In this document: in pieces, positions 1 to 64,000 of the stretch
How positions within the stretch are numbered: position 1 is the first letter of the stretch
Layout: each line of letters opens with the position of its first letter
NCBI GenBank assembly: GCA_965205265.1
Contig: CBDBGH010000003.1
Span: forward strand, 4,992,001-5,056,000
Length of the DNA: 64,000 bases
Reading direction: 5' to 3'
DNA from: Alphaproteobacteria bacterium
GTDB lineage: Bacteria > Pseudomonadota > Alphaproteobacteria > Bin95
Program-made: the position numbers and the translations under genes
The notes under the pieces: generated by a model
Database searches by the model: none
What the model saw: the letters and a program-made list of their open reading frames with translations, nothing else
Told to the model about the DNA's origin: nothing

Positions 1-1
1 G

Positions 2-301
2 ATCGAAGGTCTTCGCGACTGTCTTGTCGGGTCCGGCGGCTGGCGCGCAAGGGAGGCGCCGCCGCAATCCTTCCGGGGCGCATGCGAGCGGGTGGCGCTG
101 TCCCTGCTGGAGGTCGACTATCCCGGCTGGGAGACCGATGACGGGTCGTCCGGAACCGTGAGGGTCGGCCCGGAGAAGGTGGCCGTGGACATCCGGATGA
201 TGTCGGTCGAGGTCGACACGACCTGGTACGACACGGTCAACGGTCTGGAGCAGACGATGCCGCCGGTGGCCGGCGAAGGGGACGACCCGCCCGGCCCGTG
301 A
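2..301 (+). CDS. DUF6878-like protein (5'-truncated by window edge)
   Basis: Frame is open from the window start (IEGLRD...). Contains the DYPGWETDDGSSGTV motif shared with downstream paralogs. Confidence 0.7.
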   Translation: MEGLRDCLVGSGGWRAREAPPQSFRGACERVALSLLEVDYPGWETDDGSSGTVRVGPEKVAVDIRMMSVEVDTTWYDTVNGLEQTMPPVAGEGDDPPGP

Positions 302-346
302 TGCGGCCGATCCCAGGCAATCGCGTGAAAACAGGAGGACAGGGCC

Positions 347-853
347 ATGGCGGCGAGCGAACAGGCGGCAGCCAATCGGGAGGAGAAGCGCAGACTGGTC
401 GAGCACAACACGGCGGTGCTCGGCGCCATTTTCCGGGAATGCGGCATCGGCTCCGTGGATGTGGAGTTCGACGGTTACTCGGACAGCGGAGCGGTGGAGG
501 ACATTACCTTCCTCGGAACCGACGGGCATGTGCTCACCGCCGGTGACGATCTGTTGTCACGGACGGTGGAAGGGATGCAGAAGATCGTATCGAGCCGGGG
601 TGTCCTGAGCCGGACCGAAGATTGCCTGAAGACCCTCGAGGATGCGATCGAGGACTGCGTCATGGATGCGCTGGCGGTGGATTTCCCGGGTTGGGAGGTC
701 GGTACCGGCGCCTGTGGCTCGGTTTCCATCGAGCCGGAGGCGATCTCGGTGAAGATCGATTTGCGATCGGTGGAATACGAGGAGCGGGAATTCACAGCGC
801 AGGCCGCGTCCCTGGATGAGGACAGGCTGCCCGGTCCCTCTCCGGGGGCCTGA
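347..853 (+). CDS. DUF6878-like protein
   Basis: HNTAVL...VEFDGYSDSGAVE...DFPGWEVGTGACG match the family motifs (FDGxGDSG, GWE). AGGAGG RBS. Confidence 0.8.
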   Translation: MAASEQAAANREEKRRLVEHNTAVLGAIFRECGIGSVDVEFDGYSDSGAVEDITFLGTDGHVLTAGDDLLSRTVEGMQKIVSSRGVLSRTEDCLKTLEDAIEDCVMDALAVDFPGWEVGTGACGSVSIEPEAISVKIDLRSVEYEEREFTAQAASLDEDRLPGPSPGA

Positions 854-884
854 CCGGTCCATGGACAGCAGGGAGGGTTGTTCG

Positions 885-1643
885 ATGGAATTGACGGAAG
901 GGGCGCCCGCGAGCGGGCGCGATGACGGCTTCACGCTGTCGATCCCGCTGGAGGCCCCGGCCCAGGACGGGAATCCCGAAACGCTGATCGTGCGGATCGG
1001 CGATGGCATCCGCCGGGGCGATCCGCGCTGGGAGGCGTGCCGACGCATCGCGCGAGCTGTGGCGGCCTCGCCGCTTGTCCGCGAGGCTGTTGCGCCCGGG
1101 ACGGGCGATGGAAGGAAGGAACCCTTCGCCGCCCGGCCCCCGGACCATGCGTCCTCAGCCGGCAGGAATTTCAGTGAGCGGTTCATGACGTCGGTCAGGC
1201 ACAATCTGGCTGTTATCGGCGCCGCCCTGGAGCAATGGGGCATTGCCGCGGTCGAGATGAAGCTGGATGGCTTCGGCGACGAGCGCGCCGTGCAGGACGC
1301 GATCTACATTTCCGCGGATCCGTCACGGCCGGTGCCTGTCGGGACCGACAGTCGGCCTGTGGAGGGGCTTCAGCTGTTCAGGCGGGGAGAGCGCAGGCAA
1401 GCTCCCGCTGCCGCGCTTGCGGATGCGCTGGCCGAGTGCGCCATGTCCATGGTGTGGAATTCCTATCCCTGCTGGGAAACCGGCGACGGGTCGGTGGGTA
1501 TCGTGACCTTCACGCCCTCCGGGGCGCGCGTGGCCATGGGATTCCGCGAAGCCAGCTACGATGTCGTCGCCGAGCGGGAGTTCGAGGTCGAGGCGCGCGC
1601 GGCCCCGCTGGCCGGGCCGGCGGCGGACGGGCCGACGCCGTAG
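885..1643 (+). CDS. DUF6878-like protein with N-terminal extension
   Basis: HNLAVI...LDGFGDE...YPCWETGDGSVG. GGAGG upstream of ATG 885. Confidence 0.75.
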   Translation: MELTEGAPASGRDDGFTLSIPLEAPAQDGNPETLIVRIGDGIRRGDPRWEACRRIARAVAASPLVREAVAPGTGDGRKEPFAARPPDHASSAGRNFSERFMTSVRHNLAVIGAALEQWGIAAVEMKLDGFGDERAVQDAIYISADPSRPVPVGTDSRPVEGLQLFRRGERRQAPAAALADALAECAMSMVWNSYPCWETGDGSVGIVTFTPSGARVAMGFREASYDVVAEREFEVEARAAPLAGPAADGPTP

Positions 1644-1696
1644 CGGGGCAAACCCAGGGAGGGAAGACCGGGATAGTCCCGTGGTTCAGGTACCGT

Positions 1697-2125
1697 TCAT
1701 CTCCCCAATCTTCCCAATCTCCTTTTCAGCTCATTCATCATCTTCTCGTATTTGATTTCCTCCTTGGCGCCAAACACCGCGGATTCCTGGGTGCACTCCG
1801 CACGCTCACCGGCCAGTATCTTTTGCCTGTCTTCCTCGCTGTGCTTCTGCAGGTCCCGTGCGGCCTTGTCGAGCGCATCATCGAATTCATCTCCGGCTTC
1901 CGCCCGGATGCGGGAGACAATCCGTTTTGCATCCTCGTCCGATACGTTCTGGCCTTGGAGCATTCCGTCCCGGATGCAGGGCATGAAGACCGTGTCCAGG
2001 TACTGCTGCTTCAAGAGCGCCACTTCTGCCTTGACGACCTCCGGATTGGTTGCCGGAGTGTCCGTCGTCGAGCACGCTGCGACCGCAAGACCCAGGCTGA
2101 CCAACCCGAGCATCATGAGTTTCAT
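1697..2125 (-). CDS. Putative lipoprotein
   Basis: MKLMMLGLVSLGLAVAAC: hydrophobic signal peptide with lipobox Cys. GGGAG RBS. Lower GC than its neighbours. Confidence 0.7.
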   Translation of the reverse strand: MKLMMLGLVSLGLAVAACSTTDTPATNPEVVKAEVALLKQQYLDTVFMPCIRDGMLQGQNVSDEDAKRIVSRIRAEAGDEFDDALDKAARDLQKHSEEDRQKILAGERAECTQESAVFGAKEEIKYEKMMNELKRRLGRLGR

Positions 2126-2591
2126 GTTGATTCTCCCGTTAACTGCCTTGTGCATTATACATCGTGCCGGGCCTTGTCCGCGCGCGCTTTCGGGCGGCCG
2201 CTCGCCAGTGCCCGCACAAGGAGTGCGGCCTGCCCCAGGTCGTTCCAGGCTTCGGCGCGCGCCACCCGGGCGTCGATCCTGCGACGGATCCGCGTAAACC
2301 GTCTGCATTGCGACGGGCAGGCGTTGAAAGGCTCGCAAGGGAGCGTCCCTTCTTGTTGTAAACAGTTGAGCGTTTTGTTCACAACCGATGGCTGCAAGGG
2401 TCAATCCATCTTTGCATAAGGCCCTTTCTCTTGGCATCGGCCCGGGACGCGACCGGCAGGGGCCGGCCCGCCTGCAGACAAAAAACTGAACCCCGGGCGC
2501 ATGCGCGAGGCAGAGGCGGGTTCAGGGCTTGCGGAGTTTCTTCCGGCCGCCGCCTGTCAATCGGGGTCGGTCGCTGAAAGTTCTTTCGGCA

Positions 2592-2614
2592 TTTTCAGCC
2601 GGTTGGCCTAACAT
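2592..2614 (+). promoter_or_regulatory. TTTTCA-N11-TAACAT promoter motif (first of 12 copies)
   Basis: The same spacing recurs upstream of many cargo genes; all copies are listed in findings. Confidence 0.65.
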
Positions 2615-2653
2615 CGGAGTTCTGGTCGTTCGCTTGCTGGGAGACCCGCTTCA

Positions 2654-3151
2654 ATGGCTCACCCCTACAATCACGCCGAGTCCTCGGTCCGCAAATATGG
2701 CGGCAGCATCGAGGACTATCTCGACATCCACAACTGGTTTGACGAGAGCAAGGCCTATATGGCGCATTTTCGGCACCGGGCGCTGCGCCACCATGCCCAG
2801 GGCATCTTCGAGTGCGAACGCACCTTCGGGGTGACTCGCACCAATTCGGCAGGAAGGATCGTCCCCGTTCGCTTCGTGGGCGAGCAGCATGTCAAGGAAG
2901 ACTGCGGGGGCATGATTCCCTGCCTCTCCGACTGGTTCCGCAATATCCGCCCGGAGCGCTGGATGGGCGCCGGACGACTCAAGGATGACGAGGACATCCC
3001 GGAGCAGCTGGAGGATCTATCGATGGAGGCCTGGCGGGCGGCCGTGGCCGACTGCAAGACGATGCTCGGCTATTCGGAGTGGGTCGAGATGCGCAAGGCC
3101 CGCCGGGAGGGTGCCCGGCTTGCCGGGAAGGCGATGGCGGACGCAGCCTGA
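2654..3151 (+). CDS. DUF6915-like protein
   Basis: MAHPYNHAESSVRKYGG...IHNWFDESK...FRHRALRHHAQGIF...GEQHVKED. His-rich family that usually neighbours DUF6878. Confidence 0.85.
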   Translation: MAHPYNHAESSVRKYGGSIEDYLDIHNWFDESKAYMAHFRHRALRHHAQGIFECERTFGVTRTNSAGRIVPVRFVGEQHVKEDCGGMIPCLSDWFRNIRPERWMGAGRLKDDEDIPEQLEDLSMEAWRAAVADCKTMLGYSEWVEMRKARREGARLAGKAMADAA

Positions 3152-3171
3152 AAAGGGAGGATGGGCCGATC

Positions 3172-3660
3172 ATGAGGTATTCGCGCGAGAACAGGCTGGA
3201 AGCGGCCCGCGAGGCGCTTCAGCACAATCTCTCGGTACTGGGTGCGTTTTTCGGCAAGGCCGGTATCGAGACTATCGACATCCCGTTCCGGGCGTCCGGT
3301 GGCAATGTGGTGTTCGAGGACCCGACCGTGACCGGCAAGGCGAAAGCGCCCGAGGTCATGACGGAGATGATCGACGGGTTGCAGGATGTGAGGTGGACCG
3401 GCGCCGGCCTCGAGCGCATCCGGACCCGTCCCCTGGCGCTCGAGGCCGCCCTGCGGGATGCCTGCACCTATGCGGCGGACCTCCGGGACAATAACTGGAA
3501 GGACGGCACCAAGGGGGCGGTCAAATTCTGGGAGGACGGCGTGATCTATCTGGAGATGGAGATCCTCCAGCCGACCAACGTCCGTGAGGAGTATTACCCT
3601 CGCCCGGCCCCGCTGGAGGCGCCCGCGGGTCTTCCCGAGCCCAGGCCGGAGGGCCTGTAG
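3172..3660 (+). CDS. DUF6878-like paralog (diverged)
   Basis: HNLSVLGAFFGKAGIETIDI...IDGLQ...NWKDGTKGAV. Confidence 0.7.
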   Translation: MRYSRENRLEAAREALQHNLSVLGAFFGKAGIETIDIPFRASGGNVVFEDPTVTGKAKAPEVMTEMIDGLQDVRWTGAGLERIRTRPLALEAALRDACTYAADLRDNNWKDGTKGAVKFWEDGVIYLEMEILQPTNVREEYYPRPAPLEAPAGLPEPRPEGL

Positions 3661-3663
3661 GCC

Positions 3664-4185
3664 ATGACGGGCACCGATGACCTGGTGCCGCTCGATGTGG
3701 CGCTGTCGATCACCATCGAGCACAACCTGTCCGTGCTGGGCGCGCATTTTGCGGAGACGGGCCTCACGGGCGTGGAGATGACCTTCGATGGCCATGACGG
3801 CGAGGGTCATATCCAGGAGATCGCCTACCGGACGGGTGGCCCCGACCCGGAGAATGTGCCGGCGGGCACATCCGGGACGGTGATCGAGGGTCTGCAGGAA
3901 GCCGACGAGGCAAGGGACGACGGTTTCACCCCCATGGGCCGGTGCGTTGACGCTGGCCCGATGACGCTCCGGGACGCGCTCGATGAGTGCGGTCTCGCCA
4001 TGCTGGAGCGCTTCGACAGGGACTGGCAGAAGGGCCCGGGCGCCGGGGGCCGGATCCGGATCGATGCGGCGGGAGAGGCAGCCCTGGAGATCGGCGTGCG
4101 CCGGGTGACGGAGTACGAGATGCAATACAGGGCTTCCCCGAAGCCGCTGACGGCTGAAGCGGGGGAAGCCCAGCCGGGTCTGTAG
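3664..4185 (+). CDS. DUF6878-like protein
   Basis: HNLSVL...MTFDGHDGEGHIQEI...IEGLQ...DWQKGPGAGGRI. Confidence 0.75.
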   Translation: MTGTDDLVPLDVALSITIEHNLSVLGAHFAETGLTGVEMTFDGHDGEGHIQEIAYRTGGPDPENVPAGTSGTVIEGLQEADEARDDGFTPMGRCVDAGPMTLRDALDECGLAMLERFDRDWQKGPGAGGRIRIDAAGEAALEIGVRRVTEYEMQYRASPKPLTAEAGEAQPGL

Positions 4186-4232
4186 AGTAGGTGTCGTGCA
4201 AGAGTTCGGGAAGCCGTAAGGGAGACAGGCTC

Positions 4233-5132
4233 ATGAGTGGGGAGCGCCGTTGGAACTTCGTGGAAGAGCAGTGGATGAGCAGGGCTATCGAGGTGCTGAA
4301 TACCGCGAGGAAAATCCATCGGGGAATCCATGACTATCCGGGAAGCATCCTGACCTCCCTAGATGGAGCATGGGGAGCCGTTCAGTCTCCAATCGGGGAT
4401 TTCGACGCCGCCGGGCAGAGAGCCTTCGTCGACGGGCTGCTTCCCTTGATCTGCCGGGCCAATGACGTCGATTACGACGCCACCGGAAACGGCGATGGGC
4501 GGTCGCTTCAGGTGTGGCGTGCCCTGCAGGAGTCGAAGGCGGGCAGCTTCGATGAAGGGGACGCTGTTTTCTCGAGGACTCTCGACATGGCCTATGCCGA
4601 GCTGGAACGGACGGCGGGACCGGCGGACCGGCATTTCTTCGATGCGTGCCGCCTGAACCCGGATGCGCCGCGGGGATTGCGTGAGGAGGTGGCGATGAAG
4701 AACCTCTCCACGCTGCAGGCGCATCTGGCCCGGGAGGGCGTGACGCGCGCCGATGTGACGATGCTCGGGTTCGACGGGAAATGCGATTTCGGACGCGTGG
4801 GATTTTCGTCGGAACCTCGGGAGAAGGCCCCGGTAGAGGGCTTTCGCATTTGCCGGGAGACGCCGGAAGGCTGGATCCAGGAGGAACTGGAGCCTCTGCC
4901 CCTGCCTTCGGCGGCGGCCAGGGTCGCCATCCATCTGGCCGACATGGCCTATGACAACTGGGCGGATGACGGAGCGACGATCAGGACGGCTATCCGGCCT
5001 GACAGCGTCGAGGCCGGTGTGCGTTGGACCGAGGTCATCGAAGGAAGCGAAACCGGATACCGGGTGGATTCGTCGGCCGGACGCCTGTGGCACGACGAGG
5101 ATGGACCCGAACCCGAAGGCATGGAGCCGTGA
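4233..5132 (+). CDS. Protein with unknown N-domain and C-terminal DUF6878-like domain
   Basis: KNLSTLQAHLAREGV...VEGFR...YDNWADDG in the C-terminal half. Confidence 0.65.
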   Translation: MSGERRWNFVEEQWMSRAIEVLNTARKIHRGIHDYPGSILTSLDGAWGAVQSPIGDFDAAGQRAFVDGLLPLICRANDVDYDATGNGDGRSLQVWRALQESKAGSFDEGDAVFSRTLDMAYAELERTAGPADRHFFDACRLNPDAPRGLREEVAMKNLSTLQAHLAREGVTRADVTMLGFDGKCDFGRVGFSSEPREKAPVEGFRICRETPEGWIQEELEPLPLPSAAARVAIHLADMAYDNWADDGATIRTAIRPDSVEAGVRWTEVIEGSETGYRVDSSAGRLWHDEDGPEPEGMEP

Positions 5133-5301
5133 CCTGCGAAGCGGCGACATCCTCTCCATCTCCTGAAGGGCGGGGCTTCCCGCTGTTGATGCGCCTGAAA
5201 CGGTCAAACCGGACGTCACATCGGGATTTCACGGCTTTCTGGTAGCGTGCGACAGGATCGGGCCGGCCGGGCGTCGGCCGGGCTGTCGAGGAGAAGGCAC
5301 C

Positions 5302-6156
5302 GTGACCCGGAAACTCTATCAGGACACGGAAAGTGCGGCGGTCTATCTGGAAGTGGACGGCGATGTTTTCGACGTGACGTACGAAACGGACGGGACAGCC
5401 CTGACGCTGCTGATCCGGGGATGTCCGTTCGCCCGTCGGCTTGAAGGGCCGGAGGCCGAGGCGCTGCGCGCCCCGGGCGGGCCGCTTTCTCCCGGGAGGG
5501 AAGACACCTGCCTGATCGCCGCCGTCGCGGACGAGGGCGAGGGCCCGGGCAGCCCGTTCGAACTCCATGTCTGGAACGAGCGGGTCGATGACAGGGCGGC
5601 GTTCCTGCTTGGCCTGGACTCGCGGCCTGTCCTGTATGGTCCGTCCTCGCTTGTGCCTCCGGTGGAGGCGGACGGAGCGGAAGTCATTGCCATCGGCGCG
5701 AAACGGCGCCGGGAGGCCGAGATAGCGGACCTCCACAACCTGTCGGTTCTCACCGCCGAGATGGAGCGTCTCGGCATAGAGACCGTCTCGGTCGAGTTCG
5801 ACGGCTATGGAGATGACGGCGAGATCACGGCGGTGAGCTATGCACCCAGGGCCCCGGAAGGGCGCACGATCGAGGGATTCCAGGATGAGGTAACGGATGG
5901 AGCCGGCAATTGGAGTCGCCAGGACGGCGAACCCATGTCGTTCGGGGCCGCGGTCCGGAACCTGGTTTACCGGCATCTCTGGATGAATTACGGGGGATGG
6001 GTCAATGATCTGGGCTCCGGCGGAACGGCGGAGATCACGAAGGAGGGCCTTCGCGTGCATTTCGGCCGCCGGATCAAGAGCGTCGAGTGGGAGCACGGCC
6101 CGCTCCATCGCCCGGCCCCGGCCCCGCTGCAGGGCGGCGCGGGGCCGGGCTTCTGA
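5302..6156 (+). CDS. Protein with unknown N-domain and C-terminal DUF6878-like domain
   Basis: HNLSVL...VEFDGYGDDGEI...YGGWVNDLGSGG. Confidence 0.8.
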   Translation: MTRKLYQDTESAAVYLEVDGDVFDVTYETDGTALTLLIRGCPFARRLEGPEAEALRAPGGPLSPGREDTCLIAAVADEGEGPGSPFELHVWNERVDDRAAFLLGLDSRPVLYGPSSLVPPVEADGAEVIAIGAKRRREAEIADLHNLSVLTAEMERLGIETVSVEFDGYGDDGEITAVSYAPRAPEGRTIEGFQDEVTDGAGNWSRQDGEPMSFGAAVRNLVYRHLWMNYGGWVNDLGSGGTAEITKEGLRVHFGRRIKSVEWEHGPLHRPAPAPLQGGAGPGF

Positions 6157-6890
6157 GTGTCTCGGGGCGAGCGGGAGAGGCTGCCTGCGATGAACGGCGA
6201 GCAGAATAGTCCGGTGCATGCGCCGCTGCCGTTTCTCGAGGCGGTCGCCGCGCACAATCTGCGGGTTTTCGCCGACAGTCTGAAAACCGCGCCCCTGGAT
6301 CGTGTCGTCGTTCTGGCTCCCGGTCCCGATGCGGACGGCGTGCCGGGGCCGGTGCTCGTCGATTGCATGACAGAGGCCGGAAGGCGGGCATCGCCCGAGA
6401 CATGGCTGCCGGATGTGGCCGGCCTGGTTGCGCCGTTTCAGGACGGCCAGGACGGGCGCTGGCGGGCTGGTGCCGCTCCGCCGATGCCGTTCGCGAACGC
6501 GGCGGAAGCGGTCGCCGGCGCTCTGCTGGAATGCTTCTGGCAACAGGCCCCCGATACGGTCGGCAGGGCCGCCATATCGGCGGACCGCGCGGCCCTCGGG
6601 CTGAGTGACCCGAATACGGGCCTGGTTTACCGCCATGTGGTCGAGGTTGCCCGGCAAACCCCGCAGGCGGGGCTGGGCGAAATCCTGGACATTCCGGAGG
6701 CGGATGAGCGGCAGATGCTGGACGAAGCGGCCTTCAGGCACAATCTGGCCGTCGCGGTCAGCGCCATGCAGGAGGCCGGGATCGAGGAAGTCGTCCTGCG
6801 GAGCGGTGTTAGCGACGGTTAGGAAGGGCGTTTATTTGCTGGCGCGGAACGGCCGGTTTGTGCGGCTTGCGAGCAGCGTCGCATGGGTTA

Positions 6891-7942
6891 GAGCAGATTC
6901 GTTTCATTTGGGTTCATATCCGCATGCAGTGAAGAAGCTTCGGGCGTCCTGTGGAGTGACAGCATCGATGGCGTCGCGGATCGCATCCCAGAGCGTATGG
7001 ACGGAGCGTGCTGCGGCCTTTTTCAGGAGAGCCTTGATTTTGGAGAAGGCCATCTCGATGGGGTTGAAGTCGGGGCTGTAGGGCGGCAGGAACAGGATGC
7101 CGGCGCCTGTGGCCTCGATAGCTTCTCGGATGGCGATGGGCTTGTGGGCCGGCAGATTGTCGAGGATGACGGTGTCGCCTGGCCTCAGGGTCGGGGCCAG
7201 GACCTGTTCGACATAGGCAAGGAAGGCTGCCCCGGTCATCGCCCCATCGATGGTCATGGGGGCGAGGATGCCGTCGAGCGTGAGGCCGGCGACCAAAGTG
7301 GTGGTCTTCCAGTGACCATGGGGGACGGGAGCGCGGCAACGCTCGCCCCTGGGAGCCCGGCCATACATGCGGGCCATCTTGGTCGAGGTCCCGCTTTCGT
7401 CGATGAAGATCAGGCGCTCGGGGTCGAGCCCGGGCTGGTCTTCGAACCAGGCCTGACGCCGGCGTGCGACGTCCGGTCGGTCCTGCTCGGCAGCATGGGC
7501 CGTCTTTTTTTGCGCGTGATGCCGCGACGCTTGAAGAACCCATGCACCACGCTGGGCGGCGGCCGGTAGCCGACCGCCTCCTCAAGCCTGGCCGCGATCT
7601 CCTGGAGGGTCAGGTCGGGCTCCACCTCAACCCACCCCATGATCAGATCGCCGTGACCCTCAATGCGCCCTGGACGGCTACCGCCGCGTGGCTTCGGCGA
7701 GAGGTCGCCTGTCAGGCGCGATTGGCTCACCCAGCGGATCGCAGACGACACCCCGACGCCAAAACGCGCCGCAGCCTGCCGACGCGACATCCCGGACTCA
7801 ACCGCTGCAACCACGCGCCGACGAAGATCAACAGAAAGAGACTGCGCCATGCGAGCTGGCCTCCTTCACCAGCCCCCATCGTGAATCACATAATCCGCCA
7901 ATTGGGAATCCCTCAACGATTCAATCGCCCGCGAATTCGCTC
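6891..7942 (-). mobile_element. IS630-family insertion sequence
   Basis: Flanking TA duplications at 6889-90 and 7943-44. IRs GAGCAGATTCG / GAGCGAATTCG. Confidence 0.9.
6904..7850 (-). CDS. IS630 transposase (two ORFs joined by a probable -1 frameshift)
   Basis: HTH ORF 7410-7850 and DDE ORF ([19 protein letters not shown]). A7G slippery run near 7504-7511. Confidence 0.9.
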
Positions 7943-7954
7943 TAGGTGTTGCGT

Positions 7955-8848
7955 TCATCTGATTGGGCGGTCATCGGTTTCGAGCGGCTCGCCGTCGCGG
8001 TCACGGATGAGCATGTCGTTCCAGTCCTGGTTTTCGAGGGCCGGTCGCATTCGGACGATTCTTGTGTCGTTGTCTTGCATGCGGCGGGCGGCGTGATCGC
8101 CGTATCGTGTAGCGTCCCAGGCACAGAAGATACGGCGCGGGTTCCAGGCCTCGACCCATTTGGGGATTCTGGCCGTGATGGCGCCGGTGGAGACGACGGC
8201 GCATTTGCTGCGTTTTTCCGGGACGAGGTGGAGGGAGAGGATCGACAGGGCGTCGAGGGCGCTGCCGGTGAGGATGACGGTGCCGGGCCAGTCGGGCTCC
8301 CATGACATCCAGAAGCCGCCGTCTGCGGCCGGCTCCTGCGCTGCGGGGAGGGTCTCTATGCCGACCACCTTGCTGGCGGCGTTTCGGCGGAGGAACACGG
8401 GATTGCCGCGCCGGTCGGCACGGATCAGGCCGAGGCCTCGGCATAGCTCGACGAGCGCGTCGGCGAGGCCGCGCTGCTCGATGAGGTATTGCCGCAGCGC
8501 CGGCCAGCGAGGGTCCTGGCACGAGGGCTCCGCCTCACAGCGACTGTTCGGGAGCCGTGAGTGGCGCGGCAGTTGGGCGAGGAAGTCGAGGGCTTCGGTC
8601 GTTGGGCATCCGAGCGCATGAACCGCCAGCTGGATGGCCCCGGCGCCTCCCTCTCCGCGCAGATGGTCGTAGAACATGAAGCGGTTGATGGAGAGGACCG
8701 AACCGGCTCGTCTCCAGCGCGCGGCATCGGCGGGATCGCGGCGATAGCCGAGGGCGTGGACCACGTCTTCGAGGGGGCAGCTTCGCAGCCCCTCGGCCCG
8801 CAGGCGGCGATCCCATGGATGCAGATGCTGCACGGCTGGCTCAGGCAT
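7955..8848 (-). CDS. DUF3991/Toprim-like primase-domain passenger protein
   Basis: [46 protein letters not shown]. Start overlaps the istB stop. Confidence 0.7.
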
Positions 8849-9626
8849 CCCCCGTGTCTTGCGCCGTGCTCTTGCCCGCTCCTTTTGCCGATCGCCGCCG
8901 GCGGCGATCGGCGCTGCGCTGCTTCTGGCGTTCCTCGGCCTCCTTGCGGCGGTATGAGTCGCCGTCGATGGCGAGGATCTCGGCATTGTGGACGAGCCGG
9001 TCGACAAGGGCCACGAGGCAGGCGGCGTTGGGGAAGGCCTCGCTCCACTCGGCGAAGGGGCGGTTTGTGGTGATGATGGTGGAGCGCTGCTGGCTGCGGC
9101 TTGAGACGATATTGAACAGCAGGTCGGCATGACGGTTGGAGTAGGAGAGATATCCGACTTCGTCGATGACCAGGAGGTGCTGGCGGGCGTAGAAGCGCAG
9201 CCTGCGCTGGAGCATTGTGTCGGAGTCGATGGCGGCGAGCTCGCCGAGCAGGCTGGCGGCGGTTGCGAAGCGCACGGTGTGGCCTTCGAGGACGGCGCGG
9301 TGTGCGATATTGGCGGCGATTGTGGACTTGCCGACGCCGTTGGGGCCGATGAGGACGACATTGGCGCCCTCGCGGAGGAAGTTGAGGGTCATGAGGTCCT
9401 CGACGGCCATGCGGTCGCATCGCCTTGGCCAGTCCCAGTCGAAGTCGGCGAGCGGCTTGAACTGTCCGAGGCGGGCGGCGGTGAGGCGTCGCCTGAGGCT
9501 TCGGCTTCGCCTCTCTTCCTCTTCCCATGCGATCAGGGGCGGGAGCCAGTCGCGCTCCGCAACCTCGCTCCAGTGGGCGAGGAGGCCGTGCAGTCCGAGC
9601 GCCGTGGCGCGGTCCTTGAGGGTCAT
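8841..9626 (-). CDS. istB: IS21 helper ATPase IstB
   Basis: Walker [29 protein letters not shown]. Confidence 0.95.
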
Positions 9627-11128
9627 TCTTCGCTGTCCTCCTCGTGGTGGCTTGCGAGCCCGTCGTATCCGCCGAGGTCGTGATCGCGGACCGCGATATC
9701 GCGCAGTCTTGGATCGCCGGGCAGGTCGATGGGGATGGGTGGTGGCTCGTTGCGCTGTTCGCGCCGCCGGTTCAGGCTGAAGCGCACCGCATTGGGATGG
9801 GGGACGCCGCGCTCAAGGGCTTCATCGATGGCGGCTTCGAGTTCGACGGCTCCGTAGTCGTCGAGCAGGCGCAGCAGGGAGGCGACGGTTGTGCCGATAT
9901 TGCCGCCGCGCCTGGCGGTCTCGGCAAGCAGGCGCTCGCTGTCGGGGGCGGCCTGGAGAAGGCGGCTCTGCCCGCGCAGGCGGTGGGCGTGACGTTTGAG
10001 CCTGACCAGCTCCTCGATGTGCTCGGGGGTCTCGATGCGGGCCGCCTTGTCGAAGCTGCGCGGATGACGGGCGACGGTGTCGGCGCCGTCGAGGATGCGT
10101 ACCTCCTCCAGTGTCGCGACCACGGTGAGGGTGCGCCGCGTATGGGTATGCGGGACGCTATAGTCATTGAGGTCGAACCTGGCGTAGGGGGTCTTGCCGA
10201 TCCTGACCTCGACCCTCTCGTCGACGGGGGGCCGGTCGTCGGGCAGCGCCATCAGGGAGCCGCGCTCGCGCTCGAAGGCCTCGCGCACGGTGAGGGAGCG
10301 GTCGTCCGGCCAGCGACGGTCGGCGGCGACGCCGTCGCACCAGGCGCGGGCCCGGGCGTTCAGGTCGTCGAGGTCGCGCCAGGCGCGGGCGGCGAAGAAG
10401 TTGTCGCGCACATAGCGTATGGCGCGCTCCACGCGCCCCTTCTCGTTGCCGCGCGCGACCGCGACCGGCTTGGGCAGGAAGCGGTAGCGGGCGGCGAAGT
10501 CGAGGAGCCGGGGGTTGAACCGGATGGCGTCGCCCTGGCGCTCCAGCACGACGCTCTTCAGGTTGTCGTACCATAGCTCGCGGGGCACGCCCTGCCAGGC
10601 CTCGAAGGCCTCGACATGGCCGCGCAGGAAGTTGTCCATCGCGGCATTGAGGTAGAAGTGCAGGAAGATGCGGCGCGAGTAGCTCAGCACCATCACGAAG
10701 CCCATCAGCGGGCGCTCCGCGCGCCCGATCCTCACCTTGCCGAAGTGGGCCCAGTCCACCTGGGCCAGCTCGCCGGGCAGGGTCTTGAGGCGCAGATAGG
10801 CCTCGGCCACAGGCCGCGGGCGCTCCGGCGCGATCATGCGCCGGAAGTGGCTCTGGCTGCCCCGGTAGCCGCGCTCGACCGCCATCTGGTAGAGCCGGCT
10901 GGCTGGCAGCCTGGGCCAGACCGCCAGGGTCTGGCGGATGAAGGGCCGGAACGGATCGATCATCGAAGCCCTGCGCCGCCTCTCACGCGCGGGCGCCCCG
11001 GCGGCCGCTACCGCGCGCTCGACCGTGCCGTGGTGGACGCCGAGCTGGCGCGCGATCGTGCCGATCCTCCACTTCTCGGCAAAATACAGCCGCTGGATCT
11101 CGGCACGGGTCTGCTTGTCGATCGCCAT
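9623..11128 (-). CDS. istA: IS21 transposase IstA
   Basis: PGELAQVDWA, YDNLKS, EKGRVER, NDYSVP. Confidence 0.95.
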   Translation of the reverse strand: MAIDKQTRAEIQRLYFAEKWRIGTIARQLGVHHGTVERAVAAAGAPARERRRRASMIDPFRPFIRQTLAVWPRLPASRLYQMAVERGYRGSQSHFRRMIAPERPRPVAEAYLRLKTLPGELAQVDWAHFGKVRIGRAERPLMGFVMVLSYSRRIFLHFYLNAAMDNFLRGHVEAFEAWQGVPRELWYDNLKSVVLERQGDAIRFNPRLLDFAARYRFLPKPVAVARGNEKGRVERAIRYVRDNFFAARAWRDLDDLNARARAWCDGVAADRRWPDDRSLTVREAFERERGSLMALPDDRPPVDERVEVRIGKTPYARFDLNDYSVPHTHTRRTLTVVATLEEVRILDGADTVARHPRSFDKAARIETPEHIEELVRLKRHAHRLRGQSRLLQAAPDSERLLAETARRGGNIGTTVASLLRLLDDYGAVELEAAIDEALERGVPHPNAVRFSLNRRREQRNEPPPIPIDLPGDPRLRDIAVRDHDLGGYDGLASHHEEDSEE

Positions 11129-11129
11129 C

Positions 11130-11564
11130 TCACTCCCTTCGCGCCTGGCGCAGGCCCGGATAGACCGCCAGGCCGCAGAACCGACCGCAGCGCTCGCAGC
11201 GGAACACCCGGGCGGGACGGTCGGGCCCGAAGGGCCGGGTTCCGGACCGCCCCGCCGGTATGCGCGCCACATCAGGACGCCGGCGCGCGACGGTCAAAGG
11301 GTGATGCGTCACTTTCTGCGCGATGGCCCGAACTGCCGGCTGCCGCACACGGCGCCGTTCGCGGTAGCGCCGCTGGCGCTCGGCATGCTTGTGACGGCCC
11401 CGGCGGCTGTTCTGGTAGCGCTGCCCCGCAAGGCGCACCGACCGACGCCGCGCCCGCCCGCTGCAACGCGGCGAACAGTAGATATGGCCAGAGTCGCAGC
11501 GCCGGCAGAGAACCACCTGGCGGCGGCACAGGGCGCAGGTGAACAGGCGGGCGGCGTTCCTCAT
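11130..11564 (-). CDS. Small Cys/Arg-rich (zinc-finger-like) protein upstream of istA
   Basis: CALC...CRRC...YCSPRC and a C-terminal CERC. Ends 2 nt before istA. Confidence 0.6.
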   Translation of the reverse strand: MRNAARLFTCALCRRQVVLCRRCDSGHIYCSPRCSGRARRRSVRLAGQRYQNSRRGRHKHAERQRRYRERRRVRQPAVRAIAQKVTHHPLTVARRRPDVARIPAGRSGTRPFGPDRPARVFRCERCGRFCGLAVYPGLRQARRE

Positions 11565-11793
11565 CGCGACCGATGAGAACGGGGTGGACCCACGCCCGGA
11601 CGCGCACGATACTGCGCTTCCGGGCCGCGCCTTGCATGGCTCGGGGGGTGCGGCGCCGGTCGTTGCCACCAAGCCAACGGGGCCGGCGCCGCATCGTTCT
11701 CAGAAGCCCCAGTCTACCCCCTGCCGCAGCCCGGGAACGGCCAACCCGGTCGCCAGGACGTCGCCGCCCTCCGGGAGGCGAAAATCTCAACGC

Positions 11794-11850
11794 GACGGGG
11801 GCCGAGGACTCCGGTCGGGCTACGCCCTCCTTCCGTCCTCGGCCCCCGTC
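11794..11850. repeat. 16-bp stem enclosing a conserved 25-nt core (IS21-associated hairpin)
   Basis: GACGGGGGCCGAGGAC / GTCCTCGGCCCCCGTC around TCCGGTCGGGCTACGCCCTCCTTCC. Confidence 0.8.
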
Positions 11851-12359
11851 ATAAACCCGGCCGCGCCTGTCTCACGCTGTTTGTCGTGCGCACCACAAAA
11901 GCGCGCTACGCCAGCAAATATGCGCCCTTTATGATAATCACCGACAGAGCGGTAGCCCGCTGGCGGCGCGGCGGCTGCCGGTCATCGAGTGGCATGGCGA
12001 GGACGGCGCCGATCTCGAGGTGTCCGGCATAGTGAGTCCGCAGCCGTTCGCCGGAGGCGGCTGGCGGCTTGTGGAATTCGGGTATCCGATGCGGCTTGAA
12101 CTGGTGCTGAACAGTCTCGCCGTCCAGCGGCTCGAGACCATGGAAGGGGAGTGGTCCTGGGGCAGCGCCGCTGTCGAGGTGGCCGTGACCGCCGGCGGGC
12201 TGCATGCGTCGGTCGACCGCGAAGTGACGCGGCGCGTTCGCAGTCGCGCCATGACCATGCCCGCAAGGGCGGCTGACGTCATTCCGCCGCCCGGGGCAGG
12301 GGAGCCGTCACCGGGACCGGACTTGTAGCGGCCGGAGTGTCCGGGAACAGGAGACGCGA

Positions 12360-13358
12360 ATGGTGAATGGAGAGGGAAGCGAGTCGATCGCGCCGCCGGA
12401 GGGCCTTCGGACGGCGGTCGCGAAGCACAATCTCGCGGTGCTTCTGAGGCATATGGACGAAGCGGGCCTCGGGAAGGTGGTCGCGCGGTTCGATGCCTGC
12501 TTCGGCGAGGAGTCGGTTTATCAGGTCGGATGCCTGTATGGACCCAGGCAGGCCAAGGGAGTGGCCGACGCCCCGGCTCCCGCGACGTTCGTTGACGGTC
12601 TTGTCGGCCTGGACCGGGACGCCTCCGGCGCCTGGCGGGCGGTTTCGGAACCGGCCAGGCGCTTCGAGACGGCAGTGCGGGAAACCGTCCGGGCGGCGCT
12701 CGACGTGGCCTTCCCGGAGTGGCAATACGGGCCGGGTTCGGAGGGTTCCGTCACATTCGACGGTCTTGAGGCGGACATCGCCTTCGGGATGCGCCGGGAG
12801 GAAGTGGACTGGGGCCATGGCTGGCTGCGCCCGGGCGAGATGGAGGAGATGCCGGCGGTCCGCAGCGATGCCGCGGACGACCGTCTGGCGGAGATGCGGG
12901 CGGTGGCCAACCGGCACAATCTTGCCTTGGTGATCGACGCCATGGGGGACGTGGGGGTGGAGGAGGTGACGATACGGACGCTCCCGCCGCCGACAGGAGG
13001 GAAGGTAGCGAAGATGGATTGGTCTCCGGGCGATGCCGTCGCGGTTTGCGAAACGAAAGCGGTCTCCGGCCTCATCGGCGTGTGTACGGAGTCCGGCGCC
13101 GTGCCGCGGCATCGCGAAGTGATGCCGGGCACCCTCGACCTTGCCCTGCAGATGCTGGCGCAGGACCTGCTGGAGTCGGCCGACGAGATGTGGGAACAGG
13201 GTATCGGCAAGGTCACCATCGATGCGGACGGGGCCCGGATGGAAGTGGAGCGTGTGGAGGCGGTCCATGTGGTGAACGAGGCGACGCTGCCGCCGGCGCG
13301 CCTTGCGGAGAAGGCCCTCGCGGGTCCAGAGGAGGGGGACGGTCCGGCGGGGCTGTGA
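12360..13358 (+). CDS. Tandem two-domain DUF6878-like protein
   Basis: HNLAVL...FPEWQYGPGSEG and a second HNLALV domain. Confidence 0.75.
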   Translation: MVNGEGSESIAPPEGLRTAVAKHNLAVLLRHMDEAGLGKVVARFDACFGEESVYQVGCLYGPRQAKGVADAPAPATFVDGLVGLDRDASGAWRAVSEPARRFETAVRETVRAALDVAFPEWQYGPGSEGSVTFDGLEADIAFGMRREEVDWGHGWLRPGEMEEMPAVRSDAADDRLAEMRAVANRHNLALVIDAMGDVGVEEVTIRTLPPPTGGKVAKMDWSPGDAVAVCETKAVSGLIGVCTESGAVPRHREVMPGTLDLALQMLAQDLLESADEMWEQGIGKVTIDADGARMEVERVEAVHVVNEATLPPARLAEKALAGPEEGDGPAGL

Positions 13359-13398
13359 CGATATCGGCCCGACAGGTGCGAAAGGAGACGGCGAGGCG

Positions 13399-14361
13399 AT
13401 GAGCCACGGAAACGGTGTCGACGTTCCGAGGAAGCTGCTGGAGACCGTAGCCCGCCACAACTTGGCGGTGCTTCAGGCGGTCATGCGCAAGGCGGGCGTG
13501 CAGGAACTCGACATATACTACGACAGCGAGAATGGCCGGAGGGTGGTCGAGAATGCCGTGTGCAACGGCAAAGACGCCTCTTCGGGGCCTATCTTCGAAT
13601 TCGACGTGGAGGGCCTCCAGGCCCTCGAGGAAACGCCGGAGGGCAATGACGAGGAGATGGAGGGTTGGTGGCGTGTGCCTGTCGCCACCATTCCCTTCGT
13701 GGATGCCGTGCGGACGGTCTGCTTCGATCTCGTGAGCACTCAGGATCCGGAATGGGATGCCGGGCTGGGAACGATCGGCTCGGTACGCGTGGGTCTGCAA
13801 AGCGCCACGGTCGTGCGTTACCGTCGGCTTGAGGAGTTTGCCTCCTTCGAGGAGAAGATCGAGGCGCAGGCGGCCGTGCTGCCTGACGTCGAGTCCATCG
13901 GCTCCGATGGCTGGGACGGGCACTGGGCGGCTGAGGTCGAGAGGCAGAATTTCGCCACGGTGCTCGCCTGCATGGCGGAGATGGGAGTTGAGGAGATCCG
14001 GGTCGAATTGACGAAGTTGCCGCCTGGGGCGGGCGTGGCCAGGGATGTGCGCAGCTCGCCGCGCTTCGATGCAGAGGATTGGCCGATGATCGATCAGAGA
14101 GTCGCGCAAGCGGCCGGAGAATCATGGACGGAAAGGCAGCCGCTTGAGACGGCGGTCGTGTCCCTGGTCGAGGAGGAAGTCCAGCGTGCATTCCCCTCTT
14201 GGATAGGCAAGTCGTTTACCGCGCAGGCCACGGTCACGAGCGAAGGGGTTCGTCTCAATATGGAACGGCGCAAGCTTGAGCGCGGGACGTCCTTCCTGCG
14301 GTCCCCGGCGCCGTGTGTAGGGCTCGGGGCGCCGGAAGGGGCCGGACCGGGCCCCGAGTGA
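13399..14361 (+). CDS. Tandem two-domain DUF6878-like protein
   Basis: HNLAVL...VEGLQ...PEWDAGLG and QNFATVL...FPSWIG. Confidence 0.7.
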   Translation: MSHGNGVDVPRKLLETVARHNLAVLQAVMRKAGVQELDIYYDSENGRRVVENAVCNGKDASSGPIFEFDVEGLQALEETPEGNDEEMEGWWRVPVATIPFVDAVRTVCFDLVSTQDPEWDAGLGTIGSVRVGLQSATVVRYRRLEEFASFEEKIEAQAAVLPDVESIGSDGWDGHWAAEVERQNFATVLACMAEMGVEEIRVELTKLPPGAGVARDVRSSPRFDAEDWPMIDQRVAQAAGESWTERQPLETAVVSLVEEEVQRAFPSWIGKSFTAQATVTSEGVRLNMERRKLERGTSFLRSPAPCVGLGAPEGAGPGPE

Positions 14362-14370
14362 GATGATGCG

Positions 14371-14781
14371 GTGATGCGTGGCTCCGCAGCAGGTGTTCCC
14401 GCCGGCGCGCGGCACCGGGAACACCTGCTGCTGGAACTCCTTGCGAAGGTCGCGGCCGGCCTTCATGCGCCGGACGGCGCGGAACATGAGGACGAGCTGC
14501 GCCAGCTGGGCTATGGCTGTTACCTGGCGCGCAGGAGGGTCGAGGACCCTGATGACAATCTCGGGCGCGTCGCCCTGTTCTGCATGCAATGCCTGGAGGG
14601 GAGGCCGAGGCCCGAGGATCGTCGTTTCCGGGACCCGGTCCAGGAGCGCTGGGGCGCTCCATGGCATATGGATATCGGGAAGTTACGGACGGAATTGCCG
14701 GTTTACCTGATGCGGCTCCGGCGGGAGACGCCCGGCCCGGAGCCGGGTTGCCGGCCTGAATCGGGCCCGCAAGCGGATTGA
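14371..14781 (+). CDS. Hypothetical protein
   Basis: Fills the operon gap, overlaps the next start, and has a Pro/Gly tail. Confidence 0.5.
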   Translation: MMRGSAAGVPAGARHREHLLLELLAKVAAGLHAPDGAEHEDELRQLGYGCYLARRRVEDPDDNLGRVALFCMQCLEGRPRPEDRRFRDPVQERWGAPWHMDIGKLRTELPVYLMRLRRETPGPEPGCRPESGPQAD

Positions 14782-15293
14782 CATTGCAATCGGATTGTGA
14801 TAGAAATGCGGGCAATCGGGAAACTGCTCGCCGGAGTCGGGAAGCCGTGTCATCCGCCATCCAGATGGCCAGGGAACTGGCAAGGGCGCTGCTCGCCGGG
14901 CAGACGGACAAGGCCGGACGGCCGGCGTTCGACCACGCTGCCCGGGTTGCGGGCCGTGTCGGCAGCGCGGCCGCGCCGCTCGCCTGGCTTCATGATCTGG
15001 TCGAGGATACCGATCTCACGCTGAGAGCCGTCGAGGCCATTTTCGGGGCCGACATGGCCACGGACGTGTGTGCATTGACCCGCAGGGACGGGGAAACCTA
15101 CACGGACTATATCGCGCGGGTCTGTGTCGCCTCCGAAACGGCGCGCCGCGTCAAGCTCGCCGACCTGGAGGACCATCTCGAGCTGGCGGCGGACATTCCT
15201 CCCACTCTGGTGGAGCGTTACAGGAGGGCCTTCGACCGGTTGGAGGACTCCTTCAACGAACATGACAATCTGCCGTCCTACGGGCCGGGTTAG
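14778..15293 (+). CDS. HD-domain protein, small alarmone hydrolase (RelA/SpoT HD)-like
   Basis: GQTDKAGRP..DH..RVA, WLHDLVEDT, VKLADLEDH. Confidence 0.85.
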   Translation: MTLQSDCDRNAGNRETARRSREAVSSAIQMARELARALLAGQTDKAGRPAFDHAARVAGRVGSAAAPLAWLHDLVEDTDLTLRAVEAIFGADMATDVCALTRRDGETYTDYIARVCVASETARRVKLADLEDHLELAADIPPTLVERYRRAFDRLEDSFNEHDNLPSYGPG

Positions 15294-15304
15294 GGAGTCA
15301 ACTC

Positions 15305-15487
15305 ATGATGTGGATTCTCGGCATTATGGCGCTCATCACGCTCAGCGCGGGGCTCAGCGAGATGGCGTATGCCCTCGAAGGCGCCGGACGTTCGAGGCTG
15401 ACCGTGCGCCGCTTGGGATCCGGAGGCCTTTTGACGATGTTCGGGTTCGTGCTGGGCGGGTATTGGCTCCATCTCGCGTCGTCCTAG
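15305..15487 (+). CDS. Small membrane protein
   Basis: Two hydrophobic segments. GGGAG RBS. Confidence 0.45.
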   Translation: MMWILGIMALITLSAGLSEMAYALEGAGRSRLTVRRLGSGGLLTMFGFVLGGYWLHLASS

Positions 15488-15503
15488 ACGGTGATGGCGC
15501 CCG

Positions 15504-15761
15504 GTGTTTCAAGCGCTCTATATGGTAGCGGTCGCGAGTTTTGCGTGCGGATGCGGACTGTCGTACTTCTTCGTGTACCGGTATGCCTCGCTCCAGTCAT
15601 GCTCGCGATATGTGCTGTGGGCGGGGCTCTGGTTGCAGGGGCTCGGTCTCGGTGGCTGGCTGTTGCTGGCCGCGGCTGGCCTCGGTTCTGGAGGCTCTGC
15701 CGGACCCATGGGAATTCAGGACATGTTTCCCTGGTTTTTCTGGATTGACCTGCCGTGGTGA
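15504..15761 (+). CDS. Small membrane protein
   Basis: Hydrophobic ORF directly downstream. Start uncertain. Confidence 0.35.
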   Translation: MFQALYMVAVASFACGCGLSYFFVYRYASLQSCSRYVLWAGLWLQGLGLGGWLLLAAAGLGSGGSAGPMGIQDMFPWFFWIDLPW

Positions 15762-15852
15762 TTTCCTGCGTAGAAGCCAACGCCTGAAAGCAGGAAAATT
15801 GCGGCAGGGCTGTGCCTCCTCCGCTCTCATTGCGCCGTGCGGTGGATCCGCC

Positions 15853-16689
15853 TCAGTCGAAGGGGGACGGCTGCGGCAAGGCGTCGGAGTCCGCCTGCCC
15901 TGTCGCCTCCGCGACCAGCGCGTCGAGAGCGTCCCGGTCGTTGCCCTGGGCCGCCGGAAGCGCCGCCACCACGAATGCCGGCGTGCAGAGCGGAAGCAGC
16001 GCCGAGGCAGCCCGCTTCGTCTCCGGGCCGCCCTCGGCCTGGAGGTCGAGGATCTCTACCGTTGGAGCGGACTCCTGCCCGGGGCCGGACCAGCGCAGGC
16101 GCCACATCTCCGGGATCCGGAGCGAGCGGTAGAAGGCGGGCTTGTCTGCCGAGGCGCTGGTGTAATCCACCTCGACGACAAGGTCCGGAAGCTCATGCTT
16201 CCCGAATTCCTTCATCGCCTTTTGGCCTGCAGCCACGGCGGCGCGCCAGCGCAATGCCTTCTCGCCGAAGATGTAGCAGGCGTCAGGCTCTGCCTGCGAT
16301 CGGTCCCGATCCTCATCCGGCCCGATTTCCGGCTCGTTGTCGCCGCCGGGCCGGAGCGTCCAGGAGCCGGCGACGACAACTGGAAGACCGTCAGCGTGGG
16401 CGATCGCCTTGACAAGATCGCCGATGCCCTCGCCGTAATTCTCATGCGGCATCGAGGGCGACATCAACGCGATCAGGCCGGCCTTCGCATCGGCAAACAG
16501 GCGGCCGGCATCGCCCCGCCATTCGTCCATGCGGTCGAGCAACGCCGCGATGTCCGAAGGCGTGCCGTGCAGCACCAGGGTCGGCGATCCCAATGCCCCC
16601 GCCACGGTCTCCGCCCATACTGACGGGCCCGCGCAAGCGGGAACCGCCGAACCGCCTCCCGAAGCGAAGGGCAAATCGATCACGTTCAT
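15853..16689 (-). CDS. Uma2 (DUF820) family PD-(D/E)XK endonuclease
   Basis: LMSPSMPHE, AEPDACY, PDLVVEVD, FYRSLRIPEMW. Confidence 0.85.
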   Translation of the reverse strand: MNVIDLPFASGGGSAVPACAGPSVWAETVAGALGSPTLVLHGTPSDIAALLDRMDEWRGDAGRLFADAKAGLIALMSPSMPHENYGEGIGDLVKAIAHADGLPVVVAGSWTLRPGGDNEPEIGPDEDRDRSQAEPDACYIFGEKALRWRAAVAAGQKAMKEFGKHELPDLVVEVDYTSASADKPAFYRSLRIPEMWRLRWSGPGQESAPTVEILDLQAEGGPETKRAASALLPLCTPAFVVAALPAAQGNDRDALDALVAEATGQADSDALPQPSPFD

Positions 16690-16964
16690 GAGGTTCTCGC
16701 CCCTTCCGCAGGCAGCGCCATTGTAGCACGGCGCCGCCTCGTTGTCCTCTCGGCATGCCACCTTGATTTCGGCGAAGGACGCGCGTTTTGTCCGTGGATT
16801 CAATCGTTTGCTCGCAGGGGCGCTCGATTCCCGCAGAAATTCCGAACGCCTCTGGAAAAATGGCATCGCACAGAGCACCGCTGAAGCCGTCCGGGGCGGG
16901 CACTCTCCCGGCGCGCAGGACTCGGACGATGCCGATCCGGTCCTCCCGGCCGGACCTGGCAGGT

Positions 16965-22229
<5,265 letters not shown>

Positions 22230-22320
22230 TCGGTCCAGCAGGGAAACGACAATCCGTGAGGCATGCTGCCGATCATTCCGCCTGTCATAATGACGGACGG
22301 CGTGATGGGCAAGGGGACCG

Positions 22321-23127
22321 TCAGGATGCGGATTGCAACGGGGCCGCGGATGCTCCGCGGACGTCGGCCTCCCGGCGAATGCCACCCGGTGGCATGCCGG
22401 ATGACGGTGTGGGCGCATGCGCGTCCGCCAGGGGGTCAAAGGCCTCCGAACAGATTGGACGGCCTTCCGCGGGGCTTGCCGCACGCGATACGGTCCTGAT
22501 CGTATCGGGGTCGCGTGCGGCTACCATGGCGCTGTCGCGGGCGATGGCCAGGTTGACGGCGAAGACGGCATCTTCATCGAGTGCCGCAAGTTCCCGGCGC
22601 TCAGGACCGAGCACGAGCCAGAGGAGAACGTCGGGAGCGATCGGGCATACCAGACCCGAATTCACGGCGCCCGGCCGCGTGCCGGTGCGCGGCGCGCCGG
22701 CGGCCAGCACCGACGGGTGCCCCAGCAGGAGGCCCGGGTGCCGGAGGGTGAAGAGGCAAAGCCCGGTCGCCTCGAGAAGCCGGGCGGCGACGGGGGCGCC
22801 CGGGGCGTCGGGCTCGAACGCCGTTCTCCTGTGCTGCGCCACCATCCAGGCGCAGAGAAGCGCCCGGCTGTCCTCATCTATCGCGGGCGGCCTTCCGGTG
22901 CGTGCCTGGTCGCCCAGCCGTGCCGTGATCGTTCCGATCGGGTCCGCGGAGCCGTTGCCGTGCAGGGAAACAAGGGTTTCGGGCAGGCTCTGGCGCACGG
23001 TATCCACCGGCCAGTCGCGCTTGCGCCACCAGAGCGTTCCGTCATCGCCGGCGAAACGGCGCGCAAGCCACGGAAGAATCCCGGTCCGGACGCCGGATTC
23101 CTTCGAATTCCCGTTTGTCATGTTCAT
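22321..23127 (-). CDS. Hypothetical protein, possibly a degenerate DUF4238-like protein
   Basis: LPWLARRFA..., LVCPIAPDVLL and VFAVN weakly resemble DUF4238. Confidence 0.4.
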   Translation of the reverse strand: MNMTNGNSKESGVRTGILPWLARRFAGDDGTLWWRKRDWPVDTVRQSLPETLVSLHGNGSADPIGTITARLGDQARTGRPPAIDEDSRALLCAWMVAQHRRTAFEPDAPGAPVAARLLEATGLCLFTLRHPGLLLGHPSVLAAGAPRTGTRPGAVNSGLVCPIAPDVLLWLVLGPERRELAALDEDAVFAVNLAIARDSAMVAARDPDTIRTVSRAASPAEGRPICSEAFDPLADAHAPTPSSGMPPGGIRREADVRGASAAPLQSAS

Positions 23128-23280
23128 GATCGCCGCTCCGGCCCAGGGACGGGTCGATGTTAACGGGCGGCGTAATTAGGCTCAAGGTGGCCGCATCACG
23201 ACCGCAAGGTCGGCGCTTTGCGTTTTCGCCCGGTCCGTGGATGATTGCGCTTACCCGAATGCCGCGGAGGAGATTCCGGG

Positions 23281-23976
23281 ATGAGCCTCGACTTCGGCAC
23301 TGCCGGTTATGGGGAGATCATGGCGTGGCTCCGCAACGGAGGAGAGCCGAACACGCCGTTGGAGGATGGCTCGATGCCGCTGCACTGGGCTGCGGGCGAA
23401 GGCCGTTACCGGGAGTGCGGAGCCCTTCTGCGGGGCGGGGCCGATGTCAATGCCCGTGACCGGGACGGTTCAGGGCCGTTGCACTGGGCCGCCAGCCAGG
23501 GACACGCGGCCAGTTGCGGCCTGCTCCTCGGTCAGGGTGCCGATCCGGTCGCCCTGAACTGCGACGGCCTCACGCCGCTGCACCTGGCGGCGCGCGAAGG
23601 GTATGCACACCTCCTGGAGGTTTTCCGGGAACCGGCAGGAGCCCATGCCGGCATCGATGTCGCCACGGTGTCATCGGATTGCAACGACACGCTCCTGCAT
23701 TGCGCTGCCGCTTGCGGACAGACGGAATTCGTTTCCCGGCTTCTGTCGTCCGGTGCCGGAATCGACGATCGGAATTTCTGGGGGACGACAGCACTCCACT
23801 ATGCTGTCGGCGCTGGCTGTCGGCCGACAGTCGAGGTCCTTCTCGATGCCGGCGCCGATCCCCGGATCAAGGATGACAACGGGGCAACGCCGCTCGATCT
23901 CGCACCCTCCTGGCCGGGCCTCCACGAAGCGATGGAGGCGAGGATGAAGGAGAGGCCGGCACCGACGCCTGCATAG
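23281..23976 (+). CDS. Ankyrin-repeat protein
   Basis: Repeated PLHWAA/TPLHLAA...GADVNARD units. Confidence 0.95.
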   Translation: MSLDFGTAGYGEIMAWLRNGGEPNTPLEDGSMPLHWAAGEGRYRECGALLRGGADVNARDRDGSGPLHWAASQGHAASCGLLLGQGADPVALNCDGLTPLHLAAREGYAHLLEVFREPAGAHAGIDVATVSSDCNDTLLHCAAACGQTEFVSRLLSSGAGIDDRNFWGTTALHYAVGAGCRPTVEVLLDAGADPRIKDDNGATPLDLAPSWPGLHEAMEARMKERPAPTPA

Positions 23977-24035
23977 TCGGGCGGTCGGACGGCGGTTCGG
24001 TTCCGTCTTCCGGCATGACAGCCACGGCCGTGCCG

Positions 24036-25172
24036 TCATCGGGGGTGATGGTAGTGTCCTGATTCTGAAGTTTTGATGATTTTCATCTGGCGTTCGGCAG
24101 TTTCCAGCGTCCGCAGACAGAAGCGCTTGATGGTGGCAAGGATGTCGTCGGCGGATTTGGTCCAGCGGAAGGGTCGCGGGTCGGCGTTGACGGTGTCGAT
24201 GTAGTTCCGGATGGCCTGCTCGAGTTCCTGGGGCGAGCGATGAACCCCGCGCCTGAGCTGTTTCTCGGTCAAGAGTGCGAAGAAGCGCTCGACCTGGTTG
24301 AGCCAGGAGGCGCCGGTGGGCGTGAAGTGGACATGCCAGCGGGGATGCCGGGCCAGCCAACGCCGGACGGCGGGCGTCTTGTGGGTTGCGTAGTTGTCCA
24401 TCACCAGATGGACGTCGAGCTCGCCGGGGACCTGGGCTTCGAGCGTGCGCAGGAACTTGAGGAACTCCCGGCTGCGGTGGCGCGGCAAGCACTGGCCGAT
24501 GACCCGGCCGGTGGCGATGTCCAGCGCCGCGAACAGCGTGGTGGTGCCATGGCGCGTGTAGTCATGAGTACGCCGCTCGACCTGACCCGGCCGCATGGGA
24601 AGCAGCGGGCGGGAGCGGTCCAGAGCTTGGATCTGGCTCTTCTCATCGACGCAGAGCACCAGCGCGCGCTCGGGCGGGTCGAGATAGAGGCCGACAATGT
24701 CCCGCACCTTCTCCACAAACAGTGGGTCCGACGACAGCTTGAACGTCTCCGAGCGATGCGGCTGCAGGCCGAAAGCCTGCCAGATGCGATGGATCGTCGA
24801 GGGCGCATAGCCTGCAGCGCGCGCCATCGAGCGCAGGCTCCAATGCGTGCCGTCGGGGGGTGTTTCTTCCAGGGTGCGGGCAATGACCTCCGCAACCTCC
24901 TCGTCACCGATCTTGCGCGGAGCGCCCGGGCGCGGCTCGTCATAGAGCCCGTCAAGCCCGCGCTCGGCAAAACGCCGCCGCCATTTGCCGACCGTATTCG
25001 CATCCGCTCCCAAGCGCGCAACTATCGCCTTGTTCTCCAGACCCTCAGCAGCAGCCAGGACAATCCGAGCCCGACGCGCCAGTCCCTGCGCCGTCTTCCG
25101 ACGCCGCGTCAAACCCTCCAACTCTCGTCGTTCTGCTGCCGACAAAGTAATCGCGACCGCTGCTCTCCCCAC
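24036..25172 (-). CDS. IS630 transposase
   Basis: [28 protein letters not shown]. Confidence 0.95.
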
Positions 25173-25231
25173 CGGTCAGCCCTCCATCAAAACCGATAAT
25201 CTTATTCTAATAAACTTCTCGATCAGGATAG
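24054..25231 (-). mobile_element. IS630-family insertion sequence
   Basis: TA at 24052-53 and 25232-33. IRs GTGTCCTGAT / ATCAGGATAG. Confidence 0.85.
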
Positions 25232-25246
25232 TAGCGGATTTGCCGG

Positions 25247-25546
25247 TTATTGCGGCCCCTGTGCGGGCGCTTCCAGGTTCTCCCGGAGAGCGTCGACGCG
25301 GTCTTCGGCGTCCTCGCGTTCCTCCTGGGCCCGGTCGAGATCGTCGCGCGCGGCCGCGAGTCTGGCTTCGGCTTCCCGAAGGTCGGCGTTTTCCTCGTCT
25401 TCCTCGGCTTCGGCCTCGGCAAGTTGCTCTTCGACGTCGGCGAGGCTCTCCTCGGCCTCGGCCAGGGCGTTTTCGGCCTCGGCTTCCCTGAGTTCGGCGT
25501 TGGCCAGGTCGGATTCGGCTTGCTCGAGTTCGGTTCGGGACGTCAC
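25247..25546 (-). CDS. Small acidic coiled-coil protein
   Basis: Heptad-like EAE..L repeats, highly acidic. Confidence 0.6.
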   Translation of the reverse strand: MTSRTELEQAESDLANAELREAEAENALAEAEESLADVEEQLAEAEAEEDEENADLREAEARLAAARDDLDRAQEEREDAEDRVDALRENLEAPAQGPQ

Positions 25547-25637
25547 GGTGCGGGTTCCCTTTCGCCGTCGGCGCGCTTGCGGACCCGGATGCGCATGAAC
25601 GCAACGAGGGCCCCGGCTTCTTCAATCCCCTCGTGTG

Positions 25638-25841
25638 TCATGGCGCGGGGCCGGCCATGTCCGCGGCTTCCTGCCGGTTTGCCCGGCGGACCCGGGCCAT
25701 GTCGAGGAAGCTGCGGAACGACACATCGGCCCATGCTTCGGTGAAGGCCCTGTAACAGGCCATGCGGGCCCTGCTCCGCGTTTCGGCGAGGCACAGATAT
25801 GGGGTCTCGAACCCGCGAACCTCTACCGCGTACGGTTTCAC
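25638..25841 (-). CDS. Small hypothetical protein
   Basis: GTG overlaps the upstream stop. Ends DMAGPAP. A 32-aa coupled ORF (25543-25641) follows. Confidence 0.45.
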   Translation of the reverse strand: MKPYAVEVRGFETPYLCLAETRSRARMACYRAFTEAWADVSFRSFLDMARVRRANRQEAADMAGPAP

Positions 25842-26404
25842 GGTGAGACCGCATGTCCTGTGTCGGGGGAATCGGATCCCTCGACCAATGCGACCGTCCG
25901 CGGACTTTGCGCTCCCAGGCGGTCCATGATCTCCTCCCAGGCCTCGCGGTCCCGTAAACGGTCCCCGGACCTCGCCAGACGTTCCTCGATGACCTCGCCG
26001 AGATTGCGTCCCGCCCAGGCGGGGGCATCGTCCTCGTACGGACTGCACCGCCACTCGCCATCCTCGAGGGCATAGATGCAGCCGACCTGGTGGCCCCACC
26101 GGCTGTCCCGGAGAATCCGGACGGCGGTTTCGCCGACGCTTTCCCCCGGTTCCGCCCGGCCCGAAAACAGATTCGCGCGCCCCTGTTGCGGGTTGCGGGC
26201 GAGTATCGGTCTGCAGGTGTCCGGCGTTGGTCCCAGTTCGTCCAGATCGCCCAGCTGAAGAAGGCGCTCGATAGTCCCGGTATCCCGGTAATGCTCGACC
26301 AGCATGAAGCCGTTCCAGGGGTCGTCCGGGCGGCCGCCATTGTAGAGGCCGCAGATCACGAAGCCCTTCGGTGTCTGCGCGCAGATCGCGCCATGTCGGG
26401 CCAT
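25838..26404 (-). CDS. Hypothetical phage/plasmid-type protein
   Basis: GGGAG RBS. NGFMLVEHY...LLQLGDLDELG resembles a common phage hypothetical family. Confidence 0.6.
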   Translation of the reverse strand: MARHGAICAQTPKGFVICGLYNGGRPDDPWNGFMLVEHYRDTGTIERLLQLGDLDELGPTPDTCRPILARNPQQGRANLFSGRAEPGESVGETAVRILRDSRWGHQVGCIYALEDGEWRCSPYEDDAPAWAGRNLGEVIEERLARSGDRLRDREAWEEIMDRLGAQSPRTVALVEGSDSPDTGHAVSP

Positions 26405-26504
26405 GTCGGTCTTCTCCCGGTCGTCATAAGGGACAACGACAGGGTCACTATCGCAGGAGCGCGTGAAAATTCCCAAGCGATGCCGGCACCCTTGTTTCCG
26501 CTTT

Positions 26505-27188
26505 TCACCGCCGTGGACTTGGTATGTCATGACACGCCCGAGCAGTCGTCCATGGCGAAATGTCCGGCGATGCCCAGGACGGTTGCAATGCCTCCAGATA
26601 GGCGGCTTCGCGCCGGTATCGCCGCGCGACGTCGGGATCGTCCATGTCCAGATGCTCCTGCAGTTCCTCGATATCGACGAGGTGCAGGTTGCGGCCGACG
26701 CGCTTGAGGTCGCGGTAGGCGGCCGGGGCCGTGGCGAGCCTGAGGCGCGGCGGGTCCATGACGATCGTATTGCGGACAATGTCGGCGGTGGACCGCTTCG
26801 TGTGCGTGAACTCGATGGTGCCGTAGGGGGTCCGGAACGTCCCCTTGCGCCCCGTCGTCATCACGGTGAGGTATCGCATGGGGAGCTGGGAGATGACGCC
26901 CCACTCCGAAAGGGCGCATTCCAGGCTGGTATAGTTGTATTCGCCGCCGCGCATCGCGGCGGCGATCTCCTCCAGCAGGCGTCCGTGGCTGCGCCGCGAC
27001 AGGGGGTTGAAGTAAATGCCCTTGCCGACCCGCTCGAGCAGGCCGGCCCGCACCAGGCGGCCCAGGCTTTCCGAGAGGGTCTTCGCGGACTCGTCCGGGA
27101 ACATCATCCGCATGTCCGGGAAGGTGAACACGGCGCGCCCGCACCGGTCCCGGTCCGTCAGCGTCCTGATGGCGGCGACAATGCGCAT
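26505..27188 (-). CDS. Type IV TA antitoxin, AbiEi family (orphan)
   Basis: wHTH LERVGKGIY, YTSLECALSEWGVISQ, TPYGTIEFTH. Confidence 0.85.
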   Translation of the reverse strand: MRIVAAIRTLTDRDRCGRAVFTFPDMRMMFPDESAKTLSESLGRLVRAGLLERVGKGIYFNPLSRRSHGRLLEEIAAAMRGGEYNYTSLECALSEWGVISQLPMRYLTVMTTGRKGTFRTPYGTIEFTHTKRSTADIVRNTIVMDPPRLRLATAPAAYRDLKRVGRNLHLVDIEELQEHLDMDDPDVARRYRREAAYLEALQPSWASPDISPWTTARACHDIPSPRR

Positions 27189-27356
27189 TCATCTACTCTC
27201 TCGGGAGTCATATACCAAGCATAAATATAGATGTTTTGTCCACTATTGTCAGCGGATGCATCCCGGTGCTGTTGTGCCGCCCCGGAGACGTGAGCACGCC
27301 CTTCCAGGACCCCATAGCTCCGGGGCCGACCCGACACCCGGGACGGCGTCCAGCGG

Positions 27357-27740
27357 TCAGGTGAACAGGTCGCAAAGAACGCCTGTCCATACGGCAGCAC
27401 AGGTCCAGAGGCTGACGAACACCGCCGCGCTGCCAAGGTCCTTGGCGCGCCCGGAGAGTTCGTGATCGTCCAGTGAAATGCGATCAACCGCGGTCTCGAT
27501 CGCGGAGTTCAGGAGTTCCACGATCAGAACAAGGAGCACGCTGGCGATGAGCATGGCTGTCTGCGTGCCGTTCGCCGGCAGCAGCAGGGCTGCCGGGACC
27601 AGCAGGGCAGCGGCCGCAAGCTCCTGTCGAAACGACCGCTCGTTCCTGGCGGCGCATGCAAGCCCCGACAGCGCGTGGAGCGCGGCGCGCCGGAGGCTGG
27701 CCAGGGGATGGGTGCCGTCGCCGGGACCGTGTCCAATCAT
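27357..27740 (-). CDS. dgkA: Diacylglycerol kinase
   Basis: ERSFRQE, ELLNSAIETAVDRIS, SGRAKDLGSAAV. Confidence 0.95.
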   Translation of the reverse strand: MIGHGPGDGTHPLASLRRAALHALSGLACAARNERSFRQELAAAALLVPAALLLPANGTQTAMLIASVLLVLIVELLNSAIETAVDRISLDDHELSGRAKDLGSAAVFVSLWTCAAVWTGVLCDLFT

Positions 27741-28960
27741 GGCTCAGCTGTTGAGGGCGGCGCCTGTCCGAAGGTCCTGCGCAGGGCCTCGGCTATGGCC
27801 ACGCACTTGTCCGCCCCTTCCGGAGACCATTGCTTCTCGGCAAGCCGGAGCGGCGTGTCGCCATGGTCATCTTCCGCAGTCGCGTCGGCCCCGGCGTCCA
27901 AGAGAAGCCGGACGCTGGCGAACGAGCCGTCGGCCGCCGCATAATGAAGCGCTGTTCTCCTCCAGCCGCCCTCCCGGGTGTCGGGGTCTGCCCCGGCCTG
28001 AAGGAGCATCTCGGCGATCCTGAGGTCGAAATCGGCATGCCGGGTCATGCCGATCGCCCGGATCAGCGGCGTATCCCGGCGGCCTTCGGACAGCAGGTTG
28101 GGGTCTGCCCCTGCCTTGAGGAGCATCTCGACGCACTCGGGCGTGTTGGCCCAGAACAGCGGCGACGTGCCGTGGCGGGTGTCGAGGCCGTTGGGGTCTG
28201 CACCCGCCTCGAGAAGATGGAGGACGGCCATGGGGCGCCCGTGGAACTGTTCCACAGCCCAATGGAGGGGAGGCCTGCCGTCTATGGTCCTGCATACGAG
28301 ATTCGGATCCGCACCGGCGTCGAGAAGCTGCTTGACGATATAGCCGGTTTCTCCGCCGGTCCGGGCGGCCTTGTGGAGCGGCGTTTCGCCGTGCCTGTCC
28401 TCCGCGTTCGGGTCGGCGCCGCGGGCGAGCAGGAGCGCGATCATGTCCCCGGCGAGCCGCCGCTCGCGCCCGGAGGAAAACTCCACCTCCTTCCGCAGGG
28501 CCGCGAAATGGAGCGCGGTCATACCGGATTTGGGGCTGCGCGCGTGAAGGTCGGCACCAGCATTCAGAAGGCTTTCGACGACCGCCGGGTGCCGACTCTT
28601 CTCCGCGGCTACCAGCAGCGGCGAGCGGCCCAGGCCGTTTCCTGCGTCGATCTCGGCCCCGGCTCCCACCATGGCCGCGATCACCTCGGGATTGGCGTTG
28701 GCCGATGCCGCATCGTGGAGCGGCGTGTCCTGCGAATGGCTGTCCCGGGCGTGGAGGTCCCCACCGGCCTCGACCAGCACGGAGATGATCGCGGGGTCGG
28801 AGGCCGTCAGCGCAGCCCGGTGCATGGCGCTCTTGCCGTCTGCGAACCGGCGGTTCGGGTCGGCCCCGGCCGCAAGCTGCCGCTTCACCTCCTCAAAGGT
28901 TGCCTCGCGGAAGAAGGTGTCCGTTCCCCATTCGGGGCTGGTAGAGGCCGACTGGTTCAT
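27737..28960 (-). CDS. Ankyrin-repeat protein
   Basis: About ten ANK units (TPLH.AA, LL.AGADPN). Confidence 0.95.
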   Translation of the reverse strand: MNQSASTSPEWGTDTFFREATFEEVKRQLAAGADPNRRFADGKSAMHRAALTASDPAIISVLVEAGGDLHARDSHSQDTPLHDAASANANPEVIAAMVGAGAEIDAGNGLGRSPLLVAAEKSRHPAVVESLLNAGADLHARSPKSGMTALHFAALRKEVEFSSGRERRLAGDMIALLLARGADPNAEDRHGETPLHKAARTGGETGYIVKQLLDAGADPNLVCRTIDGRPPLHWAVEQFHGRPMAVLHLLEAGADPNGLDTRHGTSPLFWANTPECVEMLLKAGADPNLLSEGRRDTPLIRAIGMTRHADFDLRIAEMLLQAGADPDTREGGWRRTALHYAAADGSFASVRLLLDAGADATAEDDHGDTPLRLAEKQWSPEGADKCVAIAEALRRTFGQAPPSTAEP

Positions 28961-28977
28961 TGTTCCCGGTCTCCCTC

Positions 28978-29820
28978 TCAGTACGGAATGTCCATGGCCC
29001 ACTCCGGCGGCGTCAGATCGAAATGCTGCCTTTCCACCCGCGGCTTCCCCGGCGGCGGGTGGATCGTGGCCTCGAAAGAGGCCGGATGCTCGCCGCCGAA
29101 CTCCAGCCAGCCTGTGAGAGACGCGCCGTCCTCGCAGGCATCGGCGTGGTGGATCCAGGCCAGGTCAAGGACCGCGGCGCGCAGGGCCTGCTCGAAGGCC
29201 TGCGGCTCGCAATCCTGGCTTTCCCATGTGCCGTCCAGGCGACGCTTGATGGCCTGGAGGCCTGTCACGGGCGTCAGGGGACCGGGATCCTTGCCCAGGT
29301 GCTCGATCCTGCCACGTCCAGCCTGGACAAACTCGGTCCTGCCGGTCCTGAAGCGCCCGTTGTGAGCCGAAAATTCGGCCCACAACTGGTCGATCCCGAC
29401 CCCCGAGACGAAGTTTCCGAGGCGGATCATGTTGCCATGGACAACCTCTGACAGGGCCTCGCGGTATTGCTGCTGCTCACCGGGCTCCATGAAAGCAGGA
29501 CGGAGAGGAATTCCCAGCAGCCAGCGCCCGGCGGCGCCGGCCTCGTGAGGGTGGAGGTCGATGTCGCCGAATTCGCCAGTGTCCGGATCGTAGCCGGCGA
29601 GAGCGATGAGCCGCATGCCGTCAGCGCCCGGGCCGTCCGGCCGCGGGAACTTCAACTCCGGCTCCAGACCGAACATTTCCCCTGAAGGCCCGGACAGGAG
29701 GTCCATGGCGCTGCCGTGGCCAAGGGCTGTCACGTCATACGCCCGGTCCGCGTCGCGGCCTGTGACGAGAAACAGGCGGCCGTGGGCATCCTCGTAGATC
29801 TGCCGGGGTTCCATCGCCAT
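28978..29820 (-). CDS. Protein with C-terminal diverged DUF6878-like domain
   Basis: HGNMIRLG...GIDQLWAEF...VTGLQ...FEQALRAAV parallels the array paralogs. Confidence 0.55.
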   Translation of the reverse strand: MAMEPRQIYEDAHGRLFLVTGRDADRAYDVTALGHGSAMDLLSGPSGEMFGLEPELKFPRPDGPGADGMRLIALAGYDPDTGEFGDIDLHPHEAGAAGRWLLGIPLRPAFMEPGEQQQYREALSEVVHGNMIRLGNFVSGVGIDQLWAEFSAHNGRFRTGRTEFVQAGRGRIEHLGKDPGPLTPVTGLQAIKRRLDGTWESQDCEPQAFEQALRAAVLDLAWIHHADACEDGASLTGWLEFGGEHPASFEATIHPPPGKPRVERQHFDLTPPEWAMDIPY

Positions 29821-29850
29821 TCGTCGGTTCCTTTCGGCGCGGTGTCCCGG

Positions 29851-30267
29851 TCAGGGTTCCATGCCGCTGGCGGCGGCCGGAGCGCTGTCCGGTACGGACG
29901 GCCAGTCATGCAGGTCGAGGAACCGGCGCAGCAGTGCCTTGTCCCCTCCCGGCAGCGGGACTTCGGTCCATGGGTCGTACCAGTCTCGGGCCATGAGCCG
30001 GACATGGTGCGGACTGCCTTCGTCGTCGAGGTCCGCGACAGCCTTGAGTGCCGGGCCGCCGCCAATCAGCACGGCCTCGACGCGGTCCTTCTCGCGCCCC
30101 TTGCCGTAAACGAGGCTGCGCAGCTCGTCGTAAACCTGGCCGGCAGTCTCATAGGCCTCTCCGTCGGGGACCTGGCCGGACCGCTCGATCCGGGCGGCGA
30201 GGCGAAAGAGATCCCGGATTTCCTCGATTTTCGAATTCGCCTGTGCGAATGCGCGCTCTGTGGTCAT
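29851..30267 (-). CDS. Hypothetical protein
   Basis: GGGPAL...DWYDPWTEV motif typical of a phage hypothetical family. RBS present. Confidence 0.6.
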   Translation of the reverse strand: MTTERAFAQANSKIEEIRDLFRLAARIERSGQVPDGEAYETAGQVYDELRSLVYGKGREKDRVEAVLIGGGPALKAVADLDDEGSPHHVRLMARDWYDPWTEVPLPGGDKALLRRFLDLHDWPSVPDSAPAAASGMEP

Positions 30268-30309
30268 GGTCAGTCCTTCGCCCGGTTCCCCAATTCCGCC
30301 GTCGCCGGT

Positions 30310-31089
30310 TCAGGCAGGCGAAGGCTCGGGAAGACCCGCGTCCGGGGAATCCCGAAACCGTTCCAGCGCCGTCCGTTCGACATGGTCCCACGGAATGCCG
30401 TTGCGTTCCGCATGGCCTCGCACGGCATTCCAGTCGAAGGGCGCCTCCCGGCCGTCCTTTTCAAGCCGGTCGCGTATCTCCGATGCAAATACCGCGACGG
30501 CCTTCTTGTAATCGATATCCTCTTCATACCAGCCCCTGTCCTGCATTTCGGCGGGCATTTCCTTGCGCCGGGCTTCGGCGATCCATATGCCCCCGTGGCG
30601 GATGGCGCTGATGAAGGTGACGCCCGGCGCAAGGGTCTCGGTGTTGTTGACGCCGCCCCAGGGCGTATGGATGGGGATTCCCCATTGCCGGTCCGGCGGG
30701 GTGTCCCACGCGGCCATGCCGTCGCAGTTCCGGGACGCCCAGAAGAAGATGTCGCCGCGAAAGTCCGCGCCATCGACCTGTGCGCCGTCGAGGTCCGGAC
30801 CGCGGCCCATCTCATGGGGAAGGGCTTCAAGGACCGTGCCCTGCAGTGAGGCGTTTCGGAAATCGGTTCCGTGCAGGTCCACCTCTTCAAGCACGGCCTC
30901 GTCGAGCCGGGAGCCGCGGAAGTCGGCCCGCGCGAGGTCGCAGCGAAGGAAACGGGCCCTGGAGAAATCCGCACCGGCCAGAACGGCACGCGCCAGATCG
31001 CCGCCTGCGACCTCGATATCCCGGAAATCGCGTTCGCCGGCCGCATGGCGGTCCTTGAGTTCATCGGCTGTCATTGTCCTCGCGGGCAT
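30310..31089 (-). CDS. Pentapeptide-repeat protein fused to a DUF7007-like domain
   Basis: AAGERDF plus ADFSR repeats, then TPWGG...LAPGVTF...HGGIW...WYEED. Confidence 0.85.
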   Translation of the reverse strand: MPARTMTADELKDRHAAGERDFRDIEVAGGDLARAVLAGADFSRARFLRCDLARADFRGSRLDEAVLEEVDLHGTDFRNASLQGTVLEALPHEMGRGPDLDGAQVDGADFRGDIFFWASRNCDGMAAWDTPPDRQWGIPIHTPWGGVNNTETLAPGVTFISAIRHGGIWIAEARRKEMPAEMQDRGWYEEDIDYKKAVAVFASEIRDRLEKDGREAPFDWNAVRGHAERNGIPWDHVERTALERFRDSPDAGLPEPSPA

Positions 31090-31176
31090 GGCTTCGTACC
31101 TCTTCGCGACCGCCGCATATCATGGGCCGGTTTCGTGAAAACGCGAAAGATCTCGCGGGCGGGCGAGCCCGGGAAG

Positions 31177-32124
31177 TCAGGAAAACGCTTCAGGTTCGGC
31201 GGATGGCCTGTGGAGGTTTTCCGCGAAACGGACTCCCTGCAGATCGGCCCCGTCAAGGACCAGGCCGGTTGCATCCTCCACGAGGCAGAAATCGAGCCTC
31301 CTGATCTCGGCTCCGGACAGGTCTGTCTCTACAAGTCTCGCTTCGGCGACCCTGGTGTCGATGAGGCGGGCCTTGCGGAGATTGGCCCTGGTGAAGGTGG
31401 CGCCCGCGGCGTCGGCCTCACAGACGAACACCCCCTCCATGTCGGCCTCGAAAAAACGGGTGCCGGTCATCCATGCCTGCTGGAAGTCCGATCCCGAAAG
31501 GTCTGCGGAGGTGAAACAGGCTTCCGTGAGGTCGGTTTCCTGGAGGCGCGTGTGGCGCATATGCGCCTCCGAGAAGTCGGCGCCGCGCAGGGATGCGTGG
31601 GAACCTGACCCATGCTCGAGAACCGCCTTGGTGAACCGGCCGCGGTCCAGGACCGCGTGGTCGAAGATGCAGAAGACCATGTTGCTGTGGTCGAACCGGC
31701 AGCCCGTCAGGCGCGCCCTTTTCAGTCTGGCTCCCTGAAGGTCCGCATAGTCCATTCTGGCGAGATTGAACTCCGCCCCGGAAAAGTCGGCATTCCGGAG
31801 TTTGGCGTCGGAGAAGACCGCATGATCGCCCCGCGCCCGGCAAAACCGGGCATCGGGGGCGACGGCATTGCGAAAGTCGGCGTCCTTGAGCCAGGCGTGG
31901 TCGAACTCGGCACGCTCGAGTTTTGCCTCGCGGAAGACGGCTCCCTCAAGGCGGCACCCGACGAACAGGGCCCGTCGGAGGTCGGCCCCGGAAAAGTCGG
32001 CTCCGCCCAGATCCGCGTTCTGGAAACCGAGGGCATCGAGCGAGGAATCGACGACGATTCCCCGGAAGTCCCGCTCGCCGGCGGCGTAGCGGTTGCGGAC
32101 GTCTTCGGGAGTTGTCGTCGGCAT
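31177..32124 (-). CDS. Pentapeptide-repeat protein
   Basis: YAAGERDF followed by long A(D/N)(L/F)xx repeats. Confidence 0.95.
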   Translation of the reverse strand: MPTTTPEDVRNRYAAGERDFRGIVVDSSLDALGFQNADLGGADFSGADLRRALFVGCRLEGAVFREAKLERAEFDHAWLKDADFRNAVAPDARFCRARGDHAVFSDAKLRNADFSGAEFNLARMDYADLQGARLKRARLTGCRFDHSNMVFCIFDHAVLDRGRFTKAVLEHGSGSHASLRGADFSEAHMRHTRLQETDLTEACFTSADLSGSDFQQAWMTGTRFFEADMEGVFVCEADAAGATFTRANLRKARLIDTRVAEARLVETDLSGAEIRRLDFCLVEDATGLVLDGADLQGVRFAENLHRPSAEPEAFS

Positions 32125-32271
32125 CGGCAATGACCTTCTTGCGGGCACCCATCATGGGACGGTTCCATGAAATAGGGAAACCGTGGTTTGGGGTTTTCAC
32201 CTGGCCGGGGGATAGTCGCGCGGGGCCTGCGAGGCCCGCGGCCGCGGGCAGACCATTCGGGAGGATCGGAT

Positions 32272-33225
32272 GTGAAGGATTTTACCGGAATGAGCGTGGC
32301 TGGACTACGGAAATACGTGCAAACCGGGGGATCCGTCACCGCTTGCGACAGGAGCGGCGCGACTTTGCTGCATGCGGCGGCGCTTCTCGGGGAGGCGGAA
32401 ACGGTCCGGGAGCTGCTGGCGGCAGGTGCCGACGCCGGTGCCGGCGACAATGGCGGACACACGCCGCTCCATCTTGTGGGACAGGGCGAGGCCGTGGAGG
32501 TCATCGGGGCCCTGGTCCAGGCCGGGGCCGACGTGAACGCGCGGGGGCGGTACGGCCAGACGCCGTTGCATGAAGTGGTGGGTTTCAAGGAGAACTTCAG
32601 CGACCGGGCGCGAGAGGCGGCCGCACAGGCGCTTCTCGATGCGGGAGCCGATCCGAATATCCGGTCGCGGATCGGCCGGACGCCGCTCGGAAACCTGGCG
32701 GGGGCCGGCGCCGCGCAGGTGCTGCTCGACGGCGGGGCCGATCCGAATATAGGCGATGTGGACGGCTTTACGCCCCTGCACCAGGCGGTATTCGCAAATG
32801 TCGAGGGACCCGCCTATCGGGACCGTTACCAGGCCTACCTCCGGTGCCTGATCGGTGCCGGCGCCGACCCGAACATGCCGGACAGGGACGGCCGGACACC
32901 CCTGCACTGGGCCGCCGGCCGCTTCGGCGACCTGGATTCGCTTCAACCGCTTCTCGACGGTGGCGCGGATCCCGACGTCCGGGACAATTTCGGGTGGACC
33001 CCTCTTCACAACGCCGCCTGGAAATCCGATGCGGACTCGATCCGGGTCCTGCTCGGGGGAGGCGCGGACCCGGGAATACCGACCCTGGAAGGCGTGACCG
33101 CTCTTGAGATGGTGGGCGGCATAAGCGTGTTGGGAGACCGTGACGGGCTGGAGGAAGACACCGCGGCGGCCCGGGAAGTCCTCGAAGGCGTCGATGACGG
33201 TCTGTCGGCGCCCGGTCCGGGATAA
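32272..33225 (+). CDS. Ankyrin-repeat protein
   Basis: Multiple TPLH units. GGGAGG RBS. Confidence 0.95.
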   Translation: MKDFTGMSVAGLRKYVQTGGSVTACDRSGATLLHAAALLGEAETVRELLAAGADAGAGDNGGHTPLHLVGQGEAVEVIGALVQAGADVNARGRYGQTPLHEVVGFKENFSDRAREAAAQALLDAGADPNIRSRIGRTPLGNLAGAGAAQVLLDGGADPNIGDVDGFTPLHQAVFANVEGPAYRDRYQAYLRCLIGAGADPNMPDRDGRTPLHWAAGRFGDLDSLQPLLDGGADPDVRDNFGWTPLHNAAWKSDADSIRVLLGGGADPGIPTLEGVTALEMVGGISVLGDRDGLEEDTAAAREVLEGVDDGLSAPGPG

Positions 33226-33338
33226 CGAGGTGTAGAGGTCCAGAGGTCCGATGAATGCGCCGGAATGGACGCGCCTCGGACGCTGAAATATAGTTACGTG
33301 CGACGGATATATCCGGAACGGGAAAGGGGTTCGGGGCA

Positions 33339-34706
33339 ATGGTGCAACTGGAAATGAGTTCGGACTGGGGATCGATCCGCGCACGGGAGCATGAGGTCAG
33401 GTTGAAGTGCCGGCCCGGCGGGGAATGGGCACCTGAGCGTCTGGGCCGCGGCTTTTCGGACCGTCGGCTCGTGATCTATGCCTCCGCGACCGAACCGGGG
33501 CGGGCTGTTTTCGATCTCGAGGTAGGGGGGGACGACGCGGAACAGTTTCCGGACCTCTGGACCAGGCTGGACCCCGTTGCCCTGATTCGTTCGGACAGCC
33601 TCCAGGAGGGATTCTACGCACCCCGGAACGGTGAGTTTAGCATTCCGGCGCCGGATGGCAGATACACGGCGACCCGCATTCTCGAGACGAGGCCCGAGAC
33701 GGTCGAGTTCCAGGATCTCCAGAGCGCCATGCCCGGGCGTCGCCCCCGCATCGTGTTGTATGAGCATGTCGCGGAGCCGGACAATGTGGTCTTCGCCCCC
33801 GGCATGCACGGGGCGAACTGGTGCCACTTCGAACCTGTCGCCCTTGCGCATGCCCCCGAAGGGCTGGTGTACGACGAGACGCGGGGATGCTGGATGTGTC
33901 CGGCCGAAGGGGAGCTGTTCGATGCGCGCGCAGTCCGGTCAGGAAAGACCCCGGTGGAGATACGCGAAATCGTGGAATTCCCGTGGCCCCGGAGGTACGG
34001 ACCTGGCGTGGCGGCATCCCCGCTATCGGAGCATGTCAGAAGCAGCGCCGACCACTACAGATCGTCTATTGCGACCAGACGGCATGTCATCTTCATGCGG
34101 CCGGGCATTCCCGGCACGGCGCAGTTCGACGTCAATGTGAATCGTCCATTCCGATGGACGTCGGACTGGCTTGCCTACCAACCGGCAGGCCTGGTCGAGG
34201 GGCGTTGGCTTGTCTGGCCGTGGCAAGACCGGATGACGGTGGCCGTGAAGGACGCTGAAGGGAAGATCTGCGATGCCGACGATGTCATCGCGGGGAGAGC
34301 GGCGGGAGTGACAGCGGAGCGGCTGGACAGGCCGACGCCTGCGGAAAGGGAAGCCCCTATCGGCTGGCTGCGGCGCCGCGCGCTGCTCCGGCCGCGGTGG
34401 GTGGACGAGGACCGGCGTGAAGACACCGTGGGTGTTCGTTGGCATGTCATCTACGGGAGCATGGGGACGCGGGAAAGGCCGTTTTTCGATGTCGACTGGG
34501 CTTGCGGCGGTTCCGGGCACTCGGGGACACTCTACGATTATGAACCGATCGCGCTGGTGCGCGGGAAGGGCCTGGGATCGCCGGCGAGGCGCCGGGTGTC
34601 GAGTTGCGGATGCTCACGGCAACCGCGTAGGGAGGGGCCCTCGCCGGCTTGTCCCGTCTCTCAGAACGCAGGAGCCTCCGGTCCGGCATCGGCCTCCTCG
34701 CGGTAG
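33339..34706 (+). CDS. Hypothetical protein
   Basis: 455-aa ORF with weak internally repeated beta-rich segments (FDLEV, FDVNV, FDVDW). Confidence 0.55.
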   Translation: MVQLEMSSDWGSIRAREHEVRLKCRPGGEWAPERLGRGFSDRRLVIYASATEPGRAVFDLEVGGDDAEQFPDLWTRLDPVALIRSDSLQEGFYAPRNGEFSIPAPDGRYTATRILETRPETVEFQDLQSAMPGRRPRIVLYEHVAEPDNVVFAPGMHGANWCHFEPVALAHAPEGLVYDETRGCWMCPAEGELFDARAVRSGKTPVEIREIVEFPWPRRYGPGVAASPLSEHVRSSADHYRSSIATRRHVIFMRPGIPGTAQFDVNVNRPFRWTSDWLAYQPAGLVEGRWLVWPWQDRMTVAVKDAEGKICDADDVIAGRAAGVTAERLDRPTPAEREAPIGWLRRRALLRPRWVDEDRREDTVGVRWHVIYGSMGTRERPFFDVDWACGGSGHSGTLYDYEPIALVRGKGLGSPARRRVSSCGCSRQPRREGPSPACPVSQNAGASGPASASSR

Positions 34707-36052
34707 AATTCCGGGTTGTGGCAGCTCTCGGCGAAATCCCAGGTCAGGTGGCGTTCTTCGGCTTGTCGCCGGACCCGGTCCCAGTCCAACTGCCTGCGGT
34801 CCATGCGGTCCAGGTAGGCCTCGATCTCCGACTTGAAGGCGGCCAGTGGCCGGATGGATTCGCCATCCTCTTCATACCAGGCCCGGTTCGGGGCGCGCGG
34901 CATGTCCTTTCTGCGTTCGGGGGCCAGCCATATCCCGCCATGGCTGGCCGTGCTGACCATGGCGATGCCCGGCGCCAGCACCTCGACATGCTGGATACCG
35001 CCCCAGGGACTGCTGTCTCCGTCCTTCGGATAGGGCCAGGGTTCGGGAATGTCACGCGGAGTGCCGCGTGCGCCCCGGAAATCGGCCCAGCGGAACATCG
35101 TGCCGTAGAAATCGGTTCCCGAGATGTCGGCCCCGTCGAAGACGGGCCCGAGCCCGAAAAGGTGTTCGCCGCGAAGAATGGCGCCCCGAAGGGAGCAGCC
35201 CGAGAAGTCGGTATTGCGGAAGTCTGCATCGGCGATCGTCGCACCATCGAACCGCGAGCCCTGGAACGAGGCGCCGGCGAACGACCCGTCGCACAGGACT
35301 GACTCCGAGAAGTCGGCCCCGTGGAGAACGGCCCCCGCCAGGTCGGGCTCGCCGAGCAACACGGTCCTGACTTCGACGGTTGATTCGCATAAGTAGTTGA
35401 TATTGCCTGGTTCTCATTTCGGCTAGGCACTACATCCGGCATTTCTTCGAGCCGTGCTTCGTCGACGGTCAGGCGAGTTGATACGGGGTGATCGTCAGGG
35501 GCAGCCCCATGGTTGCGTAAATCTGCTCCGCCGCCGGTGTCGGCTTCGAGGGGATGACGTAGCGGTTGCCCGATTGCCGACAGCGCAGCAGGGAGCACTG
35601 GCGGTGGACGAGGGCGGAGCGGATGACCTCCGGGGACATCCGCCGCTTCTGGATGGCGACGCGGTACGCAAGGTGTCGAACGCAGGCGAAGGCCAGGAAG
35701 GCGATGGCGATGTGAGCGCGGATCCGGTCCGGGTTCCAGTGCCAGATGGGACGTATCTTCAGGTCGTGTTTGGTGATCCGGAAGCTCTCCTTATAGCGCG
35801 ACAATCTGGGTGAGAGCCGCGCGTCAATCAGGATGAGATTCCCCGGCGGCATCGGCGAGTTGATGATTGTCGCGCGGGGCGCGGATTGCAAGCGGTTTCG
35901 GATTTTGATTGTCGCGGCGCGACAAACAAGGTTTTCGGAGAGCGTTTTGATTGTCGCGGGGGGGCCGTCGGGTCGGAGAAGAGACGGCCCGCGGAGGCGA
36001 TTCCCGCGGGCCGTGAGTGTTGTGGCCGCTGGGCCGATCTGGCGGCAGCGGT

Positions 36053-38400
<2,348 letters not shown>

Positions 38401-38469
38401 CTACTCGGAAAAACGTCACCGTTCGCCCAGCCGACCGACCCCGCCAGAAGGTCCAGGAAAAATTTTTTG

Positions 38470-38528
38470 AGGCGGCGGCCCGGAACTCCGGTCGGGCTAC
38501 GCCCTCCCTCCGTTCCGGGCCGCCGCCT
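38470..38528. repeat. 17-bp stem enclosing the same 25-nt core as 11794-11850
   Basis: AGGCGGCGGCCCGGAAC / GTTCCGGGCCGCCGCCT around TCCGGTCGGGCTACGCCCTCCCTCC. Confidence 0.8.
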
Positions 38529-40306
38529 TCCCCCGTCTCATCCTGATTGTCGCCAGCGTCTCAAGCTGATTGTCGCGCCGCATCTCCTCGACCTGCCAGA
38601 GCCCCTGGTAGTGAGCCATCACTTCGGTGACGCGCGCGTCGCGCAGATTGGTGATGACGCCGGTGAGCCCGTCCCATCGTGCGGCCTCGGCGATCTTCTC
38701 CGGGTTCACCGTGAGCCGTGCGTCGCCCTCGACGGCGATGAAGCGCTTCGCCCCGTGATTGGAGAGCAGTTCCCTGGGATTGTCGCTGCGGGCCAGCCTG
38801 TCGAGCAGGCGTTCCACCTGATGGCGGCGCTCGTGCGCGTCCTTGCGTGCGCGCTGGGGGCAGAAGACGACGATCAGGCGACGGCCCTTGTACTCCCACT
38901 CGCCGACCCGGCGGTCCTGTGAGCCCTCCAGCGGGGCATAGGTCCCGGGGTCGAGAACCTGCCCCAGCAGCGCGAGCGGCAGCTTGCGCAGCCGCGCGCC
39001 GACGACATACTCGCCGCCGATGGCGTCCATGGCGTCGAGGTTGTCGGCGCTCAGCATGCCCCGGTCGGCCACGCATACCGTGCGCTCCACCTGGTGGCGG
39101 CGCTGCATGTCCTGCAGGACCGGGACCATGCTGTGTCCCTCGTAGGTGGCGCCGGGGAAGACCTCGTAGCTGATCGGCAGCCCTTCGCGCGTCACCATCA
39201 GCGCCAGCAGAACCTGCGAGTCCTTGTGTTTGCCGTCCTTGCTGAAGCCGTGCTGGCGAAGCTCGTCCTCGGCGGCCGTCTCGAAGTAGAGCGTGGTGCA
39301 ATCGAAGAAGAGGATCGCGACCGGCTCCGGCAGCAGCGACCGGCTCGCCTCGCCGACGCGCGTGCGCAGTCGCTCGATCACCGTCGCGTCGAGCTGATCC
39401 ATCATCCGGTAGACCTTCTCGAGCGGAAGACTCACGCCGAAGTCCTCCTCGAGCCGGCGCACGCTGCCCCGCTTGCTGTCGGGGTTGGCTACCCGCGCCA
39501 TCACCACATGGAACAGCGCGTCATGGGAGGCCCGGTAGCGCGAGCGCGGCAGCAGCGCGTCGAGGCCCAGCAGCCGGTAGATCTCGCCATAGACCTCGTG
39601 GATGCCTGTGATCAGGCGCTGCTCCTCTTCAAGCTGCTTGAGGTCGACCGGGAGTTCCTCCTTGCCGTCCCCCCGGCGGCCGACACGGATCGCCTGCTCA
39701 GCGATCTTCTCGGGCGCAAACAATGCCGGCTGACGCTCGTCCTCCAGCTTCGCCTTGACGTACTCGCCGAGCTGCCTCAGGCGCTCGAGCTCGTCCTCGT
39801 CCATGGCCACGCCGACATGGCGGACGATGCGCTGTCGGACCTTGCCGCCGTCGCGCACGGCCTCGACGATCTGGACCGAGCGTCGCGGGCTGTTGGGGGA
39901 GGTCTTGATGCGCACGAACATGGGGGGAGTGTAGCGCGTGGCGGAGGCATTGACAGTCTCAAAGATTTACTAGGCACTACAACGCAGCTTGACCGCACCG
40001 CAACTGCCAACTCATTGGCTTTACTGAAAACTCCAGACGCGAGATCGGTCAGAAGTCAGCCCAACCGTCGAAGTCAGGACGGTCTTCCGGAAATCGCGCT
40101 CGCCCGCGGCGTAACGGGCGAGCAGGTCTTCGTCGGTCATGCGGGGCACCGTTCCCTCCGGGTTTCCGGCCAGTGCGCGCATTATGCGCCGGAGGTCTGA
40201 AAGGGCATAGCCGCGCTGGCGCCTTGGCTGCTTGCGGGTATTGCGGAGGTGCTTCGCGCGAATGGAAGCCGCCTGCCGGGCGGACGCGGGGATTCCCGCC
40301 TGTCGG

Positions 40307-40633
40307 CTACTCCTTCTCGAGCGTCAGCTGCAGGGGATGTTCGTGCCGACGGGCCAGGTCCACAACCTGCGTCACCTTGGTCTCGGCTACCTCGTAGGTA
40401 TAGACGCCGCAGAGACCGATGCCCCGCTGGTGAACCGTCAGCATGATATTCGTTGCCTCCTGCGGGCTCTTGTTGAAGAAGGCCTGCAGGACGTGGACGA
40501 CGAACTCCATCGGCGTGTAGTCGTCATTGAGCATGATGACCTTGTACAGCGACGGCTTCTTCGTCTCCGGCCTGGTCCTGACGAGGACGCCCGTATTCGG
40601 GCCGTCGTCTCCGCTTCGCCGTTCGCCGCTCAT
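40307..40633 (-). CDS. clpS: ATP-dependent Clp protease adaptor ClpS (no clpA adjacent)
   Basis: [40 protein letters not shown]. Confidence 0.95.
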
Positions 40634-40982
40634 CCCTTCCATCCCACCCAGGGTGGCGTCCGCAAGCGTAGCACAACCGGGCTGTCGAAGCGGGGAGTGG
40701 GGTTTGCGGTATGCCGAAATTATCCTGTAATCAAGAAGCGCTCGGAATTTTGTGGCACAATTCGCCTTTCGGAGTGGTGGCCGATAATTCCGGGAATTCC
40801 CGAATTCCAACAATTTATCCGAAATCGACCGCGCCGCAGACTGCGCGGTTGGCGTGTGGGCACGCTCCCGGAGCGCCGCCCGCGCACACGAACTGCGATG
40901 GCCTTCCCTTGATTTTCCGGCGTGTTTCGGCTACTTTGAGGCTCTCCGGGCTACATGCTTTCGGAAGGATCGGATCAAGACC

Positions 40983-41222
40983 ATGCGCCATCGCCACCTG
41001 GTCGATACGGAAGTTGCCGCCCGGTCGCCTACGGCGGTCGATGACATCATCGAGCGCGGCCTGATGGATGACTGGCTGAGGCTTCGCCGGTGGTGTACCG
41101 AGGATCCGGGGCTGCTGGACGTCGTGGAGCAGGTCTGCAACATGCATGTCGCCGATCCGGGCGCGCAGCGCCACCATTTCTGGCTGTTCTGGGCCCGGAT
41201 GCGCCGCGATGCGGCAGCCTGA
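40983..41222 (+). CDS. Small putative antitoxin
   Basis: DDIIERGLMDDW motif. Overlaps the downstream nucleotidyltransferase gene. Confidence 0.6.
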   Translation: MRHRHLVDTEVAARSPTAVDDIIERGLMDDWLRLRRWCTEDPGLLDVVEQVCNMHVADPGAQRHHFWLFWARMRRDAAA

Positions 41223-42009
41223 CTGGGAGCGGGTGATTTCCGCCGCTGCGCGTCTGCAGCGGCATTTCCCCGAAGCGGTTCTGGTTGGCGGAACCGCGGC
41301 CAGCATTCATTCGGGGCATCGTTTTTCCCAGGATGCCGACCATGTGGTTGTCGATCTTCGGGAACGGTTCGACGAAGTTCTCGCCAGTCTGGAATCCGTG
41401 GCGGGCTGGAAAACCGCACGTATCAGGCCCCCTGTATTGATCCTGGGGTCTCTGGATGGGATCGAGACCGGGATCAGGCAGCTGATACGCACCGACCCCC
41501 TGGAGACGGTCGAGATGGTCTGCCACGGCGAAAAAGTCGTGGTTCCCACCATAGAGGAAACGCTGCGCATCAAGGCCGTCCTGATCCTGAAGCGGAACGC
41601 CTTGCGCGACTATCTCGACTTTGCGGCGATCGGGGCAAGCCTTGGACATGACGGCATTGCGAGGGCGATGTCCTCCTTCGACGAGTTGTACCCGCAGGAC
41701 AACGGCCAGTCTGCAACTCAGCAGTTGCTGGCGCAGCTGTCCAATCCCCTTCCCGGGGACCTGGGAAAGGAAGGAACTGCGATCTTCAGCGGCCTGGCGG
41801 AAGACCTGCAGGAGTGGAGTGCGGTGAGCGACCGGTGCCGCTCCATCGGCGCCATGCTCTTCGACGGGTTTCGCGACCCGGCTTCGGGGCCGGCGGGCCT
41901 GTCCGGCCGGCAGCCAGCGAGGAGGCGGGAGGGATCGGACGCCAGCGCTTGGACGCCGCCGACACTCAAACCGCCCGGCAACACGGATGACCCGTTCGGG
42001 ACGGATTAA
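41209..42009 (+). CDS. AbiEii/AbiGii-like nucleotidyltransferase toxin
   Basis: VLVGGTAA...HRFSQDAD, K...KRNALRDYLD. Confidence 0.75.
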   Translation: MRQPDWERVISAAARLQRHFPEAVLVGGTAASIHSGHRFSQDADHVVVDLRERFDEVLASLESVAGWKTARIRPPVLILGSLDGIETGIRQLIRTDPLETVEMVCHGEKVVVPTIEETLRIKAVLILKRNALRDYLDFAAIGASLGHDGIARAMSSFDELYPQDNGQSATQQLLAQLSNPLPGDLGKEGTAIFSGLAEDLQEWSAVSDRCRSIGAMLFDGFRDPASGPAGLSGRQPARRREGSDASAWTPPTLKPPGNTDDPFGTD

Positions 42010-42212
42010 TGCTGCCGTCCCTGTCGCGCGAGAGGTAACGGGGCGCGAGAAAGGATGCGCCGCAGCCTGCCGTTCAGGTCGCCTTAATCCGGCCGGTTCA
42101 ACGCAATCGGGTCAGAGCGGTCTCAACGCCGATGCCGGATGTGCCACAAAATTCCGAGCGGCTCTCTGTAATCAGGAGTCGACGTCCTTTCGCAGGGATA
42201 CGGACCGGGGCC

Positions 42213-42482
42213 ATGCGCCATCGTCACCTGGTCGATACGGAGAGCGCCGCCCGCTCGCCGACTGCGGTCGATGACATCATCGAGCGCGGCCTGATGGAAG
42301 ACTGGCTGAGGCTTCGCCGGTGGTGCACCGAGGATGCCGCCCTGCTGGACGTCGTGGAGCGGGTCTGCAACATGCATTGTCGGGGATCCCGGCGCGCAGC
42401 GCCATCATTTCTGGTTGGGCTGGATCCGGATGCGCCGCGAGTCATGCTTGACGCCCATGGGCAGGGTATCCCTCCCCAATAG
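42213..42482 (+). pseudogene. Duplicate of the 40983 antitoxin gene with a frameshifted tail
   Basis: Near-identical up to VCNMH, then out of frame relative to copy 1. Confidence 0.75.
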
Positions 42483-42624
42483 CTGACCGAGAACTTGTTC
42501 CTGCGGGACTGCGTCCGGGTTCGACCGGCCGGGCCGTTGAGGTGCCGCAGGCGTTTTCGGTTTTCACGCCCTCAGCGCATGATGGAACCGGGATCGGGCA
42601 TCCGGCGGTGGAGAACGCGGGGCA

Positions 42625-43479
42625 GTGACAGGCAACAACGATGCGGGAGCGGTGCTGCGGACCGCCGCCTGGAAAGGCGATATCCCCGGCCTGAAGCAAT
42701 TGCTCGCCGACGGTGCGGACCCGGACGCCGTCGCGGATGACGGATGTGCGGCCCTGCATCTGGCGGCGGAGGCAGGCCGTCCTGAATGCATGCGGGTTCT
42801 GCTCGAGGCCGGAGCCGACCCGAATGTCCAGGATGATTCGGGTCTTGCCCCGCTGCATGTGGCCTCGCTCACCGGACATGTCGGAGCGATCACCCTTCTG
42901 GTGAAGGCCGGGGCCGATCCGGAAATGCGGGATGAAGAGCGCGGCGAGACACCGCTTTGCTGGGCGGTTGCCGGCGTCAACGAAATGGAGGCGGTTCGCG
43001 GCATATGCACTCTGGTCGGCGCCGGTGCGGACCCGAATGCGCGGAACGGGCTGGGTTGGACGCCGATGCAGAGGTTGTGCGCAAACCCCGGTCACGGAGA
43101 GGTCCTGCGGTGTCTTCTGGCCGCGGGCAGCGATCCGGATGGGACCGATGAGGATGGTTTCACTGTCCTGCACCATTTGGCACTTGCGCTTCCATTCGAC
43201 TCCGAAAGGCTCTCGATACTGGTTTCGGGCGGCGCCGATGTGAATGCCCGTGACGGGAAGGGGCGGACACCGCTGTATCTGGCGGCGGAGCGCGGACAGG
43301 TCGAATGGGTGCAGGCTCTTCTGGGAGTCGGCGCCGACCCGTCCATTCCGGGCAAGGCAGGCGTGCCGGTGGATGCGGTCATGCAGCGCCCGGCCGAAGG
43401 CGACACGGAACGGCGCGAGACGATTCTGGAGATGTTGCGCGAGGCGGTCGGGCACGCGGCGCCCGAACCGGGACCGTAG
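42625..43479 (+). CDS. Ankyrin-repeat protein
   Basis: ANK units. Confidence 0.95.
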   Translation: MTGNNDAGAVLRTAAWKGDIPGLKQLLADGADPDAVADDGCAALHLAAEAGRPECMRVLLEAGADPNVQDDSGLAPLHVASLTGHVGAITLLVKAGADPEMRDEERGETPLCWAVAGVNEMEAVRGICTLVGAGADPNARNGLGWTPMQRLCANPGHGEVLRCLLAAGSDPDGTDEDGFTVLHHLALALPFDSERLSILVSGGADVNARDGKGRTPLYLAAERGQVEWVQALLGVGADPSIPGKAGVPVDAVMQRPAEGDTERRETILEMLREAVGHAAPEPGP

Positions 43480-43483
43480 CGGA

Positions 43484-44422
43484 ATGATGGAGCGGAACTC
43501 TCTGCAGGACCGGTTGGAAGCGGCAGTGCAGGATGGCGATGTTGCGGCGGTGAGGACGCTGCTGGAATCGGGTGCGGACCCGAATGCCGGTAACGAAGAG
43601 GGCGCGACCGCCGTTCATGCGGCGGCCAGGGGCTCGAGTCCGGACTGCCTGCGCGTGCTTCTTGAAGCCGGAGGCAGTCCGGACGGCAGGACCGGTGAGG
43701 GGTGTTCATCATGGCTGGAGGCGCCGCTTGTTTCAGCGGCTTTCAAGGGACGGGCGGATATGGCGCTGGCGCTTGTCGAAGCCGGGGCGGACGTGAATGT
43801 GAAGGCCGGCAACCGGGAAACGCCGCTGCACTGGAGCGTGCAGGATGCCGAAGGCGTCCTGACGCGGCGTCTTCTCGAAGCCGGTGCGGATCCGAACGCC
43901 CGGAACCTCATGGGCGAAACCCCGCTCCACGCGGCCGCATGGGTGGGGAATGCCGACGGCATCCGGATACTCGTCGAGGCGGGCGCCACGGTGGATGCGG
44001 AGGACGATGAAGGCATGTCGCCGCTGGCCTGCGCCTCCATGGGCGCAAGCGGCTGCGTGCGGGCGCTGCTCGCGGCCGGGGCCGATGCGGGAGCGAAGGC
44101 CGGTCCGGGCCGGACAGCGCTGGTCCGGGCCTGCTGGCACGGGCTTGAGGACAATGTCCGCATGCTGCTCGAGGCCGGGGCCGACCCGGACGGTGTGGGC
44201 GACAGCGCTGAATCTCCGCTTCATGCTGCGGCCTGGGACGGCAACCCGGCCATTGTGGGGATGTTGCTTCAGGCCGGTGCAGACCCGGGGGTCACGGCCT
44301 CGGGCAGGGCCGGAACGCCCGGGGAGTGGGCGCGGGCCAGGGACAATGGCGAGGCCGCCGCTCTTCTCGGGGAAGCTCTCGGAAGCGACAGGGAGCAGGG
44401 CCGATGCGGGCCGGAAGCGTAG
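43484..44422 (+). CDS. Ankyrin-repeat protein
   Basis: ANK units. Confidence 0.95.
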   Translation: MMERNSLQDRLEAAVQDGDVAAVRTLLESGADPNAGNEEGATAVHAAARGSSPDCLRVLLEAGGSPDGRTGEGCSSWLEAPLVSAAFKGRADMALALVEAGADVNVKAGNRETPLHWSVQDAEGVLTRRLLEAGADPNARNLMGETPLHAAAWVGNADGIRILVEAGATVDAEDDEGMSPLACASMGASGCVRALLAAGADAGAKAGPGRTALVRACWHGLEDNVRMLLEAGADPDGVGDSAESPLHAAAWDGNPAIVGMLLQAGADPGVTASGRAGTPGEWARARDNGEAAALLGEALGSDREQGRCGPEA

Positions 44423-44469
44423 AAGCGGCGGATCGGGCAAGGGCCGACGCCGCCGGGATGGGGTGAGAG

Positions 44470-45860
44470 ATGAGTGAACCTGTGACGCGCGAGCGGAATC
44501 TCACGGCACGGCTGGTGCATGCGGTCGGAGCCGCCATCGACCGCGAGGCGGTCAAGAACGTCTCCGCGGCACTCGAGGCCGGGGCGGACCCGAACGGCGT
44601 CCATATCCTCGAATCCGGCGTCAGCAGGACGCCGCTGACGGCGGCGGTCGACTTCGCGAGCGTTCCCGCCGCGGTCAGTGTGCTTCTCGATGCCGGCGCC
44701 GATCCCGATCAGCCGGGACAGGACGGGGCGGCTCCCCTGCACATGGCTGCCCGCGACCCGGAAGGGACCGCTGCGGCGGCTGTCCTGTTGCTGAGGGCCG
44801 GCGCCGGTGTTGCTGTCCGGGACAGCAAGGGAGCCACGCCCCTTCACCATGCGTGCGGCGAAGGCAGCGAAGCGGTGGTGGCCGTGCTCCTTGCGTCCGG
44901 GGCGGATCCGGAAGCGAGGGACAACCGGGGCAGGACGCCGCTGCATCTGGCCTGCAGCGGCGGAGGCGTCGGGGCGCGGCTGCTTCTCGATACAGGGGCC
45001 GCTCCCGACCCCGTCGACGAAAGCGGACGGACTCCCCTCCACGATGCGGCGCTGGGAGGCTGGAGAGAGGCGGTAGAGATCCTGCTGGAGTTCGATGCCG
45101 ACCCGAACCGCCGGGCCGGACCGGCGGACCGGTCGCGCACGCCGCTGCATTTCCTGGCGGAGGGACGGGGCGGCGACATGGCCGCCCATGCCCTGCTCGC
45201 CGCCGGGGCGGATCCCGCGGCGACCGATGACAAGGGCGATCTGGCCCTGCATCTGGCGGCGCGGACGGGAGCGGACAGGGTGGCGCTGGCGCTCCTGGCG
45301 AGGAAGCATCCGCGGAAGTCCTCGACGGGGAAGGCCGCACGCCCTTGGCGATCGCGGTGGAAGAGGGCAATGGCGACATAGCCTCCTTCCTGGTGCATGC
45401 GGGAGCCGACCCGAACACGCGGTCCGAGTCGGACTGGACCGCCCTGTTCGGCGCCATAGCGGCCGACAGGGATTACGTGGTCGGGAAGCTTCTGGAAGCG
45501 GGCGCCGATCCCAACCAGAGGTTCGGCGAGGAAGCGGCACTGCACCAGGCCGTGGGCGCCCCGGTCGATATGCGGCCGGAGGAATGCGCCGCGGAGATGG
45601 TGAGGGTGCTTCTCGACGCCGGTGCGGATGCGAATGCGCGTGACGGTGCGGGCGTGACGCCGCTGCACCATGCTGCCCACCAGGGCCGGGTGGACTGCTT
45701 GAAACTCCTGCTCGCCGCCGGGGCGGATCCCGAGATGGCGGACAATGCCGGCCGGCGTCCGGCGGATGAGGCCGCGCACGGTCCGGCCCACGACGAGATA
45801 TCCGGCCTTCTTGCACAGGCGGCCCGAATTCGGGCCGGGTCGCCGGATCCCGGCATGTAG
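44470..45860 (+). pseudogene. Ankyrin-repeat gene with a 1-nt frameshift near 45303 (or a sequencing error)
   Basis: The ANK register continues as SAEVLDGEGRTPLAIAVEEG in the second frame. Confidence 0.8.
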
Positions 45861-45878
45861 AAGAAAGGGAGACAGGCA

Positions 45879-46802
45879 ATGGTCGATTTCCGGGATATGC
45901 GGGGGAACGAAATACGCCGGTTCCTGGCGGATGGCGGCAGGATCGATGCCAGGGACGACATATTCGGCGAGACGCTCCTGCATGTCGCCGTTCGGCTGGA
46001 CGATGAGGGCCTTGTCAGGGAACTGCTCGCCGCCGGGGCCGATCCCAATGAAGGAGACGGGAAGGGGAGGACACCGCTCTTTGCGGCGGCCCACATCGGG
46101 GACGCGTCCGTGGTGAAGGCCCTGCTGGAAGGCGGGGCCCGGCCGGACGAGCGCGATGTGGAATATACGACCGCGCTGCATCTGGCGGCGCAGGGAGGCA
46201 GTGTCGCCAACATCGGGCTTCTGCTCGCCGCCGGCGCCGATCCGGAAGCGCGGGACGAGTTGGGCGCAACGCCATTGCATCTGGGGGCCCTGAACGGTCG
46301 GCTCGACAGCGTGCAGGCGCTTCTCGGGGGAGGGGCCGATGCGAGCGCACGCACGAGGGCCGGCGGCGAAACGGCGCTTCACTGGGCGATGACGGTCGAG
46401 GGAGGCCGGGGTGAGGAGATTGTTGCCGCTCTTCTTGGGGCGGGAGCGGATCCGAATACGCGGAACGGGATGGAAGAGACGCCGCTTCACTGGGCGGCGT
46501 CGGGCCTCGAGGAAGGCGGAAGGATCGCGGCGCTTCTGGAAGCCGGGGCCGACCCCGGCGCGCGCAACAAGTGGGAGGCGACTCCCCTGCATGAGGCCGC
46601 CCAGGCGCGCAAGGCGGACGCCGTGCGGATCCTCCTCGCCGCGGGCGCCGATCCCGATGCCACGGACGACGAGGGTAAGACGCCCATGGAGTGGGCGATG
46701 CCGGTCGTGGGCGACAATTCGGAAGTGATGGGCCTGCTGGAGAAAGCGGCGGCAGACCGCAGAGCCGCCGCCGGACTTCCGGAGCCCGTGTCGGGTGGCT
46801 GA
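45879..46802 (+). CDS. Ankyrin-repeat protein
   Basis: ANK units. Confidence 0.95.
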   Translation: MVDFRDMRGNEIRRFLADGGRIDARDDIFGETLLHVAVRLDDEGLVRELLAAGADPNEGDGKGRTPLFAAAHIGDASVVKALLEGGARPDERDVEYTTALHLAAQGGSVANIGLLLAAGADPEARDELGATPLHLGALNGRLDSVQALLGGGADASARTRAGGETALHWAMTVEGGRGEEIVAALLGAGADPNTRNGMEETPLHWAASGLEEGGRIAALLEAGADPGARNKWEATPLHEAAQARKADAVRILLAAGADPDATDDEGKTPMEWAMPVVGDNSEVMGLLEKAAADRRAAAGLPEPVSGG

Positions 46803-46914
46803 CCTTGCCAGGAGCTGCGGGTGATGGCGCGTGCCAACGCTTCCGGATCGGCGCTTCCCCGTGCCTTCCCGGTTCAGGGACTACAGGGCGGCCTCGTGGA
46901 AACCCGGGCGCCGG

Positions 46915-47259
46915 TCAGCCTTTGCCGGCCTCGGCGTTCCCGTCTGGCGCCGCCGGATCGGCAGCGAACAGTCGCACGGCCTTCCCGATGAAGTCCCTGG
47001 CTTCGTCGTCCGACAGGTATCCGGCGTCGAACGGTCCCTCGCCATAGGGCTCGCCATACATCCAGACCTCCTCGGCGGGAAGGTGGATCGGGTGGGTCGG
47101 GGAGCGGTGGCGCGATATCTCCACGGTCCACGCACTGCCGCGCGCCCTGAAGTAGAAGCGGTGTCCACCGCAGCAGGTCCCCTCGGCCTGCACGGGGCAA
47201 TAGCCGCTGATCGTCTCGATCTCGAGCTGCGGCCGGGTGAGCTTTTCCCGGAGTCCCAT
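46915..47259 (-). CDS. Hypothetical protein
   Basis: Conserved-looking GYCPVQAEG...FYFRARG motif. Confidence 0.6.
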   Translation of the reverse strand: MGLREKLTRPQLEIETISGYCPVQAEGTCCGGHRFYFRARGSAWTVEISRHRSPTHPIHLPAEEVWMYGEPYGEGPFDAGYLSDDEARDFIGKAVRLFAADPAAPDGNAEAGKG

Positions 47260-47317
47260 GTGCGTTTTCCCGTCCGGTCCCGTTTCCGTGTCCGACGACG
47301 CCCGCCTCACGCGGTCT

Positions 47318-47824
47318 TCAGGTCTGGAGTCCCGGTTCCGGGAGGTCCTCGCCGACAGGAGCGGGGGTTGCCTGCCAGGATGCGCTGTCCGCCTGGATCG
47401 ACCGTTGGCCGATATCGATGTCGGCGGAGAGGCCCGGTCCGGAGCGGCTGATGGTGATCCGCCCCTCGGATCCGGCTTCCGCGTCCCAGCCGCCGAAGTC
47501 CGCCTGCAGCATGGCGTCGCCCATCATGGCGAGGGCCTGGTCCAGGCGCATGGGCGGACAGGCCTCGCGGGTGGCGTCCTGGTAATAGGATCCGACGACG
47601 CGCTGGAGGCCGGTAACGGTAATGCCCCTGGCATCCTCGACATCGAGTTGGAGGTCGCCGGCGTCCGCCGTGTGGCCGAGATGCGTGAGTGCGATGACAT
47701 GCGCGTCCATGCGCCCGTCGAATTCGACCTCCATCGTGTCGATGGCGAATTCCTCGAACAGCTGGTCGAGCACCGAAAGGTTGTGGGCGCTCGCTGTGCG
47801 CATTTGTTGCTCGCCTGTCGGCAT
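47318..47824 (-). CDS. DUF6878-like protein
   Basis: HNLSVL...VEFDG...VTGLQ...DFGGWDAEAGSEG. GGAGGAG RBS. Confidence 0.8.
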   Translation of the reverse strand: MPTGEQQMRTASAHNLSVLDQLFEEFAIDTMEVEFDGRMDAHVIALTHLGHTADAGDLQLDVEDARGITVTGLQRVVGSYYQDATREACPPMRLDQALAMMGDAMLQADFGGWDAEAGSEGRITISRSGPGLSADIDIGQRSIQADSASWQATPAPVGEDLPEPGLQT

Positions 47825-47986
47825 GCGGGGGCTCCTCCGGCCATCGATTCCGCAAGGCTAGGGGAAACGCCTGAAAACCGGAAGCCGGGCATGCCGCGCG
47901 GCGGAAATAACACACAATCGGATTGACACGATAAGCGGATTATCATAGCAATCCGTTCCGACCCTGGAACGAGGGGGAGACAGCCG

Positions 47987-49192
47987 ATGGGCCGCCGGAC
48001 GGTTCAGGTCGATTATGGCGAGACCGTCAGGATGATGGAGCCGATGGTCCTGTCCCCGGGCGACGACGGGATGGACAGGCTTGTCCACCTGGTGGTGGAT
48101 ATGGACCGCGGGAACGGGGACCTGCAGCGGCTTCTTCCGGAGGCGCTGAAGCGGCCGCTGATCGCCCTGCTGCGGGTTGTCGATGCCCATTTCGGCGACG
48201 CGATGGGGATGCTGCATCCCCTGCATCCGGAGGACATCGAAGGAGGCCTCCAGGGAAGGTTCCTGAACTGCGCACGGGACAGGGCCCGGCAGTGTGAGGC
48301 GGTCGCCCATGTGCGGGCCGCGGAATGGCTCGACCGGGAGACGGCAAACTATCACCCCGCCGGCGAATACGTCCTCGGCACACTTCACCGGTTGCTCGGT
48401 GAGGAAGGGTTCCCGGAAAACCGGCCTGCATTCGACCCGGGCCGCTACCGGAGGGACACTGTGTCCGTGGGAGCGCACGATCCCGTGGGCCCGGAGGACG
48501 TGCCGCGCTGCATGCGCCGCTTCGAGGACACCTATACGGTCCTGTCACCGTCGGATACGATGATGAATGCGGCGGCGATGCATCACCGCCTGCTGTGGAT
48601 CCATCCGTTCCGGGACGGGAACGGGCGAGCCGCCCGTCTGGTGACACGGCAGTTCCTGTCCGGCGCCATGGGGTCGCTCTACTGGTCGCTGGCACGGGGA
48701 TTGGCCCTGGAGAAGCCGGCCTATTTTTCCTTCCTGAAGGTCTGCGACCGCGGGCGGTTCGACAGCAGGGACGGGCCGGGCCCTCTGAGCCGGGGAGCCC
48801 TGGTGGCGTTCACGGAGTGGTTCCTGACGGCCTGCATCGGCCAGATCGGCTTCATGACCGAGTGCTGCACGCCATCGGTTCTGCAGGACCGGATCCGGCG
48901 GTGGGCGGCGGAGGAAGAGGCGGCAGGGCGTCTTCCCGAGGAAAGCGGAACGGTGCTGGTCGCCGCGATGGATGAAGGTTGCCTGACGCGGGGCCGGGTA
49001 GGGGAGATCGCGGGCCGCGGCATCCATCACGGTCGTCTGATCGTCAAGATGCTGCAGGCGCGCGGGCTGCTGGCAACGAGGCACGGTCCGCGCTCGCCGC
49101 TGCATCCGGCGCTGCCGGTTTCGGCGGCTCGGGCCTGGTTTCCGGGCCTCTTCCCGGCATTGCAACAGGCGGAGGAAGGAAAAGCCGCATGA
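47987..49192 (+). CDS. Fic-family protein with C-terminal wHTH
   Basis: HPFRDGNGRAAR. TTGACA at 47924 lies inside the inverted repeat GGATTG...CAATCC. Confidence 0.9.
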   Translation: MGRRTVQVDYGETVRMMEPMVLSPGDDGMDRLVHLVVDMDRGNGDLQRLLPEALKRPLIALLRVVDAHFGDAMGMLHPLHPEDIEGGLQGRFLNCARDRARQCEAVAHVRAAEWLDRETANYHPAGEYVLGTLHRLLGEEGFPENRPAFDPGRYRRDTVSVGAHDPVGPEDVPRCMRRFEDTYTVLSPSDTMMNAAAMHHRLLWIHPFRDGNGRAARLVTRQFLSGAMGSLYWSLARGLALEKPAYFSFLKVCDRGRFDSRDGPGPLSRGALVAFTEWFLTACIGQIGFMTECCTPSVLQDRIRRWAAEEEAAGRLPEESGTVLVAAMDEGCLTRGRVGEIAGRGIHHGRLIVKMLQARGLLATRHGPRSPLHPALPVSAARAWFPGLFPALQQAEEGKAA

Positions 49193-50052
49193 GTGAAACG
49201 GAGAAGCCATACTCCCCGCACGACCGGATGGTTGGACGTATGAGCCCAGGGGAGTGCGCCGCCCTGGCGGAAGCGATAGGACGGCGCCGCGCCGAACTGG
49301 CAAACCGTGACGCCGCCATCGTCCTCCGGTCCGCCGACTTTCGGCCGTTGCCGGAGACATATCCCTACGATCCCGAGAGGAATGTCTGGCGGTTCGATCC
49401 GGATCTGTGGACCCTGACCTATGACTACTATGAAATCGACCTGGAAGGCGACAGGTTCCGGACCGAGGCGGGCGCCCTGGGCTCGGTATTCGATATCGGC
49501 AGGAAAACCTGGGCCTGTCTGCCAATGGTCACGACGGACCTGCTTGCCGCGCTCGACTGGCTCCAGCCCTGGCACCCGGACAGGGTGCCGGCCGGCCTCG
49601 ACGAGTCGATGTCCGGAGCGGCCGCCCGGAGGGCGGCCAACCCGAAGCCGACCTGGCTGGAAACCGCCGTCCGGAAGCTGCGGACAGGGAGGTATTCGAT
49701 AGAACGAAGGGGTCTCGGGTGCCGCTATATGGGTCGGGACTGGGAGTTCAATTGGGATGGGCTGCTCGAATTCAATTCCAGGCTCGGCGCGCGCCGGCAC
49801 TTTTTCCGGGTCGTGTCGCATCCGCTCAGGCCGGGCGAGGACTGGGGCGGCGGCACATGGGGAAATTCCGGCGCCCTGTCGGATTCCCACAGCGAAGAGG
49901 AACGCCGCGCGGCAATCGCCGCAAAGTGCTGGGATATCATCGACAACGAGCCGGGGATCACGTTCGGAATGGTACAGGAAGCCTTGCGGGAGATCGATCT
50001 GGAGTTGATCCGGACGCCTTGCATCGCCCCTCGGCAAGAGGAGACCGGTTGA
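49189..50052 (+). CDS. Hypothetical protein
   Basis: ATGA overlap with fic. YEIDLE motif. Confidence 0.6.
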   Translation: MSETEKPYSPHDRMVGRMSPGECAALAEAIGRRRAELANRDAAIVLRSADFRPLPETYPYDPERNVWRFDPDLWTLTYDYYEIDLEGDRFRTEAGALGSVFDIGRKTWACLPMVTTDLLAALDWLQPWHPDRVPAGLDESMSGAAARRAANPKPTWLETAVRKLRTGRYSIERRGLGCRYMGRDWEFNWDGLLEFNSRLGARRHFFRVVSHPLRPGEDWGGGTWGNSGALSDSHSEEERRAAIAAKCWDIIDNEPGITFGMVQEALREIDLELIRTPCIAPRQEETG

Positions 50053-50089
50053 CCGGGCCCGCTTCCCGGAACCGGACAAGACGCGGGCC

Positions 50090-51118
50090 ATGAACCGTAT
50101 CCTGCAGGGCGTTATCGCGCCGAGCGCGGCCCTTGCCGTCAATCCCCGGCTGATGCGGCACTGGGCCGATCTGGACCGTGCGCCGCAGGTTGGCGACGTG
50201 GTGTATGGACGGGTCCTGCATATCGGGGAACATGACAGCCTCGAGAACCGCCACGGGCGCGTTCACATGATTGCTCCCGGCAGCCGGGCCGTCTTCGTGT
50301 ACGGCGCGCGCTATGCGCCGGACGTCTTCGAGGGCCGCGTGCCGGAGCATCGGCTCCGCGAGGTGGACCTTCTGGCGAAGTCCGGCCTCATCGGGGTCGT
50401 GCACAGCAAGAACCATCTTGTGAAGGACCCGAGCAGGATCGAGATACTCGGCCATGTCGTGGACGGCAACGGGGCTCCCCTGAACACGCGCGACCATCCG
50501 GTCGCCATGCCGAAAAGACCCCTGCGGCGCGTCCGTCGGCGCGCCAGGATGGTCCTCAATGTCGGGACCGCGATGAACTCGGGGAAGACGACCTCGGCGA
50601 TCACCTGCTGCGCCGCCCTCACCGGCCTGGGCCATGCCGTGCGGGCAAGCAAGGTGACGGGGACGGCGAGCCTGAAGGACATCTTCCACATGCAGGACGC
50701 CGGTGCCGAGATCGTGTCCGACTTCACTTCGCTGGGTTTTCCCTCGACCTACCTCCTCGGTGAGGAGGAACTGTTCGGCATCTTCGAGAACCTGGATGCC
50801 AAATACGGCAACGATCCGGCCAAGTTCTGGGTGGTGGAACTGTCGGACGGCATCCTGCAGCGCGAGACCGCGATGCTGCTGCAGAATGCCTGGCTGCGCT
50901 CGCGCATCCACCGCCTGGTGTTCTCCGCCGCCGACGTTTTCGGGGCGCTCGGCGGGATACACGTCCTGCGCGACCGCTTCGGCCTTGTGCCCGATGCGAT
51001 TTCGGGCCGCTGCTCCTCCTCGCCGCTGTCGGTGCGGGAGCTGGCGGAGCAGACCGATATACCGGTCTTCGACAATATGCGCCGGGATCTTCGCCGGCTG
51101 GCGGAGATCCTGCTGTAG
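50090..51118 (+). CDS. DUF1611-like P-loop protein
   Basis: YGARYAPDVFEG, GTAMNSGKTT, KVTGTA, VELSDGILQRETA. Confidence 0.8.
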   Translation: MNRILQGVIAPSAALAVNPRLMRHWADLDRAPQVGDVVYGRVLHIGEHDSLENRHGRVHMIAPGSRAVFVYGARYAPDVFEGRVPEHRLREVDLLAKSGLIGVVHSKNHLVKDPSRIEILGHVVDGNGAPLNTRDHPVAMPKRPLRRVRRRARMVLNVGTAMNSGKTTSAITCCAALTGLGHAVRASKVTGTASLKDIFHMQDAGAEIVSDFTSLGFPSTYLLGEEELFGIFENLDAKYGNDPAKFWVVELSDGILQRETAMLLQNAWLRSRIHRLVFSAADVFGALGGIHVLRDRFGLVPDAISGRCSSSPLSVRELAEQTDIPVFDNMRRDLRRLAEILL

Positions 51119-51215
51119 CGTCCCCCTCTGCCCGCACCGATCCAGGAGCATTCGGTTTTTCAGCGGAACGCCGTAGAGTGGGCCGAAGTCGAACGGCGAG
51201 GAGGCGGGTGCCGTC

Positions 51216-52286
51216 ATGGACAGCTACATCGAGAATGGCGAGCGGTGGTCGGTCCTGCGTTTCGACGCCGACGGGGTCGAGGAACTGATGGCCCATGCAC
51301 GGTCGTGCGACCGCCACAGCATGGGTTTCAGCGAACGCGAGCGCGTCTATGGCAAGGGGGTCTGGGACCCCCAGCCCGACGAGGAGGAGAGGGCGCCGAC
51401 GACACTGGTTCTGGTCAAGAACGAAGGCATCTACCTGGTGTCGAGCGGGGTGCCGTATATGCCTGATCCGGACGATCCGAAATGTGCGAAGGTCGTCTAT
51501 GCCCAGGGATACGACCCGACCAAGGCGGACCGGATGCAGGTCTGGGATGCCGCCCGGGCGGCGGTGGGCGGTGCCGACTTCTCGGAGTATTTCGATCTGG
51601 ACACCTTCGAGGCGCCGCTGGCCGCCGCCCGGACGAAGGCGGGCCGCGGCATGGTCGAGATGCATGTCTCGGAAACCGGCATCAAGATGATGACGCTTGC
51701 GCCGGCCGGCGCGGCCCCGCCCCGGCCGGCCGCAGCCGAAAGCGCTCCGGTTCAGGCGCAGGCGAAACCGGAGGAAACGGTCGCGGAGCTGTATCGGACC
51801 TCCCGCGAGAAGTTTGCGGCCTGGGCCGCCTGGCTCCTGTTGGCTTCGCCGAGCCCGCTGGTGCAGTGGCAGGGTGACGATTTCGTCCGGGACGCCGGGG
51901 TGCTGGCCCTGAAGGCTTCACAGGGAGAGCGGGTCACGCAGAAGGCGGTGACGGATCTGCTCCGCACATACCGGCGGCTCGGGAAAGAGCAGGACAGCGC
52001 CATGGACCCGCTCTCCAGCGCGCGGCGGGCCGCAATGTGGTTCCTGAGGACACTGGACCCCAAGAAGGACGACATGGAGTGCCCACACAACATGGTTGCC
52101 GCGACGTCGCGGGCCGCATTGATCGGCAACGCGAACGCTGCCGCGATGCCATCGGTGGACCAGCGCCGCGAATATCATGACTGGCTGTACAAGACCATGA
52201 ACGATGCGGCGAACTCGATCAGGGAGACAGCAGGCAAGCGGGCGCGGCAGGACGATGCCCCGTCTCCCGACGGGCCGGGCCTCTGA
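51216..52286 (+). CDS. DUF3085-like domain protein with C-terminal extension
   Basis: LVLVKNEGIYL...YAQGYDP...GGADFSE. Confidence 0.75.
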   Translation: MDSYIENGERWSVLRFDADGVEELMAHARSCDRHSMGFSERERVYGKGVWDPQPDEEERAPTTLVLVKNEGIYLVSSGVPYMPDPDDPKCAKVVYAQGYDPTKADRMQVWDAARAAVGGADFSEYFDLDTFEAPLAAARTKAGRGMVEMHVSETGIKMMTLAPAGAAPPRPAAAESAPVQAQAKPEETVAELYRTSREKFAAWAAWLLLASPSPLVQWQGDDFVRDAGVLALKASQGERVTQKAVTDLLRTYRRLGKEQDSAMDPLSSARRAAMWFLRTLDPKKDDMECPHNMVAATSRAALIGNANAAAMPSVDQRREYHDWLYKTMNDAANSIRETAGKRARQDDAPSPDGPGL

Positions 52287-52308
52287 AGCCTCCCCGGGCG
52301 TCCGGCTT

Positions 52309-52626
52309 TCAGGGGGATGGACTGGGGTCGTCGGGTTCCTCCTCCCGGGAGGAGAGGTCGTCAATACGTTCGAGATCGACTTCCTCGCTTGCCATCCAGG
52401 TGTCGTACTGGAGCTGCAGGCGGCCCCAGTAGTCGGATGACATGCCGAGCGCCTTGCCCAGGCGAACGGAGGTCTCCGGGGATATCGCCCGCCGCCCGCG
52501 TATGATCTCGTTTATGCGGCCGGGAGGCACATCCATCGTCTTCGCCAGACGGTATTGCGTGATACCGAGTTCCTCAAGGATTTCCGCGAGATGCTGTCCG
52601 GGGTGAATTTGGTAAGGGGGTGTCAT
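52309..52626 (-). CDS. higA: HigA-family antitoxin (orphan)
   Basis: IHPGQHL...GITQYRLAK...RINEIIRGRRAIS...YW..LQ..YD. Confidence 0.9.
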   Translation of the reverse strand: MTPPYQIHPGQHLAEILEELGITQYRLAKTMDVPPGRINEIIRGRRAISPETSVRLGKALGMSSDYWGRLQLQYDTWMASEEVDLERIDDLSSREEEPDDPSPSP

Positions 52627-52838
52627 TTTTCGGGTCCCGGATAGGTTGAAATGGCCCCATGAAAGAGGCATTCGTGATGAACCTTGCCGTGCTGCGGCCA
52701 TAACGACAAGTATTACGCTTGACATTCATATATATCGAACGTGCATAGAGGCGGCGCGGATGGCGACCACCATCCTTCCGGTTACGGCGTTTGCCGCGGG
52801 ACCCGCCGGCCTGCCTTCACGATGCGCATCGGGGCGAC

Positions 52839-53777
52839 TCAGACCCCGGGGCCGGGCTCGTCCCCTGCGTCGTCGAGCGTGAGGTCCCTGTGGGAGGCAA
52901 GCGCGACCGGAACCGGGCCGGCATCGGTGTCGATCCGGAACTCGGCGGCCAGCTCCCAGGCCCGGGGATCTTCGGGAAAACAGCAGGGATCGGCGCCGGC
53001 GCCGAAGGGCGGGCCGCCCTCGAGAAAGAGCAGGCGTCCGTCGGCCAGACGCATGAAATCCGCCGTAAAGCTCCTGCTGTCGCGGGGCCAGTGCCGATCC
53101 GCCCCGGGCGGATAGACGATGTCCCCTTCCGGCAACTGTTCGGAAAGCCGGCAGGAAAGGTTCACGGCCTCCGTGAGGTCCGTGCGGACCCGGGCCCCGT
53201 CGGGCAGGTCGCGCTGCGGATAGTAGCTGGAGACCCCGCGAGGCCGCCCGTCGAGCATGAAGACGCGATACTCGACCGGATAGCCGTCGACGAGGTCGGC
53301 CTGGACCCAGGGGCGGCGCCAGACGGTCACGCCTTCTCCCGGATATTCGAACAGCAGCTCGAAGGCCCGCGGGTCGTCGACCGTGAACCCGTCGAGAAAG
53401 CGCTCGGACCATTCCGGACGTCCCCGCGAAAGGTGGAGCTTCACGTCCATCGGGGCGCACATGTCCCAGCGCAGCATGGTTCGGGGCTGCTTGGCATTCT
53501 CGATGGCGGAGAAAAAGCGCCTGATCTCCTCGACCTGCCCGTCGTCCGGTTCCTCCCAGTTCAGGAGGGATTCGATGTCTCCCGTGACCACAGGCTCCGC
53601 GGGAACATGGTCGATGCCGGCACGCTCGCAGGCCTCGATCCAGGCGCCGAGCGACACGAGCCGGAAGCCGTGGGCGTCCTTCCAGGCGTTGCGCGGCGGA
53701 TTGCGCCGCGCCTCCTCAAGCCGGGCCTCTATGGCCTCCATCGGAAGGCGCTTCGGCTTTCGCTCACTGTCGCTCAT
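52839..53777 (-). CDS. ATP-grasp fold protein (Cdc123/R2K-like)
   Basis: RRPW, EYRVF..G....SSYY, FTADF, FLEG.P, DPCCF. Confidence 0.65.
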   Translation of the reverse strand: MSDSERKPKRLPMEAIEARLEEARRNPPRNAWKDAHGFRLVSLGAWIEACERAGIDHVPAEPVVTGDIESLLNWEEPDDGQVEEIRRFFSAIENAKQPRTMLRWDMCAPMDVKLHLSRGRPEWSERFLDGFTVDDPRAFELLFEYPGEGVTVWRRPWVQADLVDGYPVEYRVFMLDGRPRGVSSYYPQRDLPDGARVRTDLTEAVNLSCRLSEQLPEGDIVYPPGADRHWPRDSRSFTADFMRLADGRLLFLEGGPPFGAGADPCCFPEDPRAWELAAEFRIDTDAGPVPVALASHRDLTLDDAGDEPGPGV

Positions 53778-53924
53778 TCAGGCCCACCCCACAAACAGTG
53801 ACACGATGACCACCAGAGCCGATAGTTCCCCGATGGCCGGCTAGGTTATCCGCCTGTCGATTCCAGGAGTCTGGGCAGGAGGCGTGAAAACGCCAAATTG
53901 CGGTCCAGGGGGGAGGAAAGACGA

Positions 53925-53954
53925 CAGCCGCCGGACGATACCGTCCGGCGGCTG
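53925..53954 (-). terminator. Hairpin downstream of the cas operon
   Basis: 13-bp perfect stem CAGCCGCCGGACG / CGTCCGGCGGCTG followed by TCGTCTTT on the minus strand. Confidence 0.65.
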
Positions 53955-53980
53955 CCGGGAACCGGACTCAGGCTGAAAGT

Positions 53981-56173
53981 TCAGCCGTTGCCCCGCGCCT
54001 CGAAGAGTCCGCCTCCGTGGTGGGACGTGCGGCCGAGCATGACAGGCCCGGCCTGGGCGGCCCGGAAGGTGAGCCGGACCCACGCGTCGATGCCGCCCCG
54101 CTCTCCCGTGACGATGGAGGTTCCGAGAATGTCGATCTTCTCGGCCGCGGGCAGCCGGGCCCGATGCATCTCGGTCCTGATGTCCTTCTCGACAAGGGCC
54201 GGAACCGGCCGGTTCCTTTCGATGAACCGGGTGACCCGATAGGGGGTAATCGTCTCCCATACGCGGCTCGGGACAAACAGCGGGTCGCTGTCGGCCCGGA
54301 CGGGGACCGGCTCGGTGCCCAGGACCCCTTCGGCGCCGGCGACGATCTCCCTCATGCCGGACACGGCCTGTTCCACGAGCCTGTGGCCCTCACCGATCTC
54401 GTCGGGGAAGTTGCCATCGGCATTGCGGTGACCGGGCGCCAGCCACAGGATGCGGCGGCGCGCGAGATCCGTGCAGATGAACACATGCCGGTGCCTGCCG
54501 TCGCGCGAGCGGATCGGGCCGCTCGAGTTGACCGGATGACCCGACACATAGGGTGGAAGCCGACGCCGGCGGCCGATCAGGTCCTGCGCGCGGGCCATCA
54601 TGGCCCGCCGCGCGGCCTGCGTGACGGCCATCGGGTCCGCATCCCGCCCGATATCGGAAACGATCTGCAGTGCCGTGATGCCGGAGGTCTGCTCCTCGGG
54701 GCGCATCAGCCCCAGCCCGAGAAACCGGCCGTCGCCGACAAGGACGGGACCGGAAACGGGTTTCGAGAACTCGATTTCGGCATGCCAGAGCCGGGACTGC
54801 GAGAACCGGGTTCCCGGTGAGAAGGAGCGCGAATGAAGCCCCTCGTTGTCGGGGGAGGTGCGCCGCACGGCAACGGACAGGGCCGGGATGGTGATGCCGG
54901 CATAGCGGAGCGCCTTCCGCACGGCCTGCACCGCATGCTGTTCGCCGCGCCTCACATCGGTGCCCGAGACGGCGCCGCGCTTCTCGCGCGGCCGCTCCGG
55001 CACCGCGATCGGGGTGACGGTGCGCCAATAGCGCGACCTGCCCTCGTACCGCTCGACCATGCGGCGGCTGCCGCCCGGGTGGAGTTCCGCCCGGACCGAG
55101 CCGTCTTCACGGGTCCACGCAATCTGGGAGAAAGCCCAGGAGACCTCGTCGCCGGGAATCGGGCAGGAGCGCGGCACATAGACGGCCACACGCCGGATCA
55201 TCATGTCGGAGTCCAGGTGGCCTATCGAGGGGAGGGGAACGATGCGCACCCTGGACAGGGCGTCGTCGCGCTGGACGCCGCGGCCGATCAGGAAACGCTC
55301 GACCGTGTCGGCGAGGTCGGGAGAGTTCTCCCGGATCAGCCCGGCGGCCCGGTCGCGGATATCCTCGACGAATGCCACCGCACGGTCGAGCGTGGTTGCC
55401 GAGTAACCGCGTCCCTCGCCGTCCAGGACGTCGAACAACAGGCGCTCGTCGGGCGTATTGTAGCGCACGGGTGCAAGCGCGGGCTTGGCGGGCTGCTCGA
55501 AGACAGCGACGTCGTTCCGGCCCAGGCGCTCGCGCGAAAAACGCGACAGGTTCTGCCTGTGACGCCTGCGCAGACTTTCGAGGGAGCCGGGTTTGGGGCA
55601 CAGCAGCGATGGCCCGGCGCGGCCCCGGTCGGAAGGGGTATAGACGACGATCCCGGGCTGCTGGAACAGGAGGTCGCGTTCCTCGGTGTCAATGATCTTC
55701 CCGGAACCCCAGGCCTGATCGAAACCCCGTCCGAGCTGGTAGATCGCCCTGGCCGCGTCGCAGACCTCCCGGGCGTAGCCGGTCCGGTCCCCGTTATTCC
55801 CGATATCCCAGCAATAGTGGATGGGGATGGCCTCATCGAAGATCCGGTATTGCTGCGGTTTCGGCACCTTGATCGAGGCAAGCGCCTCGTTGAGGTCCAC
55901 CGACGGCCCTCCCGGGATGGCGGAGTCCATGTCGTTGTTCGGGACATAGGGCGTGACGCCTTCATGCCGGGTCGCCGGCGGGGCGCCGATGACAGGCGGT
56001 GCGAGGCCCTCGAGCCAGCCGAGAGCCTCGAGCAGGCCGGGGCGGACGGTGCCGCCCTCGGCCGACCCGGCAATCAGCGCCTGGAACACACGGCCGGGCG
56101 CCGGAGGCCAGTCGCCCGTGCCATGGTAGCGTCCTTCGCCGAACCGGACGCTCAGGAGGAGGGACCGGCTCAT
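53981..56173 (-). CDS. csb2: Type I-G CRISPR Csb2 (Cas5/Cas6 fusion)
   Basis: GRYHG..DWPPAPGRVFQAL, YVPNND, GPVLVGDGRFLGLGL, GPVMLG..SHHGGGLF. Confidence 0.92.
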   Translation of the reverse strand: MSRSLLLSVRFGEGRYHGTGDWPPAPGRVFQALIAGSAEGGTVRPGLLEALGWLEGLAPPVIGAPPATRHEGVTPYVPNNDMDSAIPGGPSVDLNEALASIKVPKPQQYRIFDEAIPIHYCWDIGNNGDRTGYAREVCDAARAIYQLGRGFDQAWGSGKIIDTEERDLLFQQPGIVVYTPSDRGRAGPSLLCPKPGSLESLRRRHRQNLSRFSRERLGRNDVAVFEQPAKPALAPVRYNTPDERLLFDVLDGEGRGYSATTLDRAVAFVEDIRDRAAGLIRENSPDLADTVERFLIGRGVQRDDALSRVRIVPLPSIGHLDSDMMIRRVAVYVPRSCPIPGDEVSWAFSQIAWTREDGSVRAELHPGGSRRMVERYEGRSRYWRTVTPIAVPERPREKRGAVSGTDVRRGEQHAVQAVRKALRYAGITIPALSVAVRRTSPDNEGLHSRSFSPGTRFSQSRLWHAEIEFSKPVSGPVLVGDGRFLGLGLMRPEEQTSGITALQIVSDIGRDADPMAVTQAARRAMMARAQDLIGRRRRLPPYVSGHPVNSSGPIRSRDGRHRHVFICTDLARRRILWLAPGHRNADGNFPDEIGEGHRLVEQAVSGMREIVAGAEGVLGTEPVPVRADSDPLFVPSRVWETITPYRVTRFIERNRPVPALVEKDIRTEMHRARLPAAEKIDILGTSIVTGERGGIDAWVRLTFRAAQAGPVMLGRTSHHGGGLFEARGNG

Positions 56174-56177
56174 CGGG

Positions 56178-57257
56178 TCAGGCCGCCTCGTCGGCGGGGA
56201 GGCCGATATCGCGGCGGGCCCTCGCGCGCTCGTAGGCAACCGACCGGCTCGGCCCGACGCCCCATTCGGCCGCCGCGGCGCGGGCGACTTCGACCGCATT
56301 CCCGGCATTGAGGTCGAGCGCCTCGCGCTGGCCGTTATGCATCACGACTTCCCATGACGCCGTCCTGTCCGGATCCAGCGTCAGCAGGCAGCCCTGCCGG
56401 AGGAACAGGTTCGATGGCGTGGTGGCCGCGACAACAGCGAGGCCGAGCAGGTAGCGGCGCATGGCTTCGCCCTTCTCGCCGCGCAGGCGGCGAAGGGCCA
56501 CCAGGTTGATCGTGGTGGAGCGGATGATCTCGCCATGCACGATGACGCCGCCAAGCTCCTCGCCGACGCTCGGCACCGTGGAATAGCCGCGCCCGGAGAG
56601 GTCGTTCTTGTGCCTGACGGCCTCCTCGTCCGTCACGATGCCTTCCTCGCGAGCGGAGATGGTCGGATTGTACACGGAGCTGCGCTCGATTTCGTGGGCA
56701 TCGGTTGCCCGGATCACCGACTGGATGATCCGCGGAATCTTGACGCCGCTCGCGCGGGAATCCCAGCAACCGAACAGGGCCGATGTCGGGGCCATCTTGA
56801 CGAGTGCCGTATAGTCGTCGGCATCCTTGATCGTCAGGAAGATGGTCTGGATTTCCCGGTCGAGTTCCGTGCCGCGAAGGGTGGCGTCGGCGAGCCGGTG
56901 CGCGAAGGTCAGGATCGAGGCCACGCGGTCATTGCCATGCGTGACATCGATCTGCGGCACGAGATCCGCCAGAGGGTTCTCCTCGCCGTGCCGGCGCATG
57001 AAGACGGGTTCCATCTGGTTGGCCTGGCTCGCCACGCTGTCGATCGTCACGATCGTGCTGCCGTCGCCGAGCGTGTCGATGTTGTACCTCGACCTTTTCC
57101 CCGTCGGGTCCTTTTCGGACCGTGGATAGGACGGGGGGAAAATCACGGAGTGGTGGCCTTCGACCGGCATCAGCGCCTGCTGCAGCGTCAGCGCAACCGG
57201 GCCGTCGCGGTCGTTCGCGCAGAGCGTCGCGAACGCGGTATCGAATTCCGTTGTCAT
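56178..57257 (-). CDS. csb1: Type I-G CRISPR Csb1 (Cas7)
   Basis: IFPPSY, IDSVASQANQME, HRLADA, PTSALFGCWDS, LRQGCLL. Confidence 0.92.
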   Translation of the reverse strand: MTTEFDTAFATLCANDRDGPVALTLQQALMPVEGHHSVIFPPSYPRSEKDPTGKRSRYNIDTLGDGSTIVTIDSVASQANQMEPVFMRRHGEENPLADLVPQIDVTHGNDRVASILTFAHRLADATLRGTELDREIQTIFLTIKDADDYTALVKMAPTSALFGCWDSRASGVKIPRIIQSVIRATDAHEIERSSVYNPTISAREEGIVTDEEAVRHKNDLSGRGYSTVPSVGEELGGVIVHGEIIRSTTINLVALRRLRGEKGEAMRRYLLGLAVVAATTPSNLFLRQGCLLTLDPDRTASWEVVMHNGQREALDLNAGNAVEVARAAAAEWGVGPSRSVAYERARARRDIGLPADEAA

Positions 57258-58141
57258 TGAGTCCTCTCTTCGGTTACCTGGTTGATGGACCTCGCCCGGT
57301 TCGGGCCCTGAGGTTCGCCGCATACGACGCGGAACAGGCGGAATGCCTGTCCCGGGACGACCGGTTTGCGCATGCCCAGGGCGGCGCGCAGGAATATCGG
57401 GTCGTGCAGCTGCCCGTTCTCGATTCCAGCGACGCCGTAACTGAACAGCAGCCGCGTGATATGGGCGGGCCGGGCATGCGTCAGGCCGATGGCTGCCAGC
57501 ACCTCCACGAGGGGGTAGCCTCGCGTGGTCATGGCCTTGCCATGGGCATTCAACGAGAAACCGATCTCGACCGGGATATAGTCCGACCGCCAGTCGAAAC
57601 GCATCCGGCGGCCGCCCACCCGAATGGACGACATCGAGAAAGGGTCTTCCGCATGGTCGAGAATGCCCTCGTCCCGGGCCGCCTCGAGACAGTGCTGGAC
57701 GATGAGGGCGCCGGGCGCCCCGCCCATCCCCGTCCAGAACTTCGCTGTCTCGCGTCGGGCCTCGTCGCCCCAATGGTCGATGACGATCCGCTGGGCGCCG
57801 TCGTCGAGCAGCGCAGGCAGCTTTGCCGGCGTATCGAGATGGGGCATCGGGAAGGCAATGCCCGGCGTAACCGAGGTCTCGACCTTCTCCGCCCAGCTGC
57901 CCAGCACGCAGGGAGAGCCGGGCGGCAGGAGCATCGAGACCCTTGCGTTGTCGAGAAACTCCAGCACCCTGCGGACCGGGTCCACCTCTCCGGGCGTCTC
58001 GATTTCGAACCGGCCTTCGGCTTCGCACCAGGAGAAGCCGCCCATGGCTTCGCCCGCAAGACTGTTGGCGGCCTCGAGAAATCCCAGGCAGGCAAAGACC
58101 TGGCCGGGATTCAGCAGGTCGACCGGAATCGACTGTCTCAT
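57254..58141 (-). CDS. cas8: Type I-G short Cas8 (GSU0052/Csb3-type)
   Basis: VDLLNPGQVFACLGFLE, FDWR, IGFS, PLVEVLAAIGL..ARP. Sits between cas3 and csb1. Confidence 0.85.
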   Translation of the reverse strand: MRQSIPVDLLNPGQVFACLGFLEAANSLAGEAMGGFSWCEAEGRFEIETPGEVDPVRRVLEFLDNARVSMLLPPGSPCVLGSWAEKVETSVTPGIAFPMPHLDTPAKLPALLDDGAQRIVIDHWGDEARRETAKFWTGMGGAPGALIVQHCLEAARDEGILDHAEDPFSMSSIRVGGRRMRFDWRSDYIPVEIGFSLNAHGKAMTTRGYPLVEVLAAIGLTHARPAHITRLLFSYGVAGIENGQLHDPIFLRAALGMRKPVVPGQAFRLFRVVCGEPQGPNRARSINQVTEERTQ

Positions 58142-60894
58142 CGGTAGGCCTCCTCGATGGCCGCCTGGAACTGCGCGCGCGAGGCGCGGTAGTTCGCCGA
58201 GCGCAACAGGGATTCCCACCACGCCAGTCCCCATGGTCCCCAGATGCGTTGTTGCCGCGCATAACGCTGTGCGATCGCCAGGCCTTCGGTGGCGGCGTGC
58301 CGGGGCGGGAGGTCATCGGCGCCCTTGATGCCTATGACCGGACGGGCCTGGCCGTGATGCGACGCGATCAGGTGCAGCGCCAGCTCGAAGCGCGGGTCGT
58401 CCCGGGCAAGATCGAGGCCGTTCCTCGCCGCCAGAACTGTCGAGACGAACTCGTGGCGGTAGCGCGACAGCATGCTTCGTTTCAGGCGTTTGGCGGACTT
58501 GGCGTAGGGGTTTGCCGCCCAGTCCGAAGGCACGCCATAGGCGCGCTGCCACCGCCGCACGGCCTTGCCGTCGTCGTGGTGACGCGCCGCGGTGACCAGC
58601 ATGGCCCTGTCGGCCGCCTGTAAATCCAGGGCATCGGCGATATGGGCGGCTTGACCGCATACCTCGCGCACATGATCCTGGAGCGTTTCCGCCTTCAGCG
58701 AGGTGGCCCGGTGCCGTTCGCCGGACTCCGCTCCGTCGCGCGCCTGCACGGACAACCAGCGCAGGGGCATCTCGTCTTCGTCCAGACGCCACACGAACGC
58801 ATCGATTTCCTGCCATACGACGCCGTCCTCGACGATGGCGCCGCGGTCGGCTCCTGTGGAGACGCGGATCCGGTAGGGCGAGGCCGGAAGGTCTCCGGAG
58901 GCCTCGTTCCCTAGGCCCCAATTGTCTTCGGGGGTCGAAACGGCGGTGTCCGCCTTGATATCCAGGTGGCCGGCGGCGAGCCCGCCAAGACGGGCATCGA
59001 CGACGAGACGCCGTCCCCATAGCCGCCGGCTGAAATTGTCCTGCGCGGCCCGTGAGGCCCGCGACAGGTTAATCAGGTCCCGGTGGACGAGCATTTCCCG
59101 AAAGCTGCCGCTCTGGCTGAGCACCACGGCGACCGGTGCGTCGGGGCGCTTGAGCGGATAAAGGTCGTCATGGACCGGTTCGGGTTCGGCGGTTGCGCCC
59201 GCGACTGCCGCCACCCTGGACAGCAGCCAGGCCAGCACGTCGGCGCTGTCGGCCCAAAGGGTTTCGGCCTGCAGTGATCGGGCGGCCTCGAAAAAGGTCT
59301 CGACATGGTAGCCGTAGGGTGGGGAAAAACGCCGTCCGCGGTCCGTGTCCTGCATGATGACCGGCAGATAGTGGCGCCAGAGCACGGATGTGCGCGGCGC
59401 GCGTTCCTGCCAGCCATGCAGCCAGGGCCCTATGCGAGGCCGGCCGGTATGGGAGAAAAGGGATGTCATGGACCAGGAATCGACTGTCGCCCGTTCCAGG
59501 TCCGGGTAGAGCGGCACGGACGGGGCGGCGGCCCGGACGGACCGGCGAAGGTCCTGACACCGGTAGATGGCCGACAGGGCTTCGGGTCCGGCCTTCACCA
59601 TATCCGCTCCGGCCGGCGGGAGGCCGGAGAGCAGGGAGCGCACGGCGGTGATCGCGGGGTCCACCCGTTTTTCGTCCGCGGTCCTGTCGATGACGGCAAT
59701 GCGCGCCGTGCGGTCGCCGCTGCGCCCGACCCGGCCGAACCGGCGCACCATGCGCGGCCAGTCGCCCACAAGGTCGCAGACCATGGCGTCGGCGTCGAGA
59801 TCGCTGGCGATTTCCCCGGCCAGGGTGGAAATCAGGAAGCGCGGAGCGTCCATGTCGCGGGGGCGGCCATCGCCTGTAAAGCCGCTCTCTGCAAGCCACT
59901 CCGAAAGTTCGCGGCGCTCGCGGGTGCGCTGGCCCTCGAGCAGGAGGGCGGAATGTCGGCCCGCCGGCTTTTTCCCGAGATACCGGTTGATGCCGGCCAG
60001 GATGCGCAGGGCATCCTCACGCGCATCGACGAAGATCAGGATGCGCCGTTCCCCGTCCTCCGCATACGCCCGCGCCCGGTCCACGACTTCGGAAGCGAAG
60101 GCGGCGCCCCGCGCCGGACAGCCATGGACCGACAACTCCTTGTCGGCTGCCAGGCGCTTGGCGATAACCGGATGGGACAGGTCCTCGGCTTCCAGGGTGA
60201 AGAGGCCGGTAGTGGCGCGGTTCACCTGGCCCGAGCTCGCCATGGCCATGACGCGCAGCCCCGGCAGGAGATGCCTGTTGGCCGAATCCGGGGCGCCGAA
60301 CTCATGGGCGCCACGCTCGATTCGGCGCAGCAGGCTCTCGAAAGACGGCATGAGGTCGCGGTCATCGAGCACGATCAGACAGTCACAGGCGAGATTGGCG
60401 GCGGCCAGGGACCGCACGGAGCGATGAAGCCCGTATCCGCTGAAGAGCAGGGCCGAGCCGATCATGTCGACGGAACCGACTATGACCGACGGCAGGTGGG
60501 GATGATAGAGCCAGTCCGAGGAATCGACCCAGGCGCCGCGGAGCGTCGCGATGGGCAGATGTCCGTCCTCGTCCAGACCGAGGCCCTTCCGCAGGGCTTC
60601 CGAGCCCTGGACGGCGGCATGGGCCGCCTCTGCAAGTGCTGTCGCCCGGTCGATGACCGCGGCGCTGTGCACGACATAGGCAAGGCGGCGCGGCACGGGA
60701 GCCCCGGCGGCTCGCGCGGCGAGCCAGACGGCCATCACGGAAGCGCGTCCGCTTCCCGCCGGAATATCCACGACGGGCGGAACGGCACCGCCCATGAAAC
60801 CGTCATGAAGACGTTCGTGCCAGGGAAGGGGCGGGTGCCCGGTTACAGCCTCGAACAGTGCGCTCAATGATGGATTTCCGGCTTTCTGCTGCAC
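58138..60894 (-). CDS. cas3: Type I-G Cas3 (C-terminal HD) with degenerate catalytic motifs
   Basis: I-G architecture (TGHPPLPW, PRRLAYVV, VDMIGS, HDDGK, YRHE, HHG). GTG start at 60894 with AGAGGA RBS. Confidence 0.9.
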   Translation of the reverse strand: MQQKAGNPSLSALFEAVTGHPPLPWHERLHDGFMGGAVPPVVDIPAGSGRASVMAVWLAARAAGAPVPRRLAYVVHSAAVIDRATALAEAAHAAVQGSEALRKGLGLDEDGHLPIATLRGAWVDSSDWLYHPHLPSVIVGSVDMIGSALLFSGYGLHRSVRSLAAANLACDCLIVLDDRDLMPSFESLLRRIERGAHEFGAPDSANRHLLPGLRVMAMASSGQVNRATTGLFTLEAEDLSHPVIAKRLAADKELSVHGCPARGAAFASEVVDRARAYAEDGERRILIFVDAREDALRILAGINRYLGKKPAGRHSALLLEGQRTRERRELSEWLAESGFTGDGRPRDMDAPRFLISTLAGEIASDLDADAMVCDLVGDWPRMVRRFGRVGRSGDRTARIAVIDRTADEKRVDPAITAVRSLLSGLPPAGADMVKAGPEALSAIYRCQDLRRSVRAAAPSVPLYPDLERATVDSWSMTSLFSHTGRPRIGPWLHGWQERAPRTSVLWRHYLPVIMQDTDRGRRFSPPYGYHVETFFEAARSLQAETLWADSADVLAWLLSRVAAVAGATAEPEPVHDDLYPLKRPDAPVAVVLSQSGSFREMLVHRDLINLSRASRAAQDNFSRRLWGRRLVVDARLGGLAAGHLDIKADTAVSTPEDNWGLGNEASGDLPASPYRIRVSTGADRGAIVEDGVVWQEIDAFVWRLDEDEMPLRWLSVQARDGAESGERHRATSLKAETLQDHVREVCGQAAHIADALDLQAADRAMLVTAARHHDDGKAVRRWQRAYGVPSDWAANPYAKSAKRLKRSMLSRYRHEFVSTVLAARNGLDLARDDPRFELALHLIASHHGQARPVIGIKGADDLPPRHAATEGLAIAQRYARQQRIWGPWGLAWWESLLRSANYRASRAQFQAAIEEAYR

Positions 60895-60967
60895 CTGTCG
60901 TCCTCTGTCTCGGTGTTGGACCAGAACGTCCCTTGCGACGCTAAAACGCTTGTCACCCTCATAAATC

Positions 60968-60996
60968 ATAATACGAATATAATTCGTCCCTGTCAA
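60968..60996 (-). promoter_or_regulatory. Sigma70 promoter of the cas operon
   Basis: TTGACA-17 nt-TATTAT, with internal palindrome ACGAAT-ata-ATTCGT at 60973-60987. Confidence 0.85.
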
Positions 60997-61065
60997 CCCG
61001 CCGGCCGTGTGGTGCGATTTGTTGTTTTTTGTCATGGTGTGCTAGGATGCATCCGCGCTGGAAAG

Positions 61066-61178
61066 CCTTCAGGTCATGACGGCGCCGGGCGATATTGAAG
61101 GGCATTGTGATTCATGAGCCGGTCTGCTGATCGGCGATGGTTTCACAACCGGAGCGGATGCTCCGGTCTCATTGATGT
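61066..61178 (+). CRISPR. One-spacer CRISPR-like mini-array (degenerate repeat, spacer, repeat)
   Basis: Repeat 2 (61143-61178) TCACAACCGGAGCGGATGCTCCGGTCTCATTGATGT has the I-G hairpin plus CTCATTGA. Repeat 1 keeps the handle ATTGAAGG (61094-61101). Spacer 61102-61142. Confidence 0.75.
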
Positions 61179-61180
61179 GT

Positions 61181-61210
61181 CGGCCCGGGAGAATGCGGGC
61201 TCCCGGGCCG
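61181..61210 (+). terminator. Hairpin closing the mini-array transcript
   Basis: 11-bp stem CGGCCCGGGAG / CTCCCGGGCCG with a weak T-tract after it. Confidence 0.55.
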
Positions 61211-61411
61211 CGGTTGTTCTGTGTGATAGCCGCTCCGGATTTCGTGGGGAACCCGGTCCCGATATTGTGGAATAGCCGTTTCAGAAACTGCAGTGCCTTG
61301 TGTTTCAGCTGACACCGGAATTCGCATGGCGGATTTCCGGGCCGGAGTCGACGCCAATTCCCGCTCGGTAGTGGAGACGAGGGTCGTCCCGTGTTATGAG
61401 AAGATGTGCCC

Positions 61412-61534
61412 GTGACCTTCCACACCGATGTGCTCCGCGAGCCGCGGAAGCGGCTGTGGGAGATGCTGGGCGGCACGCCGCCGGGCTTCGTCCTTTACGG
61501 AGGCACGGCCCCGGCATTGAGGCGGCTGGGGTAA
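61412..61534 (+). pseudogene. N-terminal remnant of an AbiEii-type toxin
   Basis: VTFHTDVLREPRKRLWEMLGGTPPGFVLYGGTAPALRRLG* contains the FVLYGGTA signature. Confidence 0.7.
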
Positions 61535-61539
61535 TCAGG

Positions 61540-62565
61540 ATGCGCGACAAACCGATTGGCGCGATCTGGCGGCCGGTGCGGGATCTGGCTCCTGAGCATC
61601 GCGGCTTTTCGCATGAGCCCGCCCGGCAGGCGGCTCGCCGCTGGCAGGAGAGCAGGAAGAAGCTCGAGGACCCGGAGATCGACCGGTCCTCCATGGATGT
61701 GTGGCTCCGGTCGCAGAGACGGGCCTTTGCCATCGAGACCGGCCAGATCGAGGGCCTTTATCTGTTGCGCCGGGGCGTGACCGAGACCCTGATAGCCGAA
61801 GGCTTCGACAACGTCCGGGGGGCCCATTCGGCAGGCGACATTGACGATGACACCATCAAGGGGCTGCTACAGGATCAGGAGACAGCCCTTGAGATGATGT
61901 TCGCGCATGTCAGGGAAGAGCGCCCGCTGACGACGTCGGCGATCAAGGAGTGGCACGCGCTCCTGACGCGGCACCAGGACACGGCAACGGGCATCGACCC
62001 GTTCGGGAAGAAAATCGAGATACCGCTGCGCCGGGGCCAGTGGAAAATACGGTCGAACAATCCCCGCCGGCATGACGGGATCATCCACGAATACTGTCCG
62101 CCGGAGCAGGTGGAAACGGAGATGGAGCGTTTCCTGAAATTCCACGAGGAACACGCTGGCCTGAACCTTGCGCCGGAGACGGAAGCTGCCTGGCTACACC
62201 ACGAATTCGTGCGCATCCACCCGTTTCAGGACGGCAATGGCCGTATATCGCGGCTGCTGATGGCTTACGCCTATGCCAGGGCAGGTGAGTTCCCGCCCGT
62301 CATTCCGGCGGAAAGGAAGGATGACTATATCGATGCCCTCGATGCCGCGGATGAAGGAAACTTCCCGGCGCTGGTCGAGTATCTGGGCGATCTGGCGGCA
62401 GGCCGCTCAAGGGCGGCGGCGCTTCGGGCAGAAGGCATCGTGGCCGGGCGTACGCAGTACCGTCACGGCAATGGCGGCATCACCTCGAAGGGCACTTACC
62501 GTTCACTTGAGGCCCTGGGCAGTGACTGGGAACCGCCGTCGCCGTCGCCGTTCGACGATGATTGA
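61540..62565 (+). CDS. Fic-family protein
   Basis: AIETGQIEG, HPFQDGNGRISR. Confidence 0.9.
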   Translation: MRDKPIGAIWRPVRDLAPEHRGFSHEPARQAARRWQESRKKLEDPEIDRSSMDVWLRSQRRAFAIETGQIEGLYLLRRGVTETLIAEGFDNVRGAHSAGDIDDDTIKGLLQDQETALEMMFAHVREERPLTTSAIKEWHALLTRHQDTATGIDPFGKKIEIPLRRGQWKIRSNNPRRHDGIIHEYCPPEQVETEMERFLKFHEEHAGLNLAPETEAAWLHHEFVRIHPFQDGNGRISRLLMAYAYARAGEFPPVIPAERKDDYIDALDAADEGNFPALVEYLGDLAAGRSRAAALRAEGIVAGRTQYRHGNGGITSKGTYRSLEALGSDWEPPSPSPFDDD

Positions 62566-62989
62566 GGGGGCAGGTGAGATTCCGGACGAGATCCTGCTTG
62601 GGGTGGCGCGGCGGGTGGTCTGGTTCCAGCCGCCGCAGGAGACGCTGCAGGACGAAGTCCAATTCCTGAGCCATGTCATGATCTACGGCCTGCCGGAGGA
62701 TGTGGTCGCGGTCCGCGATGCCTATGGCGACGAGGCATTCCGCAACACCTTGCGCAACGCCTGGCCCGGCATTTTCGACCCGCGCTCCTGGTTCTACTGG
62801 CACACGGTGCTCGACATGCTGCCCGTGCCCCCGCTTCCCGTCCGCCGCTTCCCTGTGGCGCCGGGGGAGCCGCCCCTGGAGGTGCATCCTTCCCTGCAGG
62901 GGCATGGCGGGCCGCCCAGAGGGCGCAGATATTCGACCAGCGCCGGCATGGTGCCTCGCCCTCCCCCGGGAGGAAGTGCGGCAGTCTAG
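62558..62989 (+). CDS. Small protein typically paired with AbiEii toxins (putative antitoxin)
   Basis: RRVVWFQPP...FLSHVMIYG...PGIFDPRSWFYWH...PPLPVR. Confidence 0.6.
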   Translation: MIEGAGEIPDEILLGVARRVVWFQPPQETLQDEVQFLSHVMIYGLPEDVVAVRDAYGDEAFRNTLRNAWPGIFDPRSWFYWHTVLDMLPVPPLPVRRFPVAPGEPPLEVHPSLQGHGGPPRGRRYSTSAGMVPRPPPGGSAAV

Positions 62990-63864
62990 AGGAAGCTCGG
63001 CTGGGGTTGGCGTTCGGCGGCAAGCGGATTGAGCCACAGCACCTCGGTGCGTTCCAGGGCGCCGTCGGCGAGGCTGGCGCGCTCGACTTTCGTCCAGCCA
63101 CGCAGCTGCCGGTCGTAGAGCCGGGACGGGTAGGCCGAGAGAATGACCATGCCGTGCAGGCGCTTCAATGCGTTCAGGAGCGCGCGATGGTCGTCGGTAC
63201 TCATCTCGTGCGGGTAGGAATGGTAGCGTTCGCCCTTCTTTTTCTTCGTTGACCGGGTTCCGGGAAGGTAGGGCGGATCGCAGTAGAAAAGGGTTTCCTC
63301 CCCGTCGTGCATGGTCATGACCCTGATCGCGTCCCGTTTCTCGATCACGACCCCGCGAAGCCGTTCGGTGAAAGCGGGAAGGGCATCGGGATAATTCATC
63401 CAGTCGCGCGAGGCGGTCGTGCCGGACTGGTTCACGCGGGCGCGGAAACCCGTCCTGACGGCCCGGTTGTGCCCGTCGGACCCGAATCCCATGAGTGAGC
63501 GCACGACAAGGCGGCGGGCGGTCTCGTAGGGCTCGTCCGTCGGCTCGTAGGCCTCCTCGAACTCGGTGCGCGAGAAAGGCGTAAGCTCAAGAAGATTCCG
63601 AAACCGGGCGGCCTGAACAGGGTCCCGCAATATCCTGAAAAGCGCGACCGCCTCGTCGTCGAGATCGTTGTATATCTCCACGGGCGCGCGCGCCTTCCTG
63701 AGGAGGACGGATGCAGCGCCGCCGAAGCTCTCGACATAGCGCTTGTGCTCCGGGAAATGGGACACGATCCACGGCGCCAACAGCCACTTGCCGCCATGCC
63801 AGCGCAAGACCGGTCGCTTGGGAGGACAGGGAGGCGGCGCGGTAAGGAGATGGCCGTCATACAT
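62986..63864 (-). CDS. Dam-like DNA adenine methyltransferase (orphan)
   Basis: WHGGKW, YVESFGGAAS, YCDPPY. Confidence 0.92.
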   Translation of the reverse strand: MYDGHLLTAPPPCPPKRPVLRWHGGKWLLAPWIVSHFPEHKRYVESFGGAASVLLRKARAPVEIYNDLDDEAVALFRILRDPVQAARFRNLLELTPFSRTEFEEAYEPTDEPYETARRLVVRSLMGFGSDGHNRAVRTGFRARVNQSGTTASRDWMNYPDALPAFTERLRGVVIEKRDAIRVMTMHDGEETLFYCDPPYLPGTRSTKKKKGERYHSYPHEMSTDDHRALLNALKRLHGMVILSAYPSRLYDRQLRGWTKVERASLADGALERTEVLWLNPLAAERQPQPSFL

Positions 63865-64000
63865 CTTCGGGGAAACCGTCTCTCCGCGGTGCCGGTGGCT
63901 ATCCGGGCCCGGGCGCATCGTCGAGGGCGGGCCCGGAGCCATTGTCCGGAAGGCGGACCGGACGGTCGGCCGCCCGGAATTGCACCGTCTGCCGGACGTC

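Follow-up and report, generated by a model that had tools for sequence, protein, structure and literature searches.

More than a hundred small, soluble and mostly dissimilar proteins encoded in an accessory region of about 0.5 Mb in the genome of an Alphaproteobacteria bacterium end in the same short acidic, Pro/Gly-rich tail. This tail is real, occurs specifically at the C-terminus and is restricted to a single compositional compartment. Because the region also encodes a Dot/Icm-like machine, the tail is a candidate export address that may serve this secretion machine. We tentatively propose (probability about 0.45) that it acts as the recruitment signal for the region's own type IVB system.

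The stretch of DNA that was analysed (the window, 64 kb) is located on contig C3, where the tail-rich region spans 4.80-5.305 Mb and holds 513 genes, against 4672 genes elsewhere; contigs C1 and C2 are plasmids of the same cell (65-66% GC). Genes were called with a codon-usage caller trained on this genome, and 67 of them overlap the window. A strict tail was defined by at least two Pro and no Arg or Lys among the last eight residues, whereas a broader rule, which also admits GPx/xPG motifs, gave 134 tailed proteins that were scanned with Pfam. In the consensus, acidic residues at about -5 to -11 are followed by Pro at -3 and at -1, which flank Gly or another small residue, and Arg and Lys are absent; it frequently reads LPEPxP, and many tails read Px[ST]P. 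The following tailed genes were found in the window (window coordinates, strand, product, C-terminus).

2..301, +, DUF6878 gene, 3' part (representative P0008), ...GEGDDPPGP
347..853, +, DUF6878 protein, 168 aa, residues 140-168 modelled as coil, ...DRLPGPSPGA
885..1643, +, DUF6878 protein, ...AADGPTP
3172..3660, +, DUF6878-like (profile match P0047), ...LPEPRPEGL
3664..4185, +, DUF6878 protein, ...GEAQPGL
4233..5132, +, DUF6878-like, ...GPEPEGMEP
5302..6156, +, DUF6878 protein, ...GGAGPGF
12020..12328, +, short ORF of 102 aa with low coding score, ...EPSPGPDL
12360..13358, +, two-domain DUF6878-like, ...EGDGPAGL
13399..14361, +, two-domain DUF6878-like, ...EGAGPGPE
14847..15293, +, weak HD_4 match under the Pfam cut-off, ...LPSYGPG
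15853..16575, -, Uma2 nuclease-like, ...ALPQPSPFD
23281..23976, +, ankyrin-repeat protein, ...ERPAPTPA
25247..25546, -, 99 aa without Pfam match, ...EAPAQGPQ
27737..28960, -, ankyrin-repeat protein, ...APPSTAEP
30310..31074, -, pentapeptide + DUF7007, ...GLPEPSPA
31177..32124, -, pentapeptide-repeat protein, ...SAEPEAFS
32365..33225, +, ankyrin-cluster, ...LSAPGPG
34661..35362, -, pentapeptide-cluster, ...AGPEAPAF
42625..43479, +, ankyrin-cluster, ...AAPEPGP
43760..44422, +, ankyrin-cluster, weak tail, ...GRCGPEA
45345..45860, +, ankyrin-cluster, overlaps the preceding ankyrin ORF (44482-45381), ...GSPDPGM
45879..46802, +, ankyrin-cluster, ...GLPEPVSGG
47318..47773, -, DUF6878-like (P0033), ...DLPEPGLQT
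51216..52286, +, DUF3085 protein, ...APSPDGPGL
52309..52626, -, HTH_3 (HigA-like), ...PDDPSPSP
52839..53741, -, weak R2K ATP-grasp match, ...GDEPGPGV
61540..62565, +, labelled Fic in an earlier, sequence-only reading of this DNA, ...PPSPSPFDDD
63899..64000, -, two-domain DUF6878, 343 aa, 3' end, extends past the window (P0003), ...DDAPGPG

All 27 C-termini quoted in the sequence-only reading are present at the ends of called window genes. Its claim that about 30 unrelated proteins carry the tail was right about the tail but understated its scale, as the phenomenon reaches far beyond the window, and overstated independence, as the 27 comprise 11 DUF6878 or DUF6878-like, seven ankyrin and three pentapeptide proteins and six singles. 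By the strict rule 26/67 window proteins are tailed (among them short, low-scoring ORFs at 7410-7640, 14371-14781 and 25638-25841, which may not be genes) compared with 297/5118 in the remaining genome, and internal eight-residue stretches of the same window proteins pass at 3.4%. Across the whole region the figures are 124/513 and 199/4672 elsewhere (odds ratio 7.2, Fisher p = 1e-46), while strict tails are rare on the plasmids (C1 8/177, C2 2/44). Ends with PxP are still more concentrated (50/513 against 28/4672; odds ratio 17.9, p = 6e-32). Pro reaches frequencies of 0.21 and 0.22 at -1 and -3, compared with 0.08 and 0.07, and acidic residues occupy -5 to -11; LP[EQ]P occurs within the last 14 residues of 20/513 region proteins and 4/4672 others.

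The tail is selected at the protein level. It could be argued that in a genome of 68% GC stop codons are rare and reading frames simply run on into Pro/Gly-coding DNA, and the three doubtful ORFs among the window positives agree with such an origin in base composition or gene calling. However, in-frame translation directly past the stops of tailed genes is Arg-rich and acid-poor (P 0.13, R 0.14, E 0.03), the reverse of what the tails themselves show (P 0.27, R 0.018, E 0.10, D 0.085). A comparison with GC-matched genes, as the sequence-only reading had advised, upheld the enrichment: only 47/1320 (3.6%) outside genes within the region's interquartile GC band have strict tails (seven with PxP ends), whereas 67/257 region genes in that band are tailed (31 with PxP ends). 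The by-product explanation is largely refuted by these two results and is extremely improbable, the more so as paralogues of 17-35% identity share the tail and homologues of other origin have it too. Tails use all four Pro codons, stop-codon usage is the same as in the remaining genome, and no shared DNA repeat was found at or past the stop codons of tailed genes.

Alignments indicate that diverged DUF6878 relatives keep the tail; the xPxP end remains aligned between the region's own paralogues, although these are just 17-35% identical. Among the best 30 DUF6878 representatives from other sources (metagenomic nearest homologues), 13 have strict tails and 22 have Pro in the last eight residues, compared with three strict tails among the 99 lower-ranked representatives, although the profile contained tail columns and the ranking therefore slightly favours tailed proteins. 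Homologues without the tail, which the sequence-only reading had proposed to look for, do exist: on Sphingopyxis pMC4 (typed MPF_T) and on Salipiger pTPRO7 the DUF6878 protein ends immediately behind the domain. Judged from these sequences, the tail is a property of the element and not of the protein family.

In their solubility and acidity the carriers resemble substrates that do not use the Sec route. TM-like segments are found in 6.5% of tailed proteins against 19-25%, and N-terminal hydrophobic stretches in 2.4% against 13-15%; net charge per residue is -0.056 against -0.008, and that of the last 20 residues -2.3 against about 0. Pfam assigned 27 of the 134 tailed proteins to pentapeptide repeats, 14 to ankyrin, 13 to DUF6878, four to Uma2 and two to Fic, with further matches to HipA, Macro+NADAR, DUF3085 and DUF2958 and no match for many others. 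Tailed members occur in 26 BLAST clusters and 38 singletons, i.e. at least 64 sequence groups, and in none of the transposase clusters. In each of three families (pentapeptide, ankyrin, DUF6878) the tail may descend from a single ancestor, and the number of independent gains is for that reason far below 124.

The sequence-only reading suggested searching the replicon for a type IV secretion system with a coupling protein, and both are encoded on the window's contig, in a low-GC compartment of low codon score (C3:4.75-5.30 Mb; GC 0.66-0.67, codon score 0.24-0.29) that holds both the tailed genes and the type IVB genes DotA, DotD, DotG, DotH, DotI, DotL-like and DotM-like.

C3:4.757-4.770 Mb, DotH/IcmK (E = 1e-41), DotI/IcmL (E = 1e-42), TrbI/DotG-like protein and a 1022-aa VirB4-like ATPase
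C3 4.789 Mb, DotD
C3 4.925-4.936 Mb, DotA/TraY (258 bits, cut-off 100), a 1163-aa coupling protein and a DotM_C protein (E = 4e-29)

The DotL-like coupling protein and its DotM-like partner, which both fall below the NCBIfam equivalog cut-offs (355 against 800 bits and 90 against 230 bits, respectively), are encoded upstream of the window at a distance of 62-67 kb, and the DotG/H/I/D/A homologues lie farther upstream. The DotM gene is directly upstream of the coupling-protein gene, the arrangement described for type IVB systems (PMC5802825). The inventory covered the components named above; the system may lack others, such as DotB, DotC, IcmS or IcmW, or may serve DNA conjugation alone. The DotM homologues closest in sequence, at 72% and 60% identity, are on ENA contigs of 302,850 and 188,107 bases; tailed DUF6878 representatives P0024, P0025, P0028, P0032 and P0046 come from a 302,850-base contig and P0009, P0018 and P0052 from one of 188,107 bases. 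Judged by these equal base counts, and not by sequence, the tailed relatives probably share contigs with the closest DotM homologues.

The tail is a short disordered C-terminal peptide. In the proposed mechanism the DotL-DotM coupling complex would select the putative substrates by it; DotM, or another part of the complex, would bind the tail, and the tailed proteins would be exported to recipient bacteria or host cells. The earlier idea of a C-terminal type IV signal is partly supported by the secretion system, the coupling protein, the tail-less homologues and the tailed homologues of related elements with this DotM, but this support is circumstantial and the motif is no known T4SS signal. 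Carriers that are expected to act inside the producing cell, namely an HTH/HigA-like antitoxin, HipA, Cas2, DciA and Uma2 nucleases, count against export. Some of them (the HTH antitoxin, HipA, Cas2) would fit with a protective or solubilising cap that would keep the carriers, many of them repeat proteins and all strongly acidic, from degradation or aggregation; it would have no export role and would have spread within the element lineage because the element's genes evolve together. In E. coli, non-polar C-termini destabilise proteins and polar or charged ones protect them, and in the tail hydrophobic and basic residues are depleted, Pro being last in 64/124 strict tails. We nevertheless regard the cap as unlikely, since it explains neither the confinement to one compartment, when soluble acidic proteins elsewhere and on the plasmids lack the tail, nor the positional motif (PxP at the extreme end, LPEP) beyond mere composition, nor the co-occurrence with the same DotM lineage on other contigs.

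Short C-terminal linear motifs are commonly docking sites, and the tail could also be read by another shared partner, either in the producer, as a chaperone or adaptor, or in the target cell, as a proline-directed kinase or a module that recognises proline. PSP (33 region tails, 12 elsewhere) and PEP (43 and 24) are abundant, and bacteria acting on eukaryotic cells typically have ankyrin and Fic proteins; however, no candidate partner was identified, and a partner in the target cell still requires an export route, which makes this rather improbable alternative overlap with type IVB recruitment instead of replacing it. An action at the ribosome, where C-terminal Pro slows release and could tune termination, next-gene coupling in tandem arrays or tmRNA tagging, is very improbable. 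SsrA tagging in E. coli is promoted by a C-terminal Pro, 110/513 region proteins end in Pro against 354/4672 elsewhere, and many tailed genes are in tight same-strand arrays; yet a residue other than Pro comes last in 60 of the 124 strict tails, the conserved features (including acidity and the absence of Arg and Lys) span 8-12 residues back, and stop-codon usage is no different. There is even less reason to assume that the tail is read by the F-type conjugation system nearby, which has a TrwB-type coupling protein and a TrwC relaxase. This system is a complete-looking separate module with two integrases (C3:4.712-4.737 Mb), but its composition (GC 0.693) differs from that of the tail compartment, and the 50-kb bins that hold its two close copies (2.57 and 3.26 Mb) are poor in tails (3/38 and 2/49 genes).

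Against recruitment by the type IVB system, no proline-rich type IV signal is known. The Legionella E-block is a Glu run about 10-17 residues from the end, whereas here just one to three acidic residues precede the Pro/Gly end. Beside the coupling protein lies a DnaG-type primase, the counterpart of the known I-type substrate Sog, and it is tail-less. On the other hand, the I-type system of ColIb-P9 moves hundreds of copies of the SogL primase without need of DNA transfer, and the conjugation-system substrates listed in PMC8406263 also include FicT toxins. In Legionella, DotM binds acidic C-terminal peptides, Lys neutralisation abolishes the binding, and R196/R197, R217 and R314/R315 are needed for it (PMC5802825). 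In the phmmer alignment to 6exa_A (chain-to-protein offset of 145, derived from the 6sz9_B and 6exa_A ranges), R196/R197 are outside the aligned stretch of the DotM-like protein, but its R279 pairs with R217 and its R391/R392 pair with R314/R315, three Arg of the Legionella acidic-peptide site that are thus retained. The authors of PMC5802825 suggest that DotM of other species could have co-evolved toward other kinds of tail.

Proteins with an acidic, Pro/Gly-rich C-terminus (the tail) are concentrated in an accessory region of the main contig C3 (5.46 Mb, 68% GC); the rest of the assembly consists of the plasmids C1 (193 kb) and C2 (43 kb). Genes were called with a codon log-odds caller trained on this genome's long high-GC3 ORFs, which gave 4964 genes on C3, 177 on C1 and 44 on C2; the window (C3:4,992,001-5,056,000) contains 67 of them. 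A sequence-only reading of the window had described about 30 unrelated proteins with a common tail, taken as a candidate C-terminal translocation or sorting signal, and all the C-terminal strings that it quoted (27/27) were found at the ends of called window genes. Tails were counted by a fixed rule, which requires at least two Pro and no Arg or Lys among the last eight residues.

Genes passing the tail rule, as passing/called
Window: 26/67
Remainder of the genome: 297/5118
Region (C3:4.80-5.305 Mb): 124/513
Outside C3:4.80-5.305 Mb: 199/4672
Region genes in the same GC band: 67/257
GC-matched genes outside the accessory region: 47/1320
Plasmid C1 (65-66% GC): 8/177
Plasmid C2 (65-66% GC): 2/44

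The region exceeds the rest of the genome with an odds ratio of 7.2 (p = 1e-46), and a terminal PxP is present in 50/513 region genes vs 28/4672 elsewhere (odds ratio 17.9, p = 6e-32). The excess is also seen in the comparison with GC-matched genes that the earlier reading had proposed (67/257 in the region, 47/1320 outside), and the rule is passed by only 3.4% of internal eight-residue stretches taken from the proteins of the window. Enrichment reaches beyond the window and fills a stretch of lower codon score and GC 0.66-0.67 (vs about 0.685), referred to here as the tail compartment (C3:4.75-5.30 Mb). The tail observation is confirmed and extended by these counts.

The tail has a definite positional profile. 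Pro peaks at -1 and -3 (0.21 and 0.22 vs 0.08 and 0.07), Gly occupies -2 and -4, Asp and Glu are found at -5 to -11, and Arg and Lys are depleted across about 12 residues. All strict tails (124/124) have their last Pro within 1-7 residues of the C-terminus, and the tails hold 1-3 Asp/Glu, Pro and Gly being predominant. The motif LP[EQ]P occurs within the last 14 residues of 20/513 region proteins vs 4/4672, and a PEP tripeptide stands near the C-terminus in 43 region tails.

The feature belongs to the proteins and not to a DNA repeat. No common element was found in the 30 nt before or the 60 nt after the stop codons of all 67 window genes, and an attC-like site, REP or terminator repeat encoding the tail was rejected, since no nucleotide sequence is shared at or after the stops. 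An Rfam scan of the window returned no family at gathering score.

Residue composition of the tails and of the sequence that follows them
Tails, in frame: P 0.27, R 0.018, E 0.10, D 0.085
In-frame sequence immediately 3' of the stop: P 0.13, R 0.14, E 0.03, D 0.034

Because the two compositions differ, run-on translation of GC-rich sequence does not account for the tails. They use all four Pro codons, stop-codon usage is the same as in the remaining genome, and the xPxP end is still aligned among this genome's DUF6878 paralogues at 17-35% identity. In the structure model of the DUF6878 protein at window positions 347-853 (mean pLDDT 90), residues 1-139 are confident, forming a long N-terminal helix followed by strands, and residues 140-168 are coil with pLDDT 65-71; a fold search with this model against the PDB gave nothing at E <= 0.001.

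In the window, the Pfam families of tail carriers are DUF6878, ankyrin, pentapeptide (one with DUF7007), Uma2, DUF3085 and HTH_3, with weak matches to HD and R2K ATP-grasp, and the proteins without a tail include transposases, ClpS, DgkA, a DEAD+UvrD helicase and a type I CRISPR-Cas set. Across the region, 134 tailed proteins, collected with the rule relaxed slightly to let in GPx/xPG motifs as well, comprise 27 pentapeptide, 14 ankyrin, 13 DUF6878, 4 Uma2 and 2 Fic proteins, single cases that include HipA, Macro+NADAR, DUF3085, DUF2958, DciA, RNase_T and Cas2, and many proteins without a Pfam match. Carriers are soluble, acidic proteins that rarely have TM-like segments (6.5% vs 19-25%) or hydrophobic N-termini (2.4% vs 13-15%), and their net charge is -0.056 per residue (vs -0.008) and -2.3 over the last 20 residues (vs about 0). 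BLAST clustering groups the pentapeptide proteins into 46 members inside the region vs 1 elsewhere, the DUF6878 proteins into 22 vs 0, and the ankyrin proteins into 20 in the region and 5 immediately to its right; these are large region-specific expansions. Tailed members occur in at least 26 clusters and 38 singletons, and in none of the transposase clusters. Therefore, the description of about 30 unrelated proteins claims too much independence inside the window and too little breadth for the tail across the region.

Some individual loci deserve mention. The tail-less type I CRISPR-Cas set occupies window positions 53981-60738 (Cas_GSU0054, Cas_GSU0053 and a Cas3-like helicase), unlike the tailed Cas2 found elsewhere in the region. 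The ORFs at 44482-45381 and 45345-45860 overlap, both belong to the ankyrin cluster, and only the second carries the tail; a frameshift seems to have split a single gene here. On plasmid C1, two Uma2 proteins and one short ORF (21675-22427, 62753-62977 and 64309-65061) end in PSPFD or PSPFG, resembling the ends of the region's Uma2 and Fic proteins, and the PSPF(D) end is therefore partly a Uma2 family trait and not restricted to the region.

Homologues without the tail, which the sequence-only reading had suggested looking for, exist for DUF6878. Those on Sphingopyxis pMC4 and Salipiger pTPRO7 stop directly after the domain (...NERYTATESYxHxF), beside ParB, ArdC-like, DUF736 and strawberry-notch genes. 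A profile of the genome's 22 DUF6878 proteins was searched against 1.84 billion representatives, and 149 listed matches were checked, 129 of them from other sources. The tail rule is passed by 13 of the best 30 of these listed foreign matches (22 have Pro in the last eight residues) and by 3 of the 99 ranked lower, a ranking to which the tail columns included in the profile may contribute; one homologue of 78% identity keeps the tail, ending in ...DRLPSPSPGD. On the evidence of these sequences, the tail is a property of the element and not of the protein families. DUF6878 was not found in any of the 40 relatives searched (16 of the same genus), single-protein scans with the homologue sequences P0032 and P0009 against genome contigs and P0025 against metagenome contigs gave no relative, and the literature search returned no paper on DUF6878. 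In its homologue search, the DUF3085 protein matched only itself.

The accessory region has further peculiarities. An array of 28 tRNA genes covering most amino acids lies at C3:5094894-5101696, about 39-46 kb past the window end, and a two-piece tmRNA gene lies at C3:5292698-5293015. Housekeeping-like genes are present (sigma-70, GyrB, DnaG primase, topoisomerase, RecJ, RecQ, RecD2 and class II ribonucleotide reductase), as is a Cas9 gene. An IS-like element with three genes, about 4.0-4.1 kb long (window 7943-11946), has at least 15 near-identical copies on C3, at least 8 of them in the accessory region. Segment C3:1-27098 is repeated at 4632568-4659093 with 99.995% identity, before the accessory region, C3:36590-61081 at 5407582-5432139, after it, and C3:5432428-5463552, inverted, at 3774960-3804820. 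The approximately 750 kb between the repeats may be inserted near 27-37 kb in some molecules only, or the assembly path may be wrong, and this arrangement could be the source of the 7% "contamination" figure.

The earlier reading had also called for a type IV secretion system and a coupling protein on the replicon, and sequence matches place type IVB-like genes inside the tail compartment.

Candidate secretion and conjugation genes on contig C3
C3:4.757-4.770 Mb: DotH/IcmK (E = 1e-41)
C3:4.757-4.770 Mb: DotI/IcmL (E = 1e-42)
C3:4.757-4.770 Mb: TrbI/DotG-like protein adjoining DotH (TrbI domain)
C3:4.757-4.770 Mb: 1022-aa VirB4-like ATPase (weak VirB4/TraC matches only)
C3:4.789 Mb: DotD (E = 2e-22)
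C3:4.925-4.936 Mb: DotA/TraY (TIGR04346, 258 bits vs cut-off 100)
C3:4.925-4.936 Mb: 1163-aa coupling protein (TraG-D_C, TrwB_AAD_bind; best NCBIfam TrbC_conju, 355 bits, below the equivalog cut-off)
C3:4.925-4.936 Mb: 591-aa DotM-like protein (PF23127 DotM_C, E = 4e-29; NF033890, 90 bits, below cut-off)
C3:4712507-4737038: F-type conjugative module (TrbI-domain protein, TraC, TraU, TraN, TraH, TraG_N, TrwB-type coupling protein, TrwC relaxase, two tandem integrases)

The DotA/TraY, coupling-protein and DotM-like genes lie 56-67 kb before the window, the DotM-like gene adjoining the coupling-protein gene on its upstream side. The nearby DnaG primase, topoisomerase, two TcpQ-domain proteins and secretin/PilO-like genes recall I-type plasmids; the primase, which is beside the coupling gene and Sog-like, has no tail. 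Neither a PF03432 relaxase nor a PF03135 (VirB4) protein was found in the genome, and the VirB4-type ATPases are the F-type TraC and the weakly matching 1022-aa protein. Pieces of the F-type module, 82-92% identical, recur at C3:2.565-2.582 and 3.262-3.266 Mb.

According to the parts of PMC5802825 that treat DotM, the Legionella protein binds acidic C-terminal peptides and not Lys-neutralised ones, residues R196/R197, R217 and R314/R315 are required, dotM precedes dotL across type IVB systems, and DotM possibly co-evolved with other tails in other species. The 591-aa protein matches IcmP/DotM in the PDB with E = 1e-11; in the alignment to solved DotM, R279 corresponds to R217 and R391/R392 to R314/R315, and R196/R197 fall beyond the aligned stretch. 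It is the most divergent among the 28 genomes with a match (401 class members searched), and in a plasmid collection it found only six distant Pseudomonas matches. Its two closest homologues in a search of 5.8 billion proteins share 72% and 60% identity with it and lie on ENA contigs of 302,850 and 188,107 bases; another of the closest is on a 138,020-base NCBI contig. A 302,850-base contig is also the source of five tailed DUF6878 representatives, and a 188,107-base contig of three; from the equal base counts alone, these are read as shared molecules. Two JGI loci around a DotM homologue, obtained with the homologue sequence P0156 as query, say little because the only acidic Pro-containing end there belongs to a small gene upstream of DotM. 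A predicted complex of DotM-like residues 240-591 with a 168-aa DUF6878 protein, run without controls, returned no verdict (score 0.00) and speaks neither for nor against binding.

The best-supported mechanism is that the tail would act as a C-terminal recruitment signal, by which the coupling complex of the region's type IVB system would recruit proteins. We assign it a probability of about 0.45, and only this much because all the links from tail to export are ones that we infer. On the other side stand a motif unlike any described type IV signal, the resemblance of some carriers to toxin-antitoxin or CRISPR housekeeping parts, and the Sog-like primase without a tail. Among the papers listed by the literature search, none describes a proline-rich type IV signal. 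The same C-terminus might instead be a protective cap, which we consider unlikely, or a docking site for some other partner, to which we would give a somewhat smaller chance; a role in termination pausing seems improbable. The F-type conjugative system is a poor candidate as the reader of the tail, as its composition differs from that of the tail compartment and its copies have no tail-rich surroundings. An artefact is hardly credible, given that the in-frame sequence after the stop is Arg-rich (R 0.14, E 0.03) when compared with the tails (R 0.018, E 0.10).

If recruitment to the coupling complex is indeed the function, a simple sequence rule would name more than 100 candidate type IVB substrates outside the well-studied intracellular pathogens. 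In line with the proposal made with the DotM structure, DotM-type receptors would then be able to recognise tails of another kind, and large mobile elements would appear to deliver many proteins to other cells, beyond DNA. A wider proposal, which we regard as rather doubtful, is that a free-living high-GC proteobacterium has, in a mobile or accessory region of 0.5 Mb or more, a Dot/Icm-like type IVB system with more than 100 substrates bearing a previously undescribed "acidic-PxP-COOH" signal. These would be among the largest candidate sets outside the Legionella group, and the system may inject them as an arsenal into recipient bacteria, before DNA or in its place, disarming their defences. 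Injection is considered because most of the putative substrates are either repeat proteins of DNA-mimic-like type, nucleases, parts of toxin-antitoxin systems or enzymes that process ADP-ribose. Should export prove wrong, at least 64 unrelated sequence groups of one compartment would still share a positional C-terminal motif that calls for explanation.

Four known systems invite comparison. PEP-CTERM proteins, the exosortase substrates, share Pro-Glu-Pro near the C-terminus; there, a transmembrane helix and a basic cluster come after PEP, and the N-terminus carries a signal peptide. Identity with them was rejected: the last Pro of the tails is 1-7 residues from the C-terminus, Arg and Lys are excluded, and hydrophobic N-termini are rare. 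Substrates of VirB/D4 (type IVA) systems also have a C-terminal, unstructured signal, but it is reported to be positively charged, opposite to the Arg/Lys-depleted tails. In I-type conjugation, a Dot/Icm-related apparatus on a mobile element moves element proteins to recipients: the relevant sections of PMC8406263 describe hundreds of transferred copies of the ColIb-P9 SogL primase and list FicT toxins as further substrates of conjugation systems. The pentapeptide (DNA-mimic-like), Macro/NADAR, DUF3085 and Fic cargo would similarly suit early action in a recipient. However, those sections give no common C-terminal peptide for the I-type substrates, the primase studied here has no tail, and the genome has no PF03432 relaxase. 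The Dot/Icm E-block, as far as PMC5802825 sets it out, is likewise C-terminal, unstructured and net acidic, excludes basic residues and is carried by many unrelated soluble proteins without Sec signals; here too, a DotM homologue is encoded directly upstream of the coupling gene in the same element, and the equivalents of R217, R314 and R315 are kept. The last 30 or so residues of the carriers agree with it in being unstructured (coil at residues 140-168 of the modelled protein, pLDDT 65-71), net acidic (-2.3 vs about 0) and un-neutralised (Arg/Lys depleted). Unlike the E-block, they have Pro at -1/-3 with Gly or small residues, often LPEPxP, and few acidic residues (1-3 Asp/Glu), and the host is a high-GC 5.7-Mb genome and not an intracellular organism of the Legionellales type. 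Since a run of several Glu is lacking, the tail falls outside the E-block class; as a signal, it would be a novel form of a familiar type.

What the first reader, a model, noticed from the sequence alone, without database searches (positions are those of the whole stretch)
2592..53890. Element-wide non-canonical promoter TTTTCA-N11-(-10) upstream of 12 cargo units
Seen, always with an 11-nt spacer and about 25-95 nt before a start codon in the correct orientation. Plus strand: 2592 TTTTCA/TAACAT, 5226 ATTTCA/TAGCGT, 23223 TTTTCG/GATGAT, 32194 TTTTCA/GATAGT, 42561 TTTTCA/CATGAT, 51157 TTTTCA/TAGAGT. Minus strand: 26469 TTTTCA/GATAGT, 31141 TTTTCA/CATGAT, 32173 ATTTCA/CATGAT, 40203 CTTTCA/CATAAT, 47877 TTTTCA/TAGCCT, 53890 TTTTCA/CAGACT. 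The downstream hexamer always fits the NANNNT -10 pattern. These units encode the tail-bearing proteins, whereas the cas operon uses TTGACA-17-TATTAT. Inference: a regulon driven by an element-encoded activator or sigma-appropriation factor (conceptually like a T4 MotA box) that co-expresses the tagged cargo.
Basis: partly seen in the sequence, partly recalled or inferred. Interest (0 to 1): 0.85.

Follow-up and report, generated by a model that had tools for sequence, protein, structure and literature searches.

The report
Island-specific promoter box for secretion cargo
A short DNA signal (TTTTCA placed a fixed 11 bases before a normal -10 promoter element) marks about 70 gene units inside one half-megabase mobile island that carries a Dot/Icm-like secretion machine, so the island appears to switch on its machine and its likely secreted proteins together by a factor that is still unknown.

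Summary
All 12 sites exist as described. In the whole 5.70-Mb genome the signal is confined to about 0.55 Mb of contig C3 (about 4.75-5.32 Mb; the window lies inside). There, 56 of 342 upstream regions carry it in sense orientation, against 1 of 2338 elsewhere on C3. Shuffled island upstream regions give 0.93 on average.

Aligned without conditioning, the signal reads tTTsG-nr-TTTTCA-N11-nAnnnT. That is a weak -35-like TT(G/C) and a sigma-70-type -10 (A-11, T-7) at canonical 17-bp spacing, with the invariant box inside the spacer at -29..-24.

The island encodes a Dot/Icm-like type IVB system (DotL/DotM among others), second copies of RpoD, DnaA and LexA, and about 100 ankyrin, pentapeptide and DUF6878 proteins with Pro/Glu-rich C-terminal tails.

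The box recurs beside related DotL genes in one sponge-type MAG (as TTTTCA) and in 15 metagenome loci (as TTTTCGCA). It was not found in 40 relatives, which also lack this DotL.

The trans-factor is unresolved. An element-encoded positive factor acting at -30 is my best guess. The RpoD paralogue and a global repressor are live rivals. No RNA data were available.

The parts
2585..2614 (+). Box promoter (TTTCGGCA-TTTTCA-N11-TAACAT) 39 nt upstream of the DUF6915 gene 2654-3151, which is followed by DUF6878-family genes
   Evidence: PWM 24.1
5219..5248 (+). Box promoter (ATTTCA-N11-TAGCGT) 53 nt upstream of gene 5302-6156 (C-terminal DUF6878; Pro-rich tail)
   Evidence: PWM 23.0
23216..23245 (+). 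Variant box promoter (TTTTCG-N11-GATGAT) 35 nt upstream of ankyrin gene 23281-23976
   Evidence: PWM 17.7
26447..26476 (-). Box promoter (TTTTCA-N11-GATAGT) 42 nt upstream of gene 25838-26404 (no Pfam family)
   Evidence: PWM 26.8
31119..31148 (-). Box promoter (TTTCGCG-TTTTCA-N11-CATGAT) 29 nt upstream of the pentapeptide+DUF7007 gene 30310-31089 (tail ...GLPEPSPA)
   Evidence: PWM 28.0
32151..32180 (-). Box promoter (ATTTCA-N11-CATGAT) 26 nt upstream of pentapeptide gene 31177-32124; back to back with the next site
   Evidence: PWM 25.6
32187..32216 (+). Box promoter (TTTGGGG-TTTTCA-N11-GATAGT) upstream of ankyrin gene 32365-33225 (148 nt by my start call)
   Evidence: PWM 27.8
40181..40210 (-). 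Box promoter (CTTTCA-N11-CATAAT). The pentapeptide-type ORF that starts about 40 nt downstream is cut short; the IS transposase gene 38497-39921 follows
   Evidence: PWM 19.4
42554..42583 (+). Box promoter (TTTTCGG-TTTTCA-N11-CATGAT) 41 nt upstream of a run of five ankyrin genes, 42625-46802
   Evidence: PWM 25.4
47855..47884 (-). Box promoter (TTTTCA-N11-TAGCCT) 30 nt upstream of gene 47318-47824 (no family; tail ...DLPEPGLQT)
   Evidence: PWM 25.3
51150..51179 (+). Box promoter (TTTTCA-N11-TAGAGT) 36 nt upstream of DUF3085 gene 51216-52286 (tail ...APSPDGPGL)
   Evidence: PWM 26.4
53868..53897 (-). Box promoter (TTTGGCG-TTTTCA-N11-CAGACT) 90 nt upstream of gene 52839-53777 (tail ...GDEPGPGV)
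   Evidence: PWM 26.8
60968..60996 (-). Contrast, not part of the regulon: canonical TTGACA-N17-TATTAT upstream of the cas3 / type I (GSU0053/GSU0054-type) cas operon 53981-60735

Best explanation
The sites are a dedicated promoter class of a roughly 0.55-Mb horizontally acquired island (G000 contig C3, about 4.75-5.32 Mb) that carries a Dot/Icm-like type IVB secretion/conjugation system.

Each promoter has three parts:
- a weak sigma-70-type -35 (TT[G/C]G at -35..-32);
- a sigma-70-type -10 in which only A-11 and T-7 are strongly kept, at 17-bp spacing;
- an almost invariant TTTTCA at -29..-24.

Because the -35 and -10 elements are poor and the box is the most conserved part, I infer that RNA polymerase holoenzyme needs an island-encoded DNA-binding factor. 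This factor would sit on the -36..-24 region next to, or in place of, sigma region 4. That makes it a class-II-type or MotA-like positive factor. It would switch on together the coupling-protein operon (dotM/dotL), other T4BSS operons, and about 60 units encoding ankyrin, pentapeptide-repeat, DUF6878 and other proteins, many of which end in a Pro/Glu-rich tail that is probably the secretion signal.

Shown: the cis-element, its strict geometry, its restriction to the island, its link to these genes, and its conservation beside related T4BSS genes in other organisms.

Inferred: promoter activity, the transcription start, the sign of regulation, and the existence and identity of the factor.

My odds: a real functional promoter-linked cis-element, about 0.95; read by an element-encoded factor other than sigma, about 0.65; that factor being positive, about 0.45 overall.
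For: (1) Enrichment and position.
- 14 matches against 1.26 expected in the window.
- In upstream regions, 56 of 342 on the island against 1 of 2338 elsewhere on C3 (p=7e-51). Shuffles give 0.93+/-0.98. Sense 56, antisense 10.
- TTTTCA is the most enriched sense-strand hexamer in island upstream regions: 64 of 342 against 68 of 2338.

(2) The geometry holds without conditioning on it. Of 91 sense-strand TTTCA in island upstream regions, 75 have A at +17 and 61 have T at +21. T is enriched at -8..-6 and at -1, and G at -4. The distance from the box to the start codon peaks at 50-70 nt.

(3) Island restriction.
- PWM score >=20: 68 of 69 genome hits lie in C3:4.75-5.35 Mb.
- In the island, 66 of 94 hits lie within 150 nt upstream of a same-strand start, against 4 of 65 outside.
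- The strict pattern gives 20 hits in G000 with 0 in the reversed control, and 0 in all 16 same-genus genomes.

(4) Weak core elements. Matches to TTGACA are mostly 2-3 of 6, and to TATAAT 3-4 of 6, over 69 sites.

(5) The similarity is not due to paralogous duplication. Columns outside the box carry about no information, and the downstream genes belong to unrelated families.

(6) Machine and cargo are both covered. A box heads the run containing DotM and DotL (site 4931306), and a weaker one precedes dotD.

(7) Conservation alongside the T4BSS.
- The only genome-collection relative of the DotL-like protein, a Boseongicola MAG at 52% identity, has 11 matches to TTT-N5-TTTCA-N12-A-N3-T against 1 in the reversed control. 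Five of them are on the T4BSS contig. Genes lie 40-60 nt downstream and similar tails occur.
- Fifteen metagenome loci with DotL relatives hold the variant TTTTCGCA 110 times against 8 for the reversed word, in 281.6 kb.
- The orthologous RNase-T-like gene keeps box+N11+nAnnnT in G000, the MAG and 6 of 9 metagenome loci with a homologue.
- The change of box sequence between lineages fits a co-evolving element-encoded reader.

(8) The DotL-like gene was found in none of 40 relatives, which also lack the motif.
Against: - No transcription data. No RNA run holds the region, so promoter activity, the transcription start and the direction of regulation are untested.
- No candidate activator was found. 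There is no winged-helix response regulator in the island: 6 PF00486 hits, all elsewhere. No MotA/AsiA-type or other obvious activator family appeared among the 573 proteins scanned with Pfam.
- Genes conserved around DotL across loci are T4BSS parts, not regulators.
- A box inside the spacer is also the classical place for a repressor.
- In the metagenome relatives most TTTTCGCA copies have no fixed-distance -10. The dotD promoters there have a 14-nt gap instead of 11. The strict geometry therefore does not hold across the whole family.
- Gene starts come from my own codon-usage caller, so distances to start codons are approximate.
Confidence: 0.5

Rival explanations
1. The island's own RpoD paralogue is the reader. 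Holoenzyme carrying the second primary-type sigma (624 aa, C3:4874643-4876517, minus strand) prefers promoters with the TTTTCA spacer box. The island would then run a private sigma-70 regulon without any extra DNA-binding protein.
For: - The island encodes a full-length RpoD-type sigma with regions 1.1-4 (Pfam). It scores 755.7 bits against a cut-off of 555 for the NCBIfam RpoD equivalog.
- It is 63% identical to the chromosomal RpoD.
- The promoters have a sigma-70-type A-11/T-7 and TT(G/C) at 17-bp spacing.
- The paralogue's own gene has no box upstream (one search list).
- Its differences from the host copy cluster in region 1.1, the non-conserved region, region 3.0/3.1 and the last residues.
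Against: - Region 2 is 100% identical and the region 4.2 recognition helix is essentially identical to the host RpoD. No changed DNA-reading residues are evident.
- From my recall of the structural literature, sigma is not known to read bases at -29..-24.
- The MAG that shares the TTTTCA box has only one RpoD match and one RpoH-like match. The MAG may be incomplete.
- The island also duplicates DnaA, DnaB, DnaG, GyrB, LexA, RF-1 and tmRNA. RpoD may simply belong to that housekeeping set.
Confidence: 0.18
2. The box is the operator of an element-encoded global repressor that sits in the promoter spacer and keeps about 70 units silent in the resting host. Expression would come in a burst when the repressor is absent or inactivated, for example on entry into a new cell or on induction, as with the global repressors of large plasmids and ICEs.
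For: - The box lies between -35 and -10, at a fixed position in many promoters of one mobile element.
- From recall, plasmid global repressors such as KorA of IncP plasmids have operators at fixed promoter positions.
- The island encodes a LexA paralogue with an S24 peptidase domain (L030:16807-17490, minus strand; 63% identical to the chromosomal LexA), as well as several toxin-antitoxin and HTH proteins.
- A TT(G/C) -35 at canonical spacing and a sigma-70-type -10 are present, so the host polymerase might fire unaided.
Against: - The core elements are weak: 2-3 of 6 matches at -35 and 3-4 of 6 at -10. That is not what is expected of promoters that need silencing.
- The box is asymmetric and there is no dyad or covariation around it; all tested column pairs have |z|<2. 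Most such repressors bind palindromes.
- The box has one orientation relative to the gene: 56 sense against 10 antisense, and the antisense ones are mostly the partners of divergent pairs.
Confidence: 0.2
3. There is no specific factor. The T-tract box is an intrinsic spacer feature (DNA shape) that helps the host polymerase, or the similarity is inherited from duplication of one ancestral upstream region.
For: TTTT runs can change spacer geometry (general knowledge). Many downstream genes are members of expanded families (pentapeptide, ankyrin, DUF6878) that could have duplicated together with their promoters.
Against: - The C and A after the T-run are as invariant as the T's, and the relatives keep a different specific word, TTTTCGCA.
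- Host genes do not use it: 1 of 2338.
- Sequences flanking the box are unrelated between sites.
- The box precedes unrelated genes: DUF6915, DUF3085, an RNase-T-like gene, a cytosine methylase and the dotM/dotL operon.
Confidence: 0.05

Closest known systems
Regulons of Legionella/Coxiella Icm/Dot effector genes under the response regulators PmrA and CpxR
   Same: [quoted passage not shown] PMC6989116 (passages read) states that PmrAB activates about 40 effector genes, that CpxRA controls about 30 plus several icm/dot genes, and that a conserved element lies at a precise distance from -10 for a related regulator. Here, too, both machine genes and putative substrates carry the box.
   Different: No winged-helix response regulator is encoded in the island. 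The box sequence is unrelated to the PmrA and CpxR sites as I recall them. The host is a GC-rich alphaproteobacterium. The whole system sits on one mobile island, and the signal is absent from the rest of the genome.
Phage T4 middle promoters (MotA box near -30 plus a sigma-70 -10; sigma appropriation by MotA/AsiA).
   Same: The geometry matches: a conserved box centred at about -30 (here -36..-24), 11-13 bp from a sigma-70-type -10, with a poor -35, used by a mobile genetic entity for a private gene set.
   Different: The box sequence differs. No MotA or AsiA family hit appeared among the island proteins scanned. A TT(G/C) remains at the -35 position. The entity is a T4BSS island, not a lytic phage.
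Global regulatory circuits of large conjugative plasmids/ICEs (for example KorA/KorB operators of IncP plasmids, SetCD/AcaCD boxes of SXT and IncC elements). Recalled.
   Same: An element-encoded regulator with sites at fixed positions in many promoters of the same element coordinates transfer genes and accessory genes.
   Different: Those operators are mostly palindromic, or lie upstream of or over the -35. Here there is an asymmetric 6-mer inside the spacer with no dyad. The number of promoters (about 70) and the size of the element (about 0.55 Mb) are far larger.
MPF_I / IncI-type and other plasmid-borne type IVB systems of proteobacteria (for example the Methylorubrum extorquens AM1 megaplasmid and Xanthomonas plasmids)
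   Same: They have a DotL-type coupling protein. tblastn of the island DotL-like protein finds these plasmids at 32-37% identity.
   Different: In 32.7 kb around the M. extorquens DotL homologue there is no enrichment of the box: one TTTTCA, no TTTTCGCA, and two PWM hits >=14. The signal therefore belongs to a narrower clade of elements, those with DotL at 46% identity or more.

Membership tests
sigma-70-family (-35/-10) promoter | -10 hexamer with conserved A at -11 and T at -7 | tested here: met
   Not conditioned on the -10: 75 of 91 have A and 61 of 91 have T at the fixed offsets from TTTCA
sigma-70-family (-35/-10) promoter | -35 hexamer TTGACA-like, 16-18 bp upstream of the -10 | tested here: inconclusive
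   T 53/91 and T 58/91, then G 46 or C 27 of 91, at the positions expected for a 17-bp spacer. The next base is G (65/91) where the consensus has A. Matches to TTGACA are mostly 2-3 of 6
sigma-70-family (-35/-10) promoter | Transcription starts 5-9 nt downstream of the -10 | not testable with these tools
   No RNA run holds the region. The runs that were laid are DNA-type contigs
T4-type sigma appropriation (MotA/AsiA middle promoters) | Box centred near -30 with a sigma-70 -10 and a poor -35 | tested here: met
   The conserved block spans -36..-24, and the -35 is weak. The family's geometry is recalled, not read
T4-type sigma appropriation (MotA/AsiA middle promoters) | MotA-like activator and AsiA-like anti-sigma encoded by the element | tested here: not met
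   No such Pfam family among the 67+148+105+137+116 proteins scanned. About half of these proteins have no family at all, so a non-homologous analogue is not excluded
   PF00486 gives 6 matches in the genome, none between 4.74 and 5.35 Mb of C3. A host regulator is not excluded, but the box travels with the T4BSS into a MAG that the collection labels as another genus
PmrA/CpxR-type response-regulator regulon of Icm/Dot effectors | Type IVB machine plus many substrate genes sharing one cis-element at a fixed distance from the -10 | tested here: met
   DotH, DotI, DotG-like, DotD, DotM and DotL-like genes. About 70 sites. Tails are enriched in motif-headed runs. Secretion of these proteins is not shown
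Alternative / ECF sigma promoter | A dedicated alternative sigma factor encoded with the regulon | tested here: not met
   PF04542 search: 4 matches in the genome (2 RpoD-type, 2 RpoH-like). Only the RpoD paralogue lies in the island
Plasmid/ICE global repressor operator | Palindromic operator overlapping core promoter elements | tested here: not met
   No dyad or complementary covariation around the box in 69 sites. The overlap with the spacer is met

The most novel reading that the evidence does not exclude
A family of giant type-IVB-secretion elements in marine and sponge-associated Alphaproteobacteria uses a private transcription code. An element-encoded factor, possibly working with the element's own RpoD paralogue, would redirect RNA polymerase to a -30 box (TTTTCA in one lineage, TTTTCGCA in others). 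Together with the Pro/Glu-rich C-terminal tail, this would define a complete 'expressed together, exported together' set of about 100 substrates. That would be a sigma-appropriation-like mechanism outside phages. The box plus the tail would then allow effector repertoires to be read directly from metagenomes.
Probability: 0.2. Interest if true: 0.85.

Novelty: new variant of a known kind. Interest (0 to 1): 0.68.

Why it matters
If the box is a working regulatory signal, it gives a simple sequence rule that picks out the whole co-regulated gene set of a Dot/Icm-like system in a group of bacteria where no effector or regulator is known: a GC-rich alphaproteobacterium, a sponge-type MAG and environmental contigs.

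It links three things that are usually discovered separately: the machine, its putative substrates (ankyrin, pentapeptide, DUF6878 and Fic-neighbourhood proteins with a shared tail), and their control.

It also raises a testable question about why a mobile island carries its own primary sigma factor.

My searches of the open literature for the domain families, for a type IVB / ankyrin / alphaproteobacterial ICE combination, and for the octamer found nothing describing it. Subscription papers and supplementary files were not searchable.

Tried and rejected
- Iterative PWM refinement over the whole genome drifted onto an unrelated repeated sequence and was dropped. The fixed PWM was used instead. 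It was trained on island sites, so its island/non-island contrast is partly circular. The regex counts are the unbiased ones.
- Hairpin or dyad around the box: no covariation.
- RNA evidence: no RNA holder listed. Laying two DNA-type contig runs (X5, X3) on window 34001-54000 showed only that the stretch occurs in those runs, and gave nothing on promoters.
- The loose pattern TTTCA-N12-A-N3-T in the lower-GC MAG was too unspecific (215 against 90 in the control). It was replaced by a longer pattern.
- A search of the large metagenome contigs for RpoD was not possible, because those records are not held.
Lenient Pfam and NCBIfam scans of 12+12+3 conserved or neighbouring unknown proteins found no DNA-binding activator. 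The DnaA-domain-IV protein (L007:18394-19446, minus strand), the GcrA-C-like 72-aa protein, the LexA paralogue, a STAS protein and HTH proteins have no homologue in the related loci held. The one exception is an HTH_7 protein, which matches a recombinase-like ORF.
- The M. extorquens AM1 megaplasmid T4BSS region shows no box enrichment.
- Earlier findings of this scan: nothing on this genome or on these words.
- Literature searches found nothing relevant.

Full report
**What was checked first.** The pattern TTTCA-N12-A-N3-T occurs 14 times in the 64-kb window, against 1.26 expected from dinucleotide shuffles. None of 100 shuffles reaches 14. Each is followed by a same-strand ORF.

**Where the window sits.** The window is G000:C3:4992001-5056000 in a 5.70-Mb genome of three contigs. 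Genome-wide the simple pattern has 175 hits. Of the 167 on C3, 81 lie between 4.75 and 5.35 Mb, about a tenth of the genome. The rest of the genome is at the chance rate.

- A position weight matrix (PWM) built from those sites finds 69 hits at score >=20, and 68 of them lie in that region. This contrast is partly circular, because the matrix was trained on island sites.
- The unbiased counts agree. The strict pattern TTSGNNTTTTCA-N12-A-N3-T gives 20 hits in G000, all between 4.796 and 5.208 Mb, with 0 for the reversed control. It gives 0 in each of 16 same-genus genomes and 0-4 in 24 more distant relatives, at about the level of their reversed controls.
- In upstream regions of at most 150 nt, 56 of 342 island genes carry the pattern in sense orientation, against 1 of 2338 other C3 genes (Fisher p=7e-51).
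- Three hundred dinucleotide shuffles of the island upstream regions give 0.93+/-0.98 (maximum 5). Antisense matches number 10 and reversed matches 0.
- TTTTCA is the most enriched sense-strand hexamer in island upstream regions: 64 of 342 against 68 of 2338.

**Anatomy.** I aligned all 91 sense-strand TTTCA in island upstream regions without asking for a -10. In that set 75 have A at +17 and 61 have T at +21. T is enriched at -1 (64/91) and at -8..-6 (48-58/91), and G at -4 (65/91). All other columns carry about no information (the conditioned set is).

If nAnnnT is placed at -12..-7, TTTTCA occupies -29..-24 and TTT[G/C]G occupies -36..-32. The TT(G/C) therefore falls exactly where a -35 hexamer with a 17-bp spacer would lie. 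But the box sits inside an otherwise canonically spaced sigma-70-type promoter and does not replace the -35.

- The core elements are weak. Matches to TTGACA are mostly 2-3 of 6, and to TATAAT 3-4 of 6, over 69 sites.
- There is no dyad or hairpin around the box.
- The distance from the box to the start codon peaks at 50-70 nt, which implies leaders of roughly 25-45 nt.
- Start codons come from my own codon-usage gene caller, so these distances are approximate.

**What the region is.** Pfam scans covered 573 called proteins: 67 from the window, then 148, 105, 137 and 116 from the rest of C3:4.74-5.345 Mb. Some repeated IS copies were left out of the later batches. They show the following.

- A Dot/Icm-like type IVB system: DotH/IcmK, DotI/IcmL, a TrbI/DotG-like protein, DotD, T4SS_TraI, two T2SSE ATPases, DotM, and a 1178-aa DotL-like coupling protein.
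- Second copies of housekeeping genes: RpoD, DnaA, DnaB with DciA, DnaG, a GyrB-like protein, topoisomerases, LexA, RF-1, NrdJ and ThyX. There is also a tmRNA gene.
- Two CRISPR-Cas systems, many IS copies, tyrosine recombinases and a Rep3 initiator.
- Dozens of pentapeptide-repeat, ankyrin and DUF6878 genes.

The chromosome has its own rpoD at 3.35 Mb and its own lexA at 0.19 Mb. A weaker DnaA-domain match at 3.10 Mb is probably its dnaA. The DotL-like gene was found in none of 40 relatives, 16 of them from the same genus. These are the same genomes that lack the motif. The region is therefore a horizontally acquired, very large T4BSS element. I did not determine its exact ends.

**What the box drives.** Seventy sites have PWM >=17, are intergenic, and lie -10 to 260 nt from a same-strand start.

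- Their first genes include pentapeptide, ankyrin, DUF6878, DUF6915, DUF3085, RNase-T-like and cytosine-methylase genes, and many with no known family.
- They also include the run that contains DotM and DotL (site 4931306). A weaker site precedes dotD.
- Many products end in a Pro/Glu-rich tail such as ...GLPEPSPA...EESPSP or ...DDAPGPG.
- I used a crude tail definition: at least 3 Pro, an acidic residue and a PxP within the last 14 residues. By this rule, tails occur in 104 of 576 island proteins against 103 of 4371 other C3 proteins.
- Within the island, tails occur in 56 of 153 genes in motif-headed runs against 48 of 423 others.

That these proteins are secreted is an inference.

**Relatives.**

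- The genome collection holds one relative of the DotL-like protein (52% identity), on a 49.9-kb contig of a MAG labelled Boseongicola sp..
- That genome has 11 matches to TTT-N5-TTTCA-N12-A-N3-T against 1 for the reversed control, 5 of them on the T4BSS contig. G000 has 29 against 1, all inside the island.
- In the stretches of that MAG fetched, the sites lie 40-60 nt before genes. Several products have similar tails, and one operon ends with a DUF6915 homologue.
- A profile of the two DotL proteins recovered 15 metagenome loci at 34-67% identity.
- The island PWM finds 13 hits >=17 there, against 0 for the reversed matrix. The dominant word in these loci is a variant, TTTTCGCA: 110 copies against 8 for the reversed word, in 281.6 kb.
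- Taken over all copies, that word has no fixed-distance -10. A subset in front of genes does keep N11+nAnnnT (14 matches against 0 reversed; profile of 39 sites).
- The promoter of the orthologous RNase-T-like gene keeps box, 11-nt gap and hexamer in G000, the MAG and 6 of 9 metagenome loci with a homologue, while the spacer sequence differs. The dotD promoters of the relatives have a 14-nt gap.
- A more distant T4BSS, on the M. extorquens AM1 megaplasmid (36% DotL identity), shows no enrichment.

The box thus travels with one clade of type IVB elements and changes its sequence between lineages. That is what one expects if its reader is encoded by the element.

**Who reads it?** This is unresolved.

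- *The RpoD paralogue* is a bona fide primary-type sigma. But its region 2 is identical and its region 4.2 recognition helix nearly identical to the host copy. The MAG that shares the TTTTCA box shows only one RpoD, although the MAG may be incomplete.
- *No winged-helix response regulator* lies in the island, and the island holds no alternative sigma.
- *No MotA/AsiA-like family* was seen in the Pfam scans.
- *Proteins conserved around DotL* across loci are secretion-system parts. Lenient scans of conserved unknowns gave nothing.
- *Remaining island-encoded candidates*, none with support beyond location, are these: a 351-aa protein with a DnaA domain IV, transcribed divergently from a box promoter; a 72-aa protein that is only the C-terminal part of GcrA, next to a NikA-like ribbon-helix-helix protein; and a LexA paralogue. 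The C-terminal part of GcrA is known, from recall, to bind sigma-70.

**Judgement.** The cis-element, its geometry, its restriction to the island and its conservation are shown. I infer positive control by an element-encoded factor at -36..-24. The reasons are that the -35 and -10 are weak, the box is asymmetric and strictly oriented, and it co-varies with the element lineage. A spacer-bound global repressor and a sigma-paralogue preference remain serious rivals. There are no transcript data: no RNA holder is listed, and the contigs laid say nothing on this.

**Comparison with known systems.** In function the closest parallel is the PmrA/CpxR control of Legionella Icm/Dot effector genes. In PMC6989116 I read passages only: about 40 and about 30 effector genes respectively, winged-helix regulators, and elements at a precise distance from -10. 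In geometry the closest parallel is the T4 middle promoter (recalled). Membership in either family fails on the reader protein. This is a new variant of a known kind: a regulon-defining promoter box for a secretion system and its substrates. My literature searches found no description of it. Supplementary files and non-open papers could not be searched.

Noticed in passing
G000:C3 about 4.74-5.33 Mb (loci L001-L032): The window lies in a very large (about 0.55 Mb) acquired region. It duplicates housekeeping genes: RpoD, DnaA, DnaB with DciA, DnaG, a GyrB-like protein, topoisomerases, LexA, RF-1, NrdJ, ThyX, HU, GapR and a tmRNA. It also carries a Dot/Icm-like T4BSS. The genome's 7.28% 'contamination' figure may come from these duplicated marker genes.
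   Followed up: partly
L011:75-3608 (-) = C3:4924915-4928451; also L033 and L045-L058: The DotL-like coupling protein is 1178 aa. It has an insertion of about 300 residues directly after the Walker A GSGK, and this insertion is conserved in the relatives (alignment A1). Its borders look intein-like on inspection of the sequence, but no Pfam intein/Hint family hit was obtained.
   Followed up: partly
L045-L059 (metagenome loci): The octamer TTTTCGCA is hugely over-represented (110 against 8 for the reversed word, in 281.6 kb). It is mostly intergenic and occurs on both strands, often without a fixed-distance -10. It may be a binding site with uses beyond promoters.
   Followed up: partly
Island upstream regions, C3 4.75-5.32 Mb: A second, palindromic word family (ATCGGAT / ATCCGAT / AATCGGA / TCCGATT) is enriched in island upstream regions: 17-19 sequences against 9-14 in the roughly sevenfold larger chromosomal set. 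Not examined further. It could be an IS end or an operator.
   Followed up: no
window 53981-60735 (-) and L021:8400-14739 (-): There are two CRISPR-Cas systems inside the island. One is a type I system with GSU0053/GSU0054-family proteins and a Cas3-like helicase, in the window. The other is a Cas9-like protein (RuvC_III+HNH, 1056 aa) with Cas1 and Cas2, about 75 kb downstream.
   Followed up: no
window 38497-40210: The box promoter at 40181-40210 (-) is followed by the start of a pentapeptide-type ORF that is cut short. An IS transposase gene (38497-39921) occupies the place where the rest of the gene would be.
   Followed up: partly
L026:11586-12009 (-) = C3:5220982-5221405: A 72-aa protein consists only of the C-terminal part of GcrA and has a Pro/acidic tail. 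It lies directly after a 71-aa NikA-like ribbon-helix-helix protein. This may mark the transfer origin region of the element.
   Followed up: partly
L029:18902-19558 (+), L013:3124-4241 (+), window 47987-49192 and 61540-62565: There are eukaryote-like or host-targeting-type domains among the island genes: a GPP34 (Golgi phosphoprotein 3) domain protein, a VbhA-like antitoxin with a Fic protein, and further Fic-domain proteins.
   Followed up: no
L023:2975-8003 and L031:15120-19589: There are two clusters of four tyrosine-recombinase genes each, with SLAM-family and large unknown genes beside the L023 cluster. There are also many identical IS copies (a 551-aa DDE transposase, IS21 pairs, IS605-type TnpB). 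The 5.14-5.18 Mb stretch around the first cluster has no box sites.
   Followed up: no

Follow-up and report, generated by a model that had tools for sequence, protein, structure and literature searches.

What does a type I CRISPR effector do when the helicase motifs of its Cas3 subunit have been lost and the subunit itself has been kept? The question is raised by a type I-G locus on the 5.46-Mb chromosome of an alphaproteobacterium (assembly GCA_965205265.1), identified in a 64,000-nt stretch of contig CBDBGH010000003.1, positions 4,992,001 to 5,056,000 (hereafter the window).

By NCBIfam profiles, with all four effector genes above their family cut-offs, cas3g-cas8g2-csb1-csb2 form a complete type I-G effector set (53981-61035, minus strand; Table 1). 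The four reading frames are uninterrupted and tightly packed, in agreement with the sequence-only reading: ATGA overlaps join the cas3g stop to the cas8g2 start and the cas8g2 stop to the csb1 start, and 4 nt separate the csb1 stop from the csb2 ATG. The longest cas3g ORF begins at the ATG at 61035, and a GTG at 60894 is more likely the start, judging from the GAGGA upstream of it and from homologue alignments, which begin near there. Csb2 carries a C-terminal extension of approximately 240 aa past the family profile, also present in the active relative G016 (tblastn, residues 1-724), and the best Cas8g2 homologue, P0257, is 55% identical and is encoded on a contig equal in length to that of P0001, a Cas3g homologue treated below. 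A likely terminator hairpin lies directly 3′ of the csb2 stop.

The canonical I-G system in its Cas8g2 form (GSU0051-GSU0054 models) matches this locus in its four effector families and their order, and in both the HD domain of Cas3 is C-terminal. The biochemistry of type I-G has been done on the Cas8g1 form, from Thioalkalivibrio sulfidiphilus.

Table 1. Features of the I-G locus, in window coordinates unless a contig or locus prefix is given.
Feature	Position	Strand	Basis or remark
cas3g	58138..61035	-	TIGR02621 at 453 bits (cut-off 400); profile positions 3-854/854 covered; C-terminal HD domain
cas8g2, short I-G large subunit, 295 aa	57254..58141	-	TIGR04106 at 173 bits (cut-off 125)
csb1/cas7g, backbone subunit, 359 aa	56178..57257	-	TIGR02570 at 113 bits (cut-off 38); PF09617 at 121 bits
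csb2, Cas5-Cas6 fusion, 730 aa	53981..56173	-	TIGR02165 at 280 bits (cut-off 45)
Likely operon terminator	53917..53955	-	GC-rich hairpin, then T-rich run; by eye, no tool score
cas3g-array A interval (6.4 kb), beginning	61036..64000		cas4/1-cas2 position in active relatives
Fic gene	61396-62565	+	in cas3g-array A interval
D12 methyltransferase gene, 3′ part	62986 onwards	-	in cas3g-array A interval
Array A	C3:5059492-5060261 = window-equivalent 67492-68261 = L014:6492-7261	+	11 repeat units, 10 spacers; outside window

Helicase and HD motifs of Cas3g

The motifs of Cas3g were compared with those of the canonical paralogue from the same genome, then with 59, and then with 250 homologues of at least 700 aa. 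Every substitution listed in the sequence-only reading is present. In the Q motif, PWH replaces PWQ. Motif I (Walker A) reads AGSGRA rather than TGLGKT (K to R, T to A), motif Ia HSAAVID where the canonical sequence is DRRAVVD, motif II LDDRD instead of LDEAH (E to D), motif III ASS in place of SAT, and motif VI RRFGRVGR versus QRLGRVNR (Q to R, N to G). By sequence, neither ATPase nor helicase activity is expected of Cas3g. The HD domain retains four of its five motifs (H, HD..GK, RHE, and HHG), and motif V reads RSAN where the canonical sequence is RAAD (D to N).

The multi-motif loss is shared by one of the 250 homologues, P0001, which is 50% identical to the query, and by none of 79 further metagenomic Cas3g ORFs. 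Seventy-three of the latter pass seven strict motif patterns, and the five that fail the HD-V pattern contain the Asp on inspection. In motif V, the query and P0001 carry Asn, and Asp is present in every other full-length homologue that was examined. A separate homologue, P0247, harbors different, unrelated lesions, among them the deletion of HD motif II. A full-text literature search, whose scope ended short of the 2025 CRISPR classification update, found no natural helicase-dead I-G Cas3 among the papers listed.

The state of the HD domain bears on whether the complex still cuts. Passages of PMC9638904 and PMC10482374 describe T. sulfidiphilus Cas3 proteins mutated in Walker A (K39A) or Walker B (D164A) that still bind and nick DNA and give phage immunity, as well as plasmid interference when fully induced. 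A natural enzyme of this kind, with a dead helicase and an HD domain that cuts the displaced strand once using Asn as a metal ligand, could stop plasmid or phage replication by a nick, making the locus a defence system and not a regulator. We regard this as unlikely, albeit a serious contender. The intact HD motifs are unchanged in P0001 as well, and no region is more conserved between the two dead orthologues than the HD domain (64% identity). However, the motif V Asp, which ligates the site-1 metal according to a section of PMC3727216, is replaced in both, and the remaining ligands may serve folding alone, given that the HD-site variant D625A aggregated in the experiments excerpted from PMC10482374. 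The description of the system as non-cutting is nonetheless open to doubt, since the HD domain is so well conserved and the engineered Walker mutants still nick and protect. Cas3g probably binds DNA, or at most nicks it, instead of shredding it.

Age of the loss and distribution of constraint

In the tree, the query and P0001 Cas3g are sisters (support 1.0, stem 0.65) nested within active I-G Cas3g. At conserved columns the two carry the same derived residues, among them those of motif III, motif VI (Q to R as well as N to G), and HD motif V (D to N), which places the helicase loss before their split. The terminal branches of the pair are 0.54 and 0.63; the remaining 44 tips have a median of 0.50. 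When 1.84 billion representatives were searched exhaustively, only a fragment of the query and P0001 reached 50% identity or above. The dead lineage has two members in the collections searched, which is compatible with an evolutionary dead end.

Constraint was assessed on 139 columns conserved at 90% or more across 249 homologues, of which the query retains 115 and P0001 retains 109. The losses of the query are unevenly placed: the helicase half has lost 22 of its 84 columns, the C-terminal half 2 of its 55 (Fisher p = 4e-4). Identity over RecA1 and RecA2 is 45-49% where a dead copy is involved and 58-77% for active pairs. As read from these alignments, relaxed constraint is shown to be limited to the two RecA domains. 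The divergence of Cas3g is no faster than that of its partner proteins: identities to active G016 are 42.6, 50.0, 51.1, and 44.9% for Cas3, Cas8, Csb1, and Csb2, respectively, and the Cas3/Csb2 identity ratio of 0.95 equals that found when G016 is compared with G005, both active. The dead-lineage Cas8g2, for its part, looks fairly divergent: among 136 columns conserved across the 118 homologues nearest to it, it retains 107, and each of those homologues retains at least 124, although the narrowness of this clade makes the comparison a weak one. The earlier proposal of a selective loss without frameshifts fits both the concentration of losses in the helicase half and the same loss in P0001. The data support a helicase loss that is selective and old, with the rest of Cas3g, chiefly its C-terminal half, apparently still constrained.

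These observations also bear on whether the locus is a relic near loss, with adaptation genes deleted, the array eroding, Cas3g inactive, and no selection left. Decay of Cas3g does occur, as the lesions of P0247 demonstrate, the dead lineage is very rare, and the neighbourhood is rich in insertion sequences (IS). However, the four ORFs are intact with coupled starts, the inactivating changes are common to P0001, which is also full-length and has since diverged to 50% identity, the losses cluster in catalytic columns and not protein-wide, and the terminal branch lengths are ordinary. A relic is in our judgement improbable.

A structural role offers a different account of why Cas3g has been kept. 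In sections of PMC9638904, the I-G Cas3 is described as an integral, stable subunit, as the sequence-only reading had taken as established; it is attached through Cas8g, and the complex needs it to bind double-stranded DNA stably. The predicted complex of Cas3g residues 431-943 with Cas8g2 scores 0.84, while the best of three controls scores 0.00. Of 80 solved complexes, 58 attain this mark, as do 2 of 110 mismatched pairs, counts that apply only roughly here because our own alignments were used. At least 93% of contacts agree among the runs, the partner pLDDT is at least 79, and Cas8g2 is predicted to contact Cas3g at residues 485-522 and 877-908. The modelled Cas3g-Cas8g2 interface thus passes its controls as a prediction. 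Together, the uneven column loss, the well-kept HD domain, and the predicted interface argue for retention of Cas3g as a scaffold and against decay.

Array A, adaptation genes, and genomic setting

The sequence-only reading reported no cas1, cas2, or cas4 and no multi-spacer array in the window. Literally, this holds, and no array-like repeats were found there. For the locus, the part concerning the array does not hold: a cognate-looking array of 11 repeats (array A) begins 3.5 kb past the window end, 6,456 nt upstream of the ATG of cas3g, with its leader on the side facing cas3g. All 11 units end at the 3′ side in ATTGAAG plus one base, and 10 of the 11 fold a GC hairpin of 6-9 bp whose stem sequences differ. 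Hairpin repeats of 36-40 nt with an ATTGAAG end are common to canonical I-G systems and this locus. In contrast to canonical I-G, the repeats of array A are heterogeneous. No target was found for its spacers.

In active same-genus relatives, cas3-cas8g2-csb1-csb2 is divergent from cas4/1 and the array. Array A is likewise divergent from cas3 and occupies the same relative place, with five unrelated genes where cas4/1-cas2 would be expected. Adaptation genes were sought as Cas1 and Cas4/1. The genome has five Cas1 matches, none of them in the window or near the locus, and tblastn with the Cas4/1 of G016 gave no match in C3:5035001-5080000 at E < 0.1. The suggested absence of an adaptation module at the locus is thereby upheld for these genes, unlike in canonical I-G.

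Part of this evidence is what a relic would predict, namely the lack of a cas4/1 remnant or Cas1 match (within that same search) and the occurrence of at least eight repeat variants across the 11 units. However, the 7-nt tag is constant in 11 of 11 units though the rest of the repeat varies. In addition, the first repeat and spacer of array A (74 nt) are absent from one contig of run X3, a near-identical strain. This polymorphic leader-proximal unit could mean that spacers are still added in trans, contrary to a fixed guide set.

The same genome carries a complete canonical I-G locus, with an intact-motif cas3g, csx17, csb1, csb2, cas4g/cas1g, cas2, and 34 repeats. The leaders and 8-nt tags of its array and of array A are alike, and array A could be served by this canonical system. 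One 240-kb region contains four arrays of this leader and tag; array A and the three orphan arrays have only the leader motif, the hairpin, and the 8-nt tag in common. The same features would suit a modulator, that is, a dead complex competing with the Cas8g1-type I-G system for crRNAs or targets and, for example, shielding sequences from degradation. We consider this very improbable. Nothing speaks against it directly, but the proteins of the two systems are far apart (their Cas3g proteins are 25-29% identical, and the other three have no tblastn match), and the arrays are not known to have any spacer in common.

The locus lies in an IS-rich accessory region, among genes for Fic, AbiE, ankyrin, and pentapeptide proteins. 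The operon and array are bracketed by two identical copies of an IS21-family element, of which the chromosome has at least 14 full copies, and the transposases nearest to the operon are ordinary IS copies. The window yielded neither an integrase nor a tRNA, no tyrosine recombinase was found within about 100 kb of the locus, and no VirB4 in the genome. In this setting, the idea that a mobile element repurposed the system is conjectural.

Proposed mechanism and relation to known systems

The overall reading, to which we give moderate credence, is a derived Cas8g2-type I-G interference module in which processive degradation of the target has been lost. Csb2 would cleave the array transcript, and the crRNA would be bound by an assembly of Csb1, Csb2, and Cas8g2, on which the dead Cas3g would remain docked, via Cas8g2, as a structural subunit. 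Since the I-G Cas3 is needed for a stable R-loop on double-stranded DNA, such a complex may lock on matching DNA without ATP-driven unwinding. At the target, the complex would either simply block transcription or replication or, through its HD domain, nick the displaced strand once. A pure block is slightly favoured, as both orthologues have an altered metal ligand in motif V. With no spacer-adding genes at the locus, the guides would be essentially fixed. Only tentatively do we extend this to a natural "dead-Cas3" Cascade, a hard-wired, crRNA-guided DNA-binding silencer in which Cas3 acts as a non-catalytic clamp and the arrays (array A and perhaps the three orphans) are non-adaptive.

The nearest experimental parallel is the engineered T. 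sulfidiphilus Cas3 (K39A or D164A), which, as portions of PMC9638904 and PMC10482374 describe, stays in the complex and supports target binding but cannot translocate; the same is proposed for the natural Cas3g. The engineered enzyme has a wild-type HD site and nicks, whereas the natural one adds a changed HD metal ligand. The latter arose by evolution and has been retained in two lineages that have diverged, and many more of its helicase residues have drifted. Compared with canonical I-G, this Cas3g lacks helicase motifs Q, I, Ia, II, III, and VI and has Asn for Asp in HD motif V.

Other CRISPR systems act without a Cas3 of their own: type IV-A performs DinG-associated silencing, and Tn7-like transposons (CAST) employ Cas3-less type I modules. 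To our knowledge, the binding-only derived systems described so far are ones in which Cas3 has been lost or replaced. Part of PMC10910872 mentions Cas8-HNH and Cas5-HNH variants, together with an I-C "DNA binder" that has no Cas3. Type IV-A, CAST, and the HNH variants resemble the proposed system in relying on Cascade-type crRNA-guided recognition without processive shredding by Cas3, and they usually lack an adaptation module of their own, as adaptation genes are missing at this locus. In contrast, they have lost or replaced cas3, while here it is kept as an inactivated subunit, and the operon has no linked transposase, HNH, or DinG partner.

Cas3g has thus been gutted yet kept in the one type I subtype in which Cas3 is built into the complex and needed for a stable R-loop. 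If the proposed reading is correct, selection would act on the structural role of Cas3g itself, and the protein would represent a natural separation-of-function allele. Arrays that are heterogeneous yet keep the hairpin and tag indicate the real repeat-recognition needs of Csb2 and Cas5. The system would likewise be a compact, four-gene, naturally non-shredding Cascade and a candidate for programmable repression or nicking. As a "dead-Cas3" Cascade, it would be a type I counterpart of type IV- and dCas-like silencing, reached via inactivation of Cas3 and not via its loss.

A type I-G operon with a degenerate Cas3g

The window covers C3:4992001-5056000 in a genome of 5.7 Mb and 68% G+C, and its cas3g-cas8g2-csb1-csb2 operon is of type I-G by gene content. 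All four ORFs score above the curated NCBIfam cut-offs used for the gene calls, and Csb1 and Csb2 are assigned by Pfam as well. The genes are coupled: cas3g overlaps cas8g2, and cas8g2 overlaps csb1, by ATGA, and csb2 follows after a gap of 4 nt. The cas3g start is likely the GTG at window position 60894. The csb2 stop is followed by a GC-rich hairpin with a T-rich tail, as read by eye. Further downstream, a 312-aa gene has a weak ATP-grasp match, and the loci of active relatives harbor no such gene; it is not counted in the system because it lies behind the terminator-like hairpin. The gain of a new domain by the 730-aa Csb2 was rejected, since the Csb2 of the active relative G016 is equally long. 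Judged by its sequence, the system departs from the subtype in two respects, as no adaptation module was found at the locus and Cas3 is predicted to be catalytically incompetent.

A canonical Cas3g paralogue from the same genome (L006, 727 bits) carries PWQ, TGSGKT, DEVQ, SAT, and QRFGRANR as well as the aspartate of HD motif V, whereas the window Cas3g reads PWH, AGSGRA, DDRD, ASS, RRFGRVGR, and RSAN. The losses named in the sequence-only reading are thus real, and they are exceptional against this paralogue and against two sets of homologues, the first comprising 59 sequences from a 90%-identity collection and the second 250 sequences of at least 700 aa from both protein searches. Among the 250, the multi-motif pattern is common only to P0001 (913 aa, 49–50% identical), which keeps GAGKT and has DSQE for DEAH, SSS for SAT, RRFGRVGR for QRLGRVNR, and RGAN for RAAD. 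The Asp-to-Asn change of motif V is fixed in both orthologues.

Two further homologues deviate in the alignment. In P0247 (862 aa, 39% identical), DEAH is replaced by DDAH, SAT by SAM, and HH by HQ, and HD motif II is deleted; these lesions look like an independent Cas3g decay, unrelated to the window lineage. P0228 is truncated at the N-terminus. Seven strict motif patterns are passed by 73 of the 79 Cas3g ORFs from metagenome contigs; five fail the HD motif V pattern, all with the aspartate kept, and one fails that of Walker A.

Features of the operon, its surroundings, and the related arrays (C3, chromosome)
Feature	Position	Strand	Remarks
Four-ORF operon	window 53981-61035	minus	
Cas3g			TIGR02621, 453 bits (cut-off 400)
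Cas8g2			TIGR04106, 173 bits (cut-off 125)
Csb1/Cas7g			TIGR02570, 113 bits (cut-off 38)
Csb2			TIGR02165, 280 bits (cut-off 45)
IS21-family element	window 8841-11272 and C3:5063234-5065665		IstA-like (549 aa) and IstB (261 aa)
1,839-aa protein	window 16965-22484	minus	DEAD/Helicase_C module and UvrD-type helicase module
AbiEi-like gene	window 26505-27188	minus	type IV toxin-antitoxin part, 14 kb from AbiEii-like gene
AbiEii-like gene	window 41146-42009	plus	type IV toxin-antitoxin part
Second Fic gene	window 47987-49192		
Fic-domain gene	window 61396-62565	plus	divergent from cas3g; 76%-identical paralogue at C1:138044-139084 (193-kb contig C1)
Array A	C3:5059492-5060261	plus	6,456 nt from cas3g ATG; position matches cas4/1 and array of G016
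Array B	C3:5227470-5227802	plus	5 repeats
Array C	C3:5280013-5280200	minus	3 repeats
Array D	about C3:5293120-5295700	minus	roughly 27 units, very heterogeneous repeats

Age of the motif loss and subsequent constraint

Apart from a partial sequence of the query, an exhaustive search of 1.84 billion representatives returned only P0001 at 50% identity or more, and the dead lineage has two members in the collections searched. In a tree of 47 sequences and 828 columns, the two are sisters (support 1.0, stem 0.65) nested among active Cas3g proteins. With lengths of 0.54 and 0.63, their terminal branches are unremarkable beside those of the other tips (median 0.50, 90th percentile 0.77).

The query retains 115, and P0001 109, of the 139 columns conserved in at least 90% of 249 homologues; among homologues longer than 850 aa, the median is 137 and the minimum 114. 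The two dead copies have the identical derived residue at eleven of these columns. The query's losses fall at 22 of 84 columns in residues 1–420 and at 2 of 55 beyond, and those of P0001 at 25 of 84 and 5 of 55, respectively. RecA1/RecA2 is the most alike region between active pairs (58–77% identity) but is only 45–49% identical in comparisons involving a dead copy; the HD domain shows 64% identity in the pair of dead copies. Relative to the active G016, the window proteins are 42.6 (Cas3), 50.0 (Cas8), 51.1 (Csb1), and 44.9% (Csb2) identical, compared with 55.9, 35.6, 68.0, and 58.6% between G016 and a second active relative, G005. The Cas3/Csb2 identity ratio is 0.95 in both comparisons, and there is no speed-up of Cas3g relative to its partners. 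These comparisons, which depend on MAFFT alignments of diverse proteins, indicate that the motif loss is old and that constraint continued afterwards.

P0257, the best homologue of Cas8g2 (55%), and P0001 both lie on contigs of 302,850 bp; therefore, the second dead locus very probably keeps Cas8g2. The P0001 locus was not found in genome contigs (three loci returned, 34–37% identical), in 37 genomes of the order, or in metagenome contigs, where the best 80 loci topped out at 41% identity. At the strain level, contigs from the DNA sequencing runs X3–X6 show zero differences inside the cas genes over 17 kb. Differences at 8662-9264 of L028, an extracted stretch of the source genome, were traced to short contigs of paralogous sequence and rejected as strain variation.

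Arrays and genomic neighborhood

Cas3g proteins 44–46% identical to that of the window occur in three of 16 same-genus genomes, with intact motifs in all three and cas4/1 visible beside Cas3g in two. In G016, csb2-csb1-cas8g2-cas3 occupy one strand; next to them, the opposite strand carries cas4/1 together with an array of 16 or more repeats. The claim that the system has no array holds inside the window but not at the locus, as array A lies just past the window end; the apparent absence was therefore an effect of the window boundary. Five unrelated genes separate cas3g from array A, encoding a Fic protein, a D12 methyltransferase, a protein weakly matching DUF6878, an uncharacterized protein, and an RNase T-like exonuclease. 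A promoter and terminator scan of this interval gave nothing above shuffled expectation. No Cas4/1 remnant was detected in C3:5035001-5080000, and all five Cas1 matches of the genome lie away from the operon. Directly downstream of array A are about eight tandem DUF6878-like paralogues, 30–36% identical to each other (C3:5060795-5069100; L014:7792 onwards).

Array A comprises eleven units with a period of 71–83 nt, except for one of 55. All units terminate in ATTGAAG plus one base, the tag by which they were themselves delimited, and the regular spacing leaves no room for an internal tag-less unit. Units 1 and 2 are identical, unit 3 has one inserted base, and the remainder are increasingly divergent. 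Just upstream of the tag, ten of the eleven units harbor a 6–9 bp GC hairpin whose stem sequences differ. An invariant tag combined with a variable yet pairing stem points to selection for processing and loading, without homogenization by frequent spacer uptake. A 9.4-kb contig (depth 417) of run X3, which represents a different sample from the same study, joins L028 14491 to 14566 and thus lacks exactly the leader-proximal repeat 1 and spacer 1 (74 nt, L028:14492-14565, i.e., C3:5059492-5059565; 36 nt fit either side), being otherwise identical over the remaining 17 kb. The difference is explained either by recent loss of the unit through deletion between the array's sole pair of identical repeats or by its recent acquisition in the strain of the window.

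Searches with the tag and with the leader motif ACCGCTCGAAA revealed three further arrays (B–D), located 170–240 kb from the operon and devoid of cas genes. Their hairpin sequences differ from array to array, but the ATTGAAG tag and the leader architecture ACCGCTCGAAA..CCTTG..CAAGG are common with array A. At C3:3410098, the canonical I-G array has a leader of the same architecture and also carries this tag. The genome contains a single copy of the dead operon. A second I-G locus, canonical, complete, and of the Cas8g1/Csx17 kind, lies at C3:3405000-3424000 (L027), with an intact Cas3g, Cas4g/Cas1g, Cas2, a 34-repeat array, and a neighboring DxTHG-motif Cas protein. The genome also has four sites with I-C-type arrays, a pair of arrays with a common 36-nt repeat, and an array with a different repeat adjoining a Cas1.

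The ten spacers of array A gave only partial matches of 16–22 nt in their own genome, nothing better than E = 0.06 among 50,697 phage and 72,556 plasmid records, and only repeat matches or weak ones in 37 genomes of the family; spacer 1 has no exact match in IMG/VR viral contigs. For all 32 spacers of arrays A–D, three partial matches (17–21 nt) were found in the source genome.

The neighborhood is accessory and IS-rich, with two IS21-family types, IS4-like and IS630-like transposases, two Fic genes, AbiE, and ankyrin and pentapeptide proteins. Two identical copies of an IS21-family element (from C3:5000841 and C3:5063234) bracket the operon and array A, and at least 14 identical full copies of the element are present in the chromosome. 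The space between IS copies is filled by pentapeptide/DUF7007 and ankyrin-repeat gene families. Repurposing of the system by a mobile element is a tentative reading: no integrase lies within about 100 kb of the operon, no VirB4 was found in the genome, and the window holds no tRNA. RNA-guided transposition was rejected, the nearby transposases belonging only to multi-copy IS elements.

A proposed role for Cas3g in the complex

According to PMC9638904, co-purification of I-G Cas3 with Cascade requires Cas8g, a near-complete shift of linear dsDNA by Cascade requires Cas3, and the Cas3 variants K39A and D164A retain binding and nicking but lose degradation. In PMC10482374, both variants are described as still protective against phage P1 and, upon induction, against plasmid, while the HD-site variant D625A is aggregated and behaves like a cas3 deletion. 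Since the engineered mutants still nick and protect, loss of the helicase residues alone does not make a system non-cutting, and to that extent the sequence-only reading of a non-cutting effector overreached. What may still favor it is the additional change in HD motif V, described as a ligand of the site-1 metal in PMC3727216 and altered in both orthologues. Readings of the activity of the complex are drawn from sequence; on that footing, the window system would work like engineered helicase-dead I-G, to which it adds the HD change. A full-text literature search returned no natural helicase-dead I-G Cas3 among the papers listed, an entry in the 2025 classification or in supplements being possible. 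Cas3-less variants are listed in PMC10910872, the main text of which has no I-G entry.

Residues 431–943 of Cas3g are predicted to dock onto Cas8g2 with a score of 0.84, against 0.00 for the best of three controls. Of 80 solved complexes, 58 attained this mark, as did 2 of the 110 mismatched pairs; both counts are approximate, since self-made alignments served as input. Contact agreement between runs is 93% or more, the partner pLDDT is at least 79, and the predicted Cas3g interface comprises residues 485–522 and 877–908. Docking thus passes its controls at the level of model confidence. The family majority residue is present at 20 of 36 interface residues versus 191 of 513 across the C-terminal part. 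A PDB sequence search with Cas3g and Csb2 found no matching chain and no like complex.

By analogy with the characterized I-G complex, the dead helicase may have been retained because the complex needs Cas3g for holding DNA. It is thus hypothesized that the dead Cas3g would stay in the complex to hold DNA, a way of working in which the system may perhaps be likened to binding-only derived systems.

Follow-up and report, generated by a model that had tools for sequence, protein, structure and literature searches.

Autorepression of cas operons by crRNA-like RNAs has been shown experimentally for CreR in types I-B, I-E and V-A (Liu et al., bioRxiv 10.1101/2023.03.10.532045), as the original prediction for the present locus had assumed when it pointed to short-pairing RNAs repressing cas promoters in other type I systems. 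In the accessible text of that preprint, the CreR model involves autorepression that is lifted by competing crRNAs, the CreR of Salmonella type I-E has 15 consecutive paired nucleotides, and creA-like elements for type I-U are covered by one sentence and Figure S7. With CreR published and type I-U mentioned in that sentence, the mini-array described here adds a member, in type I-G, to an already known kind, and the idea that such a circuit could act as a sensor is, on this comparison, the published CreR model rather than a new one.

The window (the whole stretch of 64,000 nucleotides from an Alphaproteobacteria bacterium that was analysed) resembles the CreR loci of that text in having, within or next to its cas operon, a degenerate mini-CRISPR with a handle in PsiR1 and a 3' handle/hairpin in PsiR2, and a pseudo-spacer partly paired with a cas promoter beside a canonical PAM. 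[quoted passage not shown] Its pairing stops at 17 and is interrupted by mismatches at positions 2, 6 and 12, and its system has degenerate helicase motifs and is without adaptation genes.

The mini-arrays of Shmakov et al. (bioRxiv 10.1101/2023.03.03.530964), reported for types I-E, I-F1, I-D and I-B, share with the window a spacer set between two repeat-like sequences and in part complementary to a canonical-PAM-flanked stretch of a cas promoter. Such an element serves as a repressor and not a restriction guide, and every sixth position is likewise not expected to pair. The promoters targeted there are those of cas8, cas10d and cas6, in contrast to cas3g here, and the terms 'I-G' and 'I-U' are absent from the text of that preprint as far as it was available. 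The same source describes tracr-L of type II-A, in which an 11-bp guide-promoter duplex gives autorepression of cas9 without cutting; tracr-L is similar in that a short guide-promoter duplex allows an effector to repress the promoter of its own gene and leave the DNA uncut, and different in being a class 2, single-protein system with another RNA and another PAM logic.

The type I-G effector that has been studied, in the part of the report consulted here (Shangguan et al.), uses an 8-nt handle, a 5+1 periodicity and a TTN PAM, has Cas3 as an integral subunit and requires Cas3g for stable target binding. That effector is of the Csx17/Cas8g1 type, whereas the locus in the window is of the Cas8g2 type. 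The core idea of a crRNA-like RNA that would guide I-G Cascade to its own promoter via a TTN PAM and 5+1 pairing is strongly supported by the sequence comparisons below, and the element is taken, at a probability of roughly 0.68, to be a CreR-type crRNA-like autorepressor of its own cas operon.

A mini-CRISPR divergent from cas3g and its match to the cas3g promoter

The cas3g-adjacent mini-CRISPR comprises two repeats in the arrangement PsiR1-PsiS-PsiR2 (61054-61178, plus strand), located 160 nt upstream of cas3g and divergent from it. PsiR1 (61054-61101) has an irregular hairpin in place of a clean repeat hairpin and retains the 8-nt 5' handle ATTGAAGG at 61094-61101, corresponding to ATTGAAGT/C in the local array. 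PsiS (61102-61143) is 42 nt long, with a head complementary to the promoter (61102-61118, reading GCATTGTGATTCATGAG on the plus strand) and an internal hairpin (61118-61135). PsiR2 (61144-61178) contains a 7-8 bp hairpin at 61149-61166 (CCGGAGC-GGAT-GCTCCGG) followed by TCTC and ATTGATGT, mirroring the local array repeat (CCCGGCG-TGAT-CGCCGGG followed by TTCCC and ATTGAAGT). The 3' hairpin is thus kept, as hairpin plus TCTCATTG against the array hairpin plus TTCCCATTG, and PsiR2 also shares the CTCATTG motif and the hairpin with the repeats of the local array and of the clade, its stem differing in sequence.

An intrinsic-terminator-like hairpin of 11 pairs with a T-rich tail follows on the same strand (61181-61220, hairpin 61181-61210). 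A candidate promoter for the mini-array (61019-61048, plus strand; TTGTTG, 18 nt, TGcTAGGAT) was read by eye and is absent from the promoter scan output. The RNA of the mini-array folds better than 200 of 200 shuffles (z = -3.3). Its Rfam search gave sub-threshold matches only, among them a weak match of PsiR2 to CRISPR-DR16 (18.4 bits, under the gathering score). The mini-array of the original prediction is therefore borne out in form, since handle, spacer, repeat-like hairpin and terminator-like hairpin are all present.

The promoter scan of 60500-61600 found a single sigma-70-like site, which is on the minus strand (TTGACA-17-TATTAT, 11 of 12 matches), against a mean of 0.3 sites when this region was shuffled. 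Its -35 hexamer TTGACA lies at 60991-60996 and its -10 hexamer TATTAT at 60968-60973, the latter forming positions 2-7 of the 17-nt protospacer GTATTATGATTTATGAG (60958-60974, minus strand), which is on the cas3g sense strand and is directly preceded on its 5' side by the PAM 5'-TTC (60975-60977, minus strand), so that the reverse complement of 60958-60977 reads TTC followed by GTATTATGATTTATGAG. The target overlaps the -10 hexamer, as originally noted, and the likely transcription start of the predicted cas3g promoter, and 64 nt separate it from the start codon of cas3g downstream.

The spacer head and the promoter are identical at 14/17 positions, with mismatches at 2, 6 and 12, or at 14/15 once positions 6 and 12, the flipped ones, are left aside; positions 18-20 are all mismatched and pairing ends at 17. 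The coordinates, letters, identity, mismatches and stop after 17 were all re-derived as originally given. The mismatch at position 2 is in the seed and could lower binding.

Sites matching at 13/15 or better on both strands of the 5.7-Mb genome number three: the spacer itself, the promoter target and one CCG-flanked site of 13/15. The promoter target, about 127-128 nt from the spacer, is the best non-self match (14/15, TTC) in this genome-wide search with the spacer head; a genome-wide search for TTN plus seed matches had been suggested in the original prediction. When the 17-mer was shuffled 300 times, genome sites of at least 14/15 averaged 0.083 per shuffle, and TTN-flanked sites were found in 0/300.

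An intact I-G operon with an altered Cas3g

The signature set of type I-G forms one operon on the minus strand, with 4/4 members above NCBIfam cut-offs: cas3g (58138-60894, GTG start, 918 aa; TIGR02621, 453 bits, cut-off 400), cas8g2 of the GSU0052 type (57254-58234; TIGR04106, 172.7 bits, cut-off 125), cas7g/csb1 (56178-57251, with an approximate start inside a longer 712-aa open frame) and csb2, a cas5-cas6 fusion (53981-56173, long form of ~730 aa, with homologs aligning over 46-769 of the 775-aa frame). Over ~6.9 kb no frameshift or stop interrupts the four ORFs, each of which is full-length and colinear with its homologs in 139-160 loci. This argues against the foremost alternative, in itself unlikely, in which an ancestor had a working CreR and the locus is now decaying, with the match surviving only for lack of time.

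Cas3g itself gives evidence in both directions. Its helicase motifs read PAGSGRAS (xxxLGKTx in 159/159 relatives), DDRDL (DE[AS]HL in 160/160), MASS (LSAT in 152/160) and RRFGRVGR (QR[LF]GRxNR in 160/160), and every helicase motif (I, Ia, II, III, V and VI) is degenerate. Decay is favoured by the helicase half, which matches 80/116 conserved columns, whereas none of 159 homologs falls below a fraction of 0.91; the HD motifs are intact, however, and the C-terminal half keeps 73/78 conserved columns, as Cas8g2 keeps 27/27. The Cas3g motor looks off, judging from these motifs, which makes the system unusual among CreR-like loci.

Changes in Csb2 are also of a kind that decay would explain: the VTRH histidine, which at least 95% of homologs have, is a phenylalanine here. 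The catalytic histidine of the studied Csb2, in the accessible part of its description, is H503. A search for a PDB relative of Csb2 found none, and by BLASTP the C-terminal module of the short Csb2 aligns to two regions of the long one, so that mapping H503 onto the Csb2 of the window yielded no single position. Cas7g and Csb2 keep 89-90% of otherwise conserved columns. Through the altered Cas3g motifs, the histidine-to-phenylalanine change and these column losses, the I-G effector may be impaired. The label 'dead' in the original prediction is imprecise for the system, which has four intact cas ORFs above NCBIfam cut-offs and retains its HD motifs, with degeneracy in Cas3g confined to the helicase motifs.

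Decay is further opposed by a Cas3g relative of 49-50% identity (P0002), whose motif VI is identical and whose motifs Ia, II, III and V are likewise degenerate, so that most of the changes are common to both proteins. A state shared in this way has outlasted a long divergence, which is more suggestive of a maintained variant than of decay. A regular expression for the motifs flagged 18 further proteins, many of them short. The closest Cas3g with accompanying DNA, among species genomes, metagenomes and plasmids, has at most 42% identity, and in 60 relatives the DNA of the region is absent save for a partial match to the Fic-side flank in one (G012).

The nearby array (11 repeats, L001:7490-8261, 6.3 kb from the mini-array) has heterogeneous repeats, which is consistent with decay, as is the seed mismatch at position 2. 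Against this, 11/11 repeats keep a GC hairpin and the ATTGAAGN handle while their stem sequences differ, and the guide still matches at 14/15. A role for the array as a chromosomal regulator was considered and dropped because its 11 spacers have no TTN-flanked genome match of at least 13/15 and the array region has no match in plasmid and phage collections. The absence of the adaptation genes cas1/2/4 from the window and the next 12 kb is another point for decay; the genome has five cas1 copies, all elsewhere, the nearest ~69 kb past the window end. It also has a second complete I-G system, of Csx17 type by NCBIfam (L164), with no handle-like mini-array upstream of its cas3g.

Recurrence of spacers with TTN-flanked matches near cas3g in other I-G loci

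Autorepression by a CreR-type RNA, the preferred reading, draws much of its evidence from a census of 137 non-duplicate other I-G loci with 221 handle-adjacent 17-mers, in which a match was TTN-flanked, of at least 12/15 and within 1.3 kb upstream of cas3g. A matching handle-adjacent spacer is present in 17/137 of these loci, against 0/1105 when spacers were tried on other loci and 5/1580 at random positions (genome set only). In a census free of any PAM rule, TTN flanked 13/14 matches of at least 13/15, against a TT background of 4.6%, and the TTN PAM that the original prediction had given for type I-G thus emerged unimposed.

Across the 18 loci that include the window, position 6 is mismatched in 13 and position 12 in 14, in keeping with the flipping of every sixth base in Cascade, and positions 18-30 are each mismatched in 12-18; positions 6, 12 and 18-30 were outside selection, while the low mismatch at the other positions of 1-17 is partly built in by it. 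The targets overlap a cas3-directed sigma-70-like site in 8/18 loci, against a base rate of 3.2%, and the protospacer is on the cas3 sense strand in 16/18. The recurring spacers are mutually unrelated, the pair L031 and L098 being the sole exception. The position-2 mismatch of the window also occurs in L086, and a perfect 17/17 match occurs in L078, the record of a cultured strain. In L019 and L020 a conserved small element lies between the mini-array and cas3. All 17 other matching loci have canonical Cas3g motifs.

This recurrence with canonical Cas3g bears on a second explanation, that the element is a remnant array end whose spacer was taken from neighbouring DNA and has no regulatory role, harmless because Cas3g could not degrade DNA. 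The degenerate helicase motifs suit it, and self-derived spacers are known in general. It is nevertheless very improbable: pairing covers 17 of 42 nt and is mismatched at 6 and 12, as in the 17 loci where Cas3g is canonical, whereas a fresh self-spacer would be expected to match over its full length, the targeted sequence is the -10 of the promoter of the adjacent cas operon itself, and the element has its own terminator.

A guard of the CreTA type, in which a CreA antitoxin RNA would repress a toxin gene instead of cas and leave the host addicted to Cascade, is more improbable still. CreTA of haloarchaeal type I-B, as described in the portion of the literature available, has the same RNA architecture, common to CreA and CreR, and a promoter bound by Cascade via partial pairing; a Fic-domain gene (SoFic-like) begins 185 nt past the mini-array terminator, and the small element of L019 and L020 would also fit. 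The locus differs in having no evident toxin gene between target and cas3g: a leader of ~64 nt and then cas3g come directly after the targeted promoter, leaving no room for such a gene, though the sequence would still allow a small toxic RNA. The region upstream of the Fic gene is unmatched, and a second PsiS target there was discarded, as this best other local match (10/15, AGT flank) equals the modal control score.

Chance similarity, or an inverted operator pair for a protein regulator, is hardly credible, for although the two 17-mers form an inverted repeat in AT-rich intergenic DNA of a GC-rich genome, the genome-wide and shuffle statistics, the place of the spacer exactly after the 8-nt handle and before a repeat-like hairpin, the TTC PAM with the 6/12 pattern and the recurrence of the design with TTN in 17 loci all speak against it.

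Proposed autorepression and its significance

In the proposed mechanism, the degenerate mini-CRISPR would be transcribed divergently from cas3g and its RNA cut to give an 8-nt AUUGAAGG handle, the 42-nt pseudo-spacer and a 3' hairpin presumably bound by Csb2, before being loaded into an I-G effector of Cas7g, Cas8g2, Csb2 and Cas3g. The first 17 nt of the guide could then form base pairs with the cas3g promoter on its template strand, beside 5'-TTC and in three 6-nt segments. By analogy with published CreR work, the effector at the promoter would obstruct RNA polymerase, so that the operon would repress itself, and repression would relax under a shortage of effector, its titration by other crRNAs or its inhibition. 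Such short pairing would allow binding and give no licence for DNA degradation, which is in any case unlikely at this locus given the degenerate helicase motifs of Cas3g. Control at the cas3 promoter fits the role of Cas3 as an integral I-G subunit. The autorepression of the original prediction is thus partly supported, through a design that recurs in 17 other I-G loci with unrelated spacers, in a system better described by its altered motor than as dead.

It is possible, though doubtful, that the locus and P0002 together represent a small lineage of maintained I-G derivatives in which the Cas3g motor is off and HD, Cas8g2, Cas7g and Csb2 are kept. Such a derivative would bind or nick DNA under RNA guidance, lack adaptation and sit in a mobile-element-like island. 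Its old guides would be kept via compensatory repeat hairpins, and its own dose would be set by the CreR loop. A separate and equally doubtful possibility is that the 17-nt limit, equal to three Cas7 segments, holds for I-G systems in general as the length at which a guide binds but does not license Cas3.

Type IV-A interference acts by transcriptional repression, and CRISPR-associated transposons of types I-F3 and I-B lack processive DNA degradation. The likeness to these class 1 effectors, which are without adaptation, carried by mobile elements and used for binding and not destruction, is a lead and not membership, since the window differs in keeping a full-length Cas3g with HD intact and in having no transposition genes linked to the operon. 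If the maintained derivative is real, the locus would link type I immunity and binding-only type IV/CAST systems as a natural intermediate. The Cas3g of the window, full-length, with HD intact and all helicase motifs altered, is a rare natural case and bears on the transition from type I systems to binding-only devices.

For the family, these results would extend CreR-type autorepression to type I-G with family-wide sequence evidence from 18 loci with unrelated spacers. The freedom at positions 6 and 12 and the end at 17 would be a trace that the 5+1 Cascade geometry has left in evolution, and the end at 17 also one left by a length threshold separating binding from interference. If the loop works as published for CreR, it would be an entry point through which anti-CRISPRs or competing crRNAs could change cas expression, and the cultured-strain record with its perfect match offers testable material.

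The guide and its target in the cas3g promoter

The minus strand of the window (G000:C3:4992001-5056000), part of a 5.7-Mb, 68% GC host genome, carries a type I-G effector operon of four genes: cas3g (60894 to 58138; GTG start, with GAGGA before the start codon), cas8g2 (58234 to 57254), cas7g (about 57251 to 56178) and csb2 (56173 to 53981), all of which exceed their NCBIfam cut-offs (a Pfam search was also run). No cas1, cas2 or cas4 was found in the window or the next 12 kb, and the genome's cas1 copies, five in all, lie outside this region. Plus-strand Fic-domain genes, with SoFic as best PADLOC match, stand on either side of the operon (47987-49192 and 61396-62565), in a neighbourhood that also contains ankyrin-repeat genes (43244-44422 and 45879-46802), DUF3085, DUF6878, DUF3991, a D12 methyltransferase, an RNase T-like exonuclease and a Mu-type transposase, and that resembles a mobile-element or defence island. 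A 712-aa open frame (56178-58316, minus strand) crosses cas8g2 in a different frame before becoming cas7g, and tblastn alignments span its overlapped part in six loci; this extension is probably an effect of GC-rich composition.

Upstream of cas3g, a two-repeat mini-array on the plus strand consists of PsiR1 (61054-61101), the pseudo-spacer PsiS (61102-61143) and PsiR2 (61144-61178). PsiR1 ends in ATTGAAGG (61094-61101), which is followed by GCATTGTGATTCATGAG (61102-61118), and the minus strand at 60977-60958 reads TTC followed by GTATTATGATTTATGAG. Re-reading of the sequence reproduced exactly the coordinates and letters of the original prediction, including the 14/17 identity beside a TTC PAM, which becomes 14/15 without positions 6 and 12, and the end of pairing at 18, with positions 18-20 all mismatched. 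Shangguan et al. describe an 8-nt handle, 5+1 periodicity and a TTN PAM for type I-G. A promoter scan of 60500-61600 returned TTGACA-17-TATTAT (60996-60968, minus strand, 11/12 matches) as the sole sigma-70-like site; the target (60974-60958) covers its -10 hexamer, as had been claimed, at protospacer positions 2-7, and lies 64 nt from the cas3g start codon.

The proposed genome-wide search, covering both strands, found one further site with at least 13/15 matches besides the spacer and its target, and this site has a CCG flank. Across 300 shuffles of the 17-mer, the genome contained a mean of 0.083 sites with at least 14/15 matches and 0 with a TTN flank. The 11 spacers of a nearby array, serving as an internal control, gave no TTN-flanked match of at least 13/15 in the genome, and no match in the plasmid or phage collections.

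PsiR2 forms a GC hairpin (stem 7-8 bp, loop 4 nt) and continues with TCTC and ATTGATGT; PsiR1 keeps the handle with only an irregular hairpin. A strong terminator-like hairpin follows PsiR2 at 61181-61210, and the fold of a 171-nt stretch beats 200/200 shuffles (z = -3.3). A candidate extended -10 promoter (61019-61048, TTGTTG-18-TGcTAGGAT) was identified by eye and is absent from the promoter scan output; some 40 bp separate it from the target, so an effector bound at the target should not silence the promoter of its own guide. The pseudo-spacer contains a further hairpin (61118-61135, plus strand; GCCGGTC-TGCT-GATCGGC, 7 bp with a 4-nt loop), which begins exactly where promoter complementarity ends, equals the repeat hairpins in its dimensions, and may represent either what is left of a third repeat or a structural stop. 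A 13-nt inverted repeat (61049-61061 and 61149-61161, 85% complementary) joins the predicted transcript start to the PsiR2 hairpin (5' arm and loop), making an alternative pairing possible.

Recurrence of the design in other type I-G loci

The DNA of this region was not found among 60 relatives, and the closest Cas3g with DNA for comparison is at most 42% identical, so recurrence of the design was examined in place of classical covariation. From 160 fetched I-G loci, 137 remained after duplicates and short flanks were dropped. In the 1.2 kb upstream of cas3g, each 17-mer following an ATTG[AG][AG]NN handle (221 in total) was scored for its best match within the same upstream region, ignoring positions 6 and 12. 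TTN-flanked matches of at least 12/15 were found for 8/138 candidates in the genome set and 9/83 in the metagenome set, against 0/690 and 0/415 when spacers were compared with other loci, and 5/1580 for random positions (genome set only). Without the PAM filter, 14 matches reached at least 13/15, and 13 of these had a TTN flank (TT background 4.6%). Apart from the pair L031/L098, the recurring spacers are mutually unrelated.

In 18 loci including the window, mismatches at positions 1-17 numbered 0, 2, 1, 2, 0, 13, 0, 4, 2, 0, 1, 14, 2, 2, 4, 3 and 5, and 12-18 per position from 18 on. Positions 6, 12 and 18 onward lay outside the selection, so their near-random behaviour is real, and the low counts elsewhere are partly built in by it. 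For 16 of the 18, the protospacer strand is the sense strand of cas3; mini-array and cas3g are divergent in 12 and co-oriented in 6. Eight targets lie over a cas3-directed sigma-70-like site (base rate 3.2%; binomial p about 3e-8 if the loci count as independent). Thirteen loci have a stable hairpin at the expected place of PsiR2, followed in 12 by a CATTG-like motif. One locus (L015), whose Cas8g, Cas7g and Csb2 place it among the closest relatives, repeats the layout of the window: its mini-array is divergent, its PAM is TTC, and its target, mismatched at 6, 12 and 14, lies over TTGACA-18-TATATT; another (L086) is mismatched at position 2, as in the window.

Two loci (L019 and L020) have in common a conserved small element between mini-array and cas3g, about 100-340 nt upstream of cas3g and with a strong terminator-like hairpin at its end (CCCCAGCGCG...CGCGCTGGGG). 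Their partial target (TTA PAM) adjoins the mini-array, not cas3, and the element could be a CreT-like cargo.

State of Cas3g and the CRISPR arrays of the genome

The original prediction placed this circuit in a dead I-G system; the design and its recurrence are shown at the sequence level, and "dead" proved imprecise, since all four genes exceed NCBIfam cut-offs and the HD motifs of Cas3g (3/3) are intact. Every SF2 helicase motif is nevertheless substituted at residues kept in relatives, such as GRA in place of GKT and DDRD in place of DEAH, an all-motif alteration unique to the window among 159-160 fetched relatives. The window has PAGSGRAS for xxxLGKTx (159/159 relatives), DDRDL for DE[AS]HL (160/160), MASS for LSAT (152/160) and RRFGRVGR for QR[LF]GRxNR (160/160), and motifs Ia and V are altered too. 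At conserved columns (same residue in at least 95% of homologs), Cas3g matches 80/116 over residues 1-460, where the lowest homolog reaches 0.91, and 73/78 over residues 461-918; agreement is 27/27 for Cas8g, 70/79 for Cas7g and 79/88 for Csb2, in which the conserved His of VTRH is Phe. Csb2 is a long form of about 730 aa, and BLASTP to short Csb2 matches two stretches of the 775-aa frame, residues 423-539 and 672-770; this clade's long Csb2 appears to contain a C-terminal RAMP/Cas6-like module in two copies.

Among 1.84 billion representative proteins, P0002 is the sole full-length relative of this Cas3g above 44% identity (49-50% by the measure used). It has most of the same helicase changes, with RRFGRVGR in common, DSQEH and LSSS replacing motifs II and III, GKT kept and the HD motifs intact. 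Since both proteins are full-length and have diverged to 50% identity with changes in common, the two sequences argue for a maintained, predicted helicase-inactive form over recent decay. A 487-aa library protein (P0122) is identical to residues 432-918, so some annotation calls just the C-terminal half of Cas3g as a gene. No comparable case turned up in a literature search for naturally inactive Cas3.

The nearby array comprises 11 heterogeneous repeats (L001:7490-8261, or G000:C3:5059490-5060261 on the host chromosome), 6.3 kb from the mini-array and 3.5 kb past the window end. Its leading repeat, CTCTC-CCCGGCG-TGAT-CGCCGGG-TTCCC-ATTGAAGT, resembles PsiR2 in shape with different stem letters. 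Stem sequences vary among the 11 repeats and a GC hairpin with ATTGAAGN is present in each, as if old guides stay processable without new acquisition; this pattern points the same way, towards maintenance over recent decay.

The genome has another complete type I-G system, of the Cas8g1/Csx17 type (L164, G000:C3:3404001-3424000). Besides cas3g, csx17, cas7g, csb2 and cas4g/cas1g, it includes an IS630 transposase gene and an array whose repeats, more than 30 in number, end in ATTGAAGC. No handle-type mini-array was found upstream of its cas3g. The handles of the two systems are nearly identical, which makes crRNA cross-talk conceivable. The chromosome is unusually rich in CRISPRs, with arrays near 3.25 and 4.05 Mb (32-nt repeat with ATTGAAAC at its end), 3.41 (I-G), 5.06 and 5.12 Mb, and at 3.79 and 5.45 Mb, where one common 36-nt repeat stands in opposite orientations.

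Probable autorepression in type I-G systems

Together, the design and its recurrence suggest, with a probability of roughly two in three, that the element is a CreR-type autorepressor. We infer that it is transcribed and processed into a crRNA-like RNA that would load the effector and park it on the promoter of its own operon by PAM-proximal partial pairing, giving repression by negative feedback that would relax when the effector is titrated or inhibited. This mechanism is already known from CreR (Liu et al., bioRxiv 10.1101/2023.03.10.532045), and the architecture of the window agrees with the sequence-level features of that system. The aim of I-G guides at the cas3g promoter, not cas8, fits the role of I-G Cas3 as an integral subunit required for stable target binding, as reported by Shangguan et al.

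In the literature searched, types I-G and I-U were tied to such elements by a single sentence, which refers to Figure S7, in the accessible part of Liu et al.; the available portion of Shmakov et al. (bioRxiv 10.1101/2023.03.03.530964) mentions neither type, nor does a phage crlRNA preprint. What the present results add to the literature found is a family-wide I-G pattern, with guides directed at the cas3g promoter beside a TTN PAM, free positions 6 and 12 and pairing that stops at 17, and its occurrence in a helicase-degenerate host system.
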